Origin: an uncultured virus (IMG/VR IMGVR_UViG_2522125086_000002)
Taxonomy: Duplodnaviria > Heunggongvirae > Uroviricota > Caudoviricetes
Virus record (IMG/VR): IMGVR_UViG_2522125086_000002
Strand: one strand, 5' to 3'
Length of the DNA: 62,330 nucleotides
Shown here: in pieces, positions 1 to 62,330 of the stretch
Layout of the letters: each line of letters begins with the position of its first letter
Position numbering within the stretch: position 1 is the stretch's first letter
The notes under the pieces: generated by a model
Told to the model about the DNA's origin: nothing
What the model saw: the letters and a program-made list of their open reading frames with translations, nothing else
Databases searched by the model: none
Program-made: the position numbers and the translations under genes

Positions 1-1680
1 CTAGTCAGTCATGCGATCCCCGGTTTCCTGCACATACTCCTCCCGGAGTTCAATGATATTGATATGGTCCAGGCCGCGTTTTATCCTGGCGGACAGCCAG
101 TTCATAAAGCGCTCTCCCTTTTTGTTAAGTCTCCCGGGACTTTCCTTCTGGCGGAGAAGCAAGCCGGCGGCGGTACGCAGTTTTTTCCAGAAAGAATAAA
201 AGGGGAGCTTGATCTTCACCATATACCCCGAAGCGTCCTCGATTACATACCCTTCTACATGCTCGGCCAGGAGATCCGGAGTTTCCTGCCGCTGTTCGTT
301 ATACCAGCTCTGAAACTCCTCCGGTGAATTAAGAACGGTACAGAGTTTTTTAACCGGAAGTCCGAGACGTTCTCCCAGGGCAGTGAGCTCCTGGTAGCTC
401 CTCCGGGAGAATTCCATAGTGTTCTCCACAATGTCCAGCAGTACCACACTGCTTTCGGGATAACGGATAATGTGGGGATCGTTGACGGTATCGATGCATT
501 CTGTCACCAGGGTTACCGGGTTTTCCGCCAGGTATTCCCGGAGGGCCTCCGGATCCTGGCACTTTTCATCCAGCAGCTTTCGGAAAAAACCGGCATATTC
601 CGCCAGGGGGTTGGACTTGGAGGTGGTGAAGAGTTCCCCGTTATAGAGGGATACCAGCCCCAGAAAGCCGTTCTCCTTCCGGAAGACCCGTACCGGGAAA
701 CGCAGTGAGGCTTTAAGGGCTTCCAGTCTGGTTTCCGGACGTTCCTCAATATTGAAGAATTTGCGGTACCCCCGGGCTACCACGGTTCCGGTCCCGGTAT
801 CGATAAAAAGCCCCCGGGCGGTAATGGTCTGCTCATTCCAGATTTTTCGTTCAAAGGCCTGGGTGGTGAAATTGAAGGAGGAGACGCTGCCGAAATTCTT
901 CTCGATAATGAACCGGTTTTTGCGCAGCTGTTCTACCAGCTCCGGAACGTCGAGGCTGCGGGAGGGATCAAAGATCCGGTTTTGGTATTCCCGGGACGTG
1001 ATGGCGTTTTCGGATATTTCCAGAACCCGGAGATTGCCGCCGCACTCCACCTTTCCCTCCAGACAGTACACGTTGTCAGAAAGCCGTACCGGCGCCTCCT
1101 TGCTGCTCCGGTGTCCGAATACCTGGATAAAGTCATGCGGCTGTGTCCGGGCCCAGGAGGCGGCGATCTTGTCAGAATCCGCATAGGATCCCACGCCGTA
1201 AATGAGATCCCGGGCCGCAACTCCCGGAAGTCCCAGAGGCGGGAGAGCCGGAATGCCTCCGTGGCATACCAGAAAGGTTTTTCCGAAACAGGAGAAGTAC
1301 TCGCACTGGCGCAGCCGGCGGCAGAACATGCGGATCTCCTTTTTGTCGATCCCTGCGATCTCGTCTTTGGTGCGCCGGAGGAATTCACTGTCGGTTACGG
1401 GGACGTCCTCGGCGTAGCTTCTTAGCGATTCCTCGTGGTTACCCTCGATGAAATGACAGTTTTTGCGATCCCGGATCCCGAGCATGAATTTCAGAACGGC
1501 GGCGTTTTCAAGGCCGCGATCCAGAAAGTCGCCGATAAAGATATAGAGTTCGTCATCCCGGATTTCGGGAAGAGCTTCCCTGAGTACGGTGTGGCAGCCG
1601 TGGATATCTCCAATGACATGGATTTTTTTCCAGCAGGAGTAATCTGCGGGTTTCAGGATAATGGCCGGTTTCTCAGTCAT
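1..1680 (-). CDS. Metallophosphoesterase fused to T4 Rnl1-like RNA ligase (RNA end healing/sealing)
   Basis: Calcineurin-like motifs GDIHG, GDFLDRG, GNHE; ligase motif I KENG, motif IV EGYV, motif V KIK; AGGAG RBS before ATG 1680. Confidence 0.85.
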   Translation of the reverse strand: MTEKPAIILKPADYSCWKKIHVIGDIHGCHTVLREALPEIRDDELYIFIGDFLDRGLENAAVLKFMLGIRDRKNCHFIEGNHEESLRSYAEDVPVTDSEFLRRTKDEIAGIDKKEIRMFCRRLRQCEYFSCFGKTFLVCHGGIPALPPLGLPGVAARDLIYGVGSYADSDKIAASWARTQPHDFIQVFGHRSSKEAPVRLSDNVYCLEGKVECGGNLRVLEISENAITSREYQNRIFDPSRSLDVPELVEQLRKNRFIIEKNFGSVSSFNFTTQAFERKIWNEQTITARGLFIDTGTGTVVARGYRKFFNIEERPETRLEALKASLRFPVRVFRKENGFLGLVSLYNGELFTTSKSNPLAEYAGFFRKLLDEKCQDPEALREYLAENPVTLVTECIDTVNDPHIIRYPESSVVLLDIVENTMEFSRRSYQELTALGERLGLPVKKLCTVLNSPEEFQSWYNEQRQETPDLLAEHVEGYVIEDASGYMVKIKLPFYSFWKKLRTAAGLLLRQKESPGRLNKKGERFMNWLSARIKRGLDHINIIELREEYVQETGDRMTD

Positions 1681-1690
1681 TTTTGTGCTC

Positions 1691-2176
1691 CTAAATAATA
1701 ATTTCTTCGTTATGGCTGAAGATTCGGATACAGGACGGCACCTCGCATTTAAGAAGATTCCGGTGCATTCTCAGAATTTCCCGTTCCGGAACTGCCTCCA
1801 GCGGCGGTCTTTCCTGATTCCGGCGCAGGCATTCCTCCAGGGGCACGTCAGAAAAATCCGCCATGAGTACCCGGTACCGCCGTTCCTTTGCGAGGTGGCG
1901 GTATCTGATGTAGTCCTGGGTTTTTACGTGGCAGGCATCCACTACGGTGAAGTCGCCCCTGGAGATCCGGTTCTCCAGCATTTCGTCAAAGCATTCGAAT
2001 ACCAGTCTATTAACCTTCTGGGAGATGCCGATTTTGCCAGCGGTGTCCATCAGCGGTGCGGAGAACATGAGCCGCAGCCTGTCGGGGGAGATGGTGTAGG
2101 ATTCAAGATGGTGTTCGCGAATCCAGGTGGATTTCCCGGAACCCGGTAGTCCCCGGGTGATAAGAAGAATTCTCAT
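1691..2176 (-). CDS. P-loop polynucleotide kinase (AAA_33/Pnk-like)
   Basis: GLPGSGKST Walker A, SPDRLR, VVDACH and CLRRNQER lid motif; directly upstream of the phosphatase-ligase. Confidence 0.85.
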   Translation of the reverse strand: MRILLITRGLPGSGKSTWIREHHLESYTISPDRLRLMFSAPLMDTAGKIGISQKVNRLVFECFDEMLENRISRGDFTVVDACHVKTQDYIRYRHLAKERRYRVLMADFSDVPLEECLRRNQERPPLEAVPEREILRMHRNLLKCEVPSCIRIFSHNEEIII

Positions 2177-2945
2177 TTGCTGCTCCTGTTTATTCTGGCT
2201 GTGCTGATAATGCTATAAGTTTGTAATAAAGGGGACTGATTTTAAGGCAGTGCGAAACAGGACAGAGGGCTTTTGTTTTACAGCCAGTCTGTCTTAGGAA
2301 ATGCGGTATGCTCAGGAATGTTTCCGGCGGCAGAAAAAGCGGCAGGAATAAACAGTTTGCCGATCATGCTGTCCAATGCTGTCTGAACTTGATTTAAGAT
2401 CCCAAACCGGTATCGGAAGGGATACAGAACGTTATCCTACTACACAGATTACTGGATTTTTTCGAATCCGGAGAACAGAGGAGATGATCAGTGAACAGGT
2501 TCACAGTTTTTCTTCGTAAGACCGGTGATTCCCCGAATCAGGACCCGGCGGTGTGCCAGCTTTTTGAAAACGTCTGGTCCCAAGGAACCGTGCGGAGGTC
2601 AGAAATGCAGATTGCCTTTCCGTTCTTGTGCCATGACAATGAGGTTCAGATGAGAGAAATGCAATAATGCAGTGATGATTTCAGCATTTACAGGGAATAA
2701 TATCCATGATCCGGGAAAGATATGAGATACTGTCCGGACCCGGGGCGTACGCTGCGGCGTTAGTCTCCGTGCTTCCGGGAAGAACCTTAAATGCAGCGCG
2801 CTGAGCTTAAGATTTTCGCCGGAAGCTCCCGGGACTTTATTCTTACTGCTGCTGTCCGGAAGAAACTTCAGGCGGCACTGCTGTCGTCCGGGGCGGTAAT
2901 AGTGCCGGGAAGGGGAATCGATGGGAATGACCGGAAACACTGACA

Positions 2946-3767
2946 ATGCAGGGGGGGGCAATGCCTAAGAGACCAGGAAGGGCTTTTTTGCTTTCTTTAG
3001 CCGGTGTCTGGGAGGCGGTCTGTTTGATGACGGCCTGTCCGGAAGCCTTGGGTGCGGCACCTAAGGCTTCGGATGAACACGGGATAACGACCATGGTCAG
3101 GGAACAAAAAACTGTAAGATGCCAGGTATGCGGTGCTCTGGAGCCTGAGACCTCCAAATTCTGCAGCGAATGCGGTGCCGTGCTGGATCGGAACGGAGGA
3201 GTTCCGGTGCCGGAAATCAATTCCGGGAATGCCGGTTCCGCCGCAGGCCCCTCGTGCTTTCCGAACGGCGTGACTGGAATTGCTGAAGGAATGAGTTATT
3301 TGCCGGAAGATGATGTTCCGCCGGGGCCCGATGACAGCGGACTTAAGCTTCTTGTGGACTGCTGCCGGAAGACTATTGCCACTAGTCTGGGGGACGGCCA
3401 TGAGGAAACGGTTCTGTATCTTGACGAAAAAAACGGTGATTACCAGATTCATACCTATGTCAAAAATCCGGGAGCCCGCCGGGAACGCCATCGGGGGTTT
3501 AGAACGGACCGGGCGGCACTGGATGCGGTGATGACACGGATTGCAGAAAAGGAGCTTGGGCAGTTTTCCGGGCACAGGGAGTTTCCGATGACTGGCGGAG
3601 AATATGTCTGCAAGTATCTCTCCTCTGACGGCCGGATTATCCGGCTTTCCACGTCGAATGTTCCTTACAGGATGCATGGCGAGCTTTACGGTGTGGGAAT
3701 GCTTCTGAATAGCTTTATTGACCAGAGGAGAGAGATTTTGCCGGAAGAATCCGTTCAGGAACAGTAG
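2946..3767 (+). CDS. Zinc-ribbon domain hypothetical protein (true start possibly 3093)
   Basis: CQVCG...FCSECG zinc ribbon in a long ORF. Confidence 0.55.
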   Translation: MQGGAMPKRPGRAFLLSLAGVWEAVCLMTACPEALGAAPKASDEHGITTMVREQKTVRCQVCGALEPETSKFCSECGAVLDRNGGVPVPEINSGNAGSAAGPSCFPNGVTGIAEGMSYLPEDDVPPGPDDSGLKLLVDCCRKTIATSLGDGHEETVLYLDEKNGDYQIHTYVKNPGARRERHRGFRTDRAALDAVMTRIAEKELGQFSGHREFPMTGGEYVCKYLSSDGRIIRLSTSNVPYRMHGELYGVGMLLNSFIDQRREILPEESVQEQ

Positions 3768-3888
3768 TGCCGGAACAGGCATGGCAAATGCGGAGATATC
3801 CGGATTTTGGAAAAGTACCGGTAAATGGTATTGAAACATGTGATATTATGGATACGCGTTCGGATTGTCTTTTTGAAGGAGTCAAATA

Positions 3889-4332
3889 ATGAAATCAGCA
3901 AAATTTGCGGCCACTGCCGTGATGCTTCTGGCTTTTACGTCTGCAGAGGCAGGGTTTTCAGACGGATTTTCCGCTGATAAGTCCGGTAGTTTTGAGGGCT
4001 TTTACAGCAATGGCTATCACTATTCGGTGGAAATTGAAAAGAACGGGGACGATACCTACAGCATGACCTACGGGGATTCCCAGGGGGCTTTGAATATCAC
4101 AAGCTGCACGGCTACGGCCCGGAAAGATGGGGCACGTCTGGTGCTGACAACCCCGAAGTCCTGTGTGGATATTGAAATCGATGCCCAGTCCGGAAATGAA
4201 ACGGTGACCAGAAGGTATGATGAGCCCGATACTCTGGTCTATGAGATAACCGCTGACGGCCTAAGAGAGGTTAGACAGGACAATTCCGGGGAGGTTACCG
4301 AGCTGAGCCGGGCCATTAAAGCAGGGAATTAG
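3889..4332 (+). CDS. Secreted hypothetical protein
   Basis: AAGGAG RBS; signal-peptide-like N-terminus MKSAKFAATAVMLLAFTSAEA. Confidence 0.7.
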   Translation: MKSAKFAATAVMLLAFTSAEAGFSDGFSADKSGSFEGFYSNGYHYSVEIEKNGDDTYSMTYGDSQGALNITSCTATARKDGARLVLTTPKSCVDIEIDAQSGNETVTRRYDEPDTLVYEITADGLREVRQDNSGEVTELSRAIKAGN

Positions 4333-4392
4333 AAAGCAGGCCCCAGGAAGGACCAGAGGGGATTACCTCCGGTCCGGTTACCGGAATAGAAT

Positions 4393-4429
4393 ACTCCCAG
4401 GTTTTTGATTGAGAGCCTGGGAGTTTTTT
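4393..4429 (+). terminator. Rho-independent terminator; insertion target of the group IIC intron
   Basis: ACTCCCAGGTTTTT-GATT-GAGAGCCTGGGAGT, a 14-bp stem with G-U pairs, followed by a T run. Confidence 0.85.
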
Positions 4430-4501
4430 GTGTGCTCGGCATGTTCTATATCTGTAGGGTGAAAGTCCCGAACACGACCGCTGGTGGTAAGTGTTAGCGA
4501 A
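4430..4501 (+). ncRNA. Group IIC intron, 5' fragment (start of domain I)
   Basis: Starts GTGTG (GUGYG consensus) right after a terminator; CTCGGCATG and TAGGGTGAAAGTCCCGAAC...GTTAGC match the IIC domain I pattern. Confidence 0.85.
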
Positions 4502-4523
4502 GTCTCTACTCCGAGTTTGATAC
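4499..4523. other. Left att junction (intron half plus element arm)
   Basis: Arm AGTCTCTACTCCGAGTTTGATAC (4501-4523) is an imperfect inverted repeat (13/23) of 61849-61871. Confidence 0.75.
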
Positions 4524-4532
4524 CGAGCCATG

Positions 4533-4541
4533 TGATATAAT
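4533..4541 (+). promoter_or_regulatory. Extended -10 promoter (TGnTATAAT) for the first cargo gene
   Basis: TGATATAAT just inside the left end, upstream of ORF 4582. Confidence 0.5.
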
Positions 4542-4581
4542 GCTCTAGGCTCGTTCGGGTCGATGGGCTTGCTATAAATTT

Positions 4582-5193
4582 TTGACTTGGTACTTAGCCT
4601 TGATTGATAAAGTGGAGGACTTTGAATTGTTATATGATTCCTTTAAGAAAGTTTATATTTGTGACTTTAAGATTCTTGAGGATGAACTTTTAGGCACTGA
4701 CAAGTACGTCTCGATTGATAAGAAAAATTATAAAACATTCTCATCAAAATACATGCAGCTATTCTTGAGTATTTGTAGCGGGATAGACTCTTTAGCTGAA
4801 GAATTCTGCTCTGCTTTGGATGAATCCAACAATGTAAAAAATAAAAGAAGTAGTATGTTGCAAAGGTTCCAGCAGATAAAAAATGATTATTGCGGAAACA
4901 TTGCGAATGAAATTGTGGAAGTTAATTTTGTTGGTTGTAGAGCATCTATTCATCCTTTTTCAAAATTTTCTGAACAGTCGTGTGGTGATTGGTGGCAAGA
5001 TTATAATCACGTAAAACATAGAAGAGCAGGTGAAGTAGAATCTTCTAATGGAAATATGTTTAACTATGAATTGGCTAATTTAAAGAATGTCCTACAAGCT
5101 TTATCGGCATATTATTTATTGATTTCTTTGGTAAACCGCTTTTTGAGCCCAAACGGTGAACCAGTTGAGTCTCAGTTGTTTTCGTGTAAGTGA
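4582..5193 (+). CDS. AT-rich hypothetical cargo protein, possibly HEPN-like (start may be a TTG near 4628)
   Basis: WWQDYNHVKHRR...ANLKNVLQALSA motif; GGAGG near 4614; AT-rich; convergent with the recombinase. Confidence 0.55.
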   Translation: MTWYLALIDKVEDFELLYDSFKKVYICDFKILEDELLGTDKYVSIDKKNYKTFSSKYMQLFLSICSGIDSLAEEFCSALDESNNVKNKRSSMLQRFQQIKNDYCGNIANEIVEVNFVGCRASIHPFSKFSEQSCGDWWQDYNHVKHRRAGEVESSNGNMFNYELANLKNVLQALSAYYLLISLVNRFLSPNGEPVESQLFSCK

Positions 5194-5202
5194 TAGCAAT
5201 AT

Positions 5203-5238
5203 TTCCCGACCACCGTTATCGATGATCGGGATTTTTCT
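5203..5238. terminator. Hairpin terminator between convergent genes
   Basis: TCCCGACCACCG-TTAT-CGATGATCGGGA followed by a T run. Confidence 0.5.
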
Positions 5239-5239
5239 T

Positions 5240-6829
5240 TTACCCCAAAAATTCAGAACCGTTTTTGAACCGGAAAATCAGTCTGCCATCAGTATATGCC
5301 GTAACATAATCTAGCAGACCGCACCAGAGATTTTCGCTGAACTCCGAAATTTGCCCATTCTGCTCCTTTAGCTTTCTAATGAAATTCTCGATGATGTTGC
5401 GATGCTTGAGAAGATCACTAAGTTTTTTATCGACGAGCTTTTTCTGTTCTTCCGCTGAGCTAAATTTTTGAGCAATCGCATCGTAGCTTTTACGGTATTC
5501 GTTCTGATCCTGTGCAGTGGTAGCGTTCTGATGGATTAGCTGCCGTAAAGCTGAATCGTGCGTCTGCATCTCGGTCAAGAGACTATGCTGTTTCTGCTCC
5601 AGCTCAGAGGTATTAAGGGTGGCGGCAAGAGCCTCCTCACAGGCTCTGATTGCATTTACAGAACCTGTTAATAGCTTATTGACGGCAATTGTGAATCGTT
5701 CTTTAATCTGATTCTCATCAAGGTAAGGTGTGGTGCAGCGTTTATCTTTGTTCTTGTATTTGTTATTGCACTGCCAGATGATTCTTCGGAACTTATCGTT
5801 GGAGTGCCATACCTTTGAGCCGTACCATCCGCCGCAGTCACCGCACTTGATTTTGTTTGAAAGGAGGTGAACGCCACTGTGACGGTTGTTCCCGGATGTG
5901 CGACGTGCAAGTTCAGCCTGAACCATGTCAAAGGTTTGCGGATCGATAATGGCTTCATGGTTATTTTCCACATAATACTGCGGCACTTCGCCCTGATTGA
6001 GTTTCATCTTCTTGGTCAGAAAATCCTCGCAAAAAGTCTTCTGGAGTAGGGCATCTCCTTTGTATTTTTCGTTGGAAAGAATGCTTTTTACTGAACTGCT
6101 GCTCCATGTATCACGACCTGCCGGAGTCTTGATTTTCTCCTCTGTCAGTTTTCGTGCAATAGTGTGCGGAGTCATTCCTTTCAGGAACATGGCGTAGATC
6201 TGCTTAACGACTTCAGCCTGTTTCTTGTTAAGCACCAAATTGCCATCCTCGCCCCGGTCGTAGCCGATAAAATGCTTAAAGGGAACAGTTACCTTGCCGT
6301 CAGCAAATCTCTTGCGCTGTCCCCATGTGCAGTTTTCAGAAATTGAACGGCTTTCCTCCTGGGCGAGTGAGGACATGATGGTCAGTAGCACTTCGCCTTT
6401 GGCATCGAAAGTCCAGATATTTTCCTTCTCGAAATACACCTCCGTGCCGTTTTCCTTGAGCTGTCTGATGGTTGTGAGACTGTCTACCGTATTACGGGCA
6501 AAACGGCTCACAGACTTGGTGACGATAAGATCAATTTTACCATCAAGGGCATCAGCAATCATTCGCTTAAAGCCTTCACGGCGTTTGGTGCTGGTTCCGG
6601 TGATGCCCTCATCGGTGTACACATCCACAAACTCCCAGTCATCACGGCCTTTGATGTAGTTGGTGTAATAATCAACCTGTGCCGTGTAGCTTGAGAACTG
6701 ATCGTCATGATCCGTTGAGACTCGCGCGTAACCTGCAACTTTCCTTTTATGCTTTGATGCGATGGGGGCAGACGAGAATCTGCCTAATGTCGCCGGTATG
6801 GTCTGAACCTTTCTAACTGTTACTGTCAT
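5240..6829 (-). CDS. Large serine recombinase (resolvase, recombinase, Zn-ribbon and coiled-coil domains)
   Basis: GYARVST catalytic motif, KSVSRFARN, LSNKIKCGDCG zinc ribbon. Confidence 0.95.
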   Translation of the reverse strand: MTVTVRKVQTIPATLGRFSSAPIASKHKRKVAGYARVSTDHDDQFSSYTAQVDYYTNYIKGRDDWEFVDVYTDEGITGTSTKRREGFKRMIADALDGKIDLIVTKSVSRFARNTVDSLTTIRQLKENGTEVYFEKENIWTFDAKGEVLLTIMSSLAQEESRSISENCTWGQRKRFADGKVTVPFKHFIGYDRGEDGNLVLNKKQAEVVKQIYAMFLKGMTPHTIARKLTEEKIKTPAGRDTWSSSSVKSILSNEKYKGDALLQKTFCEDFLTKKMKLNQGEVPQYYVENNHEAIIDPQTFDMVQAELARRTSGNNRHSGVHLLSNKIKCGDCGGWYGSKVWHSNDKFRRIIWQCNNKYKNKDKRCTTPYLDENQIKERFTIAVNKLLTGSVNAIRACEEALAATLNTSELEQKQHSLLTEMQTHDSALRQLIHQNATTAQDQNEYRKSYDAIAQKFSSAEEQKKLVDKKLSDLLKHRNIIENFIRKLKEQNGQISEFSENLWCGLLDYVTAYTDGRLIFRFKNGSEFLG

Positions 6830-8553
6830 TTTTTCTTTGCCTCCTTTAACTGTTTAAGTCTTTCGCTCATTGCCTTACGTCGTTCTTCAGTCCATTTTGT
6901 CTGTCTGACCTTGATGCAGTATTCAGCCTGCTCAGTATGACCATCAGTGAAGGTAAATTCCATAAGCCCGCTTCTGACCATTGTGATGTGGTCAATTTGT
7001 TTCATGAAAGCCTCACTGTCAAATTCCTCAAGTCCTAAAATACCAGCCGATATTTCCTTGAGTTCTTCTTCCGGAATGCCTTTAATGCCACAACCATTGC
7101 GGCATCTCCAGAATACTTTGTGATTTACTGATTTGTGTTCAGATTGACGTTTGACATTTTCACCGCAGCATCCGCATTTGATCCTGCATGTAAAAGGGTA
7201 GAAAGGTCCAATGCCTTTCAACATATAGTTCCGTCGAGATTCTCGATGTTTGTTTTTTAGCTCATCAGTCCAACAGTCTGTTCTGGCCTTAGAATGCCAT
7301 TCTTTGCTGATCACTCCACCTTCTACGAAATTGAAAAGCAGAATACCTTGGCAGGGGACATCGATTCGTTCAATTCGTTTGCTAAAAATCTGCTCATCAA
7401 ATTCATCAAGTCCTAAAACTTCAGAGCAACACTTCTTAATGATTGTTTCGGGAATTTCATTGGTTTCACAGAGTGCTGTGTTCTTGCGATGCCGACCGCA
7501 GTTCCAAGTGCGGTAATACCCATTGGCAGGTTGCAATGTTGAGTGGTATTTAACCCTGATTGATCTCGTGCATCTTATGAAGGAACTACCACATTTGCCA
7601 CATCGGAGTTTTCTGGTAAAGCATGTAGTATTGAGGCTTTTATTAGCGAAAGGTCCCAATTCTCTTCGTCTGGCCATTTCCTCCTGAACAAAGCGGAATG
7701 TTTTCATGTCGATTATCGGCTCATGGGTATTTTCCACGAAATACTGAGGTAACTGACCAGTATTTTTAATATGCTTTTTGGTAATCGGATCATCGGTAAA
7801 TTCTTTTTGCAGGAGCAGATTGCCTGTGTAGGTTATGTTGGTGAGCACAGTCTTAATACTGTGATCTCGCCATCGGCACCCATTTCTTGTTGTGATGCCT
7901 TCTGCTGCAAACTCTCTCTCTGTTTCAAGACGTGATTTCCCATCAAGGAAGTTCTGATAGATGCGTTTTACAATTTCGGCTTCATTAGGAATGATGACCA
8001 GATGATCACCTTCCCATCTGTAGCCGAAAACTCTTACTCGACCATGGGGAATGCCTTTCTGAAATCTTTTCCTAGCTCCCCATTTGACATTTTCCGAAAT
8101 GCTCCGACTTTCCTCCTGGGCGAAAGAGGCAAGGAGCGTCAGCATCAGTTCACCATCGCCCGACAGTGAACGAATACGTTCTTTCTCGAACTGTACCTCG
8201 ATGCCTAACTCCTTGAGCCTCCTCACCGTCTTGAGCAGGTCTACCGTGTTTCGGGCAAAACGGCTGATGGACTTTGTGAGAATAATGTCAATCTTCCCGT
8301 CCTCGCAGTCTCGTATCATTCGTTGAAACTCAGCTCTACGTTCAACATTTGTCCCGGAAATGAAACTGTCGGCATATATTCCTGCAAAGTCCCATTCAGG
8401 ATTGTTCTGAATGAGATCGTTGTAGTAGCTGATCTGAGCTGACAGGGAATGATCCAATCTGTCAGATTCCATCGATACTCTGGCATATGCCGCCACTCGT
8501 TTTCGAGTGGGTGGGACAATTCTTTTTACATCAATTTTCTTTATCGTTTTCAT
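6826..8553 (-). CDS. Large serine recombinase with two Zn-ribbon domains
   Basis: AYARVS, KSISRFARN, LRCGKCG and IKCGCCG. Confidence 0.95.
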   Translation of the reverse strand: MKTIKKIDVKRIVPPTRKRVAAYARVSMESDRLDHSLSAQISYYNDLIQNNPEWDFAGIYADSFISGTNVERRAEFQRMIRDCEDGKIDIILTKSISRFARNTVDLLKTVRRLKELGIEVQFEKERIRSLSGDGELMLTLLASFAQEESRSISENVKWGARKRFQKGIPHGRVRVFGYRWEGDHLVIIPNEAEIVKRIYQNFLDGKSRLETEREFAAEGITTRNGCRWRDHSIKTVLTNITYTGNLLLQKEFTDDPITKKHIKNTGQLPQYFVENTHEPIIDMKTFRFVQEEMARRRELGPFANKSLNTTCFTRKLRCGKCGSSFIRCTRSIRVKYHSTLQPANGYYRTWNCGRHRKNTALCETNEIPETIIKKCCSEVLGLDEFDEQIFSKRIERIDVPCQGILLFNFVEGGVISKEWHSKARTDCWTDELKNKHRESRRNYMLKGIGPFYPFTCRIKCGCCGENVKRQSEHKSVNHKVFWRCRNGCGIKGIPEEELKEISAGILGLEEFDSEAFMKQIDHITMVRSGLMEFTFTDGHTEQAEYCIKVRQTKWTEERRKAMSERLKQLKEAKKK

Positions 8554-8580
8554 AGCTATACCCCCGTTTTGATACCACTA

Positions 8581-8775
8581 TTACTCACTCTTATCGCCTG
8601 ACTTATCAAGTGATAGTGTTAAGAGTTTTCCAATAAGCGGGGTGAATGTCCTAATAAGAAAATCGTCGATTTTCTTGAACTCGGTTTTGGTAAATAACCC
8701 TTGTCTCATAAAGCATTCTGCAATATGGCGAGTAGTTAAATAGTTAAGTTCGGACTCAAACTGTTTCGGCGACAT
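8581..8775 (-). CDS. Small recombinase-associated protein (SHOCT-like)
   Basis: MSPKQFESELNY...GLFTKTEFKKID resembles small proteins found upstream of tandem serine recombinases. Confidence 0.6.
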   Translation of the reverse strand: MSPKQFESELNYLTTRHIAECFMRQGLFTKTEFKKIDDFLIRTFTPLIGKLLTLSLDKSGDKSE

Positions 8776-9199
8776 ACGTTACTCCTTCATACCGGTGTTT
8801 GATGTAGCACGGATGGCTACAGAACTTCTGTGGATTTGGACCGTAGTAGGTGAATTCTTTTCCGCAACAGAGACAATTGACTGTGTGCGGATTACGGCGC
8901 TTGACCTGTTCAAGGTGCGAGTTCCACCAGGTTATACGACATTCATCAGTACAGAAGATGCGGCGTTTAACTTTTTCTTTCTGGGTGATCTGCTTGCCGC
9001 AACATCTGCAGAAAGATGGCAATACTGATGGTTTAAGATGATTGCTCCTGCATGCCTCTTTGCGGTTACCGGCAAGCCCCGAACGTTGGCAGTAACTTTT
9101 CACGGTGCTGACGGTCAGCCCAAGGGTATTGGCAATGGCGTTATAACTGAAGTTCTGTTGGCGCAGAGTTTTGATTACGGATTTCTGTTGTTCTGTCAT
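8756..9199 (-). CDS. HTH plus Cys-rich zinc-finger protein of the recombinase module
   Basis: SYNAIANTLGLTVSTVKSYCQR HTH; CRCCG, FCTDEC, CLCCG, FCSHPC; GGAGG RBS. Confidence 0.75.
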   Translation of the reverse strand: MTEQQKSVIKTLRQQNFSYNAIANTLGLTVSTVKSYCQRSGLAGNRKEACRSNHLKPSVLPSFCRCCGKQITQKEKVKRRIFCTDECRITWWNSHLEQVKRRNPHTVNCLCCGKEFTYYGPNPQKFCSHPCYIKHRYEGVTYVAETV

Positions 9200-9215
9200 G
9201 AATCTTTAACCTCCT

Positions 9216-9253
9216 ACTTATCTAATGGACATGAAAGAGGTGTTTTGACGAAA
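9216..9253 (-). promoter_or_regulatory. 38-bp conserved motif, copy 1 (candidate element-specific promoter)
   Basis: ACTTATCTAATGGAC-N10-TGTTTTGACGAAA, repeated at 40690 and 46878, each upstream of a minus-strand gene. Confidence 0.65.
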
Positions 9254-9689
9254 TTGACAGAAAAATATTTTTGAGTGATTAAGTGTTATACAGCGTAGTT
9301 TCGAGATGAAGGTTAAGGTAAGGTGCAAATCGGGAATGTGGCTGAGAGTTGATGAACAGATTTCGACAGGAGTAATAAATGAGGTGTGGCACAAGTTTAA
9401 AAATTTGTAATTTTACAAATTGAACACAAATGAACCACGGAATTTTGGTGAAAGTTGGCGAGAAAAACAAGGGAAACTTATGGATATAATTTCAGTGAAA
9501 GGAATAAAAAAAGTGGACTATCTTAATGTTTTTTATTCAGTACATTCATGCCTGGTCAATAATGAGTCTGGTACAAAAAATCTAAATATGCAATTTTACC
9601 AAAACACAACAAAATGAAGATTTCATCTCTGTGTTTTCGATATGAAAGGAGCTTTGTACAGTGCATAATTTATGCATAACTATGCTGAT

Positions 9690-12068
9690 TTATATCACAG
9701 CCGCTTTTGCTTTTATTTCATTACACCAACGATCTAGGGTACTACTAACATTACCGAGATGGGCAAGCATATGTTCTTTGTTTAAAAGATAGATGAAGCA
9801 GATTATCTCTTGGGCAGTACGTCTTTTCTCTGTTTCCGATATAACCGACAGGAAATCAATTCCTAGGCTCTGAGTTTGTTCTTCTCTGTGGCTACCATTG
9901 TTTAAAACGATTCGGTACATAAGGTTTTTAAAGTAGGATTTATGTTCGGGACACATTCTAGACAAAATAGTCTCATCAGTCGAAACCTCAATAATTCCCT
10001 TCTTGTACTCAAAAGTTGCAAATGCTTCTAGTGCCTGTCGCATAATATTGCCTATGACAATATCGTATTCACCACCATCGCCACAGCCATAACGATAAAT
10101 CATCTTAACAAGTTCTGTGTATTCCTGTCGCTTATACTCAAATCGTTTTAAAGCACAATTCTTTAATTCCAATAGATTGTATTTTGCTGCTTGCCCCGAA
10201 AATATTCTTTTCCATTCCGCTGATAATTCATTACAGATTTTTTCTAGATCAAATAATGTCAGTAAATCATGAGTTGTCACAATAGCTCTGCTGGTTGGAT
10301 TTCCATTCAAGAATTGACCAAGCTTGTATTTTAGGAAGGATAAGATTCCGATTTTGTTTTCAAAATCAAAACTGGATATTGGATCATCAATAACAAGTAG
10401 ATATTCGTCATTATAAGCAGTATCTTTATTCTTACCTTTCATTATACTGGTGAAGAAATAACAGAGCCCGATTATATTTCTCTCTCCAACGGACACATTC
10501 TTTGGAGGCACAGGTTTACCATTGGACAGAAGTTTATAGAAATCACCATCCCGTTCTATGGCAAGTCTATTTTCAGTAAAAAATATGTATTTTAACCCAT
10601 TGTTGATGATATCAATTGCTATGTCAATCCGTTTCCTACGCCCATTTAATTCATCCAAGTTTTTACTTTTTTGGTTCATATCAGAAATAGCATCATCACA
10701 TTCCTTTTTCACAGAGAGCTTTTCATTAGTTTGTTCATCAAGCTGTTTAGAAAAATCAATAACATCATAGTAAGCAATTTGATCATTTATAGATATTAGT
10801 GCATCAACTATGGGCTTTGTATTCACTGCGTTACTATTATGAGTTTCTTTCTCTACTTCAAGTGATGCTAGAGCTTTATCCAGTTTATTAATTAATTCGT
10901 CAATCTCTGAAAGTTCTTTATCAACAATTGGCGAATATGGTTCACATATTTTTTGTTGAAGCAACGTGTTGTTTGATCGTAAAGTAGTGTTTATTTCTAC
11001 AGTCAAATTTACGCATTTTTGATATGATGGTAATGATGAAAAAGGAGAAAGTTCTAATATCAGTTCACTAGTTATTTGAGAATTTAACTCTGTCTGATGG
11101 CTCTTGACCTCATCTGATAATACCTGCTTAATTTTAGCAACCAAGTTTCTTTTGTAATCTTGTGTTAAATCCTGAAGACAATATGGACAGAACGTCGTTT
11201 TCTCATCTCTGATTTGAGCTATGCGTGCGTTTAATTCATCTGCTTTTCCTGACGCTACCATCGACAATAGATATTGCTCACGATCTGAAAGTTCTGGCCT
11301 TTCAATTTTCTTTTTGATTAGTTCATTAGCCGAGGAGACTGAATACTCCTTATAACTAGAAGGAATAGCAGGCACAACAGCAACAATTGTGGATGTACCT
11401 TTCTTTGCGTCTTCTAGCTCCTTCATCTTATTACTGAACTCAACAATAAGTTCATCTTTAGATTTCGTAGGGGACAGGTTAATAAACCTTTTGTATGTAT
11501 CGTCATTCACGCGAGAATTCTGGCGTAATCCCCTTGCTTTACTGTCTCTTCCTGCCCATCCTTCATCTCGCTGAAGGGTGCAATGGATTTTATTGATATA
11601 ATATCGAGGTGCCTTTGGGTTTGTACTGGTCTGATACTCTTCAAATCTATCTTTTGTTGATTTTACTAAGGCTTCTGCCAGCTCAAGTTCGCTCTTAGCC
11701 TGTTCAATCTGGGCTGTTAAATCAGCTTGTTCACCAAGCATAACAATAGATTCAAGTTTGTTTCCTACTATGCATACATTTTTAGATACATAATCCTCAT
11801 CAAAAACATAAATGCTAGCTTTTTCGGTCTCTGATAATGTGATAGTCTGTTTCGCAGAATCAAGTGGGGTAGCTGTAATAGCACTAGAAAAATCTTCTCC
11901 CTTGATTTTCCGAAAAGACTTAGCAATTGTGCTTTTACCAGCACCATTACGACCATAAATTAATGAAATCTTAGAATACTTTTCATCTGATGAATCAAGT
12001 ACAGGCAAATCGGTTTCTGAGGAGAAGTTTGCCCCCTGTAATTTGATTAAAGATAAATCTTTTAGCAT
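9690..12068 (-). CDS. RloC-like ABC-ATPase (AAA_13) with zinc hook and C-terminal HEPN-like nuclease
   Basis: GRNGAGKST Walker A, CPYC hook within a coiled coil, SVGE signature, LLVIDDPISSFD Walker B, TTHD, NIMRQALE and RIVLNNGSH; AT-rich. Confidence 0.75.
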   Translation of the reverse strand: MLKDLSLIKLQGANFSSETDLPVLDSSDEKYSKISLIYGRNGAGKSTIAKSFRKIKGEDFSSAITATPLDSAKQTITLSETEKASIYVFDEDYVSKNVCIVGNKLESIVMLGEQADLTAQIEQAKSELELAEALVKSTKDRFEEYQTSTNPKAPRYYINKIHCTLQRDEGWAGRDSKARGLRQNSRVNDDTYKRFINLSPTKSKDELIVEFSNKMKELEDAKKGTSTIVAVVPAIPSSYKEYSVSSANELIKKKIERPELSDREQYLLSMVASGKADELNARIAQIRDEKTTFCPYCLQDLTQDYKRNLVAKIKQVLSDEVKSHQTELNSQITSELILELSPFSSLPSYQKCVNLTVEINTTLRSNNTLLQQKICEPYSPIVDKELSEIDELINKLDKALASLEVEKETHNSNAVNTKPIVDALISINDQIAYYDVIDFSKQLDEQTNEKLSVKKECDDAISDMNQKSKNLDELNGRRKRIDIAIDIINNGLKYIFFTENRLAIERDGDFYKLLSNGKPVPPKNVSVGERNIIGLCYFFTSIMKGKNKDTAYNDEYLLVIDDPISSFDFENKIGILSFLKYKLGQFLNGNPTSRAIVTTHDLLTLFDLEKICNELSAEWKRIFSGQAAKYNLLELKNCALKRFEYKRQEYTELVKMIYRYGCGDGGEYDIVIGNIMRQALEAFATFEYKKGIIEVSTDETILSRMCPEHKSYFKNLMYRIVLNNGSHREEQTQSLGIDFLSVISETEKRRTAQEIICFIYLLNKEHMLAHLGNVSSTLDRWCNEIKAKAAVI

Positions 12069-12243
12069 AGTGTTGTACCTTCAATAAACTAAAACATCTA
12101 TTATGCATTACAGAAGTACACGGTAAGTAAAGCAACCGAGCAATTCAAGCAAAAAAGTAGCAAGATGTCATAATGTTATACCATTTCTTATAATTATGAA
12201 ACGGTTTAGATACTCGACATTATACAGACTTGTTAATTTATTA

Positions 12244-12783
12244 CTATATTCCCAGTTTTCCATTAACATCGTCCGCAAAACTGCTTAATCGTTCCATTAG
12301 CCAGTTTCCAGGACAGGATTTCCTAGCGAACCACCTATGAACGGTCAGAAGCATTTCATTCTCCTTAACCTCATATCTTAAGGCTTTCTCCCGATCTGCA
12401 ATCCATACAAGACGCTTTTTTCCATTCCTTCTGCAGATATCGACACAGAGTTTCACCAATGCAGAATACACCTCCGGTTTCATGGCATACGGCTCAGTCA
12501 GATCTGATGCGCATTCAATGGTTACGGCACGCTGGTCGTTGTCTCTTGATGATGAGCACCAGGATCGGTTCTGCTCATCAACGCAAAGGCCGATTCTGCC
12601 GTCAGCACCGATTGCATAGTTGCAGCTTGCCTGTCTGCTTCTGTCCTTAAAGCAGTCACAGATCCTCTCAACACTAAGCTGACCGACAACGGCATGAGGT
12701 GTGATTCTGCTGATGGAACAGGTCCTTTTCCCAGAATGGTTCGGACTCAATTTTGTAAAACTCACTAATGGACTATTTGCCAT
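12244..12783 (-). CDS. Endolysin, N-acetylmuramoyl-L-alanine amidase (Amidase_2), catalytic domain only
   Basis: ITPHAVVG, ASCNYAIG, VTIECAS, TVHRWFARKSCPG; downstream of the holin. Confidence 0.9.
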   Translation of the reverse strand: MANSPLVSFTKLSPNHSGKRTCSISRITPHAVVGQLSVERICDCFKDRSRQASCNYAIGADGRIGLCVDEQNRSWCSSSRDNDQRAVTIECASDLTEPYAMKPEVYSALVKLCVDICRRNGKKRLVWIADREKALRYEVKENEMLLTVHRWFARKSCPGNWLMERLSSFADDVNGKLGI

Positions 12784-13198
12784 TTTCGTTCTCCTTATTT
12801 TCTGATTTATCGTGTAACTGGTTTAAAGCCTTTTTGACCACAGTCGGTATCGGCAGACCAAGGTGTGATGCATTCTCAAGAAGGCTGATGCCTTCGTTTG
12901 AGAGGTAAAAGAAAATTACTGCAGTCCGCAGAACACTCCCGGTCTGAAAGATCCTCGTATCCAGAATGGTGGCAACACCAACAAGCATGAACACGATTAC
13001 CTTTCTGCAGATCCCTTTAAAGCCGATGGAGCTGGATAGATTGTTATCGACTATCCCGCACATGACACCGCTGATGTAGTCGATAACCGTAAAGGCAATC
13101 AGGGCATAAAGAAGACCATCACATCCTCCGAGAAAGTAACCCAGCCATCCGCCTATGCCCGTGAACATTGCCTGGAGCATATTCCAAAGCTCTCTCAT
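12773..13198 (-). CDS. Phage holin (holin_4_1 / toxin-secretion type)
   Basis: IGGWLGYFLGGCDG, DYISG, SNEGISLLENA; GGAG RBS before ATG 13198. Confidence 0.9.
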   Translation of the reverse strand: MRELWNMLQAMFTGIGGWLGYFLGGCDGLLYALIAFTVIDYISGVMCGIVDNNLSSSIGFKGICRKVIVFMLVGVATILDTRIFQTGSVLRTAVIFFYLSNEGISLLENASHLGLPIPTVVKKALNQLHDKSENKENENGK

Positions 13199-13212
13199 TT
13201 TGTTTCTCCCAA

Positions 13213-13238
13213 TAAAAAAGGCGACCTTTAAGCCGCCC
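13213..13238 (-). terminator. Terminator-like hairpin between the GT8 and holin genes
   Basis: Minus strand reads GGCGGCTTAAAGGTCGCC followed by TTTTTT. Confidence 0.45.
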
Positions 13239-13239
13239 G

Positions 13240-14073
13240 TCATTTCACTCTGTTTACGTTACTTCGTACTCGTCCGATAAAGTCTCTGTCGAGATATCCT
13301 TCCACCCGTTCGCAGGCAGAGAGGTATTTCTTCCACCAGGCATAGGCTCGAAAATCAAGATAGATGAATTTATTCCATGGTTTCTCCATTGAGAGGTAAT
13401 GCACCATCAGCGGTGCCATTTCCTTGTAGCCCGGATTGAACCAGATTGCATTAAACTCATTGGCAAGCGGATATTTCTTCTTGAAATGCAGATTCACGAA
13501 GTCCTGCTCCGGGCAGTACATGAAGTTTCCTTTTTCCTCAATTGTTTTGATAAATTTCTGATACAGCCCTTTGCATTCAGCCTTGTAGCACATAAGTCCG
13601 GTATTGAAATACAGCGGAGTGTTAACTACCTCCTTAAGGTTCATCTGCTTCATCCATCTGTCGCGGTTTTCACGTTCACTGACTCCGAAGATACCGGTCT
13701 TGTACTTTGATGTAATCTCCTCAAGCAGAGGAACCACAGAGCCGAGAAACAGAGTGTCCAAATCGAAGTTCAGGACACAGTCGGTTTCGGCAGAAACCTC
13801 CTCAAGAGCCTTAATCCTTTGTGCAATAGCAGGAACGGCACTGCGATGAATCATGAGTCTGTTACCTCCCACAGTGGCAAAAAGGTCATGCTGCGGAAAT
13901 GAAACATAACGAACCTCCACCAGTTCCTCCGGGACTACCGCAAGAACTCTACTGAGGTCAGTACCTTTTTCAGCGTAAATGATGAGTTCAATGCGGTTGT
14001 ATTTGAAAAATGAGCTGAGGGATACCACCGCCTGATTGATGTACCCCTCATCCAGAACTACGAATGCCTTCAT
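13240..14073 (-). CDS. Glycosyltransferase family 8
   Basis: DEGY, DLD (DxD), YFNTGLM, EQDFVN and HYLSMEKPW are GT8 hallmarks. Confidence 0.85.
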   Translation of the reverse strand: MKAFVVLDEGYINQAVVSLSSFFKYNRIELIIYAEKGTDLSRVLAVVPEELVEVRYVSFPQHDLFATVGGNRLMIHRSAVPAIAQRIKALEEVSAETDCVLNFDLDTLFLGSVVPLLEEITSKYKTGIFGVSERENRDRWMKQMNLKEVVNTPLYFNTGLMCYKAECKGLYQKFIKTIEEKGNFMYCPEQDFVNLHFKKKYPLANEFNAIWFNPGYKEMAPLMVHYLSMEKPWNKFIYLDFRAYAWWKKYLSACERVEGYLDRDFIGRVRSNVNRVK

Positions 14074-17000
14074 TGGTTATTCTCCTTTATGTCGTCTTTA
14101 AAAATGTCCTCTGAATAATTGATGAGCTTAAGTGAACAGCGGTTGCCGCTTTCCGGTTTAACGGCAGTAACCCAGCAGAGTTGCAGTTCACCGATGGCAA
14201 AAAGCGGATATTCGAGAGACTTGCCAAACTCGCTGTCCCAATCAATATCCGGGTAGGTATCAAGATAAAGTGTATGGCTGTCATTACGGTAAAAGGTATA
14301 TTCACCATAGGAGCCATCCTTTCTTGAGATATACACGATGCCTTCCCACACATCATCCGGTATCTCAATATCGGTGGTAACGGTCTGGCCGTTTATTCCG
14401 GTTATTCTTCCGGTGATGTTGGATAAGTTCTCATCAAGCATAAGTCCAACAAGGTCGTTAAACTGACAGTTGAGACCGTTAAGCTCGGTTTTGATTTCAT
14501 AGGTAACTCTGGTATTTCTGAGATACCTGAGTCTCCTCATGCCAAGAGCTACAGCATGGTCATAGTCTGTTACTCCCCAGGCATCAAGCTGCTCCTGATT
14601 ATCGGATTCAGGGTAGGAGGTAATGCGCTTATTCCCGTCAGCATCAACATGGCAGTACACCGTTTCGGTCTTGTAGGTCTTAGGCGAGGTGAAATTTACC
14701 ACCACCTCATCAACATCATCCTCCTTTGGCAGAGAACAGGTGATCACTGGACTTGAGGTCATATTGCTTTTGGTAAAAATCTGCGTTGGAGTTGCTCCCG
14801 CATAAAGCCTCTTAACCGATAAGGTATTGTCCCTTACCACCGGAACCGCAAATCCGCAGTTAAGAACATCCCTTAAACTTTCAAGTAATGTGCTGTCACT
14901 GTCGATAGAGCCGTTACATTCAAGTCCCTGAGAGCGCCAGAGCTCATCAAAATCCATCAGCGTATCGACATCAAGAATATTGCGGTATTTGGAGTTCCGC
15001 ACGATGTACTGAACCACGGGAGCAATATCTCTTGTTTCCACCAGAGGCAGATTATCTGAATACCCGAGAGCAGGAAGTTTTCTTGTCCAGTAAGTGGCAA
15101 GCTGATTTTCGGAAAGCTCGGATAAGGTTTCGTTTCCTTTGAACCTGCAGATGAGTACCGTCATGTTGTCATATCGGTCAATGGTGCTGATTACGCTTTT
15201 AAGGCCTACCCATTTAATCTCCTCAAGAGCACGGGTAGAGCCGTCCTCCTGGGAGGTTCTTAGAACCCTGAACTCATAATTTCCGGCGGTTGCAAGTTCG
15301 ATTCTTACCGTTTCAGCAAGCTGGTCATTGGTGTTGTTGATCCAGGTTTTCTCAATCACGGTGTACGGCTCATTTGAACCTGCTCGGCGGTACTCAATTT
15401 GAATGCTGATAGAAAGCTTGTCGAACTCACCATCATCGTTAAGCTTGCCGAGACCTCCCGGCATGGAGAAATCCAGCTCAAAGATTTTTGATTCAGCACC
15501 ATACGGACATGCCCGGTAAGGTCCAACATAACCGCCGTCACTTGCCTGACCGCTTACCAGAGTAAAAAGCACATGCTCCTGATTGACTCCGGTGGAATAA
15601 AAGCCATGCCAGTCTGAAATCTCACCGTAGCTGTCGTTAAGACGCTTAACCGTGTAGACACCGTTGATGTAATCAAGAATTTCATAAAGGCCGTTATCCT
15701 CATATGGATAATCCGCAGGCATCGGCTGAAACACAGAGCCAGCCAGGTGATTTGCCGTAGCGGTTATTTTCGTGTAGGGCTGAGACGGAGTAACCTCCTC
15801 GGGGTATGCAGGAACAGTCAAATCTGAACTGTCGAACTTTAGCGTAACATTCTCACCGGACCTTATCACTTCGAGTATTTCACAGAGCGCCTCGGTGGTA
15901 TTCGCCTCATCTTCGGTTACGGTTTTACCGCCGCTGCAGCCTGACGGAATGGTATCGTAGGTAATAGAAGTTACGGCAGAAAGAGTAACCTTCAAATAAT
16001 CACCATTACGGGTAATTACCTCGGTCCCGGTTTCCTCGTCAACGCTGGTCTGAATTTCTGTGGCTCTTGCACGGAAAAACTCATCAGACTTAAATCCGTC
16101 AGTGCATTTCAGCGTGAGCGTAGTAATACCAGATGCGGCATCAGTTTCTGCTGCAACAATCTCAGTACCGACAAGACGTGTGTTTCCTGCTCCGCTTAAC
16201 TCAAAGATTGTGCCGTTCGCCCATTTCAAATCAAGGTTCTGTTTAATGTGTACCGTCTCAGTACCGCCACCGGAGCAACCACCGTAACCGATGCTGTATA
16301 TCCTGTAGTTGCAGCCGCTGAAGGTATTGCCCTTAAACTCAAGATTCACACCGTTCATGGAGGAGGTGTCGATTTTACCCTGACCGCTTTTTAAGGTATG
16401 ACCGCTCTGGGTAACCTCGGTTGATGAGTACCAGCAGTACCAGGATTTGTCCTCCGGGGAATTTTCAGCGGTAATCTTTACTCCCGGTTCAATGACATAA
16501 GCGGAGCAACCCTTGAGTTCACTGATTGGCGTCTCGCCGATGTAGATGTCTGAGTGATCTGACTTGTAGTCATAATGCCCGATCCCTTGGCATAAAATCA
16601 TGTCACAGAAAAGAGTATTGTTGCGGTAAAACACATGACGGTCAGCGAGGTAATCAGGGAATCTCTTGAAGAAGCCAAAGTTCTCCGGGATGATTTCCAT
16701 GAGCTTTACCTTATTGCCCTGGACATTTACATCATAGATGGAGTTTCCCTGTTTGGTGTTTTTCTGTTTATTCTTGCCGAGCTTATGCATACTCACCATG
16801 GCATAAACGGCACTCGCCACACCAATCACCACGGAAATGATGGCAGCGATGGCAGTACCGGTTACACCGGGTTCGATGACGAATTTTAAGTGATCGCATT
16901 TCTGGATTAAGAGTGCAGGCCATTCAGTCTGTTCTACCTTTCTGCCGTTAACAAAGAGCGACAGATAAGGTTTCAGTTCAGGATTGTATGAAGCAATCTG

Positions 17001-17099
17001 TGAGTGGAGCAGTGAGGTCAAACTGCCGCTGTATTCCGGCAGTTCAAGCTGCTCGAGTACCTGGTTTAGGTCCTCTCTGGTTACAATTTCAAGTTTCAT
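14070..17099 (-). CDS. Tail tip / host specificity protein (TipJ-like, with gpI-like N-terminus)
   Basis: Follows NlpC/P60; SIYDVNVQGN, IPENFG...FPDY, GPYRACP, YEFRVLR. Confidence 0.8.
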   Translation of the reverse strand: MKLEIVTREDLNQVLEQLELPEYSGSLTSLLHSQIASYNPELKPYLSLFVNGRKVEQTEWPALLIQKCDHLKFVIEPGVTGTAIAAIISVVIGVASAVYAMVSMHKLGKNKQKNTKQGNSIYDVNVQGNKVKLMEIIPENFGFFKRFPDYLADRHVFYRNNTLFCDMILCQGIGHYDYKSDHSDIYIGETPISELKGCSAYVIEPGVKITAENSPEDKSWYCWYSSTEVTQSGHTLKSGQGKIDTSSMNGVNLEFKGNTFSGCNYRIYSIGYGGCSGGGTETVHIKQNLDLKWANGTIFELSGAGNTRLVGTEIVAAETDAASGITTLTLKCTDGFKSDEFFRARATEIQTSVDEETGTEVITRNGDYLKVTLSAVTSITYDTIPSGCSGGKTVTEDEANTTEALCEILEVIRSGENVTLKFDSSDLTVPAYPEEVTPSQPYTKITATANHLAGSVFQPMPADYPYEDNGLYEILDYINGVYTVKRLNDSYGEISDWHGFYSTGVNQEHVLFTLVSGQASDGGYVGPYRACPYGAESKIFELDFSMPGGLGKLNDDGEFDKLSISIQIEYRRAGSNEPYTVIEKTWINNTNDQLAETVRIELATAGNYEFRVLRTSQEDGSTRALEEIKWVGLKSVISTIDRYDNMTVLICRFKGNETLSELSENQLATYWTRKLPALGYSDNLPLVETRDIAPVVQYIVRNSKYRNILDVDTLMDFDELWRSQGLECNGSIDSDSTLLESLRDVLNCGFAVPVVRDNTLSVKRLYAGATPTQIFTKSNMTSSPVITCSLPKEDDVDEVVVNFTSPKTYKTETVYCHVDADGNKRITSYPESDNQEQLDAWGVTDYDHAVALGMRRLRYLRNTRVTYEIKTELNGLNCQFNDLVGLMLDENLSNITGRITGINGQTVTTDIEIPDDVWEGIVYISRKDGSYGEYTFYRNDSHTLYLDTYPDIDWDSEFGKSLEYPLFAIGELQLCWVTAVKPESGNRCSLKLINYSEDIFKDDIKENNQ

Positions 17100-17484
17100 T
17101 TTTCCTCTTTGGAAGATTTGTATGTCTGTAGATCTTTGTTTCTACAAACTGCATTGATTTGATCTTTTCAACTCTGGCATGACGATTAAGACCGGTATGC
17201 AGCATTTCTCCTTTACCGAGATGTACCGCCACATGAAAGATTTGGCCATGCCGGAAGAAGGCAATTACATCACCGAACTTCGCCTCGTCAGCAGTAATCT
17301 CCCGAAAGGAATTCCGGGAAGTTTCCTTCTCGTATCCGTCCTTAATGCAGAAATCTGTGTAGTCATCAAGCTCTATGCCAAGCTCCCGGCGGTAGAACTC
17401 GATGACAAGTCCCCAGCAGTCAAGGAATGGGTATTTTCTGCCGTTTGGTGTGTGTCTGATGAGAAGATAATGATTAAGCCACAT
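17089..17484 (-). CDS. NlpC/P60 tail tip assembly protein (gpK-like)
   Basis: DCWGLV, GDVIAF, HVAV, MLH. Confidence 0.85.
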   Translation of the reverse strand: MWLNHYLLIRHTPNGRKYPFLDCWGLVIEFYRRELGIELDDYTDFCIKDGYEKETSRNSFREITADEAKFGDVIAFFRHGQIFHVAVHLGKGEMLHTGLNRHARVEKIKSMQFVETKIYRHTNLPKRKNET

Positions 17485-17938
17485 ATTTAAGCCCCGGTGC
17501 ATTTGATGCGGTATAGCGAAGGCGCGGAAACTCAAGATTCAGCATGTCGCAGAAGGATGCGGTAAAGGTTGCTGATTCCCGGGTGATGCGCCCGCCGGTG
17601 ATGGTTAAGGTGAGTTCCGAGAGCTTGTTGTGGCTCTCGTAATGCCACTGGGTAACGGTGATGTAGGTCGGCGTCTGAGCTTCAATAACCCGTTTCATGT
17701 ATTCGTAGGCTTCACCGCTTACTCCGTCAACACCGAAGGACAGATCTGAAAATCCGCTGTCAGACCTTTCCGGCATGGAGACAGTAAAGGCTGACTTCTT
17801 GTATTCGTCTCCCCAAAGTGTCAAATCCTCATAACCAAGTACATAACGCAATGTGCCTATGGTTTCATTCTCTATGGTGAGAGTTACAACGGGGAGCCTG
17901 CCGCCACTCGCGTAGATTTCTTCAAGTGAATAAAGCAT
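17474..17938 (-). CDS. Minor tail protein (DUF1833/gpL-like)
   Basis: LEEIYASG, DLSFGVDGVSGE, FPRLRYT...PGLKY; synteny. Confidence 0.75.
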   Translation of the reverse strand: MLYSLEEIYASGGRLPVVTLTIENETIGTLRYVLGYEDLTLWGDEYKKSAFTVSMPERSDSGFSDLSFGVDGVSGEAYEYMKRVIEAQTPTYITVTQWHYESHNKLSELTLTITGGRITRESATFTASFCDMLNLEFPRLRYTASNAPGLKYVA

Positions 17939-17947
17939 AATGCCTCC

Positions 17948-18622
17948 TTAACTGAACCAGGATAGGTATTCCACCTCACTAGAATCAGGCTTAACCTTGA
18001 TAATGCGGCCAGCCCAGTCATCGATTTCATAGGAATAAAAGCTCCAGGTGGTATTGCCGTTGTTGTCGTTAAATTCCACATATCCGTCATACGGATAACC
18101 TTTGAGAAGATTCAGCTTAAAAACGTAATAGCCGAGTTTATTCTTTTTGAGCTTGATACCCGGCCACTCGTAATTGGTGTAATAGGCCACCCAGATATAG
18201 GCATAAAGATCATCCCAGCCTTCAGGGTCAATCCATACTTCATCACCGCCAATACCGGGTTCTACATCAAGTCGGCACTGTACCGACCATAACGGACCAT
18301 CGCTGTTAACGCAGTTAAGCGTGGTGGAGAGTTCTCCTTTCTGTATGCGGCAGAGCGATTCTGTACCGCCGTACTCGTTAAGAAGCTGCATATAGAACCA
18401 GTCCTGACCGTAGCTGATGTCGTTGCGGTACCATGCCATGAATTCCTGATATTGACTCTGGGTAAACATGAAGGTAACTGAAAGCTCATGCGGTGTTCCG
18501 GTATTAACCAGTCTCTGCCTTACGTGGCCATCTGCCATCTGGGTTCTGATGATGTTGGGTTTTATTTTGTAGCTGTAGCCTCTCTGCTGTGGAGGCGGCA
18601 GAGAGGAAGGATAATAGTTCAT
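17948..18622 (-). CDS. Distal tail protein (gpM-like) with C-terminal CBM26-like carbohydrate-binding module
   Basis: N-terminal YPSSLPPP...IIRTQMADGHVRQR...GQDWF right after the tape measure; C-terminal PEGW-DDLYAYIW...WPG...GYY...VEFNDNNGNTT. Confidence 0.7.
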   Translation of the reverse strand: MNYYPSSLPPPQQRGYSYKIKPNIIRTQMADGHVRQRLVNTGTPHELSVTFMFTQSQYQEFMAWYRNDISYGQDWFYMQLLNEYGGTESLCRIQKGELSTTLNCVNSDGPLWSVQCRLDVEPGIGGDEVWIDPEGWDDLYAYIWVAYYTNYEWPGIKLKKNKLGYYVFKLNLLKGYPYDGYVEFNDNNGNTTWSFYSYEIDDWAGRIIKVKPDSSEVEYLSWFS

Positions 18623-18625
18623 GAA

Positions 18626-21343
18626 TTAACTCCCCATACGGTTGAGGTTGAAGGTATTCTGAATCGCCATGCTCATAGAGCCGCCATGCCGGATATCGGA
18701 AACAAATATGTCTACGATTCGGGTTTCGTCATCATCACGGGTTTCTACGGTTCCTGCTTTCTCGGTACTCTCGTAAAGATTCACGATGACACCGCCACCA
18801 TAACCGGAGGAGCCATTAACGGCAGAACGGGCAAGCTCCGCTGTTTCCTTTCGTGAGGTGATAGACATCGGTCCCTGAACGAGTTCCGGTCCGTATTCCC
18901 CCACAATACCCCATTCACCAGCTTTGAGCTGTCCGCCTTTATCATGCATAGATACAGAGGTAAGTTGGGAAATAGCTGATGTGGTGGTTGCCATGGCAGA
19001 GGCATAATTGGCGAGTTTCTGAGGCCAGGTAACCGCTGACGGATCATTTAAAGCAGCAATCCATGCTTTTATCGCGTCCATGGTGGCACTGGCTACTGCA
19101 AAACTTTTCTGAACCGCAAACAGAGCACGATAGGCACCGGAGGATTCATCCATGCTGTCGGTAAGACTTGCAAAGGCATCGGAGATGTCCAGAGTGGCAT
19201 CAGCCATTTTCTCGTAGGGCTCGGTCATCTTTTTAAGTTCATCAGCCTGTTTACGCTGCTTTACCGTGGTGCTGTCAGAGGTGTATTTATCCATGAGCTG
19301 AGTGCGGCTCTGCTGATAGGCTTCCTCGGAAATAAGCTGGTCGTTGTGGAACTGCTCCAGGAGTTCAAGCTTTCTGCCGTAACCTTCCTGAATACGCAGA
19401 ATTTACTCTTCCTCGGGATTAAGTGAACGCAGAAAGTCCTGTGCTTCTTTCTCGATTTCTGCCCTCTGGGTCTGATAGTCCTGCTCGATGATGAGGAGTG
19501 CATTATTCTTCTCAATTTCAGAGATTTGAGCATTCTCGGCAATAACCGCATTAAGCTCCTGAAGCTTTTTGATGTGTTCACGCTCGAGCCTTTCAAGGTC
19601 GCTCTTTGACTTCATGTCGAGTTCAAGAATCTGCTCGTAATAAGGCGTCCAGGTATCACGAGCCTCGGCAGATTTGGAGAGAGCACCGCCGGAGCTTTTA
19701 CCTTTGCCGGAGTCCTTATTTGCGCCAATCTTTAAGCCTTCATCAGACTGGGTGCCTTCACCCACAGGTTTATTCTGGTACTTTTCAGCGATGCGCTTAC
19801 GCTCAGCGGCAATACGGTTCTGAGACTCGGTGATGTCCTTTTCAATTCCGGCAATGGTAGCCTTGTAGATTTTTGCAGTTTCCTCTGCTTCTCTTTTGGT
19901 TCGCTCTCTGGCAAAATCAAAGCCTTCCGAGAAGGTTCCTCCGGAAAGAGAAGTTCCGATACCTTCACCAATGGCATTGAGGTAGCCGATAGTGTTATCC
20001 CAGAGTTCTCCGACTTTCTGACTAAGCTCAAGAAGACCAATCTGGGCAAACTGAAAAAAGTTTGAAAAGAAGAGCTTCCAGCTCCCGGTACCGTCCTTCA
20101 TCTCAACACCGATAAGCTCAAGGGTGTCACTGAAAAAGTCCTTCACACCTTCCCATGCGGTGCGTATTCCTTCAAAGGTCTCTTTTACCGTTTTGGCAAG
20201 ATTGTGGAACCACTCAATTACCGCAGGATCATCCAGCCATTCAGAAATTCCGTTCAGGGTATTGGCAAGAAAGTCATTACCCATAATGATGAGTTCTCCG
20301 AAACCGCCGTTTGACTGCATGAGTCTGGTGCAGAAAGTCCCCCAGGCATTATCCAGTCTTCCGGTGGCGGCAGATACAGTGTTGAGTTTAGCTTCCAGTA
20401 CGCCATCAAAGTTGTTCTTTGCCAAATCAGAGAGATAGGAATCCAGAGCCTTGCTGTTCTTTTCAATCTCGGTGGTGGAGCCTTTGTAGGTTAAGGAGAT
20501 GGTGTCACCATTGTCCTTTGCGGTGATGCCAAACTGCCTGAGAGCCTTGGTAGAGCCCTGGGAGAAAGCAATAACCGCATCAGTTAAGGTGTTGATGTCT
20601 CTTCCGGTGCCATGAGCAATGGTGGCGTAGGTCTTAAGCTGCTCATTTGAGTTGGTAAGTCCGTTATTGCCTAAATCCACAAAGGCTTTAGCGAGTTTGT
20701 CAGTAGCGGTAGCAGTCTCGTCCTCAAGACCGTTAAGGCTCCAGAAGGTTTTCTGAGCAGTTTCCAAATCACCAACCAGTGGAGTCAGTCTTGCCGACAT
20801 ATCCTCGTAAACCCGTGAGGCTTCAAGTCCGGTGGAGATTATGCTCTTAAAACCGTCCACGATTTCAGAGGCAAACTTAATGGCAAAGCCTGTCATCAGC
20901 ATTTTCCAGCCGGAGGCGTTTTTCTGCAGAACTCCGGTCTGATTGTCCACGGCTTTGGTGACCTTTTTGATTTCAGCTTCCTGCTCCTGCATGATCTTCT
21001 TCTGCTCGGCAAGCGTGGTATTGGCATCCTTCTGTTGAGAGTTCTGGGTTTCAAGAGCCTTGCTGATTTCCTTTGTAACCTTGCTCTGCTTCGCACCGAG
21101 GTCGGTTACGGTTTTAGTCTGAGCTTCAATTGAATCCGTTACGGTCTTAACGCTCTCATCAAGTCCGTGAATGGCGGCATTGGTAGCCTCTGCCTGTTTT
21201 GCGGATGCATCAAAGTTTGCTCCTATAGCCGCAGCCGAGGAGGAAACAGCGTCCTTCATGGCCGTCATCTCTTCGGCAATTTTGCTGAGTGAGTCAGTCA
21301 GAGCAGACGTGTCGGCAGAAAGCCTGATGGTGCTGTCGTTCAT
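18626..21343 (-). pseudogene. Tape measure protein interrupted by an in-frame TAA at 19403-19405
   Basis: The 646-aa and 222-aa ORFs are in the same frame, joined by 36 open codons; C-terminal HDKGG...GEYGPELV motif. Confidence 0.85.
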
Positions 21344-21588
21344 TTTGATCTCCTCTGTGAATTCATCATTCGCTTAAACTTCTCAATCTCCCCGGCACAA
21401 TCGCATTCAGTCATACCGCTTTGGTACCTTTCATGGGGATGTGCCTCATAGTATTCCTCCTGAAAAACCACCGACCAGTAGTTGAACTCGGTGGTGGGGT
21501 ACTCAAGAACTTCTGAGATTGGGCGGTGAAGCTCCCGGGCAATTCTCACCGCCAGTCTGAATACAAAACTGCCCCGGATTAGTTTTTT
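21340..21588 (-). CDS. Tail assembly chaperone GT part, via -1 frameshift
   Basis: A AAA AAC slippery heptamer at 21582-21588; the -1 frame reads on into RIARELHRPISEV. Confidence 0.65.
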   Translation of the reverse strand, partial: KKLIRGSFVFRLAVRIARELHRPISEVLEYPTTEFNYWSVVFQEEYYEAHPHERYQSGMTECDCAGEIEKFKRMMNSQRRSK

Positions 21589-21884
21589 AAGTGTGTCTCA
21601 CCAGTGATGTTAAGAGCCGAGAAGGCATTAACGAGCTGGAGCAGTACCTTATTCGGCACGGATTCCATAAAGGCATTAAAGTCATCCGGCTTTTCGGTGA
21701 GGTTACCGTCAGCATCACAGAGAGATGCGTGCATCATCTTAAGGCCCCGAAGCTGTAAATCCTTCTCGCCTTCAAAGTCGAGACGCGCCTTGCCTGAAAG
21801 TTCACGCAGGTAAAAGTCCACACCGTCAACGGTTACCTTGCTGACTTTGAATTTCAGCCCCTTGATTTGATCTAAATAAGACAT
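21579..21884 (-). CDS. Tail assembly chaperone (gpG-like)
   Basis: Between tail tube and tape measure; SLCDADG; ends LKN* at the slippery site. Confidence 0.75.
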   Translation of the reverse strand: MSYLDQIKGLKFKVSKVTVDGVDFYLRELSGKARLDFEGEKDLQLRGLKMMHASLCDADGNLTEKPDDFNAFMESVPNKVLLQLVNAFSALNITGETHLKN

Positions 21885-21886
21885 GG

Positions 21887-22378
21887 TTATTCTCCTTCGT
21901 TATCAGTAGTTTGAGTCTGTTCAGCCACATCGGCATTTGACCACACAACATCAGATGCCTGTCTGCCAGAAACCTTAAGCTGCATAAAGCCGTCAGCAGA
22001 GCCGGACATAATCTGATAGCCGAGAAGCTTCAAATCGTAGGTAGCTCTGGTGCCGTTCGGCCACTGATGACGAATTCGGACAGTCTGTTGTGCCTCGGCG
22101 GCAGCAATGAGAGCCTGCTGGTCAGCGTCATCATCGTAGTAATAGATGGTGAGTTCCTTTTCAGCAGAATCCTTCAAACCACCGCAGTAAACCTTTCTGT
22201 CATCATCGATGGTGGTGCATTCCACGGATTCGGCAATGTCACCGATATCCCCAAGCTCTTGAGCGCCTTTAAGCGGCAACCAGGTAACTCCATCATCGGT
22301 TGAGAACTGGGAATGAGTACCTCCGAGAAGTACCGGCTCCTTTGCCTTGTAATCGTAAAGCTGTGTATGTTTAGCCAT
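21887..22378 (-). CDS. Major tail tube protein
   Basis: ECTTIDDDRKVYCGGLKD, IRHQWPNG; synteny. Confidence 0.8.
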   Translation of the reverse strand: MAKHTQLYDYKAKEPVLLGGTHSQFSTDDGVTWLPLKGAQELGDIGDIAESVECTTIDDDRKVYCGGLKDSAEKELTIYYYDDDADQQALIAAAEAQQTVRIRHQWPNGTRATYDLKLLGYQIMSGSADGFMQLKVSGRQASDVVWSNADVAEQTQTTDNEGE

Positions 22379-22390
22379 TTCTGTTTTCTC

Positions 22391-23080
22391 CTATTTCAAT
22401 AAATCGGCCATAGAGGTTTCAACCTGCTGAACCACAATGGCCACTGCGTTTTGATCTACCCTGCGTTGTATCGCTTCAATAAAATGACGGGCAGATATGC
22501 CCTTAACCTTGCCGCCATGCTGACTGGCTTTTTTCGTAGTTTTTGCCTTAACCGCAGCAAGCTTTTTTGTATTCCTTTCCATCATAGCCTGATACCGCTC
22601 CCGCTGTTTCTGCGTTTTGGCAGATGCGAGATAAAGGCGAGCCTTGTTGATGGCAATTTGATATTTGTTGGCAATAAGCTGCTGAATTACCCTGTTGCCT
22701 TCAAGACTTGAGCCTTTACCGACAGTGTGATCACGGGTACCGGCATTAAGCCAGTGATTGAGAGTCTTTGGTGGAATGTGAGGCTTTTTGCCTTCCTTGC
22801 CACCTTTGACCTTACTCACCGGCAGAAAGTGTATGTACGAGATAATGCGGTTTGGGTCTGAACGTACTCTTGCTGACTTGATGCCGGATACGGATTTACG
22901 GTAAATGCCGGTATGGGCTTTAAAGTGAGTGCTGATGTAACCTGTGAGTTCTTCCCTTGCTCCTGTTTCCTTAAGAGCCTCCTTCAGAATCACACGGCTG
23001 ATTTTGGTCTGAAGTTTTGCTGGCAGACCTTTGAGCTTTTCTGCAAGAACATCAGCACCGGAGGTATCTGCTTTAATCAT
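22391..23080 (-). CDS. HK97 gp10-like neck protein
   Basis: HWLNAGT...ISARHFI pattern in a basic protein within the neck module. Confidence 0.55.
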   Translation of the reverse strand: MIKADTSGADVLAEKLKGLPAKLQTKISRVILKEALKETGAREELTGYISTHFKAHTGIYRKSVSGIKSARVRSDPNRIISYIHFLPVSKVKGGKEGKKPHIPPKTLNHWLNAGTRDHTVGKGSSLEGNRVIQQLIANKYQIAINKARLYLASAKTQKQRERYQAMMERNTKKLAAVKAKTTKKASQHGGKVKGISARHFIEAIQRRVDQNAVAIVVQQVETSMADLLK

Positions 23081-23451
23081 CGTTCAACAAACTCCATACT
23101 TACCGCATTGCCCCAGAATCCAACCTCGGGGTCGTACTCTGTTGGTGTTATGCTGTTTACAATGATGAGCCGAAAATCCTCCGAGTATTTACCGTCAGTG
23201 GCAGCCACCAGCCGGTCCGTAATGGCATCACAGGTGTCAGCACTTACAAACGAGAAGATAAATATCTCAAAGCCATGGCGCACATCATGGGCATCGCCGT
23301 CAACGGTTCTGCCGGAGAACTCGGTAGCCTGTCTGGTTATCAGCGAGGCAGTTTTAACGTTATTCGGAACAATGTCAAAGTAGGCTTTCTGCCCGGTGAT
23401 GTCCTCCACCAGAGCCTTAACCTTTGCTTTCATTTCACTGATTGAAATCAT
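23077..23451 (-). CDS. Tail completion/terminator protein (putative)
   Basis: Size and synteny in the head-tail module. Confidence 0.5.
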   Translation of the reverse strand: MISISEMKAKVKALVEDITGQKAYFDIVPNNVKTASLITRQATEFSGRTVDGDAHDVRHGFEIFIFSFVSADTCDAITDRLVAATDGKYSEDFRLIIVNSITPTEYDPEVGFWGNAVSMEFVER

Positions 23452-23783
23452 GTGGTAATCCTCTGATTGTCGTTAAGCCCCGAGTAGCTGCAGCCAAGCA
23501 GGATTTCTCCTTTGTGCCTGTCTGCTGAGAGGTTATCGATGCTGAAAAACTTCTCATTCCACCGAATTAGGCAGTCATCCGAAAGACCGGAAAGATACCG
23601 GATAAGCACGGTAATCTGCCCGCTCTGAACATCGATGCCGGAGCGCATCTGGTCACGGGTGGTAACCGACTTTACATTCGCCCAGACTGTTCCGGAAAGC
23701 TCGTAGTCATCAAGACTGGTAAGGTTCCTCTCAGCCTTTGGTTCATAAATCTGTATGCGTTCGTTTAAGGTTCCGGTTTCCAT
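23448..23783 (-). CDS. Head closure / head-tail adaptor (SPP1 gp16-like)
   Basis: GTLNERIQI, TVWANV, IRY motifs. Confidence 0.8.
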   Translation of the reverse strand: METGTLNERIQIYEPKAERNLTSLDDYELSGTVWANVKSVTTRDQMRSGIDVQSGQITVLIRYLSGLSDDCLIRWNEKFFSIDNLSADRHKGEILLGCSYSGLNDNQRITT

Positions 23784-24058
23784 CAGAATGCCTCCTGTCT
23801 TGAGCCGAACAGCATGGAGCGCAACGACAGCGTAAGAGACTTAAAGTCAGCTTCGGTTCTGTGTTCAAACATGTAGTTGACGGCATACATCACCGCAGCC
23901 TTGCCGTACTTCGAACCGTAAAGCACCCTGGTATCATCCGTTCTTATCACATCCATGCAGAGCCTTTCAGCAGAGCTGATAAGAGAGCGAATCAGTGTGT
24001 CATCCTCGCTGCTGTCAACACGCAGATAGTTCTTCATTTCCTTAAGGGTAATGCTCAT
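23783..24058 (-). CDS. Head-tail connector (HK97 gp6-like)
   Basis: TLKEMKNYLRVD...DDTLI, FEHR. Confidence 0.85.
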   Translation of the reverse strand: MSITLKEMKNYLRVDSSEDDTLIRSLISSAERLCMDVIRTDDTRVLYGSKYGKAAVMYAVNYMFEHRTEADFKSLTLSLRSMLFGSRQEAF

Positions 24059-24105
24059 GTCAAAACTCCAAAAAAGCCTCCTCCGTTTTTCAACAGAGAA
24101 GGCAT

Positions 24106-24127
24106 AAAAAAAGCTCCGTTATGGAGC
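24106..24127 (-). terminator. Terminator after the major capsid gene
   Basis: Minus strand reads GCTCC-ATAAC-GGAGC followed by T7. Confidence 0.55.
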
Positions 24128-24128
24128 C

Positions 24129-25325
24129 TTAGGGTTTCACGGTCTTACCGCCGGTGATGGTCATAATCTGCACCGCTTCCGGCAGGATTAACTTGCCGTC
24201 CACTCGCTCTTTAGCCACATAACCAATCATGCCATTACCTGCAAAGAGCTCGGTTAACTGTTTGAAGGAGCGGGTACCGCGGTCACCGATGTTGTAGTAG
24301 CTGTAGTCACCAAAGGCAATCTTGCCTTCCGGACAGAACGGTGAGGTGTACACATCATATCCCAGGAGCTTATCCGGTTCACCGGAAGTCAGTGCCGGCT
24401 GCCAGAGATATACACCGTTGTTATCCTTAAGCTGTCTGATGGCAGCCACCAGCTTGTCATGCATAATGAACTTTGCAGACTTGCGGTACGGACGCTTTAA
24501 GGTGTAAATAAGCTGCATAAGGTGGTCAGCAGTTACAGATGCGGCAGACAAAGCAGCAGTACCGCCACCGGTTTCTGCAAAGAGACCGAGTGGCTGACCG
24601 CGACCGGTACCGTTCAGGAATGCATCCTCCTCAGCGTTTGCGAGAGCCTTGCCGAACTGGTCAATGATGTAGTTTTCCAGTGGGAACTGGGCATCATAGA
24701 GAAGTTCCTCGGTTACCTTGATGGCCACATGAAGCTTATGGGCATCAAGCAAAATCTGATCAAAGGTAGCCTCACCAAAGGACAGTGCTCCACCTTCCTC
24801 AATCCATGCGGCAGCAGGCTTGGTGGCAGCAATGTTAATCTTGTGCTCGCCTGAGGTGGTGATGATGTTACCCAGAGTTCGCATGATGTTTTCTTCGGTA
24901 AGTACATCGATAAGACGGGAGTCGTATTCCTCCGGTACCAGGTAACCGCCGTCGGCATCCACACCTTCCTGCAGAACGTTGGAAACCTGTTTGAAGTTGG
25001 AGCGGAGAGCCTTAAGCATTCCTGCCCTGTATTCATCGGAGGCACGACCGCGCTTTACCACAGAGTCAGAAGCAGGAGATACAGAGGCAGGCTTGGATGT
25101 AAGGGGCTGATTAACGGGACGGGAAAGTTCTGCATCAATTGCCTCCTGGCGTTCAAGTCTGGCGATTTCCCTGCTCAAATCGGTAATGTCCTGCTCCATG
25201 CGGGTATAGGTGGCATCATCCTCGGCGGTAAGAGTTCCCTTGTCGGTACGGCGGGATTCAAGAAAGGCCTTAGCGGCATTCCATGCAGTTGCTCGCTTTT
25301 CGCGAAGTTCATTTACAGTAGTCAT
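24129..25325 (-). CDS. Major capsid protein (HK97 family)
   Basis: DGGYLVPEE, AAWIEEG, FLNGTG, LKDNNGVYLWQP, FGDYSYY. Confidence 0.95.
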   Translation of the reverse strand: MTTVNELREKRATAWNAAKAFLESRRTDKGTLTAEDDATYTRMEQDITDLSREIARLERQEAIDAELSRPVNQPLTSKPASVSPASDSVVKRGRASDEYRAGMLKALRSNFKQVSNVLQEGVDADGGYLVPEEYDSRLIDVLTEENIMRTLGNIITTSGEHKINIAATKPAAAWIEEGGALSFGEATFDQILLDAHKLHVAIKVTEELLYDAQFPLENYIIDQFGKALANAEEDAFLNGTGRGQPLGLFAETGGGTAALSAASVTADHLMQLIYTLKRPYRKSAKFIMHDKLVAAIRQLKDNNGVYLWQPALTSGEPDKLLGYDVYTSPFCPEGKIAFGDYSYYNIGDRGTRSFKQLTELFAGNGMIGYVAKERVDGKLILPEAVQIMTITGGKTVKP

Positions 25326-25333
25326 AAATTCTC

Positions 25334-26101
25334 CTAATTTCTAATAAGGTTAAGACGCTCCATCAAATCAGCAACGGAGCGTTCAGTATTGGTTGGTTTT
25401 GGTTCGGTTGGTTTAGCTGAGATGCGGCATCTGGCAGAGAGCTTTTCCATGAGGGAGTTCGTTACCGCAGCCTTGGAAAATGCTGTAGCGTCAGCCGTTT
25501 CAGACACATTCTCAGGCTCTGTGCTTCGTTCCAGAATTGCATCCGCAAATCCAAGCTCCACGGCCTTATTGGCATTCATCCATGTTTCTGCGTCCATTAG
25601 CCTTGAGAGCTTGGCTCGGCTAAGACTGGTCTTAAGCTCGTATGCATTGATGATGGATTCCTTGACTTCGCCCAGCATGTCGATGGCTTTCTGCATTTCT
25701 GCCGTGTTGCCGAAAGCCATGGTCATCGGATTGTGAATCATCAGCATGGAAACGGGGCTCATCATTACCCTGGTTCCTGCCATAGCGATTACCGAAGCTG
25801 CAGAGGCGGCAATGCCGTCAATCTTCACGGTGACGCTTCCCGGGTATTCCATCAGCATGTTGTAGATCTGTGCGGCAGCCACACAGTCACCGCCGGGAGA
25901 GTTAATCCAGACCGTAATATTTCCCGAACCGCTCATCAGTTCATCTTTGAAAAGCTGCGGTGTAATGTCATCGTCAAACCAGCTTTCCTCAGCGATGGTG
26001 CCGTTCAGGAACAGGATCCTTTCCGGGTTCGGTACGTTTTGGCTTTGTTCCTCCGGGTTCTCCGGCTCCGTCTGGTTCTTCCACTTCCAGAACTTCTTCA
26101 T
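25334..26101 (-). CDS. ClpP-type prohead protease
   Basis: INSPGGD, AASAASVIAM, MIHNP, ETWM...ELGFAD. Confidence 0.9.
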   Translation of the reverse strand: MKKFWKWKNQTEPENPEEQSQNVPNPERILFLNGTIAEESWFDDDITPQLFKDELMSGSGNITVWINSPGGDCVAAAQIYNMLMEYPGSVTVKIDGIAASAASVIAMAGTRVMMSPVSMLMIHNPMTMAFGNTAEMQKAIDMLGEVKESIINAYELKTSLSRAKLSRLMDAETWMNANKAVELGFADAILERSTEPENVSETADATAFSKAAVTNSLMEKLSARCRISAKPTEPKPTNTERSVADLMERLNLIRN

Positions 26102-27338
26102 TGTTATTCTCCTTGTTTGCAAAAATTCCTGCGTCCTGCAGTTTGGTCATGTTTCCGTTGATGAGATACAGATTCCCGCCAAGCTCATCCGGAATGAGAT
26201 CAAGCTGTTCTAAACTTCTGATATCATTGGCTGACATCCAGCCGTTCTGCCGGGCAATGGCATAGCCGTTCATGCGGCTCTGGTAATCACCGCGGAGGAG
26301 TCCGTCTACATTGAATTTCACGAAGTAGTCAGACTTTTCAGTCTCAGTAAGTAAAGCCCGGTTAAGGGATTGCTCCCATCTGATAATCCATGGCTCCAAG
26401 GTGTATTTCACGAACTCGAGAGACTGCTGTTCGATGTTTGAGAAGCTCGATTTTTCAAGGTCACCAACCATGTGAGGTGGCACTCTGAAAATACGGGCTA
26501 TCTCATCAATCTGAAACTTTCTGGTCTCAAGAAACTGTGCCTGCTCCGGTGAAATGGAAATCGGCGTGTATTTCATGCCTTCCTCAAGTATCGCAACCTT
26601 ATGGGCGTTGTTTCCCGAGAAGCCTTTATTCCAGCTTTCGCGGATTGATTCAGGATTTTTCACTGTTCCCGGAAACTCCAGAATGCCTCCCGGAGTAGCA
26701 CCGTTGGCAAAGAACCGTGCTCCATATTCCTCAGTGGCAATGGAGAGCCCGATGGCATTTTTAGCCATAGCAATGGGGGAGTATCCGACAAGTCCGTCAA
26801 AGCCGAGTCCTGGAATGTGCAGCACATCAGAGGGCTTTAGAGTTACATTGCCAGACTTGCCTGTGTGCGCATCGGAATCCTGCATTTGGTAGCGATAGCA
26901 GATTTTCCCGAAAGCATCCCTGTCCACCGTCATGCGGTTCGGCATCAGCGGGTAAAGGCCAATAACCTCACCTTTGCCGTTACGGATAATCTGAGCGTAG
27001 GCATTGCCCCAGAGCAAAAGATGCGTCATCAGAGTTTCCCGGAATACGAATGAGGTCATTTCGGGATTCGGCTCATCATGCAGAATTCGGTAGAGGGGAT
27101 GTTTTACGGCTCTTGTTTTACTGCCTTCATCCTGATTCTGATAAAGGTGAACCGGCAGACTCGCAATTGACTCTGACAGAATTCTCACGCAGGCATACAC
27201 CGCTGTCATCTGCATGGCTGAACGTTCATTGACGTGTTTGCCGGAGGTGCTTCCTCCCATCATGAAACGATAGCCGCTGCCTGCCGTGCGGTTGCTGGGC
27301 TTGTCTCTGGAACGGAAGAGACCGTCGAAAATGCTCAT
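25989..27338 (-). CDS. Portal protein (HK97 family)
   Basis: AVYACVRILSESIASLP, LLLWGNAY, GLVGYSPI, IARIFRVPP; GGAG RBS before 27338. Confidence 0.95.
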   Translation of the reverse strand: MSIFDGLFRSRDKPSNRTAGSGYRFMMGGSTSGKHVNERSAMQMTAVYACVRILSESIASLPVHLYQNQDEGSKTRAVKHPLYRILHDEPNPEMTSFVFRETLMTHLLLWGNAYAQIIRNGKGEVIGLYPLMPNRMTVDRDAFGKICYRYQMQDSDAHTGKSGNVTLKPSDVLHIPGLGFDGLVGYSPIAMAKNAIGLSIATEEYGARFFANGATPGGILEFPGTVKNPESIRESWNKGFSGNNAHKVAILEEGMKYTPISISPEQAQFLETRKFQIDEIARIFRVPPHMVGDLEKSSFSNIEQQSLEFVKYTLEPWIIRWEQSLNRALLTETEKSDYFVKFNVDGLLRGDYQSRMNGYAIARQNGWMSANDIRSLEQLDLIPDELGGNLYLINGNMTKLQDAGIFANKENNNEEVLEVEEPDGAGEPGGTKPKRTEPGKDPVPERHHR

Positions 27339-27455
27339 GTGAATCAACTCCTTTGAGAAATGAAATGCCGTCAGCCTTTTAAAACAGTGCTGCGGCATGG
27401 TATCATGCACGTAATTACCGGGTTGCCGACCTGTGGAATATGGAGGCGAATTGCG

Positions 27456-28157
27456 ATGAAAGAGGAATGCCTTATTTGTAAAGCACCGTTAGAATACCTT
27501 GACGCAGACGAAATGATGGAATGTGCAATTTGCCACAAGAAGGAAAACAGTAAGACTCGCTGTATCCATGGTCACTATGTCTGCAATGATTGTCATACCG
27601 CTGGCATGGATACGATTATCGGTCTCTGCTTGGCTGAGTCATCAAAGAATCCTGTCGAGATCATCGAGAAGATGATGGCCTTGCCGTTTTGCCATATGCA
27701 CGGCCCAGAGCATCATGTCATGGTTGGGGCTTCACTCCTGACTGCATACAAAAACGCGGGAGGAGCAATTGATCTTGAGTCAGCACTTGCAGAAATGATG
27801 AATCGAGGGAAGAACGTACCCGGCGGGGCCTGCGGCTTCTGGGGTGCTTGCGGTGCGGGTATCAGTTCCGGCATGTTTGTATCCATCATTTCAAAATCTA
27901 CACCTCTTTCGCAGCAGCCGTTTGCGCTATCACACCGCATGACTGCTAAATCACTGGGTGCTATCGGTGAGATCGGAGGCCCACGCTGCTGCAAGCGAGA
28001 TTCATTTCTTTCAATTTTCTCGGCCATCGACTTTGTAAAAGAATACTTCGGGATCGAGATGGAAAAGCCCGATATTGTTTGCACACACTCTTCTCAGAAC
28101 AATCAGTGCATTGGAAAACGCTGCCCCTTTGCAAAGGCAAACCATAAAAGCACCTAA
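27456..28157 (+). CDS. Cys-rich DUF5714-like protein inserted antisense between terminase and portal
   Basis: CLICK, HGPEHH, GGACGFWGACGA, GGPRCCKR; GGAGG RBS. Confidence 0.65.
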   Translation: MKEECLICKAPLEYLDADEMMECAICHKKENSKTRCIHGHYVCNDCHTAGMDTIIGLCLAESSKNPVEIIEKMMALPFCHMHGPEHHVMVGASLLTAYKNAGGAIDLESALAEMMNRGKNVPGGACGFWGACGAGISSGMFVSIISKSTPLSQQPFALSHRMTAKSLGAIGEIGGPRCCKRDSFLSIFSAIDFVKEYFGIEMEKPDIVCTHSSQNNQCIGKRCPFAKANHKST

Positions 28158-28160
28158 ATC

Positions 28161-29768
28161 TCAGATAAACAGAATGCCGCGTTCATCGTAGACTGAGGCT
28201 CCGTTGTCATTGCCACATCGGATGGCTCTGTCGAGTCCCATGATGGTGGCAATCGCACCGTCAATCTTCTCGGTGGATTTTTCCTTGTCGGCCTTGATGT
28301 TGCCTGCCGGGTCAGTTCTGATGTAAATGTTGTCCATCATCCATCGCAATACCGGATGACCGCCGTGAGCAAGTTTCTGCTCCAGCGTGAGTTTCATAAG
28401 CTCTTTGGTCGGCGGGGACATGTCCTTAAAGCCCTGACCGAAAGGAACTACGGTAAAACCCATGCCCTCAAGGTTTTGCACCATCTGTACGGCTCCCCAG
28501 CGGTCAAAGGCAATTTCACGGATGTTGTATCGGGTACCCAGGTTCTCGATGAACTTTTCGATGTATCCGTAATGCACTACGTTGCCCTCAGTAGTTTCCA
28601 GAAATCCCTGTTTATGCCATACGTCGTAAGGCACGTGATCACGTCTCACTCTCAGTTCCATGGTGTCCTCGGGGATCCAGAAGAACGGCATGATGTAATA
28701 CTTGTCATCCTCATCATTCGGCGGGAACACCAAGACGAAAGCGGTAATGTCGGTGGTGCTGGACAGGTCAAGACCTCCGTAACATACACGGCCTTCAAGC
28801 TCATCAGGATTAACCGCAAAGGAACAGCCATCCCATTTCTCAAGCGGCATCCAGCGGATTGACTGTTTTACCCATTGGTTGAGACGGAGCTGTCTGAAGG
28901 CATTCTCCTCTCCGGGATTCTGCCTTGCTGATTCGCAGGCAGCTTGAACCTTATCAATACCGACGGTAATTCCGAGAGATGGATTAGCCTTTTTCCAGAC
29001 TTCCGGATCTGTCCAGTCATCATCCTCGGCAGCCCCGTAAATCACCGGATAAAAAGTTGGATCGATCTTCCTGCCCTCAAGGATGTCCTTTGCCTTCTGA
29101 TGAGTTTCGTAGCAGATGGAATTCGTATCAGTTCCGGCAGTTGTGATAAGGAAATACAGCGGTTGCATTCGGGCATCACCGGAGCCCTTGGTCATAACGT
29201 CAAAAAGCTTTCTGTCCGGCTGAGTATGCAACTCATCAAAGACCACGCCGTGAATGTTGAAGCCGTGCTTTGAGTAAGCTTCCGCAGAAAGAACCTGATA
29301 AAAGCTGTTGGTCGGTGTGTAGATGATGCGTTTCTGCGAGGCAAGAATTTTGACTCGCTTGTTCAGAGCCGGACACATCCTCACCATATCTGCAGCCACA
29401 TCAAATACGATTGTTGCCTGCTGGCGGTCTGCGGCACAGCCGTAAACCTCGGCACGCTCTTCTCCGTCACCGCAGGTAAGAAGCAGTGCCACAGCGGCAG
29501 CAAGCTCTGATTTTCCTTGCTTCTTGGCTATCTCTATGTACGCCGTATTAAACTGCCGGTAGCCGTTCGGCTTTAAGATCCCAAACAAATCCCGGATAAT
29601 CTGCTCCTGCCAGTCGATAAGTTCAAAAGGCTTACCGGCCCAGGTTCCCTTGGTGTGGCAGAGAGCCTGAATAAAGTTCACTGCATAGTCAGCGGCATCC
29701 TTGTCATACACGGACTTCTTTGCCTTGAACTTGGTAGGGACGTATTTTTTAAGTTTCCGCATTGCCAT
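28161..29768 (-). CDS. Terminase large subunit
   Basis: KKQGKSE Walker A, VFDELH Walker B, ITTAG, GGLDLS, KIDG. Confidence 0.95.
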   Translation of the reverse strand: MAMRKLKKYVPTKFKAKKSVYDKDAADYAVNFIQALCHTKGTWAGKPFELIDWQEQIIRDLFGILKPNGYRQFNTAYIEIAKKQGKSELAAAVALLLTCGDGEERAEVYGCAADRQQATIVFDVAADMVRMCPALNKRVKILASQKRIIYTPTNSFYQVLSAEAYSKHGFNIHGVVFDELHTQPDRKLFDVMTKGSGDARMQPLYFLITTAGTDTNSICYETHQKAKDILEGRKIDPTFYPVIYGAAEDDDWTDPEVWKKANPSLGITVGIDKVQAACESARQNPGEENAFRQLRLNQWVKQSIRWMPLEKWDGCSFAVNPDELEGRVCYGGLDLSSTTDITAFVLVFPPNDEDDKYYIMPFFWIPEDTMELRVRRDHVPYDVWHKQGFLETTEGNVVHYGYIEKFIENLGTRYNIREIAFDRWGAVQMVQNLEGMGFTVVPFGQGFKDMSPPTKELMKLTLEQKLAHGGHPVLRWMMDNIYIRTDPAGNIKADKEKSTEKIDGAIATIMGLDRAIRCGNDNGASVYDERGILFI

Positions 29769-29824
29769 CTGCTCACCTCCTTACAGGCATAAAAAAAGAC
29801 CGCCGAAGCGATCTCTTTGGGTAT

Positions 29825-29846
29825 AAAAAAGGAGCCGTTAAGCTCC
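29825..29846 (-). terminator. Terminator after the small cassette gene
   Basis: Minus strand reads GGAGC-TTAACG-GCTCC followed by T6. Confidence 0.5.
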
Positions 29847-29849
29847 GTA

Positions 29850-30137
29850 CTAATTGTTGGCGTTCTTCATCGCCCATTCAAGAGCATGGCCGTCATCCAT
29901 AAAATCGACACCACTTACCTCCCGAAGCCCGATCTCGGCCTCGCAGCCGGTGTCTTCGGTGAGGAACTCGTAAACCGCGCCGTAGTAGGATGGCTTGCCT
30001 GCTCCGTTGTAGTAATGTCCTGCCAGGATTACCTTATCACCGAATCTTAAGGTCTTGCTCCAGCGACATTCCAGATCCTCCGGAGTGGTAGGATTTGGTA
30101 ATCTGTAGGTTCTTGCTCTTTCTGTCATCTTGCTCAT
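29850..30137 (-). CDS. Hypothetical phage protein
   Basis: GGAG RBS; preceded by a repeated promoter motif. Confidence 0.65.
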   Translation of the reverse strand: MSKMTERARTYRLPNPTTPEDLECRWSKTLRFGDKVILAGHYYNGAGKPSYYGAVYEFLTEDTGCEAEIGLREVSGVDFMDDGHALEWAMKNANN

Positions 30138-30335
30138 TTTTAAGTCTCCGTTGTTGTTCTCGATGACTGTATATTCGCTCTGTACCAAAGGTATAGCAAG
30201 TCAATAAGTACGTATTTCTGTACTATTTTTTTCTTCTAACCAATCGTTCTTTTCTTCTAAAATCAGGCAAAAATAGAAGAAAGATAAAATAATGAGAAGA
30301 AAAAAGGAGGCCTCTCTGACCTCCCGCACTTCACC

Positions 30336-30773
30336 TTACCCCGCGACTCTGAAAAGGTAGCCGTGGGCTTTTTCGTGTTCGTCGCTGTTCCATCCGGTGT
30401 AGCGGCTGTTGATTTCAACCAGCCCCTCGAGGGTGCATCCTGCCTCTTTGAAAAGCCATGCGGTTTCTACTGCGTGACTCCATCCGGAGGAAAAGGTGAA
30501 CCTCTCGATTCCGTTCTGCCTCATGGCTTCAATCAGCTTTGCCGCTTCGTTATCCCATACCACTTCGCTGATGTCGAGGTAATCGTTGCCGCTGTCCCGG
30601 GAAACCTCGTACTCGTTAAAAAGTCGGCAGGCTTCTCTGCCAAGTTCCTTTAGTTCATCCCAGACTGCCTTGTAGGCGGCTCTGGCGGCGTTCAGCTCAT
30701 CCTCGTTCTTTGCTATGTCGTAGGCGTTCTTTGCAGCCTTGATGCGGTTGTAAAAGTTCTCGAAAGTGTTCAT
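30336..30773 (-). CDS. Conserved hypothetical phage protein (DUF7698-like)
   Basis: GIERFTFSSGWS...AWLF...GCTLEGLVEIN; AGGAG RBS. Confidence 0.65.
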   Translation of the reverse strand: MNTFENFYNRIKAAKNAYDIAKNEDELNAARAAYKAVWDELKELGREACRLFNEYEVSRDSGNDYLDISEVVWDNEAAKLIEAMRQNGIERFTFSSGWSHAVETAWLFKEAGCTLEGLVEINSRYTGWNSDEHEKAHGYLFRVAG

Positions 30774-30873
30774 GTTTAACTCCTTGAAAAATGTACCTTC
30801 GCTGTTCGTTTTGTTGTGTTCATATTCGCTCTGAAGGTACACTATAGCAAGTCAATAAACCCAGTATTTTCAA

Positions 30874-31086
30874 CTATTTACAAGGTTTTTCAGCGAGCTT
30901 TTCGCGGGTGATTTCGAGGACTTTTTCCTGCTTTTCCTTCGGTATTCCGGCAGCCTCCAAAGCCTCCAGAGTTCCGCAGTCGGGGCAGATTGGAGTGGTG
31001 TTGTCCTTTCGGGAAAGAGCCGGAACTTCGGTGTAGGTTCTGCCGCAGAGCGGGCATACTTTCGGTTCGTTTTTATCAGTCTTCAT
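30874..31086 (-). CDS. Small zinc-finger protein
   Basis: CPLCG...PALSRKDN...ICPDCG. Confidence 0.7.
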   Translation of the reverse strand: MKTDKNEPKVCPLCGRTYTEVPALSRKDNTTPICPDCGTLEALEAAGIPKEKQEKVLEITREKLAEKPCK

Positions 31087-31218
31087 TCTGTAATCCTTAT
31101 GATGGAATTAAATCGTTAAACCGGGCGGTGCGGGAGTTTTGGACTCTCCGCCATCCGCCTTACGGTGTTCATATTTGCTCTTAATGCACACCTTATCAAG
31201 TCAATAAATCCTTTATTT

Positions 31219-31701
31219 TCAATGGTTTAACGTTATTTCATCACTGGTTTCCAGACTTATGTTGAGAGCCTCATAAATGAAGTTTTCGTCAAAGCCGAAG
31301 GCTTCATAACCGTCAAGGCAGATATCAACGTACCGCTGGGAAGGAACGCCGATTTCGCGCTCTTCGTGCATGATGTAGATGAAGGCCTTAAGCTTTCTTA
31401 CCTTGCGATCACTAATGCCGATAACCGGAATTTCCACTTCCGTCTTGTAGTAGAAATTCGGATAACCTTCGTAGCGGTCAAGGGAAAGCTCATCATCAGC
31501 CGTTACCTCCCATACCGCCACAGGAACACACGATCCTTTCTTTGGCTCGATGGTAAGGTAGGCACCGCTCTTACTTCCCTTAAAGAGAAGCTCAAAATCC
31601 GGTATTTCCGATGTGCCTACAACCTTTGCGCCGGGGCAGCGGTAGCTCATCTGGTCAATGTTCAGGTTGCTGCCGTAGGCGATGTAATATCTCTTTGTCA
31701 T
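31219..31701 (-). CDS. Gamma-glutamylcyclotransferase (AIG2-like) protein
   Basis: YIAYGSNL and LDRYEG motifs; paired with the amidoligase. Confidence 0.85.
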   Translation of the reverse strand: MTKRYYIAYGSNLNIDQMSYRCPGAKVVGTSEIPDFELLFKGSKSGAYLTIEPKKGSCVPVAVWEVTADDELSLDRYEGYPNFYYKTEVEIPVIGISDRKVRKLKAFIYIMHEEREIGVPSQRYVDICLDGYEAFGFDENFIYEALNISLETSDEITLNH

Positions 31702-31805
31702 AATCTTTTCCTTTCGTTTTTGTTTAACTTCGGAAGGCTTACCCTTCTACTGCCGAAACCCCACTCAAGGGGCCGGCAGGAGGAGGCTAAGTCCTCGCTG
31801 GGGGT

Positions 31806-32750
31806 TTAGGCTCTTCCGAACCGGAAGGCTGCGTTTCCGCTAAGGTTGCGGGTTAAAATCTCGCGGGCGGTTGCAAATTCCTCGCCGATGAAGCCGAGGC
31901 GCAGGAGCCAGGTTCTCATCGCGAACTTAGGATTCTCATGCTGCTGTGGCTTTGGGCTTGCGGTTCTTACTTCCTTTGCCATCTCGCTTAAGGCCAGGCA
32001 AAGCTGAATGTAGCTCTTAAGCTGTCCGGCGTGGATGCCGTTCTGCTTTCCGCCTGCTGGTGCATCGAACTGGAAAAGTCTGAACTCAACCGTGCCCTTG
32101 GTGAAGGTGGCGTGGAGGTTAAGCATTCTGTAGCGTGATGCGTTGTAATGGTGGTCTCTGCCGTAGGTTTCACCCTGGCTGGTGTACCAGATGTCGCTAA
32201 GTTCTTCTTTTGTCTGTGGCTTCTTTTTGTTGAGCTCCTTAAGGAATCTTGGGTCTACCGTTCTGCAGTATCTTGCCATGCGGTGCTGGTCAAGCTTCAG
32301 GGCTTCGGCTAAAAGGCTCTCGTGGCTTGCCATCAGGTTCGCAAGGTTGCGCAGGGTCTTTGCGGTGTGGTCTGCCGCACCGATGTGGATGTGAACTCCG
32401 CATCCGCGGGTAGCGTCGCTCTTTGCTCCGGCCTTGCGAAGTCTTCTGCAAAGCTCCTGCAGGGTTTCGATGTCGCTGTAGTTAAGGATCGGGGTAACCA
32501 TCTCACACTTGTGTGCGTCGTCGCCGGCGATGCTTACATCCTTCTGGAACTTCCATTCGCGGCCTTCGGCGTCCCAGGCGCTAACCGTGCTGTAGCCGTT
32601 GCGGTAGGCGGTATCTTCAACCCTGTGTGTTCCGAAGAATTCTGCGGCAATCTTGGCGGCCTCGAGGCGGGTAATGCTGTTCATCTCAACTTCAACTCCG
32701 ATGGTCTGGTTCTTGAGGTTTGCTATCTGCTTTAAGGTTTTTTCTTTCAT
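31806..32750 (-). CDS. Amidoligase_2 family (COOH-NH2 ligase) protein
   Basis: IGVEVEM, DVSI, EMVTPIL, CGVHIHIG, RYRMLN, TVEFRLF. Confidence 0.9.
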   Translation of the reverse strand: MKEKTLKQIANLKNQTIGVEVEMNSITRLEAAKIAAEFFGTHRVEDTAYRNGYSTVSAWDAEGREWKFQKDVSIAGDDAHKCEMVTPILNYSDIETLQELCRRLRKAGAKSDATRGCGVHIHIGAADHTAKTLRNLANLMASHESLLAEALKLDQHRMARYCRTVDPRFLKELNKKKPQTKEELSDIWYTSQGETYGRDHHYNASRYRMLNLHATFTKGTVEFRLFQFDAPAGGKQNGIHAGQLKSYIQLCLALSEMAKEVRTASPKPQQHENPKFAMRTWLLRLGFIGEEFATAREILTRNLSGNAAFRFGRA

Positions 32751-32875
32751 TTTTGTGCCTTCTTTTTGGTTAATGTTTGTTCGTTTTGTTGTGTGTATAT
32801 TCACTCTGAAGGCACACTATAGCAACTTAATAATCGATTATATTTCGATATTTGTTTTGTATATAAATCATTGAT

Positions 32876-33109
32876 TTACTTGCTATTTTTTACAATTCTA
32901 CATACGTCTTCACCATATGCGATTCCAAGACTTGAGCCCGTGTTCCATCTCACATGGATCGTTCCGATGTCGTCAACGAAGATCACTGTTCCTCGGGTTC
33001 CCGCAGGTGGGGCATGGTCATCATTCATGTGTACCAACTCAACCGCTGTCCCTGCGGGATAAGTTCTGCGGAGGTGCTCTATGATTTCTCTATTCGGAAA
33101 GTTCATCAT
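32876..33109 (-). CDS. DUF4314-like protein
   Basis: YPAGTAVEL..M.D...PPAGTRGTV..VDDIG.IHVRW..GSSL. Confidence 0.75.
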   Translation of the reverse strand: MMNFPNREIIEHLRRTYPAGTAVELVHMNDDHAPPAGTRGTVIFVDDIGTIHVRWNTGSSLGIAYGEDVCRIVKNSK

Positions 33110-33806
33110 GGACCTCCTCATTGTTTTCGGCTGATTCAGCTAGAGCGGTGGGGAGGTTTTCCTTCACCGTCTTGAAGGCGGAACTTCCATCAAGGTTCGT
33201 AAGCAGGATCTTGCGGCTCTTTTTGAACTCATCGCCGATAAAACCCAGACGTAGCAGGAAACATCTGAAGGCGTACTTCTCGTTGTCGATATCTCGGACT
33301 CTTGCAGTAACTCGTTTCTGCTCGGTGCTCATTTTGCAGATGGCGGCAATGAACTGGGTGTAAGCCAAGGCATGGTCGGGTGCCGGATCAATAAACCATG
33401 GGAAGGAAACTCTGTCCTCATGGATTTCAAAGGCCAGGTTATCAATCCCCAGAGCCTTGCGGATGAGCGCTCCTTTGGCATCAAGGAGCTTCTGAAGGTT
33501 ACCTGTATTGACCTTGTCGGCAGGCATCTCAATGGTGAGGATATTCGGTTCTGGAACTTTAAGCTCTTTGTCTTCGGACTTATCGGCGGTTCCTTCAAAG
33601 CCTGCCTCGGCAAGTTCGTTTAAAAGTTCACCCGGATCAACCTTATCATCGTAGACCAGATTGCCCTCCCTGGTAACTGTGAAATCGCCAATCTGATAGT
33701 TCATACTTGGGGTTCCCTGGTATTCAGCTTTGATCCCGGTAATCCTTGAGATAGCCTTGACCAGCTCCTTGCGCTCTGCGCCCTTAAGGTTAAATTTGAT
33801 TTCCAT
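33090..33806 (-). CDS. Conserved phage protein (so-called virulence-related protein)
   Basis: RKELVKAI, VSFPWF, NEKYAFRCFLLRLGFIG. Confidence 0.75.
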   Translation of the reverse strand: MEIKFNLKGAERKELVKAISRITGIKAEYQGTPSMNYQIGDFTVTREGNLVYDDKVDPGELLNELAEAGFEGTADKSEDKELKVPEPNILTIEMPADKVNTGNLQKLLDAKGALIRKALGIDNLAFEIHEDRVSFPWFIDPAPDHALAYTQFIAAICKMSTEQKRVTARVRDIDNEKYAFRCFLLRLGFIGDEFKKSRKILLTNLDGSSAFKTVKENLPTALAESAENNEEVHDELSE

Positions 33807-33903
33807 GGTTATGTCTCCATCATTATGTTCGTTTTCGTTAGGGACATATTTGCTCTGTTAAAACACTATATCAAGTCAATTTGTGCAGATAAATTTACTA
33901 TAT

Positions 33904-35568
33904 TTAGTGTTGTGGTTGTTCCTCCGGTATTTCCACATCGGCATAGTTCAGCTTCTCACCGTCGCGGATTAGGAATACATCATCAGTGCAGCCGTTCTTC
34001 TGCTGAATGTATCTCTTTACCGCCACGTCTACGAACTTAGGTTCAATCTCCACGCCGTAGCAGATGCGTTCCGTCTGCTCGCAGGCAATGAGCGTTGATG
34101 CTGAACCAAGAAAGCCATCAAGGACTATGCCGTTAGTCTGGGTGGAGAGTTTTACGAGATAGGCAATGAGCGGTACCGGCTTGCTGCTCGGATGCCCGAA
34201 ACCGTCTTCCTTTGAATTCCTGATGCCGTCAAACTCAAACACCACGGTCTGCTTCTGATCGCCATACCACTTGTGGGTTCCGTCCTTGCGCCAGCCGTAG
34301 ATGATCGGTTCCATGTTGTACTTCCAGTCTGTTCTTGAAAGAGGGAACCGCGGCTTCTTCCAAATCAAACCGGCACCAACCTTAAAGCCTGCATCCTCAA
34401 AGGCATCATAGAAAATGCGGGACTTGGAGGTGGCGTAGAACTCGTAGAAGGACGCATCCTTTGCCATGCTGTTTTTGAAGTTGGCAAAGACCTTCATCAG
34501 AAACTCATAGGCTGACTTGTCATCGAGATTGTCGTTTCTGATTTTGCCGGAGGCATTCTGTAAATCCACGAAGTACGGAGCATCGGTGCAGACAAGGTTT
34601 ACCTTCACGTCCCCAAGCAGATTTTGATAGGTTTCCGGCAGAGTAGAATCACCGCAGATTACGGTGTGTCTACCAAGATGCCAAACGTCACCGGTCTTGG
34701 AGAAACACGGTTTCTGCAACTCTGCCTCTACATCGAAGTCATCATCTTCCCCCTCAGCATCATTTGCAAAGAGCTCTGCCAGCTCATCCTCGGAAAAGCC
34801 CGTCATGGAGAGATCAAAACCTAAGTCCTGCAGTTCCTGCATTTCCACGGCCAGCAGTTCTTCATCCCATCCGGCATCAAGTGCCATGCGGTTATCCGCC
34901 AGAATGTATGCCTTCTTCTGCGCCTCGGTGAGATGGTCAGCAAAGACGCACGGTACTTCGGTAATGTTCTCAGCCTTGGCGGCGAGCAGTCGTCCGTGAC
35001 CGGCAAGAACGTTATAGTCTTTATCTATAATCACCGGATTCACAAAACCGAACTCCCTGAGAGACGAGCGGAGCTTGGTGATCTGCTCAGGTGAATGTGT
35101 ACGTGCATTATTCACGTAAGGGATCAGCTTATCGGTGCTGACCAGCTGAAATTCTGTAGTTGTTTTCATAGGGTTCCTTAATTCCCTTAAAGCCTCACCG
35201 TGCAGTCGGTGAACGTTTCTTATTCCGTAATTCAGATCGTCTGCAATCTTCTCCCACGATTGACCTAGAACGTACCGTTTGACCAGCAAATCCTGGTAAA
35301 CGTAATTATTTATCTTACGGATTGCTCGGGATATCTCGCAGGTAACATTAACCAGATCAGCCATAGTCTCACAGAGTTCTTCCTGTAAATCCATAATCTT
35401 TTGGGTACATTCCTCAAGCTTGTAGTTCGATGCCGTACTCTTCGGGGAATCAGAGTAAGTTACTGAGCAGTCGTTCACCAATGCCTTGTAATGTTCAATT
35501 TGCTCCTTGATTGTATCCACCCTGCGTTCCAGGTTAATGCCTCTCATCAAAAATTCTTTAGCGTTCAT
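33904..35568 (-). CDS. In-frame fusion of a DUF1492/ArpU-like late regulator (35568-35170) and a ParB-N6/N4 DNA methyltransferase (35169-33904)
   Basis: N-part has RYVLGQSWEKIADDLNY...HRLHGEAL HTH; internal AAGGA RBS and ATG at 35169; ParB PY..NARTH/AGHGR; MTase DAPY, HPSSKP, FLGSAST. Confidence 0.85.
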   Translation of the reverse strand: MNAKEFLMRGINLERRVDTIKEQIEHYKALVNDCSVTYSDSPKSTASNYKLEECTQKIMDLQEELCETMADLVNVTCEISRAIRKINNYVYQDLLVKRYVLGQSWEKIADDLNYGIRNVHRLHGEALRELRNPMKTTTEFQLVSTDKLIPYVNNARTHSPEQITKLRSSLREFGFVNPVIIDKDYNVLAGHGRLLAAKAENITEVPCVFADHLTEAQKKAYILADNRMALDAGWDEELLAVEMQELQDLGFDLSMTGFSEDELAELFANDAEGEDDDFDVEAELQKPCFSKTGDVWHLGRHTVICGDSTLPETYQNLLGDVKVNLVCTDAPYFVDLQNASGKIRNDNLDDKSAYEFLMKVFANFKNSMAKDASFYEFYATSKSRIFYDAFEDAGFKVGAGLIWKKPRFPLSRTDWKYNMEPIIYGWRKDGTHKWYGDQKQTVVFEFDGIRNSKEDGFGHPSSKPVPLIAYLVKLSTQTNGIVLDGFLGSASTLIACEQTERICYGVEIEPKFVDVAVKRYIQQKNGCTDDVFLIRDGEKLNYADVEIPEEQPQH

Positions 35569-36914
35569 TTGTTTTCTCCTAAATCTGCTTTAACCGCATC
35601 AATCAATGCGTTCTGAGTTAATTCCTTTTTCGATAATGCCTTCAGCACCCGTTCATCAATGGTTCCTTTGGCAATGATGTGCTGGATCACCACAGTGCCG
35701 GAGGTCTGACCCTGTCGCCACAGTCTCGCATTGGTCTGCTGATACAGCTCCAGCGACCAGGTAAGACCGAACCACACCAGTGTCGAACCGCCGGACTGAA
35801 GGTTAAGTCCGTGACCGGCAGAAGCGGGGTGGATGAGTGCCACTGGGATCTTTCCGGCATTCCAGTCGGTGATGTCTTTCGAGGTTTTGATTTCCCGGAC
35901 ATCAAACCTCTTTCTGATCCTCTCAAGGTCGTGCTTAAACCAGTAGGCCACCAGAAGGGGATTGCCGTTGGCTGATTCGATGATGTCTTCCAGGGCATCA
36001 AGTTTTCTTTGGTGGAACTCCACGATGTTCTTGGTATCGTCGTAAATTGCTCCGTTGGCAAGCTGGCTGAGTTTGTTGGTAAGGGCTGCTGCGTTGGGAA
36101 CGGTGATCTCCTCATCGGAAAGAGTCATCACTAGCTCTGACTTAAGCCTCTCGTACTGCTTTCGTTCATCATCCGACAGCACCACCTCGTACTGGGTTGA
36201 AATCAGTTCAGGCATCGTGAGGTGGTCGGTACACTTCATGGAGATGGTGATATCCGAGATGCGTCGGTAGATTTCCTCTTCAGCTCCTTCCCTCGGCTTG
36301 TAGGAAAACACCTGCTGGGCGTTCCTCTTGTCGGGCATGAAGTAGCATTCCCTGTATCTCGTGATGAACTTTCCTAAGCGTTCGCCCATGTCCAGCAATC
36401 TGAATTCAGACCACAGATCCATCAGACCGTTTGATGAAGGTGTACCTGTAAGACCTACGATACGCTTAACCTTTGGACGTACCTTCATCAGAGCTTTGAA
36501 GCGTTTGGCGGTGTGGTTCTTGAAGGAAGACAGCTCATCGATAACCACCATGTCGTAGTCAAAATTACCGCTCTCGACAAGCCACTGGATGTTTTCCCGG
36601 TTGATGATGGTTATGTCGGCATTCTTTGCAAGTGCCGCTTTGCGTTCTGCCAATGTACCCACAGCCACGGCATAGGTTAGGTGCTTGAGATGTTCCCATT
36701 TGCTGATTTCCGTAGGCCATGAGTCTCTGGCTACTCGTAAGGGACCGATGATCAGTGCTTTGCTGATCTCGAAGGAGTCAAACATCAGTTCAGAGATTGC
36801 CGTCAGAGAAATTATCGTCTTACCCATACCAAGCCCCAGAAGAACCGCTGCCACATGGTGTTCTTCGATGTAGTTAATGGCATAAGCCTGATAATCATGG
36901 GGTTTGAAGTTCAT
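35565..36914 (-). CDS. SNF2-family helicase
   Basis: LGMGKT, IDELS, LTGTP, GHGLNLQ, ARLWRQGQ. Confidence 0.9.
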   Translation of the reverse strand: MNFKPHDYQAYAINYIEEHHVAAVLLGLGMGKTIISLTAISELMFDSFEISKALIIGPLRVARDSWPTEISKWEHLKHLTYAVAVGTLAERKAALAKNADITIINRENIQWLVESGNFDYDMVVIDELSSFKNHTAKRFKALMKVRPKVKRIVGLTGTPSSNGLMDLWSEFRLLDMGERLGKFITRYRECYFMPDKRNAQQVFSYKPREGAEEEIYRRISDITISMKCTDHLTMPELISTQYEVVLSDDERKQYERLKSELVMTLSDEEITVPNAAALTNKLSQLANGAIYDDTKNIVEFHQRKLDALEDIIESANGNPLLVAYWFKHDLERIRKRFDVREIKTSKDITDWNAGKIPVALIHPASAGHGLNLQSGGSTLVWFGLTWSLELYQQTNARLWRQGQTSGTVVIQHIIAKGTIDERVLKALSKKELTQNALIDAVKADLGENK

Positions 36915-37176
36915 TCAGCATTCCTCCTATCTGTTCAATTCCGTCAATCACATACACTCTGAAACCCAACCGCCTTAACATCTCATGCCTTGCTGCCTGC
37001 AGTGCTCTTGGCTTCATGCCTGGAGCTTTAAGTTCGGCAAAGGCACATACACCTCCTGGAAGCAGCACCAGGCGATCCGGCATTCCGGCAAAGGAGGGAG
37101 ATACGAACTTCGCTGCTATGCCTCCTTTGGCTTTAACCATCACAGTCAGATGGTGCTCGATAAATTTCTCGTTCAC
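36895..37176 (-). CDS. VRR-NUC domain nuclease
   Basis: EKFIE, GMPDRLVL, ELKAPG...LQ. Confidence 0.9.
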   Translation of the reverse strand: MNEKFIEHHLTVMVKAKGGIAAKFVSPSFAGMPDRLVLLPGGVCAFAELKAPGMKPRALQAARHEMLRRLGFRVYVIDGIEQIGGMLNELQTP

Positions 37177-37727
37177 AGGATGTCCTCCAAAGGATCTGCT
37201 AAATCGAAAGCTGCATAGACGGCTGAATAGAAGTTATCGATAGGCCGGCCTTTGTATGAACATACCGGTTTGCCCTGATTGCAGCTGACAAAGTGCTTAT
37301 TTTCCGAATCGACCTTAATTTCCAGTAGCTTGTGTTTGTAAACAAGCCAGAACTGTTTGCGGTAGTATCCGCCATATTTCTGATTCCATTTTTTCTTGAG
37401 AAAATTCTTTCTGCGTTTGGCTCGATTCTTCATCTGACGCTCACGCTCCTGCGCCGCCAGAATATTTCCCTGCATAACGCCGGCACAGATACATCCGACT
37501 CTAAGCTCCTCGAAGTAAAGCAGGTGATCCATCACATGGACGAAGCGAACCTTGCTGCAATCGCACAGCTCGCATGTTGCCAACGGTGCTTCTTCGTCAT
37601 CCTCCCGTACATCGATTATTTCCTTGCAGAACCATCCATCTAAAGGGGCTCCCCAATTTTTCAGTTTTTTCTGACATCTTGCGAGATAAAACTCGCTGTA
37701 AATCTCTTCCAATTTTCTCTCCATCAA
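37173..37727 (-). CDS. Hypothetical zinc-binding phage protein
   Basis: CELCD...VRFVH...VGCICA. Confidence 0.65.
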   Translation of the reverse strand: MMERKLEEIYSEFYLARCQKKLKNWGAPLDGWFCKEIIDVREDDEEAPLATCELCDCSKVRFVHVMDHLLYFEELRVGCICAGVMQGNILAAQERERQMKNRAKRRKNFLKKKWNQKYGGYYRKQFWLVYKHKLLEIKVDSENKHFVSCNQGKPVCSYKGRPIDNFYSAVYAAFDLADPLEDIL

Positions 37728-37771
37728 GAGGGTGCAGATTGCTGTTCCGCACCCCTGATTTTTAACCTAAG

Positions 37772-38007
37772 TGCAAGGTCGATCGACGTCTCCTATAAAA
37801 CTCCTCTATATAGAAATATTTTTATTTATTTTTCCCTAAAGGACTTTTTATATACAACATTGATCGACATTGCATATCCTTGATTTATAAGGGTTTGTGC
37901 ATTTTGATGGCAATGTCGTGCAATGTTGACAGTTGTTCACAAAAGCATCGTTTTGGTCTTAAACCCCACTTTTGCAAATGACCTTGCAGACATTGACAGA
38001 CCTTGCC
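37772..38007. repeat. Candidate replication origin: iteron-like GAC(C/A)TTGC repeats around an AT-rich core
   Basis: TGCAAGGTCGATCGA (37772) and TTGATCGACATTGCA (37860) form an inverted pair flanking an AT-rich tract; more copies at 37909-38007; just downstream of the primase. Confidence 0.45.
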
Positions 38008-38032
38008 ACCCGCACACGCACTTTCTGATGAA

Positions 38033-40306
38033 TCAGCTCATAAAATCATCACCGATTCTCAGTTTTAACCCCTTGTAGCAGCGCTTCCTTTTGATGGTAA
38101 TTCGCTCAAATCCCGCACGATCCAAAGCCGCATAAAAGTCAGTTGTGCTGCGGGTGTATTCGCCCATTTCGGTACAATAACCGCGGTACGTCTGATACAG
38201 TTCTGAAGAACTTTCAGTGAATGAATCGCCCACCTCGCATTTATCCTCAAGGAAGTGTCCGAACCAGTTGTTCTGCTCCCGATATGCCTCAATGGCCTGT
38301 TTGACGCATGGGGGAACGGGAACCTTGAAGTCGAGCTCGATTGCCTTCCTCGCACCCTCGATAAGCCACGCCAGGATAGCCTCCCCGGCATTTTCGAAGA
38401 GGTATTTGGCGTAGTTTTTCCTGTCTCCCTCGCCCTCAATTTTGGCGTTGAACGGGATAACGATAAGTCTTCGCCAGATACCGTCATCAGAGGCACTCAC
38501 CCTTGGCAGGTGATTGGTATAGAGCACCAGGGTGTGGCATGGACTGAAGGAGAAAGGATCCTTGTATTTCTTTTCTGCAAAGATCTTGTCAGTGGAACAG
38601 AGCTGCTTTACCACAGAGTCATTGAGCCTTGCTCCTTCCTGCATTTCTGAAGCTATAAGGAGTCGCTTTCCCTTGGCCTCGGCGAGTTCCGGTTTAATGT
38701 TCCTGTGGCACCCTGTGGTAAGGGCATCTGCTGAGATGTTGCCGCTGTAGGAACCCAGCACCATGGCTATGACGTTCCAGAAGGTGGACTTGCCGTTACG
38801 ACCGATACCGAGTGCAATAAACAGAGCTTCCACCAGTACCATGCCGATGATGGCGATACCGCAGTTAATCTGAACGTACTCAATCAGCACTCTATCCCGG
38901 CAGAAAAACAGATTCAGCGCATCGTTCCAGAGCTTTTCTCCTTTATTGCCGGGGGACACGGCGGTCATCTTGGTAATGAAGTCATCCGGTGAATGTTCTC
39001 TCGCTCCGTTAATCCCTTTACGCAGGTCGTATGTGGCTGTCGGCGTACACAGAACATAAGGATCTGAGTCCAGCTCGTTTGGTGAGATTTCCAGTTTTGG
39101 CCGAGCTTCTTTGAGTACAGCCGAGACGTTCTTGGATTCACGGCAGCGCATGGTAAAAGCCCGATAGGTGTTTGCGGCGTTTAGGGCATCAAGTGCCTCT
39201 GTCTGCTCATCGTTCATCAGACTGGCTGCTTTCTTTTTGGAAGTTGCGGTATCAAGAATTTCCTGAGCACCGCATTCATCCATGCGGACAAGAGCCTTCA
39301 TGATTTCAACATTGGCTTCTTCCAACTGACGTCTTGTGAGTTCATGAGCTACAGCTTGAGCACCGGACTCGGTTTCCTTCCAGTGGTTATCTACGTAGCG
39401 GATATAGTGAGTGGCCGGAGAGTAACGGAGTTCACAGGCAAAATATTTTGCCAGCACTTCAGCTTGACCTACATCGGAGTAGTCTTCTGGTTTGTAGCTG
39501 ACTTCGGTGTTGTAGGTATCCGGATCAACGTATCCTTCCTGTTTTTGCACTCCGATAAAGAACCGTTGAGCACTGTGCCAGATTGTCTGCAGCTCATCAT
39601 CGTGAAGTGGAGGACTGCATTTAGAGGCTTCTTCCAGAAAGCACTGATAGGCCTTGTCGGTATCACCGAATTTCTTGATGATCTTTCCGGCGTACTGGCT
39701 CATGGTGTTGTTGCGGTTTCCTTCTTGAATTACCCGGTTGCCGTACTGCCCCTGATTAAGATCCTGATCGAACGGTGCCGCATTCTGCAGAAATTCTGTA
39801 AGGTTCATAAAGCCTTTATGGAGTTCCACCTTAGGATCTGATGTGCCGTAAAAGAACCTTGCGGCGTCAAGGGCGTTGGTGTCGAAATAAGGAAATATTC
39901 CGTTCACCACGGTTTTTAGATTTGCGTAGGCGGCATGGTCGGTTATGCGTTCAATCGGAAACAGAATATGGAACCTTGGGCGTGCAGACTTGTTTTCCTT
40001 CACCCGGTTGTGGTGCTGACTGTAATGAACGAGAAAGGTGACGTTCGGAAATGCATGTGCAACATCATCCGGTGTAATCCAATCAGCAGGATTCTCTGAG
40101 TGGTCATTGTCGCAGTCCACCGGCAGACAGTCGCTGCTTATGAAATTATCCTTGCTGCGGTAGTTTCCCTTGTACTCGGCGCATACATAGTCACGGATTA
40201 CAGCCGAAAGCAGACTCTTCTCGTCGGTTACCTCGACGTGATTCGGATACAGACAGTTCCATTTGATGCCGATAACATTGGCACGGTAAAGATTGATCAT
40301 GGCCAT
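38033..40306 (-). CDS. P4-family primase/SF3 helicase (PriCT, D5_N)
   Basis: DCDNDH, PRFH, GNRNN, GIGRNGKST, TNHLP, IWRR. Confidence 0.9.
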   Translation of the reverse strand: MAMINLYRANVIGIKWNCLYPNHVEVTDEKSLLSAVIRDYVCAEYKGNYRSKDNFISSDCLPVDCDNDHSENPADWITPDDVAHAFPNVTFLVHYSQHHNRVKENKSARPRFHILFPIERITDHAAYANLKTVVNGIFPYFDTNALDAARFFYGTSDPKVELHKGFMNLTEFLQNAAPFDQDLNQGQYGNRVIQEGNRNNTMSQYAGKIIKKFGDTDKAYQCFLEEASKCSPPLHDDELQTIWHSAQRFFIGVQKQEGYVDPDTYNTEVSYKPEDYSDVGQAEVLAKYFACELRYSPATHYIRYVDNHWKETESGAQAVAHELTRRQLEEANVEIMKALVRMDECGAQEILDTATSKKKAASLMNDEQTEALDALNAANTYRAFTMRCRESKNVSAVLKEARPKLEISPNELDSDPYVLCTPTATYDLRKGINGAREHSPDDFITKMTAVSPGNKGEKLWNDALNLFFCRDRVLIEYVQINCGIAIIGMVLVEALFIALGIGRNGKSTFWNVIAMVLGSYSGNISADALTTGCHRNIKPELAEAKGKRLLIASEMQEGARLNDSVVKQLCSTDKIFAEKKYKDPFSFSPCHTLVLYTNHLPRVSASDDGIWRRLIVIPFNAKIEGEGDRKNYAKYLFENAGEAILAWLIEGARKAIELDFKVPVPPCVKQAIEAYREQNNWFGHFLEDKCEVGDSFTESSSELYQTYRGYCTEMGEYTRSTTDFYAALDRAGFERITIKRKRCYKGLKLRIGDDFMS

Positions 40307-40638
40307 CAGTCTACAATCTCCTTTGATTCTTCCTCCAGAACCTTGACCACGAACTTCAAAGCCCGGAGCATAGTCTCAAGCTCGCAGTCTCCGCCCAGAT
40401 AAAGTTCGAATTCGGCTGTGTTGCCGTTCTCGGCTCGGAATCTCTTCACGAACATGTCTGTTCCACCAAGATCTTTGATGCGAATGTAGGTGCGACCTCC
40501 GCAGCTGGCATTGCCTCCCTTAAAGCCGTTGGTGCCGACTTCAACTTCCAGTGTATTGGCGCTAGATACCTCACGGGTAAATGTAGAGAGCTTGGTTCCG
40601 TCCGGCAGAACCCTTGTCTTTTCCTTGATTGCAAACAT
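40306..40638 (-). CDS. Conserved hypothetical phage protein
   Basis: EVEVGTNGFKGG...GGDCEL; AGGAG RBS. Confidence 0.7.
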   Translation of the reverse strand: MFAIKEKTRVLPDGTKLSTFTREVSSANTLEVEVGTNGFKGGNASCGGRTYIRIKDLGGTDMFVKRFRAENGNTAEFELYLGGDCELETMLRALKFVVKVLEEESKEIVD

Positions 40639-40689
40639 AAAAATCTCCTGATAAGTGAGTTAAAACTGTGGGCTTTGTTTTGCCCCTAC

Positions 40690-40727
40690 ACTTATCTAAT
40701 GGACGAGGAAAAGGTGTTTTGACGAAA
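40690..40727 (-). promoter_or_regulatory. 38-bp conserved motif, copy 2
   Basis: ACTTATCTAATGGAC-GAGGAAAAGG-TGTTTTGACGAAA. Confidence 0.65.
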
Positions 40728-40983
40728 CGGAATGAAAAAAAGTGAAAATATTTGAATTTCTGCTCAGAAGATGAGCACTTTGAAGCAGTTAAAAAAGTCA
40801 GATTTTCCCTAATGAAATGAGATATTCGGGAAAGACATCAAATGAAAAAGTTTTAAATTTAATCGGGTTTCAAATAAATACCTGTTTAATCTCTGCTTTT
40901 GTTACTGATGAGCTTGATTTACAGAGGTATTTATTTCATCATCGTGCTAACTGTAGAAACATTCATGAAAGAGGTTAAATTTA

Positions 40984-41265
40984 ATGAATAAACAGGAACT
41001 TATTGAAATAATCGCAGAAAAGAGTCATACGACCAAGTCAGATAGCAAAAAGATGCTAGACGCTTTTATAGAAACTGTATCCGAAACATTAGCCCAAGGT
41101 GACAGTGTTCAGCTTATTGGCTTTGGTTCCTTTAAGACATCTGAAAGAAAGGCTCGTAGCGGACGAAACCCACGCACCGGAGAAACAGTCTCAATCCCAG
41201 CAAAGAGAGTACCTTCATTTACGGCTGGCAATGCGTTAAAAGAAGCAGTGCAGTCAGACAAGTAA
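40984..41265 (+). CDS. hup: HU family nucleoid-associated protein
   Basis: MNKQELI, VQLIGFGSF, GRNPRTG, PSFTAGNALKEAV. Confidence 0.95.
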   Translation: MNKQELIEIIAEKSHTTKSDSKKMLDAFIETVSETLAQGDSVQLIGFGSFKTSERKARSGRNPRTGETVSIPAKRVPSFTAGNALKEAVQSDK

Positions 41266-41404
41266 TCACATTTAATGCACATGAGAGAGTCAAGCTTTTT
41301 TTTGTGTGTGCGTGAATAAAAAAAACGTCCATTACCAGTTATTAAGGAAATGGACATTTGTATGGTAAATAAGCATTCTTACTATATTTGAATGCGATTT
41401 TTAT

Positions 41405-42466
41405 TTAACTGTTATGCAAAAAATGTAGCGGGCAATTTGAAAGGGTTATGTTCTCAGGATTAACGTTAATATTATTTTCATTTAGCAATTTTATTACTTC
41501 ATCTTTCATTTTTTCGGGCGTTTCTGGTCCTAATGTAATAGACGAAAATAAATTACCGAAATTATAACATGGCTGTTCCAATTCTAAGAGAATACTGCCG
41601 TTGATTTTTACGATATCGGGTTGATGGAGGGCTACAAGCAATCGTATTTCATATTCTTTTTTAAACGACTCATGTTTTATTGTTGCTGACCACTGACACA
41701 TTTCTTTTATTAAGTCTTTTTTTTCTTTGTTTTTATTTGACCAATATGCAAATTTTGATACGGCATCGAGCATTGAATTTCCGTTATCAAAATTGGGTAC
41801 ATATAGAATTGGTTTTATATCTACCAAATCAAAATTCTTTTGCAGCTGTGGATTGTTTCGTTCTTTAATGCTCTCAATTAAACTCATTAAACGAGACATA
41901 GGGATTTCTAAGCATATACCACATGGTTCTTTCATAGCATTCGTACCTTTTTTTACACCGTAACGTTCCCATTGAGCGGCATCATCTTTAAGTGCAGAAA
42001 AAGAAAATGAAAAAATTTTTGATGTGTAGTAGTTATATAATTTTTCGAATGCTTCTTTCTTATTTTTTTCTTTATCGTTTGATTCATTGTACATTGTTTT
42101 GTAGAATTCAAATAAAGCTCTGCCTTCTTTTTTATCATTCATATCGGTGATACGACTGAGTTTTAATGATTTTCCTGTAATAATCTTCTCTAACGTTTCG
42201 TAAGTTGTGTAATGGTACAAATTGATATTATTGTATAAAGATTGAATTATATTTTTGAATTTTTGGGTTCTTTCAAGATACAAACATTGATGAAACACGT
42301 ACAAATTGTTCAAAAAAAAGTCTTTAATTAGAGCGTTTGATTGATCTTTGAAATATTGATCTTCAAAGCTAAGTTCTTCTAGACTTTCTAGTTTTTTACA
42401 TATATCTTCGGCAAAAGAAAGAAAATCATTATTTCTCGAATCTGTCGTATTATTTTGTTCTTGCAT
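41405..42466 (-). CDS. DUF2971-family protein (AT-rich cargo)
   Basis: LYHYTT, MNDKKEG, SFS...DDAAQWERYG, KHESFKKEYEIR. Confidence 0.7.
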   Translation of the reverse strand: MQEQNNTTDSRNNDFLSFAEDICKKLESLEELSFEDQYFKDQSNALIKDFFLNNLYVFHQCLYLERTQKFKNIIQSLYNNINLYHYTTYETLEKIITGKSLKLSRITDMNDKKEGRALFEFYKTMYNESNDKEKNKKEAFEKLYNYYTSKIFSFSFSALKDDAAQWERYGVKKGTNAMKEPCGICLEIPMSRLMSLIESIKERNNPQLQKNFDLVDIKPILYVPNFDNGNSMLDAVSKFAYWSNKNKEKKDLIKEMCQWSATIKHESFKKEYEIRLLVALHQPDIVKINGSILLELEQPCYNFGNLFSSITLGPETPEKMKDEVIKLLNENNINVNPENITLSNCPLHFLHNS

Positions 42467-42557
42467 TTGTATTATCCTATCCTACTAATTTAATGCACAA
42501 TTAGTCCTGTATATGCGATCATTGTTATATGCATAATAGATGCATGTAAAGTATTTT

Positions 42558-44498
42558 TTAATCTTTTTTGTAATATGGAGATGTATAACCTGCGGCCTGC
42601 AGGATCAAACCATCAGCCCAGGGAGGTGTGCGTCCCATAAGTTCACACACGGCATCAAGGCTCATATGAGGATCAGCTTCGATGACTACTTCGTCATGTA
42701 TATGCATCACGATACTGCAGTGCCGGAGCGTCTGCATGGCATAGCAGAGAATGTCTCTGGCGATTGCCTGAACGATGTTTTCAACGAACTTGGGACCGTA
42801 GCTCTCAATACGTTCCCATTTCTTAGTAGCACCAATGCCTTCATAGGTAACACTCTTACCTCCGAACTGGTTCATGCCGATGCGGGGTTTTACGTATGCG
42901 AGTTTTCTGCCAGAAGGTAAAGTTATAAAAAGCATTCCGCTTTTGAAGGAGAAGGTAAGCCCGTGTGTTTTGGTGGTGTTCCTTTTACTTACTGCTTCCA
43001 TTACGGCACTGTCGACAGCCCACCAGAACTTTACGATATTAGGATTGGAATTACGCCATGCGGTAACGAGGGGCCGGAGTTCTTCTTCCTTAAGTCCCAT
43101 TTCGATAGCTCCCATTGCCTTTAATGCACCGACACCTCCGCCATAACCAAGGGCCAATTCCGCAATTTTTCCTTTCTGTCTCAGATGCCCATTTACTCCG
43201 TGTTTTTCCACTGGAACTTTGAACATCTGACTGGCACTGGCGCAATAGATATCACCACCTTTACGGAATACATCAGACCGCCATTTCTCCCCGGCAAGCC
43301 AGGCAATCACACGTGCTTCGATTGCAGAGAAGTCAGCCACATAAAACAGCTTTCCTTCAGGAGGTACGAAGGCTGTTCTGACAAGCTGGGACAGGGTATC
43401 CGGAACATCATCGTAGAGCATAGAGACAGATTCGTAATCACCGGAGCGCACAAGAGCTCGAGCCTCATCGAGATCAGACATGCTGTTTCTTGCCAGATTC
43501 TGAAGCTGTACGATTTTGCTTGAAAACCTCCCGGTGCGATTGGCACCATAGAACCTGAATAGACCTCTGGCTCGGTTGTCAGCACATACAGCATTCTGCA
43601 TTGCCTGGTATTTCTTGACGGCTGATTTGGCAAGCTGTTGCCTTAACGAAAGCACTTTGCAGAGCTCCGGTGGGGCGTTCTTCATGAGCTCTGCCACGGC
43701 TTTCTTGTCTAGAGATTCTGTCATGAGTCCGTTTTCGGCGAGCCATTCCTTCATCTGCTGTACCGAGTTGGGATTCTCCAAAGTGGTGAATTCCTTCATG
43801 GCCGTTATGAGTTCTTCCCGGGATCTGGCATCCATGTAGATCGCCTGACGCACCAAATCCATGTCAACCAGAACCCCGCGGTCGTTGATCTGCTGATCGA
43901 TGATGTATTCCTCCCAGATAAAGTCCGGTACTGGATACCTGGAGAGACGATGCTGTATTTCCATTTCGGTTTCCACGTCTCGGAGATTGTAGCGTTTAAA
44001 CGTTTCCCACTTGTCGGGAGCATGGTGGGGGAGATTGCGGGTTCTGCCACCGTTGCTCTGAGTCGGAGCGCATGGTTTGCAGAAGTAGCGGATGAGATCT
44101 TTGCCCTCCGAGAGCTTCTGTTTCTCAAGTCCCAGAACGGCACCGACACCTTCAAGAGACTGTGGCAGTCCCAGTGTCGCAGCCCACACCATGTCGCAAT
44201 GCCAACCATCAGGGCTGAGATAGGTACCGGGAGTAAGTCCTAGATACCTGGAGAGACAGATCCTTTCAAAGGATGCGTTAAAGCTGTGTTTGATTATCTT
44301 CTCATCGGTGAGAGCCTTTAAAATTTCATCCGGCACCTTCTCACCGCAGGCAAGATCGTAAACCTGTACCGGTTGACCATCTACGCTGCAGGCAAAGAGT
44401 AGGATTTCAAAATCAGGTGATTCAGCGTAGCGGTACACACCGCTTTTGGTAATGTCCACGCTGGAAAATGTTTCGAGATCCAAACAGATTGATTTCAT
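42558..44498 (-). CDS. Family A DNA polymerase (phage type)
   Basis: DLETFS exonuclease motif, TGRFS, DFSAIEARV, GKIAELALGYGG, HIHDE. Confidence 0.95.
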   Translation of the reverse strand: MKSICLDLETFSSVDITKSGVYRYAESPDFEILLFACSVDGQPVQVYDLACGEKVPDEILKALTDEKIIKHSFNASFERICLSRYLGLTPGTYLSPDGWHCDMVWAATLGLPQSLEGVGAVLGLEKQKLSEGKDLIRYFCKPCAPTQSNGGRTRNLPHHAPDKWETFKRYNLRDVETEMEIQHRLSRYPVPDFIWEEYIIDQQINDRGVLVDMDLVRQAIYMDARSREELITAMKEFTTLENPNSVQQMKEWLAENGLMTESLDKKAVAELMKNAPPELCKVLSLRQQLAKSAVKKYQAMQNAVCADNRARGLFRFYGANRTGRFSSKIVQLQNLARNSMSDLDEARALVRSGDYESVSMLYDDVPDTLSQLVRTAFVPPEGKLFYVADFSAIEARVIAWLAGEKWRSDVFRKGGDIYCASASQMFKVPVEKHGVNGHLRQKGKIAELALGYGGGVGALKAMGAIEMGLKEEELRPLVTAWRNSNPNIVKFWWAVDSAVMEAVSKRNTTKTHGLTFSFKSGMLFITLPSGRKLAYVKPRIGMNQFGGKSVTYEGIGATKKWERIESYGPKFVENIVQAIARDILCYAMQTLRHCSIVMHIHDEVVIEADPHMSLDAVCELMGRTPPWADGLILQAAGYTSPYYKKD

Positions 44499-44563
44499 TT
44501 CAATACCTCACAAAAAAGGGTAGCAGTCATAGCCGCCACCCTCGATAAAATAGTTAATTTTAC

Positions 44564-44695
44564 TTAGCGGAGTCGCTTCCATCTGAGCCACAGACGTGAA
44601 ATCAGATACGTCGTGAACTCAAAGACAAAGGCTGCAATAATTCCGCTGAATACACCGGAGCAGAAACCGGTGATAAAGATTTCTGAAGAGTCCAT
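44564..44695 (-). CDS. 43-aa single-pass membrane protein (not in the ORF track)
   Basis: MDSSEIFITGFCSGVFSGIIAAFVFEFTTYLISRLWLRWKRLR; begins just after the DUF2815 stop. Confidence 0.5.
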   Translation of the reverse strand: MDSSEIFITGFCSGVFSGIIAAFVFEFTTYLISRLWLRWKRLR

Positions 44696-44698
44696 GTG

Positions 44699-45250
44699 CT
44701 ATCCCAGAAAATCCTCTTCATCATCTGCAGTAGCAAAGTCGCTCTCGGCACTTGCTCTGCCGCCCAGCGGTTCACCGTCCTTAATCTTCTGCAGATTGTT
44801 AAGACCGCAGGCAATACCCTTATTGCCGTTGGCATTGAATGCATAGAAACTGATGGAGGCTCTGCCGTAACAGCCGGAGTAGACTTCAGACTTGTCGAGG
44901 ATTTCATTCCTGTTGGCATCAACCACACCGGGTGCTGTTGCAGAGTTCGCATTCACGAAGTAGGCATTGGCATAAGCCGGATCATCCGGACGTTCCAGAT
45001 CACCATCACGTAGAGGAGTTCTGAGAGTGCTCAGAGCAGGTACAGACTTGGCGTTGCCCTTAAGCTTTGACTGACCATCACGGTAGGCCTCTTCAATGGC
45101 TGCCTTGATTTTGCCCACAGTCACGGTGTCGGACTTAGGAATGATGAGAGACACACTGAACTTCGGCTTGCCGCCTTCCATAGCCTTTGGTTCCCATACA
45201 TTTGCATAAGACCATCTGGTGTTAACACCTGTAATTACTTTTGTAGCCAT
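44699..45250 (-). CDS. DUF2815 ssDNA-binding protein (T7 gp2.5-like)
   Basis: WSYANVWEP, PLRDGD, VYSGCY, GLNNLQK..DGEPLGG, acidic tail. Confidence 0.9.
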   Translation of the reverse strand: MATKVITGVNTRWSYANVWEPKAMEGGKPKFSVSLIIPKSDTVTVGKIKAAIEEAYRDGQSKLKGNAKSVPALSTLRTPLRDGDLERPDDPAYANAYFVNANSATAPGVVDANRNEILDKSEVYSGCYGRASISFYAFNANGNKGIACGLNNLQKIKDGEPLGGRASAESDFATADDEEDFLG

Positions 45251-45253
45251 AAT

Positions 45254-46381
45254 TTATTCTTCCTTAAAATCTAAAGATGCACTTGAAACTGCCGGTCTTT
45301 TATCGCTCTCCGGTACGAGCGTTGGTTTGCCTTTCGACTTGGCAATAAGTCCTGAAAGAAGCTCATCAAATCGAGCTTTCCCGAGGAGCTTCTGCATGGC
45401 GGTGATGCCTATGAGTTTCTTCTCGAACGGATCGAACCCTGCCTCGCATACAGCCTTGATTACCTTGTCCTCGCTGGTGAACTTTCTAACTGAACGTCCT
45501 TCCACAAGCTTCCATCCGTGCCATTCCTTACCGCCAATGGCCTGCTTCAGAGCATATTCCTTGATGTCATTTGCCCATGCTGTAAGTTCATCAACCTGGG
45601 AAAGGATCACTTCGATTTCAATGTCCTCAAGTAGATCTGGAAGTTTGAAATCATGCTTTGACAGCAGAAGGTTGGCCTCGGCTCTGGCACGGCAGGCGTG
45701 TTTTGCTTTACAGAATCCGCACCATTCACCGGCACAGAATTTACCTTCACCGGCAAATGCCAGACTGGCTATAGGCTTCAGTGTGTTTTCAGCCCATTGG
45801 AGGAGTTCTTCCCGGGAAATCTCCCAGGTGCTGATGTTCTCCCGGCGGGGCTGATAGATGGTCATGCTGATGGTGTCGATGTCGTAAAGAACATCGAAAA
45901 GGTCGAGAGCTCCAAGGGCGTAGCACTTCATCTGCGGATTGTTTTCAGCCTCCACAAGAACGCCCAGACCGTGTTTGTAGTCCACGATGTGCAGTGTTCC
46001 GTCAGATACGATGATGCAGTCTGCTGTACCGAAGCCCTCTGGAACCCATTGAGAAAAATCAACTCGCTGCTCAATGAGTACCTTCGGATCTGAGCAGGTT
46101 TCCTTCACTTTCTCCACGAGAGACAGCACGTGGGTGGCATAGCCGTTGGCGCAGTCATCCATTTCCTCGCTGTATCTGGTGAGGTTTGGTGTTGGATCAT
46201 CCGCTTCCATTCCTAGCGCGGTTTTCAGCTTGAACTCGCAGAGCTCATGAGCTTCAGTTCCTTCAGCAGCATACTCGCTGCCGCCGTCTCCCGGAAACTG
46301 CTCACAGAGACGGACAGAAGGCGGACACATCAGCCAGCGGTGCGATGCCGAGGCAGATAAGATTGCGTGAGAGTCAGGCAT
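45254..46381 (-). CDS. DUF2800 PD-(D/E)XK (Cas4-like) exonuclease
   Basis: HAILSAS..HRW..CP, FGTAD, DYKHG, Q..CYALG, C..C. Confidence 0.85.
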   Translation of the reverse strand: MPDSHAILSASASHRWLMCPPSVRLCEQFPGDGGSEYAAEGTEAHELCEFKLKTALGMEADDPTPNLTRYSEEMDDCANGYATHVLSLVEKVKETCSDPKVLIEQRVDFSQWVPEGFGTADCIIVSDGTLHIVDYKHGLGVLVEAENNPQMKCYALGALDLFDVLYDIDTISMTIYQPRRENISTWEISREELLQWAENTLKPIASLAFAGEGKFCAGEWCGFCKAKHACRARAEANLLLSKHDFKLPDLLEDIEIEVILSQVDELTAWANDIKEYALKQAIGGKEWHGWKLVEGRSVRKFTSEDKVIKAVCEAGFDPFEKKLIGITAMQKLLGKARFDELLSGLIAKSKGKPTLVPESDKRPAVSSASLDFKEE

Positions 46382-46721
46382 TCTTGAGTCCCTCCGCATC
46401 TTTCAGCAGTGCTGCATAGTCATTCGGATCAATGGCTGAGAGCTTGGATGCTCCGTACTTTTCCAAAAGAGACTTCACACCTTCGCGGTTACCGCTTCTG
46501 GCAATGTCAGAAAGAATTCCGCGTACATCCTCTAGGGTAGGCTCTGGTTCTGCTGTTGCATTGTTGGTAGTAACCTCGGCGGCTGATGGCTGCGACTCAT
46601 TACCGGGAACAGATTGTTCTGATGCCCCCAAGCTCTGAAGCAGAGCAGACAGTTCATTCACAGCTTCACCGATTAGTTCAGCTGCGTTCTTAAGCTTTGT
46701 AATTGTTGGTTCGATTGTCAT
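46374..46721 (-). CDS. Conserved phage protein of the replication module
   Basis: TLEDVR..L...KYGASKLSAIDP..Y..LL. Confidence 0.75.
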   Translation of the reverse strand: MTIEPTITKLKNAAELIGEAVNELSALLQSLGASEQSVPGNESQPSAAEVTTNNATAEPEPTLEDVRGILSDIARSGNREGVKSLLEKYGASKLSAIDPNDYAALLKDAEGLKNA

Positions 46722-46848
46722 AAAAAACTCCATTAGATTTAAGTGTGGCAAGTGTTTTTGCCATTCGTGCTGATACTCGTGAGATTGCGGTAAGTACCGT
46801 AATCAGTTCACGATCCCTCCGTTTTGGGGAACGATAAGCCTTTCTCAT
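46690..46848 (-). CDS. 52-aa phage protein (not in the ORF track)
   Basis: MRKAYRSPKRRDRELITVLTAISRVSARMAKTL...; AGGAGG RBS; follows motif copy 3. Confidence 0.6.
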   Translation of the reverse strand: MRKAYRSPKRRDRELITVLTAISRVSARMAKTLATLKSNGVFYDNRTNNYKA

Positions 46849-46877
46849 GTTTAACCTCCTTAAATTGGGTGGCCTAT

Positions 46878-46915
46878 ACTTATCTAATGGGCGATAAAGG
46901 TTGAATTTGACGAAA
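46878..46915 (-). promoter_or_regulatory. 38-bp conserved motif, copy 3
   Basis: ACTTATCTAATGGGC-GATAAAGGTT-GAATTTGACGAAA. Confidence 0.6.
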
Positions 46916-46999
46916 CATAACTACACAATTTTCAGAAATATGTCCGACTGCTTAAAAAACAATCGGACAGCAGGTGCGGACGCCCCTGAAGTTCAATTA

Positions 47000-47494
47000 T
47001 TAGAATACTTCCGGGAACTCTTTCTTTAGGATTTCACGGACCTTGTTCAGCCTTGAGCGGAACGTGGTACGACAAACACCTATGCGTTCGGCAATCTCGG
47101 TATCAGTCAATTCATCATCACGAAGTTTGCCTATCTTCAAGGCCTCCGGCATTAGTTCTTGCAGTCGTTTCAATAGATGATTGAGTTCATCTGCATCACA
47201 TAAAAGCTCCTCCATAAGTTCAGAACCATCCACGACAACGTCCAGAAGTTCCATTTCGTCTTCTGATGAACAGTCAGTGACAGGTTCATCAAGAGATACA
47301 GTTTCTGGAAGATTCTGATGAATGCAGTCGGCACAGACCGTATCGCACTGCCACCACTTAGCTCTAGGGCATTTGCAAAGGCCATGGGCCTGCATTCGTT
47401 TACGATGGTTGCTACAATATTTCATATACTCGGCATAAGTTTCATTTGGAACCTCAATCCATTTGTTACTTGGTTTATCAAAGATTTTTGCCAT
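47000..47494 (-). CDS. Sigma-70 region-4-like transcription factor with Cys cluster
   Basis: CKCP..WWQCD..C..C, SLD, TDTEIAERIGVCRTTFRSRL HTH. Confidence 0.75.
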   Translation of the reverse strand: MAKIFDKPSNKWIEVPNETYAEYMKYCSNHRKRMQAHGLCKCPRAKWWQCDTVCADCIHQNLPETVSLDEPVTDCSSEDEMELLDVVVDGSELMEELLCDADELNHLLKRLQELMPEALKIGKLRDDELTDTEIAERIGVCRTTFRSRLNKVREILKKEFPEVF

Positions 47495-48071
47495 TGCGGC
47501 TTCTCCTGTTCGGAAAAACCGAAGCGGAGAAAACCGTTATGGCTGAATTGTCTCGTGTACATATAAGGTCACCTCGCGGGATAGTCCCCGTTTCGGAAGT
47601 GACCAGTGGTGCATGACACCGGACTGTTAATGAAAATTCGCCTGTTTCAGCCATGCACTCATCAATTTGCAACTTGATGAGCTTACGCAGGCGAGTGTTA
47701 AAAAATAGGTATTGCTCTTAGCTTTCTATTAGTAGCCACAAGAGCCGGTTAAATCTGACGTTTTGGAGGAGTTGTCCCATCCATTTGGTCAAGAATCAAA
47801 CAAAAAAAGCAGGCATCGATAAGGGTGTCTGCTTGGATAACGCACTTTTGAAAATGTGATCTACTTAACAATTAATGCGAGCGGCTGATTGTACACGTTT
47901 ATTGAAAGTCCGTGTGAAAATAAAACGCCCTTTGGGGCTAAGTGACGATTAATTGATAATGTCTGGTATATTTATTATTCGTTTGAGGTGAAATGTGTAA
48001 GTTTTTGATGCAAAAGTGGGCAAAATGTGATCTTTATAAGATTTTTTGTGCTTCGAATATAAAATGTATTT

Positions 48072-48141
48072 TTGGTTATTGACAACCAAAACAACCGGTG
48101 ATAGACTTTATTACAGTTGTTGATTTGGTTATGAATAACCA
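48072..48141 (+). promoter_or_regulatory. Sigma70 promoter with two palindromic operator-like sites
   Basis: TTGACA (48079), 17 bp, TAGACT (48102) with extended TG; palindromes TTGGTT-N6-AACCAA (48072-48089) and TGGTTAT-GA-ATAACCA (48126-48141). Confidence 0.6.
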
Positions 48142-48156
48142 TAAATAGAGGTAATT

Positions 48157-49881
48157 ATGTTATACAGAAAAGAAAACTTAAATATTGAGTCTAAGGCAGT
48201 AAGTGAAATCACTTCTAATATTATTAGTTTTATCAGAGGAAGGGGCGTAGTTGAACCTCAGTTGTGCTTTGTTCTTGTTTATGCAGCACACCTGGCTTTG
48301 ACAAATAATGTTAACGATGCTGATGATTTACTTTCTTTTATCGAAGAAAATGTTTCTGAGCAGAGAGCAATGTTTGTCAAAGAGTTTGCAAGAGATAATA
48401 TTAAAATAGCTATTCAAATTTCAGAGTCTTTTTCAGATGAAGATCTCCTTGCGTACATGTTTGTATTTCCAAGAGAATCAGCAGGAAGAGTAAGTGCTGA
48501 ATGTGGTACACCTGAATCGATTTCAAAGTTAGCAATTAAGATTTTAAATATTAGAGAAAATGAAAATATAGCTGATTTTGGAAGTGGGGTTGGAGATTTC
48601 ATTACATCGATTTCTGAAAATAATGATAAAAGTAATGTATATGGAATTGAGATAAATACTTATTCCTGTGAAATTTCAAAAATAAGAGCAGAATTGTTTG
48701 CTGCCAATAATGTTGAGGTGGAACTTGGAGATATGTTCGCCGTCGCAGATGATAGGAAGTTTGATAAAATTTTTTCAAACTATCCTTTTGGGATGCGACT
48801 AATTAATCTTAATGCATCTACAGGATACGTTGATTCTCTTCTTAAGAGAATGCCGGAAATAAAGAGAGCAACGTCTGCAGATTGGATTTTTAATTCATTG
48901 CTCCTTGATCATCTTGAAGATGATGGTAAGGCCGTTGCAATAATGACAAATGGTAGTACATGGAATAGCATTGATCAGAAAATACGAGAGTATTTTGTAC
49001 GGAATGGGTTGATCGAGGCTGTTATAGCATTACCTTCTAAATTGTTTGAATTCACTAATATTCCTACAACTATGATTGTGTTTAGTAGAAATAACAAGAG
49101 CGTAAGGTTGATCGATTCTACCGCTATTTGTGAACAGGGTAGAAGACAAAATATTATAACGGATACTAATATCGATCAGATTATTCGCTTGCTCAATGAA
49201 GATGGGGAACAGGCTATTACTGTTGATTTCAAGACACTTCAGCAAAATGAATTTGTGTTGAATCCTTCAAGATATTTGGAATATACAGTGGAAATTGAAG
49301 ATGGGGTTGAGTTTGGTAGTTTAATTAAAAGTATCACTCGAGGGGCTCAACTAAAGGCTAGTGAACTTGATGATATGGTTTCTGAAGATCCTACTGACAT
49401 CCAATATTTAATGCTGGCGAATATTCAGAATGGAATGATCTCTGAAGATTTACCGTATTTAAAAGAACTTGATCCTAAGTTAGCTAAGTATTTAATAGGG
49501 AATAAGAATCTTCTACTTTCAAAGAATGGAGCTCCTTTTAAAGTTGCGGTTGCAGAGATAGAAGAAGGCAGAAAAATACTTGGAAATGGTAATCTGTTTA
49601 TCATAGCTCTAGATGAGGAAAAGGTTAATCCATTTTTTTTAAAAGCATTTTTTGATAGTGAAGTTGGTTTCGCATCACTTAAGAAAATTGTCGTAGGTAC
49701 AACAATTCCAAACATTTCTTTAGAGTCGCTTAAGAAGCTCATGGTTCCTTTGCCGCCAATGGAAAAGCAAAACGAGATTGCTGATTTGTATCAGGCAAAA
49801 CAGGACGAAATAAAGGTTTTACAGCTTAAACTTAAAAAGGCTCATAATGCTTTAAGAGGAATCTTCGGGGAGGTGAAGTGA
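48157..49881 (+). CDS. N-6 DNA methyltransferase fused to a C-terminal HsdS-like target recognition domain
   Basis: DFGSGVG motif I, NYPFG motif IV variant, IEAVIALP; C-terminal GTTIPNIS...VPLPPMEKQNEI. Confidence 0.8.
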   Translation: MLYRKENLNIESKAVSEITSNIISFIRGRGVVEPQLCFVLVYAAHLALTNNVNDADDLLSFIEENVSEQRAMFVKEFARDNIKIAIQISESFSDEDLLAYMFVFPRESAGRVSAECGTPESISKLAIKILNIRENENIADFGSGVGDFITSISENNDKSNVYGIEINTYSCEISKIRAELFAANNVEVELGDMFAVADDRKFDKIFSNYPFGMRLINLNASTGYVDSLLKRMPEIKRATSADWIFNSLLLDHLEDDGKAVAIMTNGSTWNSIDQKIREYFVRNGLIEAVIALPSKLFEFTNIPTTMIVFSRNNKSVRLIDSTAICEQGRRQNIITDTNIDQIIRLLNEDGEQAITVDFKTLQQNEFVLNPSRYLEYTVEIEDGVEFGSLIKSITRGAQLKASELDDMVSEDPTDIQYLMLANIQNGMISEDLPYLKELDPKLAKYLIGNKNLLLSKNGAPFKVAVAEIEEGRKILGNGNLFIIALDEEKVNPFFLKAFFDSEVGFASLKKIVVGTTIPNISLESLKKLMVPLPPMEKQNEIADLYQAKQDEIKVLQLKLKKAHNALRGIFGEVK

Positions 49882-49882
49882 T

Positions 49883-50410
49883 ATGTTGTCGATTGAAGAA
49901 TTATCCGAACTTGAAGATGCTATCATGGATGTTTTGCCTGGTAAAATAACGGAAATACTTTCAAAGGCAAATAGAAGTGGAGATCTTACTGAGCTTTTGG
50001 GGCTGCTTGGTTTATCAGATTTACTTGGCAGTGAGAATAAGTTTGAAACATATAAGAACGGAAAAATAGTAGTCGTAGGTGGAACAGAAACAAAAGAAGA
50101 AATTCTTGTTTCCATAGGAAAGCAGCTTGGAATTGACAAGAATCGCTTTGAGTTTTGCTTGGACTATGAAAGCGTTCAAAAGTTTGATTTTAATAAAATG
50201 CAGTATGCTCCACAGTATCGAGTCATATTATTTGGACCGACACCTCACAGTGGTCATGGTAAAGGCGATAGTAGGAGTATTATCGCAGAAATCGAAAAAA
50301 AGGATGGTTACCCTAGAGTTGAAAGACTTATGAGTGGGCAAGAATTAAAAATAACAAAAACTAATTTTAGGGAAAAACTGAAACAGTTGTTAGATGATGG
50401 ATACATATAG
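49883..50410 (+). CDS. Hypothetical protein coupled to the MTase-TRD gene
   Basis: Starts 1 nt after the upstream stop, with GGAGG RBS; KIVVVGG...VILFGPTPHS alpha/beta domain. Confidence 0.65.
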   Translation: MLSIEELSELEDAIMDVLPGKITEILSKANRSGDLTELLGLLGLSDLLGSENKFETYKNGKIVVVGGTETKEEILVSIGKQLGIDKNRFEFCLDYESVQKFDFNKMQYAPQYRVILFGPTPHSGHGKGDSRSIIAEIEKKDGYPRVERLMSGQELKITKTNFREKLKQLLDDGYI

Positions 50411-50705
50411 GGAGATATTTTGATTCGATAAAAACAATGAAATGCGATTGATATTGTGGTGAATAGGTTGCTTGAAAATACAGTATCGATCGCGGCCTAG
50501 ACACTATAGCTTATATAAACGAATTTTTGAAGTTTGTAAAATAATTGTATAAAAAATATTCTTGTTTTCAGAATTTTATGTTTTTTGTGGTTTTGTAATA
50601 AGAATTTTGTATCACAACTGTGGTAACATGCAAAGTTAATCAATTTGTATGAGTTGGTGATAATTTATGTCCTGTTACTGATATTTTGTGAGGGAGGAAC
50701 AGCCT

Positions 50706-53474
50706 ATGTTGCCCGAAGAACTTGCTAGAGAAAAAATTGATAAGCAGTTGAAAAGTGTGGGCTGGGATATTGTTTCAAGAAACGAGTATATTCCCAAGAG
50801 TACTGCGGCAGTTAAAGAAGCTCTTATGAAAGGCAACAAAGAAAGCGATTATTTGCTTTTCGTAGATGACAAAGCTATTGCTGTAGTTGAGGCTAAACGT
50901 GAAGAAAACCCACTTGGTGAGGATGTAAAAGTCCAAGCAGAGAACTACGCTAACACACCTAAAGACTGGTATGGTGTATGGTTTTCAGGGCAAATTCCTT
51001 TGGTTTATTTAGCTAACGGAAAGAAAATTTATTACAAGAATTTGTTGCATCGTGGAAGCAGATACGAAGAAATTCCAAGCATGCATTCTCCTAAAAAAAT
51101 GCTCCAACTTATAGGCCAATCATCCGAATATGGTGCACTTCCTTTCCTTGATAAGAATGGATTACGAGATTGCCAGTATCAGGCTGAAATAAAGTTCGAA
51201 GAATCGATTAAAGAGGGAAAGAAAAAGAGTCTTGCTGTTTTGGCTACAGGTTCAGGAAAAACTTACCTTGCTTGTCTTGCTACATACAGACTTTTAAATT
51301 ATACCTCGGCTCAAAGAGTTTTGTTCTTAGCAGATCGGAATAATCTCTCTCGCCAAGCTGAAAGCGAGTTTTGTAAGTTTAATCGTACAGAAGGACAGCA
51401 GAAAATGAGTTCTTTGTATGAAATTAAAAGACTCAGAAAAGATACAGACATAAAAGCTGATATTGTAATTTCTACAATTCAAAAACTTTTTGCTGTATTA
51501 ACTGGAGCTGCCCTAGAAGATGATGATAGTGAAGATGCTGAGGATGAAAAGATTTTTTCAGAGGAAGACGATACCAAGATAATAGAACTAGGCGATAATC
51601 TAAAACTTCCTCCAGATCATTTTCAACTCATAATTGTAGACGAATGCCATAGGTCCATTTACGGTAAATGGCGTGCTGTATTAGACTATTTTTCTGGTGC
51701 TCACGTTCTTGGTCTGACTGCTACCCCTACTCCTGAAGCCTATGCTTTCTTCAATAAGAATGTAATTGAAGAGTATTCTTTCGATGATTCAGTTGTTGAT
51801 GGAGTTAATGTTCCATCACGTGTATACAGAATTATCACAAAGGTTACCACTCATGGAGGAACTATTAAAGCAGGGGCCACCGTTGAAGAAATCAGTCGTA
51901 GAACTGATGAACAAAGCGAGGGCGCTAGCCGAAAAAAGGTTGTTTTCCATAACCCTGTAGAGTACAAGCCTAATGTTCTTGATCGTTCTGTTGTAAATGT
52001 TTCTCAGATTAAAGAGGTTTTGGAAACATATAAAACAGCCATATATGATGAACTTTACCCTGAGCGTGAAAGAAAATGGGAATATATTCCAAAAACGCTT
52101 ATATTTGCAAAAGATGATAATCATGCCTCTCAGATTGTTGATCTTGTAGAAGAAGTTTTTAGTTCTGAATTTGAATTAGGAAAGATCCCTGAACATTTTG
52201 TACAGAAGATTACCTATAGGGGCGGAAATTCTAACGAATTGATTAGGGATTTGAATAATGAGAAAGATTTCCGCATAGCTGTTACCGTTACTCTTGTTGC
52301 TACCGGAACTGATGTTCCTCCTTTAGAAGTTGTTCTTTTTATGAAAGATGTTCAATCTGAAGTTCTATATACGCAGATGAAGGGAAGAGGATGTAGAACA
52401 ATTGGTGATGATAAGCTAAAAGAAGTTACCCCAAATGCAAATACAAAGGAATTTTTTTATATTGTTGATGCTGTTGGAGTTACTGAGCATTCTAAGGGGA
52501 TACCTCACCCAACGATTGGTCCTGGACATAAAGATAAGATATTAACATTGGAACAACTGCTAGAGCGATTGGCTCATAATGAATTAAGTGATGATAATTT
52601 GTGTTTACTGTCAAATTATTGTGCAATGATTAATCATAGGTACGACAATAGTCAGTTATTCGGAAGACATTTGGATTATTTTATTACGACATTTGGCTTT
52701 GCGCCGAAGGAAATATCCTACAAAATTAATGAGGCATTTAATCAGCAATCGTTACCGCCGTACAATAGTCCTTCTGAGCATAATACAGAACGAATGGCTT
52801 TGATTTCCAATTTAATATCGAATATTAAGGCTAGAGAAAAACTGTTGGAAATGCAACAAGGCTATATTATAAAAACAGATAATGACCCAGATGAGTTGAT
52901 TTATTCTGGTTTTTCGATTGAAACCGCAAAGACATTTATTGATGAGTTTGAGAAATATCTTGATAAAAATAAGGATGGCATAGAAGCTCTCCGTATAATA
53001 TACAATTCTGAGGATACTCTGATTACACACAGCATGCTTACAGAATTAAGAGAAAGGCTACTTTCTGAAAGTCGTCAGTACGATGTGTACCAAATATGGA
53101 AAAACTATAAGCTTCTAGATGAAAAAGGCAACGTGGACGAACTGGATGTAAAAACGAATTTTAAGGCACTTACAAATTTGATTCAGATTGTTCGTTTCGC
53201 TTATGGTAAAAATGAAAAGTTGTTCTCCTTACTTAAAGGCTATGCAAAGCGATTTAGTCTTTACTGCGGACAAGAGCAAAGGGTTCTTTCTGAGTCCCAA
53301 ATAGAGATTATGAAACAAATAGCTGACTACATAATTAATGATGGGGGAATATCACTAATGGAGTTAAACGAGATCGATACAGATTTATGGCGGAAAGGAG
53401 TGACGTCTTTTAAGCCAACTGTTTTTGCAGAAGAAATACAGATATTGACTCGTTTCTTATTGAAAGCCGCTTAG
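50706..53474 (+). CDS. hsdR: Type I restriction subunit R
   Basis: DYLL...VEAK nuclease, ATGSGKT, DECH, LTATP, TGTDVP, QMKGRGCR. Confidence 0.95.
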   Translation: MLPEELAREKIDKQLKSVGWDIVSRNEYIPKSTAAVKEALMKGNKESDYLLFVDDKAIAVVEAKREENPLGEDVKVQAENYANTPKDWYGVWFSGQIPLVYLANGKKIYYKNLLHRGSRYEEIPSMHSPKKMLQLIGQSSEYGALPFLDKNGLRDCQYQAEIKFEESIKEGKKKSLAVLATGSGKTYLACLATYRLLNYTSAQRVLFLADRNNLSRQAESEFCKFNRTEGQQKMSSLYEIKRLRKDTDIKADIVISTIQKLFAVLTGAALEDDDSEDAEDEKIFSEEDDTKIIELGDNLKLPPDHFQLIIVDECHRSIYGKWRAVLDYFSGAHVLGLTATPTPEAYAFFNKNVIEEYSFDDSVVDGVNVPSRVYRIITKVTTHGGTIKAGATVEEISRRTDEQSEGASRKKVVFHNPVEYKPNVLDRSVVNVSQIKEVLETYKTAIYDELYPERERKWEYIPKTLIFAKDDNHASQIVDLVEEVFSSEFELGKIPEHFVQKITYRGGNSNELIRDLNNEKDFRIAVTVTLVATGTDVPPLEVVLFMKDVQSEVLYTQMKGRGCRTIGDDKLKEVTPNANTKEFFYIVDAVGVTEHSKGIPHPTIGPGHKDKILTLEQLLERLAHNELSDDNLCLLSNYCAMINHRYDNSQLFGRHLDYFITTFGFAPKEISYKINEAFNQQSLPPYNSPSEHNTERMALISNLISNIKAREKLLEMQQGYIIKTDNDPDELIYSGFSIETAKTFIDEFEKYLDKNKDGIEALRIIYNSEDTLITHSMLTELRERLLSESRQYDVYQIWKNYKLLDEKGNVDELDVKTNFKALTNLIQIVRFAYGKNEKLFSLLKGYAKRFSLYCGQEQRVLSESQIEIMKQIADYIINDGGISLMELNEIDTDLWRKGVTSFKPTVFAEEIQILTRFLLKAA

Positions 53475-53489
53475 GAGGTTTTGAAACAA

Positions 53490-54911
53490 ATGGCTTCAAC
53501 ACAGAAATCTGAATCCGCACTGGTTTCCAAGGTGTGGAATATAGCTAATGTTTTAGCTGCTTCAGGGGTCGGATTCACCGATTATATTACACAATTAACA
53601 TACATCCTTTTTTTGAAGATGGATGATGAAAAAGAGAAATTAGGTCTACAAAGTTATCTTCCTGCTGGATATAAATGGGGGGAGCTCACGACATTAACAG
53701 GTACAGATCTTGTTGAAAAATATGAAGATATTCTGAAGGAATTATCTAGTAGCAAAGGACTTGTTGGAACCATTTTTACAAAAGCTACTAATAAAATTAA
53801 TAAACCTGTTATGTTAAAAAAAGTCATCGACATGGTTAGTGAAGATGATTGGTACATGATGGAAGGCGATCTGAAGGGGGCAATATACGAGAAAATTTTG
53901 GAAAAAAATGGGCAGGATAAAAAAAGTGGAGCTGGACAATACTTCACCCCAAGAGCCCTTATTTCTGCAATTGTTGATGTTGTAGATCCTAAAATTGACG
54001 AGACTGTTGCAGATCCTTGTTGCGGTACAGCTGGCTTTCTTTTATCCGCTTATGAGCACATGAAAAAGCAGAGCAAAGATGTAGAAAAGCAAAGGTTTTT
54101 GAAAAATAATGCATTTTATGGTGCCGACAATACAGACCTAGTTGTTACTCTTGCTTCAATGAATCTCTATCTTCATGATATCGGTGTCAATAAAAGCCCT
54201 ATTAGGCTTTGTGACTCTCTGACTGATAAAACGGATGATATGTATAAGGTCGTTATGACTAACCCTCCTTTTGGTACAAGACCTCAGGGGAGTGTGGACG
54301 TATCGGCTAATAGACCTGAATTTATTAAGACATCAGATAATCAGGTTAATTTTCTTCAACATATTATGTCTATCGTCAAGACAGGCGGACGTGTGGGGGT
54401 AGTCTTACCGGATAGTATATTAACAGACGGTGAGTCAACTAAGAAAGTGCGCGATAAGTTAATGAAAGATTTTAATTTGCATACGATTCTGAGATTACCT
54501 ACCGGTATCTTTTATGCCAATGGCGTAAAGACTAATGTTTTATTCTTCGATAAAGGTGAACCGACTAAAGATATTTGGGTGTACGATTATCGAACAGGCG
54601 TCAAGCACACGTTGGTTAATAAACCGATGACTAGAGAACATTTGCAGGATTTTGTTGATTGCTATTGTTCTGGGCATATATGTGACCGAAAAGAAACGTA
54701 TGATGCTGAAAAGAACCCGAACGGAAGGTGGCGTAAATTTTCTGAATCAGAAGTCAAAGCTAGGGAAGATTTGAACTTTAAGTGGCTTGATTTTACAGAG
54801 GATGATGATCGAACTGTTAATGAAATGCTGAGTGAAATACAGAGTAAAGTTAACGGAATGAATGAAGCGGTTGCTCAGTTAAAAGAACTTTTAAAAGGAA
54901 TTGAAGATTGA
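53490..54911 (+). CDS. hsdM: Type I methyltransferase subunit M
   Basis: GQYFTPR, DPCCGTAGF, NPPF, LRLPTGIFYA. Confidence 0.95.
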   Translation: MASTQKSESALVSKVWNIANVLAASGVGFTDYITQLTYILFLKMDDEKEKLGLQSYLPAGYKWGELTTLTGTDLVEKYEDILKELSSSKGLVGTIFTKATNKINKPVMLKKVIDMVSEDDWYMMEGDLKGAIYEKILEKNGQDKKSGAGQYFTPRALISAIVDVVDPKIDETVADPCCGTAGFLLSAYEHMKKQSKDVEKQRFLKNNAFYGADNTDLVVTLASMNLYLHDIGVNKSPIRLCDSLTDKTDDMYKVVMTNPPFGTRPQGSVDVSANRPEFIKTSDNQVNFLQHIMSIVKTGGRVGVVLPDSILTDGESTKKVRDKLMKDFNLHTILRLPTGIFYANGVKTNVLFFDKGEPTKDIWVYDYRTGVKHTLVNKPMTREHLQDFVDCYCSGHICDRKETYDAEKNPNGRWRKFSESEVKAREDLNFKWLDFTEDDDRTVNEMLSEIQSKVNGMNEAVAQLKELLKGIED

Positions 54912-56458
54912 TGGATACTAAAGTACTAAAACAGAAGATCCTTGATCTTGCTATTAGAGGAAAACTTGTACCTCAAGATCCGAATGATGAACCGGCATCC
55001 GTTTTATTAGAAAAAATCCGAGCTGAGAAGCAGCAGATGGTGAAGGATGGTATGCTGAAGTCCAAGGATCTTAAGAATGATACTATTATCTTTGTTGGTG
55101 AAGATAATTTGCATTATGAGAAGTTCAGCGATGGAACTATCAAATGCCTGAAAGATGAAACAAAATTTTTTAAAATTCCAAAATCTTGGAGTTTTGTAAG
55201 GATTAGGGATATTGCATCGGTTAAAGGAGGAAAAAGGATACCAAAGGGAAAAGAATTCAGTGCGGTTCCCACTCCTCACGCCTATATTCGCGTAACAAAT
55301 ATGAAAAATCGCACAATAACTACAAGCGATTTGAAATACATATCAGATGAGATTTATGAAACAATACGGAATTATACAATTTCTAAAACTGATTTGTATT
55401 TAACTATAGCTGGAACCATTGGTCTTGTAGGTGAAGTTCCTGATTTGTTGGATGGGATGAACTTAACAGAGAATGCTGTCAAAGTTACACCTTTCAGCAT
55501 AAATAAAACGTTCTTGTGTTTTTGTTTATTATCATGTTTTGTACAAAATCAATTTCAAGATAAAACACATCAAGTAGCACAACCAAAATTAGCAATTGAA
55601 CGTATTTTAAACACGATAATTCCTTTACCCCCACTTAACGAACAAACACTAATTACTAATTCCGTAAAGACTGCTTTTGATCTTGTTGACTGCGTTGAAA
55701 AACAAAATATAGCATTAGGTGAGATTATAACTAAAACTAAATCCAAAATTCTTGATCTCGCTATTCGAGGTAAGCTAGTTCCTCAAGATCCTAATGATGA
55801 GCCTGTCTCTGTTCTTTTAGAACGCATACATCAAGAAAAAGAAGGACTCATTAAAGCCGGCAAACTCAAGCGTGATAAACGAGAATCAGTCATCTTCCGT
55901 GGTGAGGATAACTCTTATTATGAGAAGTTCAGCGACGGGACTGTTGAATGTATTAGAAAAGAAATACCTTTTGCAATACCTGAAAATTGGAATTGGGTAA
56001 GGCTAAAAAATATTTGTTATAACATATATGCTGGTGGAGATAAGCCCTCAGATTTTGTTAAAGAAAAAGATGCTGAACATTCTATACCTGTAGTCGCCAA
56101 TGGTACTACAAATGAAGGTATAATGGGTTTTACAAAAACATCAACAGCGAAAGCAAATACAATTACTATTGCTGGCAGAGGGACAATAGGTTTTCCCGTT
56201 TATAGAAATTATGAGTATTGTCCCATCGTGAGATTACTTGTCATTAATCAATGTAATTTGATTAATCCTCTTTTTCTCTATTACTATTTGTATGCTCGTA
56301 GGCTTGATAGTGTTGGTTCAAGCATACCTCAACTAACAGTTCCAATGGTTAAGCCCAAACTCATTCCTTTGCCACCTTTAAAAGAACAACAAACCATAGT
56401 GAATCGGATAATTGAATTATTATCCGTTATAGAAAGTATTGATGCTAATCTTATGTAA
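54911..56458 (+). CDS. hsdS: Type I specificity subunit S (expressed copy, two TRDs)
   Basis: Repeated KILDLAIRGKLVPQDPNDEP; IP..W..VR; PLPPL.EQ; ATG overlaps the hsdM stop. Confidence 0.95.
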   Translation: MDTKVLKQKILDLAIRGKLVPQDPNDEPASVLLEKIRAEKQQMVKDGMLKSKDLKNDTIIFVGEDNLHYEKFSDGTIKCLKDETKFFKIPKSWSFVRIRDIASVKGGKRIPKGKEFSAVPTPHAYIRVTNMKNRTITTSDLKYISDEIYETIRNYTISKTDLYLTIAGTIGLVGEVPDLLDGMNLTENAVKVTPFSINKTFLCFCLLSCFVQNQFQDKTHQVAQPKLAIERILNTIIPLPPLNEQTLITNSVKTAFDLVDCVEKQNIALGEIITKTKSKILDLAIRGKLVPQDPNDEPVSVLLERIHQEKEGLIKAGKLKRDKRESVIFRGEDNSYYEKFSDGTVECIRKEIPFAIPENWNWVRLKNICYNIYAGGDKPSDFVKEKDAEHSIPVVANGTTNEGIMGFTKTSTAKANTITIAGRGTIGFPVYRNYEYCPIVRLLVINQCNLINPLFLYYYLYARRLDSVGSSIPQLTVPMVKPKLIPLPPLKEQQTIVNRIIELLSVIESIDANLM

Positions 56459-57807
56459 GAAAAGTTTCCATATAATTAAGCACATTCATAATCTTCTGGA
56501 TAGTACTAACAATTCTATTTTGCTCTTCTAACGGAGGCAACGGAAAAGGAATTCGCAGTACATCTTCTCTTGCAATTCCTGGGATAATACCATTCACGGA
56601 CGATTTTAATTGAGTTACATATGATCTTAAAAAAAGTTGTATGTAACTCTTGTTCACACCATAAGAAGAACGAATGGCCATTATTTGTCTAGCAATGTGC
56701 ACTTTTTCTTCTCTTAAGGTTGCAATATGGCCAACTGTTCCCTTACAGGTTAATAACAGATCTCCTGCAAGAGCTATAGATTTAGGTGTTTTTGTCCATC
56801 TATTTATGATGACCTTACCACAATCGATGTTACTAGCTCCGGTAATGTAAGGAATACCTTCACCGTTTGCATTGTAGCTATCTTTTGATAAATCTTGCCC
56901 AGATATAAGTTCGATGATGTTTTCAAACCGTACCCAAGTCCAAGATTTAGGAATATCAACTATATTTTTATTTTTAATAAGCGTAATAGAACCGTCGCTA
57001 AACTTCTCATAATAAGAGTTATCCTCACCACGGAATATAACAGATTCTCGTTTATCTCGTTTGAGTTTACCTGCCTTGATGAGTTCTTCCTTTTCGTGTC
57101 GTATGCGTTCGAGTAGCTTTGAAGCTGGTTCATCATTAGGATCTTGAGAGACAAGCTTACCACGAATTGCAAGATCTAGAATTTTTGATTTACATTTTAA
57201 GAGTAAAGATTTTAGATCTGTTTGCTGCGATTCAATGATATTTGAATACAACTGAAGATTTTTGATCGATTTAATGATTAATTCCTGCTCATTAATTGGA
57301 GGAACAGGGATAAGCAATTCTTTCAAAGAAGAACCATTGCAATTTGGCTGACCAACACCAACAGACTTATCTGTAATTTGATTCCAATAACACTTGCTGT
57401 TAAAAAAATCATATACATAATCTCGTGATAGCTTTCCAATTAAGCGAATTCGAATAAGATATGAAGCGTATACAGAATCGAAAGGAAGCTCTTTAATAAG
57501 AAAAGACTTTCCGACTGTTGCCCCCGTTCTCGCAAAGACAATATCTCCGGTCATAAGTCTGTATTGTTCTGGACTTTGTAGAGTCGTAAAAGGTACTTTA
57601 TCCCATTCAACTTTTCCATCTTGAATATCAGTTATGCGGAGCAATCTATGAGAACCGCTATTTTCCGCAGAATTACTTACACCGTACTGGATATCTGAAC
57701 ACAGTGAACTTAAACGACTCCAACGCCATCCGTTCGGTAAGGTGAATGGAATTATATCTTCAATGCAAGTAATAGAACCGTCGCTGAACTTCTCATAATG
57801 CAAATTA
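55105..57807. repeat. Inverted repeats of an hsdS shufflon
   Basis: 27-bp perfect IR 55105-55131/57781-57807 and 35-bp perfect IR 55895-55929/57001-57035; all four sites share ATTATGAGAAGTTYAGCGAYGG. Confidence 0.9.
56451..57807 (-). pseudogene. hsdS: Silent inverted hsdS cassette (two more TRDs, no native N-terminus)
   Basis: Homology to hsdS starts exactly at the IR (NLHYEKFSDG); convergent with the expressed hsdS. Confidence 0.85.
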
Positions 57808-58040
57808 GCGGTACAAGAGAAAGGACAAAACTCATTTTCAATAACGATTTCTATCAACATTTCACAGAAAATAATTATGATATGTGATATGTTGTCACGA
57901 ATTTGCAAATTTAACGTTATTTAGCCTTTATTATCCCTACAGTATTTGGTTATGAGTTTTTTATGCGACTATGATAATTTCATTTGTAAATGTTGATTTG
58001 CAATAATAAGTTCGATGCACAGTTTAAAGGAGAGCTATAG

Positions 58041-60509
58041 ATGACAGCACAGTTTAAATGGGTGGAGTTTTATACAGAATTTGCTACAAAGCTATTGGTA
58101 TACAAAAACGACAGAACATCCTTAATAGAACTTCTTCAAAAAGTATATTCGTGCATTGGTATGAAACTTCCCACGTTAGATAGTTATCCTGTACCACATG
58201 ACATAGATCCTTTTACAATATTTGGGTTATTTAATAAGGGGATCACTGATGCTAACCGAATTAGCATACTGAATGGAATCAAGAGTGTGTTTGAAATATC
58301 AGCTGACATACCTAATGATTTTTCAGGCATTCCTGTATTGAATAATATGATGGCTACTTTTTATGCTTTTGAAGGTGATAATCGTCGCAAGAGTGATGAT
58401 ATTAACAACCTATGGGGAATTTTTGAATGCGCGATCAGACTAGCCGAAAATGATTCTGAACAAAATAGAGTAGCATTTTCATCTGCATATAATAAAGTGA
58501 AGCTACAGTTTGCAGTTCGCTGGAATTTAACAATGGGGTTGTATTGGATTCGTCCCTATAATTTCATTAATCTTGATGCGAGAAATAGGGAGTTTATGAG
58601 TAACCCAGATAATACATCTCTCAGCGTTGCAGAAGAAGTACAAGCACTTAAATCAGTACCTTCTGCAGAGAAGTATCTTGATATTTGTGATAAATGTTTG
58701 TTGGCTATTAGATCTGGAAAATATGGGTATTCTTCATTTCCTGAACTTTCTTACAAAGCGTGGGGCGTTTCTGTTGAAAATAGTCTGGTTAAATCAGGAA
58801 GGTCAAATGCTGCCTTCTTAAGATGGTTTGGACCAGTTATTCAGGCTTTGCGTGATTTAGGTGGTTCTGCTACTCCTGTAGACGCTAGAAAGAAAATTAT
58901 TGAAAACGAAAACCTTTCAGATGATGAGGTAAATGCTACTAGAGGAAAGACGCACGTCAATAAATTTGAGAATGAAGTAGGTTTTGCCAAAAGCTATCTG
59001 GTTAAAGCAGGGTATATCGATAATAAGGTATATGGCATATGGACGTTGACGGATAAAGGTCAGAATGTTGAGATCACAGATGAACTTGCATCCGAAATAT
59101 TTAAGAATGGGGTGGCAGATAAAGAACCTTTTGGCAGTGGCGATGGTGATGCCGATAGAGGTATAAAAACAACACATTATTGGTTATATTCTCCTGGAGA
59201 AGGGGCCGAAATTTGGAAAGATTGTTGTGATAATGGAATAATGGCCATCGGTTGGGATGAAATTGGAGATTTGAATCAATATAAGTCTAAGGCTGAAATG
59301 AAGGAGGCAATGAAGGAGTTTATAGATTCTAAGAAACCTTTTACTATGGCGGCTCACGCAACTTGGCAGTTTGTAAATGATATGAAACCTGGGGATGTTG
59401 TTTTTGCCAAAAAAGGAAGAAGCACTGTCATAGGCCGCGGTATTGTTCTTTCTGATTATGAGTTTGATGATTCTCGTAATTACACTAAAAATGTGCGTAC
59501 TGTAAATTGGACTCACAAAGGGGAATGGCCACATCCAGGACAGGCAGCAATGAAAACTCTTACTGATATTACCGCATATACTGATTATGTTGAAGAGTTG
59601 AAAGCTCTGTTTGAGGATGATGAAATTGATCCTGATGAGGAGACTTCTGTGGTTAGACCTGCCTACGGCAAGGATGATTTTATCAATGAAGTTTATATTG
59701 ATGAAGCAAGCTACGACACGTTGGTTGGACTTGTCCTTAACAAGAAAAATGTAATACTTCAAGGAGCTCCAGGTGTAGGGAAAACTTTTATAGCTAAGCG
59801 GTTAGCTTATTCTATAATGGGAGAGAAGGAGCCAAATCGCGTCATGATGGTGCAGTTCCATCAAAGCTATTCATATGAAGATTTCATCATGGGATTTCGA
59901 CCTTCAGAGAAAGGTTTTGAACTTAAAAAAGGAACATTTTACAATTTTTGCAAAAAAGCAGAGATTGATAGTGATAACAAATACTTCTTCATAATTGATG
60001 AAATCAATCGCGGTAATTTAAGTAAGATTTTTGGGGAGCTGTTTATGCTCATCGAGAATGATAAGCGTGGTGTTGAGATTCAACTCCTTTATTCGGATGA
60101 GAAGTTCTTGGTGCCCAAAAATGTTTATATTATTGGTATGATGAATACTGCGGATAGAAGTTTGGCAATGCTAGATTATGCACTGCGTCGTAGATTTGCT
60201 TTCTACGAGATAAAACCCGGTTTTAGCACAGATGGTTTTCGGAAGTATTGTAGTTGTTTGTCTAATGCAAAGTTCGATAAATTAATTCAGTGCGTCAAAG
60301 ATTTAAACGAGTCTATTTCAATGGATGAGTCTCTAGGTGAAGGTTTCTGTATAGGACATAGCTATTTTTGTAATCTAAAAGAGATTAGAGAACAAACTTT
60401 GTCCGAGATTGTTGAATTTGAACTCATTCCATTACTAAAGGAGTATTGGTTCGATGATTCTGTCAAAGTGAAAACATGGGCTGAAAACTTGAGGAATGCA
60501 ATAAAGTGA
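58041..60509 (+). CDS. mcrB: McrB-family AAA+ GTPase with Mrr_N-like winged helix and EVE/PUA-like reader domains
   Basis: GAPGVGKT, FHQSYSYEDF, IDEINRG, MNTADRS, ALRRRF; ALRDLGGSA...GIWTLTDKG; HYWLYSPG...MKPGDVVF. Confidence 0.9.
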   Translation: MTAQFKWVEFYTEFATKLLVYKNDRTSLIELLQKVYSCIGMKLPTLDSYPVPHDIDPFTIFGLFNKGITDANRISILNGIKSVFEISADIPNDFSGIPVLNNMMATFYAFEGDNRRKSDDINNLWGIFECAIRLAENDSEQNRVAFSSAYNKVKLQFAVRWNLTMGLYWIRPYNFINLDARNREFMSNPDNTSLSVAEEVQALKSVPSAEKYLDICDKCLLAIRSGKYGYSSFPELSYKAWGVSVENSLVKSGRSNAAFLRWFGPVIQALRDLGGSATPVDARKKIIENENLSDDEVNATRGKTHVNKFENEVGFAKSYLVKAGYIDNKVYGIWTLTDKGQNVEITDELASEIFKNGVADKEPFGSGDGDADRGIKTTHYWLYSPGEGAEIWKDCCDNGIMAIGWDEIGDLNQYKSKAEMKEAMKEFIDSKKPFTMAAHATWQFVNDMKPGDVVFAKKGRSTVIGRGIVLSDYEFDDSRNYTKNVRTVNWTHKGEWPHPGQAAMKTLTDITAYTDYVEELKALFEDDEIDPDEETSVVRPAYGKDDFINEVYIDEASYDTLVGLVLNKKNVILQGAPGVGKTFIAKRLAYSIMGEKEPNRVMMVQFHQSYSYEDFIMGFRPSEKGFELKKGTFYNFCKKAEIDSDNKYFFIIDEINRGNLSKIFGELFMLIENDKRGVEIQLLYSDEKFLVPKNVYIIGMMNTADRSLAMLDYALRRRFAFYEIKPGFSTDGFRKYCSCLSNAKFDKLIQCVKDLNESISMDESLGEGFCIGHSYFCNLKEIREQTLSEIVEFELIPLLKEYWFDDSVKVKTWAENLRNAIK

Positions 60510-61558
60510 TCCGCATACAGAACATTTATTACATGCTGGCCTATGCGTTTCAAGTGTTGAATGAACAAGGGTACAAGAAAATTGCTACACAGAATTTTGA
60601 AAATGCTACAGAACTTTGTGCAGCAATTCTTGCCCAAGGTCTCAGTTCTCAGATAAAACGAGGTCTTGGTAAAGAATACATACCTCATACAGAGGAGTTG
60701 TCATTTATCCGAGGGAAAATTGATATCGCCGAAACCATTAAAACGATGGCGCTTCAACGTAAGCATATAGTATGTTCTTACGATGAATTCTCTGTTAATT
60801 CGTATATGAATAGGATCATCAAGTCTACTGTTTTGATTCTGCTCCGTGCTGATATAACAAAAGCACGTAAAAAGGAATTACGAAAGTTGATGGTGTATTT
60901 CGGAGATGTGGAGGTCATAGACTTACACTCGGTTGATTGGAATGTGCATTATAATCGCAATAATCAGACCTACCGGATGTTGATATCCATATGTTATCTT
61001 ATCGTAAAGGGACTATTACAAACTCAAAAAGATGGCTCGGAAAAGCTTATGGATTTTATAGATGAACAACGGATGCATCGGCTTTATGAGAAGTTTATTT
61101 TGGAATATTACCGTAAGAAATATCCACAGTTATCAGCTAACGCCTCACAAATTCCGTGGCAGCTAGATGATGGCATATGTGCAATGTTACCGATTATGCA
61201 GACCGATATAATGCTTTCTTACAAAGAAAAAACGTTAATCATAGATGCGAAATATTATGCGCATTCAACTCAAGTTCAGTATGACAAGCATACGCTCCAT
61301 TCAGGAAATTTGTACCAAATTTTTACATACGTGAAAAATAAGGCTACTGAGCTAAATAAGGCTACAGAGCCAGAGGGACAAGTACACAAAGTGTCAGGAA
61401 TGCTTTTATATGCTAAGACCGATGAAGAAATTTATCCTGATAATGAGTATCGTATGAGTGGAAATAAGATCAGTGTTCGAACGCTCGATCTGAACTGTGA
61501 TTTTTCAGAAATAGCCACACAACTGAATAAAATAGTAACTGATCATTTTAATCTATAA
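60506..61558 (+). CDS. mcrC: McrC restriction nuclease subunit
   Basis: IQNIYYMLAYA, LYEKFI, TDIML...IIDAKYY, NLYQIFTY, GMLLYA. Confidence 0.9.
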   Translation: MIRIQNIYYMLAYAFQVLNEQGYKKIATQNFENATELCAAILAQGLSSQIKRGLGKEYIPHTEELSFIRGKIDIAETIKTMALQRKHIVCSYDEFSVNSYMNRIIKSTVLILLRADITKARKKELRKLMVYFGDVEVIDLHSVDWNVHYNRNNQTYRMLISICYLIVKGLLQTQKDGSEKLMDFIDEQRMHRLYEKFILEYYRKKYPQLSANASQIPWQLDDGICAMLPIMQTDIMLSYKEKTLIIDAKYYAHSTQVQYDKHTLHSGNLYQIFTYVKNKATELNKATEPEGQVHKVSGMLLYAKTDEEIYPDNEYRMSGNKISVRTLDLNCDFSEIATQLNKIVTDHFNL

Positions 61559-61848
61559 GAATTGTTGTTCTTCATGTTTTTGTATGGAAGATGGCAGAGA
61601 TACGGTATATCGAACAAGCATTGAAAAATAGGTGAAGAAAGAACATTTAAGCAGTTCCATACATATTTAAATTTTTTCTTTATTTTTCAATTATTTAGAT
61701 GGTGTGGGGCATATAATTGAACCGTGGAGAAAAAGTAACACGACTGTAAGTTATTTGTCTTGTATTTTGGCTGCGGTCGAATTTATTTTGTTTCTGCAAT
61801 CCCTTATATATCAACGTTTTACACCAGTTTTTACTACATTTTAGGTTC

Positions 61849-61874
61849 GTATCAAAAACCACGTAGGATTAGAA
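61849..61874. other. Right att junction (element arm plus intron half)
   Basis: GTATCAAAAACCACGTAGGATTA then GAA, then intron sequence TTGCAAGG. Confidence 0.75.
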
Positions 61875-62330
61875 TTGCAAGGTGGTTACAGTAATGTAAT
61901 AGCTGAAAGAAGCAATAGTGAAATCCCGAACTGACGTACAGGAATCACTTCAGGCAGGCAGAGTGGATAAGAGTGCAAAATAACTCGAAGTCCGATAGCC
62001 AGACGGAAACTCTGAATGTAAAGGTGGCAGTGGTGGGAGGAAAGATGTAGGGCTTACCCGAGGAGATCCTGTCAGCTCATTAATGGGTAGTAACAACGAA
62101 TGGCAGGAAGTCAGCAGAGGCCGTAGTAGCGAGGAGTATGCGTGTGAAGGGCCGAACAAAACGAGTGTGAAAATTTAAGGAACGCAGCCAGAGTCCAGAA
62201 AACAAGGCATAAGACATAAGCGACGGCCGGCCTGCAGGGAAAGATAGCACGGAATGTGAAGGATACCTCAGGGGTGAGATGATGACGGTGAGCGATATAG
62301 AGATATGAGTAGCATAAACTTCGAACCGAT
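61872..62330 (+). ncRNA. Group IIC intron, continuation (rest of domain I, domains II-III, start of IV); runs off the window
   Basis: GCAAGG...CTGAAAGAAGC; GGAAAGATGTAGGGCTTACCCGAGGAGATC (end of DI); AAGTCAGCAGAGGCCGTAGTA...GAAGGGCCGAAC (DIII). Confidence 0.85.
62305..62330 (+). CDS. Possible start of the intron-encoded reverse transcriptase/maturase (truncated by the window edge)
   Basis: ATG (MSSINFEP...) at the expected position in domain IV; no RT motif is visible within the window. Confidence 0.3.

Follow-up and report, generated by a model that had tools for sequence, protein, structure and literature searches.

The window, by which we mean the whole stretch of 62,330 nucleotides analysed here, holds an intron in two parts (4430-4500 and 61872-62330) that are separated by an element of 57,371 bp (4501-61871; Table 1). 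Judged by its Pfam content, which comprises capsid, portal, TerL, tail, holin, amidase and replication genes together with two large serine recombinases (LSRs) at 5240-8553, this element is a complete siphovirus-type prophage. LSR1 and LSR2 are 43% identical to each other, their genes overlap by 4 nt, and a tandem LSR pair occurs at four further places in the genome. Both proteins contain PF07508 and PF13408, the Resolvase profile is covered from 1 to 144 of 145 positions in LSR1 and from 1 to 143 of 145 in LSR2, and a YARVS motif, whose serine we take to be the nucleophile of LSRs, is found in both N-termini. The nearest solved chains of LSR1 are 3g13, SprA/YokA of SPbeta (9dxd) and the TP901-1 integrase (3bvp). 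By sequence, both proteins are large serine recombinases of the phage integrase type. Differences between the LSRs of the window and those of the G026 genome are concentrated in the C-terminal halves. For the LSR2 of C5, translation ended at 346 aa where tblastn had aligned 567 residues without a break, and this row was left out of account. The 147-aa ORF and the AAA_13 ATPase that follow (8756..12068) are probably defence cargo, and the lysis, tail, head and packaging block shares 90% nucleotide identity over 10.4 kb with the prophage on contig G026:C96. On G033:C64, a contig of a related genome, some 180 nt separate the attachment site from the end of the LSR1 match, which leaves little room for a counterpart of the 203-aa ORF, and BLAST returned no match to the attR-side cargo there beyond the P-arm region. 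The host ORF upstream of the intron matched no Pfam family at E<=1e-5 and gave only a weak hint of LptC (E 0.067).

Table 1. Features of the split intron, the attachment sites and the prophage in the window
Feature	Position	Strand	Basis or remark
Host ORF, 147 aa; intron sits behind its terminator	3889..4332	+	ORF list
Intrinsic-terminator-like hairpin and T run	4393..4429	+	14-bp stem at 4393-4424; GTGTG begins at 4430
5' intron segment, GTGTG... to ...GTTAGC	4430..4498	+	attL B arm; 100% identical to uninterrupted copies
Crossover dinucleotide GA, attL	4499..4500	.	Common to attL, attR, intact intron (attB) and attP
P' arm of phage attachment site, AGTCTCTACTCCGAGTTTGATAC	4501..4523	+	13/23 inverted match to P arm
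203-aa ORF between attL and integrases	4582..5193	+	No Pfam or PADLOC match
LSR1, predicted large serine recombinase, 529 aa	5240..6829	-	Pfam Resolvase 6e-33, Recombinase 1e-23, Zn_ribbon_recom 3e-11
LSR2, predicted large serine recombinase, 575 aa	6826..8553	-	Pfam Resolvase 2e-30, Recombinase 8e-20, Zn_ribbon_recom 1e-10
Conserved 147-aa ORF	8756-9199	-	Within 8756..12068 block
AAA_13 ATPase	9690-12068	-	PADLOC PDC-S06 2e-40, PrrC 2e-13
Amidase, holin, GT8, tail proteins, tail tube, head completion, capsid, ClpP protease, portal, TerL	12244..29768	-	Pfam
Early region: Nmad4, amidoligase, GGACT, N6/N4 methylase, SNF2 helicase, D5-type primase, PolA, Enc34-type SSB, DUF2800 nuclease	29850..47672	-	Pfam
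HU, inside early region	40984-41265	+	Pfam
attR-side cargo: MTase-S fusion, type I R-M (HsdR, HsdM, two HsdS), McrB/McrC-like pair	48157..61558	+	Pfam, PADLOC
P arm of phage attachment site, GTATCAAAAACCACGTAGGATTA	61849..61871	+	Inverted match to P' arm; present in attP contigs
Crossover dinucleotide GA, attR	61872..61873	.	Sequence and uninterrupted paralogs
Remaining intron up to window end: rest of domain I, later domains, RT/maturase ORF start	61874..62330	+	Rfam; 100% identical to uninterrupted copies

Nine copies of the intron are present in the same genome, six of them uninterrupted and three split at the identical nucleotide. All six uninterrupted copies are continuous over the join and read ...GTTAGC-GA-ATTGCAAGG..., with the join sequence ...GTGTTAGCGAATTGCAAGG.... 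With one of these copies (G000:C1:1898040-) as BLAST query, positions 13-89 matched C2:588793-588869, the equivalent of the window, at 100%, and positions 87-495 matched C2:646240-646648 at 100%, the two matches overlapping by 3 nt, GAA. The left part of the window carries TAGGGTGAAAGTCCCGAAC and GTTAGCGAA at 4455-4501, and the right part starts at 61872 with GAATTGCAAGG. All motifs of both halves that an earlier, sequence-only reading had quoted lie where it had placed them, as do the terminator hairpin and the GTGTG that follows it. Its claim that joining the halves over GAA yields a single intron, for which it had proposed to seek uninterrupted copies in the genome, is borne out by the six paralogs, by the 100% matches and by Rfam domain I models on the right half (group-II-D1D4-3, RF02001, at 61885-62051, 119 bits, E 8e-24; D1D4-1, RF01998, at 62069-62152, 41 bits). 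The RT/maturase ORF that it had expected further downstream begins inside the window with an ATG at 62305, in agreement with the start of the 437-aa IEP of L021, a full-length copy from a same-genus genome. The window copy is visible up to 62330, where the genome continues with N, and the evidence on domain V and the IEP refers to L021, which is 99% identical to the intron over the 5' 542 nt and contains an Rfam domain V (RF00029, 47.6 bits). Its IEP combines RVT_1 and GIIM without an endonuclease domain, and the top solved relatives are 7uim (324 bits) and 6ar1, named 'GsI-IIC RT' (308 bits), with LtrA of class IIA at 170 bits; 7uim and 5hhj are presumably class C IEPs.

Directly 5' of GTGTG, a hairpin (-11 to -24 kcal/mol) and a T run precede the intron in all nine copies of the genome, which agrees with the earlier description of a multicopy, post-terminator intron, and at the window locus this terminator would represent the homing context. 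Taken together, the 5' GTGTG, domains I and V, the type of IEP and the post-terminator position assign the intron, at the level of sequence, to group IIC. Unrelated sequence follows the flank at 4300-4429 in contigs of the metagenome runs X3, X4 and X5, so that the locus also exists intron-free, and this intron-free allele and the multicopy spread point to past mobility of the intron. RNAalifold, applied to 22 intron 5' regions, returned 72 pairs, of which 43 are supported by compensatory changes, and left the GA position unpaired between hairpins at columns 43-66 and 82-106. The crossover GA, some 70 nt into the intron, is thus modelled as an unpaired domain I junction in the RNA.

Phages with LSRs use short attP and attB sites that have only the central dinucleotide in common, and their integration creates no long target duplication. 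Here, attL, attR, attB and attP all carry GA, with A as a third shared base at the intron site. The core is narrowed to GA by a paralogous element (C5:81301 compared with C5:65441), where GA comes after the P arm and the two sequences part from there on. As the sequence-only reading had counted, the 23-bp arms around GA have 13/23 inverted matches; random 23-mer pairs drawn from the window gave 5.8 +/- 2.1 matches, and 0.17% of 20,000 such pairs reached 13. Variants of the P' arm are present at every related junction, and both core and boundary, GA followed by the P' arm, are constant across insertions. Such imperfect inverted arms fit an LSR attP, and the predicted attP itself (right end, GA, left end) exists as continuous DNA in two places. 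A sheep gut metagenome contig of 545 nt (run X3) covers window 4499-4900; of the 54 letters in front of this part, the 30 nearest to 4499 equal window 61842-61871. On G033:C64, the P arm, GA and a P' arm adjoin an LSR1 that is 92% identical, and 36 nt through GAA are identical to window 61839-61874. Both attP forms have a single copy of the core and are free of intron sequence. The central proposal of a 57-kb prophage with serine integrases inside domain I of a group IIC intron is thereby upheld by the paralogs, the two attP junctions, the LSRs beside attL and the class C features.

Contigs of run X1, which is source-like, contain attL junction words; attP and the restored attB of this locus, both of which had been suggested as signs of excision, were absent from these contigs, in which rare forms are dropped. 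A loose end at 4501 in X1 proved to be a 75-nt high-depth repeat unitig and is uninformative as a sign of excision. LSR excision requires a directionality factor. A BLAST-short search of the genome returned no further P arms besides the window's own, a permissive regular-expression search for both arms across the genome yielded hundreds of chance matches and was discarded, and viral_contigs searched with the P' arm pattern gave 0 matches.

The intron junction is the most re-used landing site of this phage family in the DNA examined. We found 15 distinct split-intron loci with seven phage-arm variants among them, carried by six genomes, which belong to three genera, and by four metagenome contigs; beyond the window's own genome, split copies occur in G089, G091 (four copies), G033, G034 and G087. 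The P' arm alone retrieved 15 metagenome contigs, of which five are split introns. The only complete prophage found between both intron halves is that of the window. Most split introns are relics without integrase genes, and all others whose neighbourhood was examined are relics: at five loci no LSR gene was present in the visible DNA adjoining the junction, and at a sixth, G091:C38, only a C-terminal fragment of LSR1 remains.

Close relatives of LSR1 are also found at other targets. An LSR1 98% identical to that of the window is encoded on G087:C72, and on G087:C47 a matching phage end (94-95% nucleotide identity) adjoins an unannotated ORF instead of an intron; the two contigs are probably adjacent. 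The G026:C96 prophage (LSR1 92.6%, LSR2 81%, 90% nucleotide identity over tail and lysis genes) is located in an IS200-type tnpA (Y1_Tnp), and in G097/L059, where LSR1 is 91% identical and truncated, the target is an AAA_14 ATPase gene. The metagenome contigs that carry the P' arm outside introns comprise three different DUF285 genes, each with a clean B-GA-P' junction, one contig in the unannotated ORF known from G087, four contigs at one AAA_14 ATPase site and two at another site. In addition, two hybrid sites were found, one at G087:C112, where the intron B arm passes through GA into DUF285 sequence, and one at G089:C162, where antisense DUF285 sequence passes through GA into the intron B' arm.

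According to PMC10083194, a multi-targeting LSR is defined operationally as a cluster at >=90% identity in more than 3 unrelated target classes. LSR1 falls under this definition because, at 91-100% identity, it is associated with four targets (the intron, the unannotated ORF, Y1_Tnp and the AAA_14 gene), and the LSRs thus count as multi-targeting, with several target classes used by the phage family. The DUF4368 domain, present in most of the published multi-targeting clade but not strictly defining, was not reported by Pfam for LSR1 or LSR2 at E<=1e-5, and inspection by eye revealed no attB motif shared between the intron and the DUF285, IS200 and AAA_14 sites. More distant LSR1 homologs evidently use other sites, because the intron 5' motif was found at the expected place in 0/80 LSR1-homolog loci in genome_contigs and 0/80 in viral_contigs. 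These homologs are mostly 51-75% identical, and the expectation that close homologues of the recombinases would also be flanked by split IIC introns found no support among them. One LSR1 homolog (L140, 69%) is located in a gene that we read from its translation as a putative DNA methylase.

We consider it very probable that the phage entered one of several copies of a group IIC intron by LSR-mediated recombination between attP and attB, and that its family is multi-targeting. An intron copy would earlier have retrohomed behind a host terminator, and a temperate siphovirus-type phage would then have entered the DNA of that copy by serine-recombinase attP x attB recombination, with strands exchanged at GA, some 70 nt from the 5' end of the intron. 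Integration would leave the first 71 nt of the intron at attL and the remainder at attR, and because its two parts are separated, the copy could not adopt its ribozyme fold as long as the prophage stays in place. With nearly identical integrases, the phage is also found at GA cores elsewhere, mostly in repeated DNA, namely DUF285, IS200-type transposase and AAA_14 ATPase genes. Direct observation covers the junctions, the attP, the repeated use of the site and the other targets; which recombinase acts is something that we infer, excision would presumably restore a working intron, and repeated or mobile DNA may be preferred as dispensable and always available. The prophage could then be viewed, as the sequence-only reading had it, as a hyperparasite and an on/off switch for a retroelement.

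That the integrases target the ribozyme sequence is a claim of the same reading that stands in part: recurrence at the 15 loci with seven arm variants favours it, and near-identical LSR1 at other targets speaks against it. Other boundaries and unrelated targets had been named as grounds for abandoning it, and while the boundaries were always the same, unrelated targets were indeed found for part of the family. The intron might instead be an incidental pseudo-site of a promiscuous integrase that is hit often via its copy number, with no adaptation between phage and intron. The near-identical LSRs at other targets, the absence of a visible common attB motif and the assignment of LSR1 at >=91% identity to >=4 target classes, which fits the multi-targeting definition in PMC10083194, would all be compatible with this. 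We nevertheless regard it as unlikely, since the break falls on precisely one nucleotide in all 15 loci from three genera, with seven diverged arm variants involved, 3/9 copies are occupied in the genome, and about 10 intron copies would, by our estimate, make up ~0.5% of a 4-Mb genome, with the site being a single position in each. At the other extreme, and as the sequence-only reading implied, the integrases could be strictly intron-specific and all other junctions secondary rearrangements. Although the hybrid sites G087:C112 and G089:C162 resemble rearrangement products, the apparently complete relative with a clean junction in an IS200-type tnpA and the clean B-GA-P' junctions in three different DUF285 genes make strict specificity highly improbable.

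Two further explanations dispense with site-specific integration into the intron, and we give both almost no credence. The element could be a transposon or transposable phage, with the GAA at both ends as a 3-bp target-site duplication; such a duplication would vary with the target, whereas every independent insertion has the same GA core. Moreover, the attP junction holds one copy of the core, Pfam reported no transposase among the 54 ORFs submitted, and two LSRs lie beside the end. Alternatively, the arrangement could stem from homologous recombination with a phage-borne intron, from retrohoming of the intron into the phage or from repeat misassembly, given that the intron is multicopy and that assemblies break there, at contig ends. 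However, homologous recombination would be expected to yield a duplicated intron, and the two halves complement each other, sharing no more than 3 nt. The attP forms lack intron sequence, attL junction words occur in X1 contigs, and analogous junctions are seen in many independent assemblies.

Integration of the phage by LSR recombination into an intron copy can be extended to a broader picture, which we put forward tentatively and consider rather doubtful: the family would be specialised on self-amplifying or repeated DNA, namely the conserved, single-stranded junction in the group IIC ribozyme, units of the DUF285 repeat and an IS200 transposase gene, with tandem integrases that may each serve a different pad class; recombination between copies would reshuffle the chromosome and leave hybrid attB scars; and integration would reversibly silence a retroelement copy. 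Under such specialisation, the scars at G087:C112 and G089:C162 would arise because dispersed occupied pads recombine with each other.

The splitting of host genes by serine-integrase phages is already known, as is, in one case, that of a dispersed repeat. If the attachment site is a catalytic intron, a new layer of element-on-element parasitism is added, in which the retroelement supplies new landing pads downstream of terminators, dispensable and conserved, and the phage uses them up. A literature search, with the supplementary target lists of PMC10083194 outside its scope, found no prior report of this arrangement. The many attL relics and the hybrid sites point to a role for this interplay in the genome structure of Succinivibrionaceae-like gut bacteria. 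An LSR pair whose attP is well defined and which has several attB classes in nature is also a tractable case for tool builders who ask by what means multi-targeting integrases recognise DNA and whether two integrases in tandem divide the task between them.

Among known LSR prophages, SPbeta (SprA) splits spsM, A118 splits comK and skin splits sigK. The prophage described here is similar to these in having an LSR at the prophage end, simple att sites that share a 2-bp core, and a target whose two halves excision would rejoin; the SprA/YokA and TP901-1 integrases are among the solved relatives of LSR1. In contrast to these systems, the target is the ribozyme DNA of a multicopy mobile retroelement rather than a host gene, and two tandem LSRs and several target classes are involved. 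CcrA and CcrB of SCCmec are two LSRs that act together; that system shares with ours two adjacent, diverged LSR genes at the end of a mobile element, but SCCmec is a cassette and the element here a phage.

Closest in the nature of its target is phiRv1 of Mycobacterium tuberculosis, a serine-recombinase prophage-like element that lies inside a REP13E12 repeat (PMC9317374). Both use a dispersed-repeat attB and so have several landing sites per genome; REP13E12 is no self-splicing intron, whereas the target here encodes a catalytic RNA and spreads by retrohoming, with many occupied copies and relics in three genera. Several REP13E12 copies can reportedly act as attB, a result attributed to Bibb and Hatfull in 2002. 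With the multi-targeting LSRs of Durrant et al. (2022; PMC10083194), LSR1 shares membership of a >=90% cluster with >3 target classes, and it differs in that DUF4368 is unreported by Pfam, the core is GA and not TT, and one defined intron site is re-used often. The intron itself resembles the group IIC introns of O. iheyensis, GsI-IIC and E. rectale in its insertion at a terminator and its compact IEP without an endonuclease domain, its nearest solved IEPs are named IIC, and domain I and V models matched. Compared with these known introns it thus appears ordinary, and the novelty lies in the use of its domain I DNA as a phage attachment site.

Our analyses confirm the observation of a prophage within a split intron. 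The stretch at 4430-4501, directly behind a terminator-like hairpin, looks like the 5' end of a group II intron, and from 61872 onward, beyond the far end of the prophage, matches to two Rfam domain I-IV models are followed by an ORF starting at 62305, the beginning of which resembles an intron-encoded protein (IEP). Further copies of both pieces occur elsewhere in the source genome (G000), where the window occupies C2:584369-646698. With the uninterrupted copy C1:1898040- as BLAST query, the left window piece corresponds to query positions 13-89 and the right piece to positions 87-495, both at 100% identity, and the two matches share three bases, GAA. Six G000 copies are continuous across this junction (...GTGTTAGCGAATTGCAAGG...), and the join of the two halves proposed in the sequence-only reading is therefore correct to the base. 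The G000 sequence is N over much of its length, which takes in most intron-copy bodies and all positions past the right edge of the window. Two truncated forms were also seen, namely a decayed copy at C3:237380-238239(-) (L019) that is only about 860 nt long and breaks off within the RT ORF, and a common ~87-nt 5' stub in two same-genus genomes (G039:C50 and G040:C25) that ends just past GCAAGG, beyond the att site.

The class of the intron was assessed with a full-length copy from a same-genus genome (L021), which is 99% identical to the window intron across the 5' 542 nt. Rfam detects domain V (RF00029, 47.6 bits) in this copy, which encodes an IEP of 437 aa with RVT_1 and GIIM but without an endonuclease domain; among solved structures, this protein is closest to 7uim (324 bits) and to 6ar1 (308 bits; deposited as 'GsI-IIC RT'), compared with 170 bits for LtrA and 138 bits for a IIB maturase. 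A stable hairpin and T run precede the intron in all nine G000 copies with a visible upstream flank. Moreover, in contigs of three public gut metagenome runs (X3, X4 and X5) the host flank 4300-4429 continues straight after the terminator into unrelated sequence; an intron-free form of the locus thus exists, and these strains carry neither intron nor prophage there. Taken together, these findings show the features of a class C intron that are testable in sequence. On the host side of the window, ORF 1-1680 (-) fuses a calcineurin-like phosphoesterase (PF00149) to a T4-type RNA ligase domain (PF09511), an arrangement that resembles an RNA-repair enzyme.

A Pfam run on 54 window ORFs shows that a prophage occupies the 57 kb separating the intron halves (see table). 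A YARVS motif occurs close to the N-terminus of both large serine recombinases, LSR1 and LSR2, and the nearest solved chains to LSR1 are the conjugative-transposon recombinase 3g13, SPbeta SprA/YokA and the TP901-1 integrase. The AAA_13 ATPase adjoining this integrase module is probably phage-borne defence cargo. The block at the attR end (the right junction) has no BLAST match in G033:C64, a contig of 9.5 kb from a related genome that carries counterparts of both recombinases. Adjoining TerL, genes for Nmad4, DUF7698, GGACT/AIG2 and amidoligase (29850-32804, -) resemble phage DNA-hypermodification modules, and just inside the left phage end the sequence TGTGATATAAT (4531-4550, +) resembles, by eye, an extended -10 promoter directed towards ORF 4582-5193; it is absent from the consensus-scan list.

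Features of the split intron and of the prophage that separates its halves
Feature	Coordinates	Strand	Description
Terminator-like hairpin	4393-4424		14-bp stem, then T run, then GTGTG at 4430
LSR1	5240-6829	-	Tandem with LSR2; Pfam Resolvase, Recombinase, Zn_ribbon_recom
LSR2	6826-8553	-	Tandem with LSR1; Pfam Resolvase, Recombinase, Zn_ribbon_recom
AAA_13 ATPase, 792 aa	9690-12068	-	PADLOC candidate PDC-S06, E 2e-40; weaker PrrC, E 2e-13
Structural, lysis and packaging genes			Pfam amidase, holin, tail, tail-tube, head-completion, capsid, ClpP, portal, TerL
Replication and modification block			Pfam D5-type primase, PolA, Enc34-type SSB, DUF2800, SNF2, methylase, Nmad4, amidoligase
13-kb attR-end block	48157-61558	+	MTase-S fusion, type I R-M system, McrB/McrC-like pair
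Two S genes of type I R-M	54908-56458; 56451-57908	+; -	Opposed orientation
group-II-D1D4-3	61885-62051		Rfam, 119 bits, E 8e-24
group-II-D1D4-1	62069-62152		Rfam, 41 bits

The attP centred on GA that the first reading had predicted is present as continuous DNA in two places. When public-run contigs were compared with window 4300-4900, a 545-nt contig from the sheep-gut metagenome X3 was found to span 4499-4900 with 10 differences, and the final 30 of its 54 letters before 4499 are identical to window 61842-61871; this contig is the right phage end, GA and the left phage end, i.e. the predicted attP. On G033:C64, where LSR2 and LSR1 are 88% and 92% identical to those of the window, the junction ...GTATCAAAAACCACGTAGGATTA-GA-AATCTCTATACAGAATTTGATACCGAG... 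lies about 180 nt beyond LSR1, and its P side (right phage end) equals the window's over 36 nt. The 23-bp arms of the window show an inverted match of 13/23 around GA (random pairs, 5.8 +/- 2.1, with 0.17% reaching 13). The same P arm in a paralogous G000 element is followed by GA and host-like sequence at C5:81301 and by GA and a P' arm (left phage end) at C5:65441, and since these sequences part directly after GA, the crossover dinucleotide is fixed as GA.

This second LSR-pair element (C5:67753-81301, outside the window; LSRs 75% and 64% identical) begins just after sequence read by eye as a flagellin gene, with an attL-type junction ...CCAGG-GA-ATCTCTCACAG... and an attR-type junction at 81301. 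To its left, C5:61592-65441 is a partial duplicate of its right end (92-98% identity) that ends in an attP-like junction at 65441, consisting of P arm, GA and a different P' arm. A conserved stretch of ~125 nt starting with a variant P' arm (ATCCCTATGCTGAGTACGATACAAAG...) occurs at C5:149104, C5:152119, C5:65443, C5:55865 and C6:122198(-), each copy preceded by ..GA(A) and one located where an intron is split; small or decayed elements mobilised by LSRs may form a family that has this stretch as its end.

Three of the nine site-containing G000 copies (the window, C5:149103 and C6:61906) are split at the identical nucleotide; the three follow different terminators, and the arms joined to them are related without being the same. 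Of 401 genomes of the order, eight, counting G000 itself, match the junction DNA (4425-4640); the match spans the junction in G089, which belongs to another genus, and is confined to the arm in G097 and G026. Five further genomes were searched, and split introns turned up in G091 (four loci), G033, G034 and G087; flanks are alike at the G033 and G034 loci, which may represent one inherited event. Scanning metagenome contigs for exact occurrences of the P' arm alone gave 15 contigs, five of which are intron 5' parts ending ...AGCGA|A, one with the same flank as the G089 locus. Counted by distinct flanks, this amounts to 15 split-intron loci with seven arm variants. A script run on all DNA collected found 52 unique intron 5' ends, comprising 35 intact, 14 split with a recognisable arm (among which two pairs each represent a single locus) and three others: a hybrid, an intact variant and the variant arm on C5. 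As these loci came from junction-aimed queries, only 3/9 (G000) and 5/15 (arm-only scan) are unbiased counts. The split introns are mostly relics. Beyond the arm at C5:149103 come a PIN gene, an IS110 transposase and then host genes, and at C6:61906 about 1 kb follows the arm before an IS-like repeat and a masked stretch. No LSR or phage-gene match was found on G033:C32 and G034:C63, and no intron 3' part within 12-13 kb on these two contigs or on G091:C38, where LSR1 remains only as a C-terminal fragment. The window is the only example found of a complete prophage bracketed by both intron halves.

The arms also adjoin other targets, and GA followed by the arm forms the boundary at every junction. 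In G087, where LSR1 on C72 is 98% identical to the window's, a phage end on C47 (94-95% nt identity to window 4499-4640) adjoins an unannotated ORF ending ...DTSRVTNM; we infer that both contigs belong to one prophage. The arm of a relative on G026:C96 (90% nt identity over 10.4 kb; LSR1 92.6%, LSR2 81%) adjoins a Y1_Tnp (IS200-type) gene (E 5e-5 on 26 visible residues), and in G097 and L059 the arm lies within an AAA_14 ATPase gene (E 3e-29), beside a truncated LSR1. Of the 15 metagenome contigs, besides the five in introns, three have the arm within a DUF285 gene (E 1e-25 to 1e-27), in each case behind the repeat motif ...V(T/R)xM, one has it in the DTSRVTNM ORF, four at the AAA_14 site and two at one further site. 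Differences between the window and G026 LSRs concentrate in the C-terminal, DNA-binding halves, which is compatible with, but does not prove, a shifted specificity. In addition, two hybrid sites were found. At G087:C112:2038-2115 (L052) the intron B arm (left half of attB) and GA are followed by CACCATGTTC..., the sequence that follows ...DM in a DUF285 repeat, and this site therefore joins the left half of one attB class to the right half of another; comparably, G089:C162:8900-8930 (L053) consists of DUF285 antisense, GA and the intron B' arm. The intron 3' part in G089 lies just 3.2 kb past the attL-type junction and is preceded by this DUF285 antisense sequence, not by the P arm. Both sites resemble scars left where two distinct landing pads recombined, and a simple reading is recombination between prophages, or their att sites, at different pads.

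In the intron RNA, an RNAalifold model of the first ~300 nt of 22 copies from the same bacterial family (72 pairs, 43 with compensatory changes) places GA at alignment columns 72-73, within an unpaired stretch UAGCGAAUUGCAA flanked by hairpins at columns 43-66 and 82-106, so that the attB half-sites would overlap strands of the flanking helices. GA occupies the att position in 11 of the 22 lineages, with AA, TA or CA in the remainder. As for the mechanism, the intron-free allele and the class C context indicate that the intron arrived by retrohoming just past the upstream ORF's terminator, and the four att forms show that the phage then integrated at GA by serine-recombinase exchange of attP with intron domain I DNA. 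The integrated phage puts 57 kb between the first 71 ribozyme nt and the remainder, from which it follows structurally that the window copy cannot fold in this state, and excision would rejoin the intron. Either recombinase, or both together, may act, and repeated or mobile DNA may be favoured as dispensable and plentiful.

Other routes to the same arrangement were considered. The shared GAA could be regarded as a 3-bp target duplication made by transposition, but the constant GA core and the existence of an attP form exclude this explanation. Homologous recombination with an intron carried by the phage is likewise excluded, given that the halves are complementary and attP is free of intron sequence, and misassembly is excluded by the same junction type in many independent assemblies. 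The live rival to intron targeting holds that a relaxed integrase simply hits the intron often, as a pseudo-site; against this, one nucleotide has been re-used by seven diverged arm lineages, which argues for more than chance. The core of the sequence-only reading, a serine-integrase prophage in a group IIC intron attB, is thus supported, while exclusive targeting of the intron and the idea of an on/off switch are not.

A search of open-licence PMC and bioRxiv full text found no paper in which a group II intron provides the attB of a phage or other LSR element. PMC11318856 describes the reverse situation, introns within prophages, and PMC9203015 a mere association, in which RT genes flank phage WO. 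By the operational definition given in PMC10083194, the LSR cluster of the window is multi-targeting; both LSRs differ from the multi-targeting clade described there in lacking, by Pfam, its typical DUF4368. Among known cases, the closest to the window prophage is phiRv1, which, according to PMC9317374, is located in the REP13E12 repeat.

Follow-up and report, generated by a model that had tools for sequence, protein, structure and literature searches.

Why would the tail region of a phage genome encode a protein that ends in a module of a starch-binding family? The question is raised by a stretch of 62,330 nucleotides, referred to here as the window, from an uncultured virus of the Caudoviricetes (IMG/VR record IMGVR_UViG_2522125086_000002), in which an earlier note made from the sequence alone had described a gpM/Dit-type protein joined to a CBM26-like part. 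The open reading frame was found at 17948..18622 on the minus strand and the sequence quoted from it was exact; the plus-strand frame across 17948-18622 was broken by stops. The gene encodes 224 amino acids plus a stop and was assigned, from the ORF list, phrog_384, and Pfam CBM26, as a distal tail protein (DTP) with a C-terminal CBM26-like module. The protein contains CRLDVEPGIGGDEVWIDPEGWDDLYAYIWVAYYTNYEWPGIKLKKNKLGYYVF and YVEFNDNNGNTTWSF, and after EPGIGG it reads DEVWIDPEGWDDLYAYIW...EWPGIKL...GYYVF...VEFNDNNGNTT.

Three parts were distinguished. The N-domain (residues 1-120; 18263..18622, minus strand) is a predicted tail-tube-like beta-sandwich of the gpM type, delimited by the AlphaFold2 (AF2) model, VIA-align, Foldseek, and the position of sequence homologs. 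It is followed by the linker EPGIGG (residues 121-126; 18245..18262, minus strand), which was placed from the alignment of relatives and is longer and G/S-rich in relatives, as seen in the alignment and in the translations of L003 and L005. The C-domain (residues 127-224; 17951..18244, minus strand) is a predicted CBM26-like beta-sandwich, assigned from Pfam, the AF2 domain model, Foldseek, VIA-align, and a mapping onto Sas6.

Genomic context of the gene

The minus strand of the window holds a complete siphovirus-type late operon, which starts with the terminase, portal, ClpP protease, HK97-type capsid, head-tail connector, and tail tube genes. Two small chaperone-sized ORFs lie between the tail tube gene (21887..22378, minus strand; Pfam Phage_TTP_13, E 4.2e-9) and the tape measure gene (18626..21343, minus strand), after which the order is the 224-aa gene, DUF1833, NlpC/P60, TipJ, GT8, holin, and amidase. 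The tape measure gene contains an in-frame TAA at 19403-19405, with PHROG tape-measure matches on both pieces; the interruption was seen in a frame-0 read-through and in a tblastn comparison with the intact copy in L024. Hence, the prophage copy in the window may make no virions. In a related prophage of the same bacterial genome, on contig C1 around 763 kb, the tape measure had no interruption across the 366 C-terminal residues that were read.

The genes downstream were assigned as a DUF1833 minor tail protein of 154 aa (17474..17938, minus strand; Pfam DUF1833, E 3.3e-9; phrog_396 'minor tail protein', E 1.6e-26), a gpK-like NlpC/P60 tail peptidase (17089..17535, minus strand; Pfam NLPC_P60, E 1.5e-12), and a TipJ-family host specificity or hub protein of 1009 aa (14070..17099, minus strand). 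The last was identified by NCBIfam NF040662 (383.9 bits against a cut-off of 140, residues 534-1000), by the Pfam families FNIII-A_GpJ and Phage-tail_3, and by phrog_469 (E 5e-151). A GT8 glycosyltransferase gene (13240-14073; Pfam E 6.2e-10) adjoins the tail genes, and the region 5240-8553 encodes two large serine recombinases. No side-fibre or tailspike gene was found after TipJ, where the GT8, holin, and amidase genes are located instead. The earlier note had argued that the protein, with no separate tail fibre gene present, might be a main adhesion device. The lack of such a gene was upheld, but the argument was overstated, since the TipJ-family protein is encoded directly downstream and probably makes the specific host contact.

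Identity of the N-domain

Among Pfam families at E<=1, CBM26 was the only one reported for the 224-aa protein. Residues 1-120 matched no family at that threshold, and the HMM of the lambda gpM family, which we take to be Phage_min_tail (PF05939), was not matched by the 224-aa protein in the same search; NCBIfam likewise contained no family matching it. The PHROG family phrog_384 ('virion structural protein') matched residues 3-155 at E 3.6e-33. When the whole protein was compared by tblastn with 50,697 phage records, 171 were matched, all below 60% identity and all via the N-domain, and 0 of the 171 covered 80% of the query. These were mostly phages of Vibrio (81), Pseudomonas (48), and Klebsiella (37). 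For example, N-domain homologs of 168 and 157 aa were found in Pseudomonas phage PS-1 and in a Klebsiella prophage, respectively, with reliable alignment limited to residues 1 to ~120. Each is flanked by the tape measure gene on one side and by a gene in the DUF1833 position on the other, the latter annotated as DUF1833 in the Klebsiella record and as 'hypothetical protein' in PS-1.

The full-length AF2 model had a pLDDT of 71.6, a moderate confidence. A profile search of 5.8 billion proteins returned 27 matches, mostly of the same family and fragments, and added little, so that the full-length fold rests on a 13-row alignment; the alignments beneath both fold models used in this study are shallow. 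With this model, the top Foldseek match was the Sf11 tail chain 9occ_C (E 2.1e-5), which VIA-align superposed at Z 14.0 (118 aligned, rmsd 4.5, model residues 1-125 against 3-126). Further matches of the N-domain included lambda 8iyk_E (109 aa; Z 10.3), T1 9l9p_H (Z 8.6), the GTA chain 6tba_6A (Z 8.1), the T5 chain 7qg9_V, presumably pb9 (Z 6.8), and the SPP1 Dit (Z 5.5). The Dits of SPP1 and p2 aligned solely with residues 1-126.

The gene order points the same way as the fold. The 224-aa gene comes immediately after the tape measure gene and precedes the hub genes, which matches the Dit/DTP order, and a tape measure gene followed by a DTP gene was likewise observed in phage PS-1 and the Klebsiella prophage. 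The gpM/Dit-type reading of the N-terminal part in the earlier note was therefore borne out by the matches to Sf11 gp17 and lambda and by the position after the tape measure gene. Residues 1-120 are confirmed, by modelled fold and gene order and without Pfam support, as a distal tail protein domain.

CBM26-like sequence and fold of the C-domain

Residues 133-192 (window 18047-18226) matched the Pfam CBM26 family (PF16738) with an E-value of 9.8e-6 and 26.1 bits, about 2 bits below the gathering score of 28.1 bits. The same stretch scored 28.8 bits, above the cut-off, in a six-frame scan of the genome to which the window belongs. A CBM26 match at E<=0.01 was present in 12 of the 13 aligned family members, the best at 7.4e-8, and the relatives P0005, P0010, P0012, and P0013 carry PF16738 in their precomputed annotation. 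A further strand region at the C-terminus (residues 200-224), which lies beyond the 70-position Pfam model, is also conserved.

An unsupervised phmmer search with residues 125-224 against 1.84 billion protein representatives returned 21 matches at E<=1e-3. Fourteen of these were scanned with Pfam, the other seven being close relatives or fragments and two proteins exceeding 3,400 aa. CBM26 was above the cut-off in nine of the 14, with 2 to 9 copies each, and its partners in these proteins included CBM20, X25, dockerin/cohesin, and T9SS sorting domains. P0032 (27.4 bits) and P0017 (25.2 bits) fell just below the cut-off, and Pfam reported no CBM26 in P0025, P0034, and P0030. A profile of seven C-domain sequences yielded three matches at E<=10 among 177,635 PDB sequences, namely the Amy13K CBM26 (E 0.035), Sas6 (E 0.085), and an unrelated endonuclease (E 6.7). 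Single-sequence phmmer searches of the PDB with the whole protein and with residues 125-224 gave chance-level matches (a beta-hexosaminidase at E 0.11 and an enterotoxin at E 0.79); the CBM26 entries of the PDB were reached by the profile search and not by single-sequence phmmer.

Folded alone from a 12-row alignment, the C-domain was modelled by AF2 with a pLDDT of 88.9 and a pTM of 0.82. Ranks 1-13 of the Foldseek search were occupied by the Amy13K CBM26, Sas6, CBM25 modules, and Sas20 (E 1.5e-3 to 1.6e-2), with a probability of 1.00 for 6b15_A, Sas6, and CBM25. In the VIA-align comparison with 48,161 PDB chains, which does not depend on Foldseek, six chains reached Z>=5 and all six are starch-binding CBMs: 6b15_A, a CBM26 (Z 7.7, rmsd 3.5, 93 aligned), 7rft_B (7.6), 2c3v_A (7.2), 7uwu_A (6.8), 2c3g_A (5.8), and 1b90_A (5.2), all of them below 8, the range in which the tool warns of a common arrangement. 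Domains of the Ig/FN3-like type trailed at Z ~4. The fold alone does not separate CBM25 from CBM26.

The Pfam score below the gathering cut-off, the fold Z-scores below 8, and the single-sequence PDB search with nothing relevant would each fit a chance or compositional likeness, in which case the C-terminal part would be an unrelated Ig-like decoration. This explanation is largely refuted and very improbable: four independent routes, the Pfam HMM, phmmer, the PDB profile, and the structure searches, converge on CBM26/25, and Ig/FN3 domains appear only at the lower Z-scores given above. Given this convergence, the C-domain is assigned to the CBM26 type and is predicted to be a CBM25/26-type beta-sandwich, where the weight comes from the agreement of all routes and the Z-scores are middling. 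A CBM25/26 sandwich was also the fold on which the earlier note had staked its claim, and it was the one recovered by AF2, Foldseek, and VIA-align; the CBM26-like part that it had placed after the linker likewise stood, through the Pfam match, the 12 of 13 relatives, and the top structural matches.

A putative glucan-binding platform

Cyclodextrin stacks on W63 and Y55 of the Sas6 CBM26 (RbCBM26) and receives hydrogen bonds from Y53, K101, and Q103, where W63 is the counterpart of the LaCBM26 tryptophan (W32) whose mutation abolishes binding. The aromatic platform is conserved across the CBM26 family and the hydrogen-bond network is variable. In the window protein, Y142, W144, and W153 align with Sas6 Y53, Y55, and W63, both in the HMM alignment and in an alignment with the bona fide CBM26 protein P0031. 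All 12 of the 12 gpM-fused members have an aromatic residue at each of these positions (Y/F, W/Y, and W, respectively), and Y142, W144, and W153 are proposed as a putative glucan-stacking platform. The glutamine of the CBM26 'QT' motif, which would correspond to Sas6 Q103, is replaced by T191 in the window protein (MAFFT alignment with P0031), and position 191 is variable in the family (T, S, Y, Q, or F).

By its sequence, then, the C-domain may bind alpha-glucan. For RbCBM26 alone, binding to granular starch was not detectable and oligosaccharides were bound weakly, so a single module of this type may be a poor granule anchor.

Mosaicism and distribution of the module

The N- and C-domains showed discordant identities to the window protein among its relatives. 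In L015, the N-domain was 98.3% and the C-domain 74.5% identical, with a rewritten loop at residues 185-191, whereas P0001 had 79.2% and 95.9%, and P0010 had 76.7% and 46.9%, respectively. The N-domain also occurred without the module (40-50% identity) in other prophages of the same bacterial family. For example, the N-domain is followed by an acidic, low-complexity tail of ~80 residues in L037-L039 (215-217 aa), and L040 ends after ~150 aa with nearly nothing in the place of the module. Judged from these discordant identities, the CBM26-like module is a swappable add-on.

The same module, together with the C-terminal strand region, also ends three other proteins, P0043 (331 aa), P0032 (261 aa), and P0030 (99 aa). 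Eighteen viral contigs, as well as a PHROG virion protein, matched the middle part of P0043; a search of viral contigs for P0032 gave no locus. A tblastn search with the C-domain against the 50,697 deposited phage records gave no match at E<=1. Separately, a recent capture of the module from amylases of the host was not supported by a phmmer comparison with five CBM25/26-bearing host proteins, in which the best E-value was 0.055.

Host range of the gene

All six loci in named genome records that encode the protein belong to the Succinivibrionaceae. Two rumen MAG records matched at 99%, UBA3769 at 71% (on two contigs), and a Succinimonas sp. MAG at 69%, while Ruminobacter amylophilus DSM 1361 matched at 91% over residues 99-224, where the gene is cut by the contig end. 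MAG bins may hold mis-binned phage contigs; the R. amylophilus DSM 1361 record is from an isolate. A match was found in 11 of 98 genomes of the window's own bacterial family.

The window's own genome (3.96 Mb, 97% complete) contained seven CBM26 matches in the six-frame scan. Among the proteins behind these matches are three GH13 alpha-amylases (1690, 1786, and 1542 aa) that combine PKD repeats with CBM26, a pullulanase of 938 aa, and a CBM25 protein of 1748 aa. A review counts R. amylophilus and Succinimonas amylolytica with the principal amylolytic bacteria of the rumen, and it states, citing Anderson 1995, that cell-surface receptors of R. amylophilus bind starch before it is taken up. The host is thus supported as an amylolytic, Gram-negative rumen or gut bacterium of the Succinivibrionaceae, and the amylolytic host suggested in the earlier note is backed by the R. 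amylophilus and Succinimonas sp. carriers and by the giant CBM26-bearing GH13 amylases in the window's own genome.

These data bear on the ligand. The module could be a true CBM26-fold lectin that binds a host-made glycan instead of dietary starch, such as LPS side chains with alpha-linked glucose, a capsule, or a surface glycogen-like polymer; we regard this as unlikely. The module would in that case recognise a saccharide receptor in the classical manner, as the modules of evolved Dits do. The variable hydrogen-bonding positions and the altered loop of L015 would fit an arms race over such a receptor, and the product of the GT8 gene could modify the receptor in lysogens. We know of no alpha-glucan on the surface of the host, which counts against this explanation, as does the retention, in all 12 fused members, of a platform typical of alpha-1,4-glucan recognition. 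Additionally, the named carriers are all Succinivibrionaceae and include two of genera that the review lists as rumen starch degraders, an association that is expected if starch is the ligand. The module likely has the substrate of the host, rather than the host itself, as its ligand.

Comparison with known tail and starch-binding proteins

Known evolved Dits carry a CBM that is inserted in a C-terminal galectin-like domain, of the BppA type, and that binds cell-wall polysaccharide or EPS of Gram-positive hosts. In studies on Skunavirus, P335, and S. thermophilus phages (PMC10688798, PMC7533335, PMC7291167), CBM-bearing Dits are reported to aid saccharide adsorption, and the reported binding of cell-wall polysaccharide or EPS by the CBMs of lactococcal and streptococcal phages would favor a host glycan as the ligand here as well. 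The window protein differs in that it has no galectin domain, its residues 127-224 match CBM25/26, a CAZy starch-binding family, the module is not inserted but fused to the C-terminal end of a minimal domain the size of gpM, and the host is Gram-negative. The comparison drawn in the earlier note with CBM-carrying Dits of Gram-positive phages consequently held for the Dit-borne CBM, but not for the host or for the way in which the module is attached.

The closest structural relative of the N-domain, gp17 of Sf11, is a distal tail protein with residues 3-165 modelled, present as a ring of six copies per virion; the Sf11 chains matched here have 163 and 165 residues and by these lengths would be gp17. 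As in the window protein, the C-terminus of gp17 carries an extra function in host adhesion. The tail-tip sets are also alike, with Sf11 reported to have a tape measure protein (gp18), the DTP (gp17), a 156-aa baseplate hub 1 protein (gp16), and a large hub 2 protein (gp14). From these gp numbers, the gene order would be common to Sf11 and the window, and the 154-aa DUF1833 protein would correspond by position and size to hub 1. However, gp17 has 457 aa, and its extension is reported as a helical adaptor that docks O-antigen tailspikes together with an appendage of unknown function, whereas in the window protein the extension is itself a small module of a sugar-binding type and there is no tailspike gene.

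The Sf11 adaptor suggests that the C-domain might have lost sugar binding and serve a structural purpose, docking another virion protein or stabilising the tip, and P0030 and P0043, which keep the fold and have lost the platform aromatics, are consistent with this. Such a role is nevertheless quite improbable for the window protein. After TipJ there is no tailspike or fibre gene whose product could be docked, the gpM-fused members keep the aromatic residues of the platform, and the linker, being flexible and Gly-rich, points to a module that is displayed freely.

Lambda gpM is a 109-residue distal tail protein that forms a six-copy ring between the tube and the hub, and 8iyk chain E, with 109 residues, would be this protein. 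It resembles the window gene in the fold of the N-domain and in its place after the tape measure gene, but it has no C-terminal module. Among starch-binding proteins, the CBM26 modules of Eubacterium rectale Amy13K (6b15) and Ruminococcus bromii Sas6 (7uwu/7uww) were closest to the C-domain, with fold Z-scores of 7.7 and 6.8 and 18-21% identity; they were the top PDB profile matches and share the aligned aromatic platform. These modules are parts of amylases or of amylosome scaffolds in Firmicutes, in contrast to the module of the window, which sits on a phage tail protein.

A proposed role in adsorption

The reading that we favor, with moderate confidence, is that the protein is the DTP of a siphovirus-type prophage of amylolytic Succinivibrionaceae, in which six CBM26 modules provide weak, multivalent adhesion to alpha-1,4-glucan and the TipJ-family protein commits the virion to infection. 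The N-domain, like its counterparts in lambda and Sf11, would assemble into a hexameric ring that lies between tail tube and hub. Each subunit would carry, behind a short Gly-rich linker, a CBM26-family beta-sandwich of ~98 residues, such that six modules would surround the tail tip. Each module would grip alpha-1,4-glucan (starch, maltodextrin, or glycogen-like chains) weakly via Y142, W144, and W153, and hexavalency could turn weak single modules into a useful avidity. This would tether the virion reversibly to starch particles, or to starch that a starch-binding host has captured at its surface, before the TipJ-family protein makes a specific and irreversible contact.

A more specific version is that the food polymer of the host serves as a bridging receptor, with the hexavalent CBM26 ring binding starch or maltodextrin captured by the host or granules colonised by it. 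This is put forward tentatively, as a possibility that falls short of an even chance. If true, adsorption and infection would depend on starch, and the predation of rumen starch degraders would be diet-dependent.

Implications

That CBMs can be borne on Dits is already established for phages of lactic acid bacteria, in which the wall polysaccharide of the host is the ligand. What is new here is that a module of a starch-binding family, otherwise present on amylases, is located on a DTP, and that the phage infects Gram-negative starch degraders of the rumen. The literature, searched at the level of titles and abstracts, gave no report of a phage tail that carries a starch-binding CBM, which does not prove that none exists. 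Because the module is small (~98 aa), follows a flexible linker, and differs in mosaic fashion from relative to relative, it should be easy to express and assay. From its sequence, this virus may reach its host by adhering to what the host feeds on. If so, it would be a concrete, testable example of a phage that locates its prey via the nutrient niche of the prey, and it would link feed starch to phage pressure on the Succinivibrionaceae.

Variation of the CBM26-like module among relatives

The C-terminal CBM26-like module of the distal tail protein (window 17948-18622, minus strand) was found to vary among related loci. In the closely related locus L015 (L015:2799-3092), the N-terminal domain is 98% identical and a loop of the module is altered, where VEFSNARDLFTSNISFYNF is present in the position otherwise occupied by VEFNDNNGNTTWSFYSYEI. 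By alignment, the altered loop corresponds to the region of CBM26 that forms hydrogen bonds with the sugar. Homologs of the distal tail protein, 215-217 amino acids in length, were also identified in the genomes of relatives (L037, L038, and L039), and these carry an acidic, low-complexity tail instead of a CBM. In two of these loci, L038 and L039, the homolog is followed by a different protein of 413 amino acids, not DUF1833.

Three metagenome-predicted database proteins (P0013, P0014, and P0015) included unrelated N-termini fused to a C-terminal domain that is 96-98% identical to that of the phage. The start of P0014 resembles a CBM48 pullulanase, with the junction located at a common 'TDPEGW' string, and the start of P0015 resembles the N-terminus of the tape measure protein. 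These fusions probably represent assembly chimeras.

A second prophage and the interrupted tape measure gene

The bacterial genome that holds the window was found to contain a second, related prophage, where a distal tail protein gene with the same module (L024 and L042; G000:C1:763405-764076) is 86% identical to that of the window. The neighbors of this gene are as in the window, namely the tape measure, DUF1833, NlpC/P60, and a TipJ-like start.

In the window, the tape measure gene (18626-21343, minus strand) is split by an in-frame TAA at 19403-19405, which falls between SLNPEEE and ILRIQEGY. A glutamate occupies this position in all three relatives compared, and the tape measure of the second prophage showed no interruption across the C-terminal 366 residues contained in locus L024. 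The prophage copy in the window is possibly defective; alternatively, the stop could represent a sequencing error or be subject to read-through.

Putative modification and defense genes and a glycosyltransferase gene

Adjoining the terminase, a minus-strand cluster (29850-32804) encodes Nmad4, DUF7698, GGACT (gamma-glutamyl cyclotransferase-like), and Amidoligase_2, a set that is similar to predicted phage DNA-base hypermodification systems. Close to the recombinase end, an AAA_13 ATPase of 792 amino acids (9690-12068, minus strand; GC of about 35%) includes a PrrC-like stretch and matched the PADLOC candidate defense family PDC-S06 (E-value 1.7e-40); it is likely a prophage-borne defense gene. 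A low-GC island (48157-61558, about 35%), mostly on the plus strand except for 56451-57908 (minus), adjoins the prophage. Its content includes type I restriction-modification genes (HsdR, HsdM, two HsdS, and one fused methylase-S) and a McrBC-like pair.

Flanked by the TipJ gene and the holin, a GT8 glycosyltransferase (13240-14073, minus strand; Pfam E-value 6.2e-10) may act as a lysogenic-conversion enzyme that changes a surface glycan. Such a change, if true, would be relevant to the binding target of the phage.
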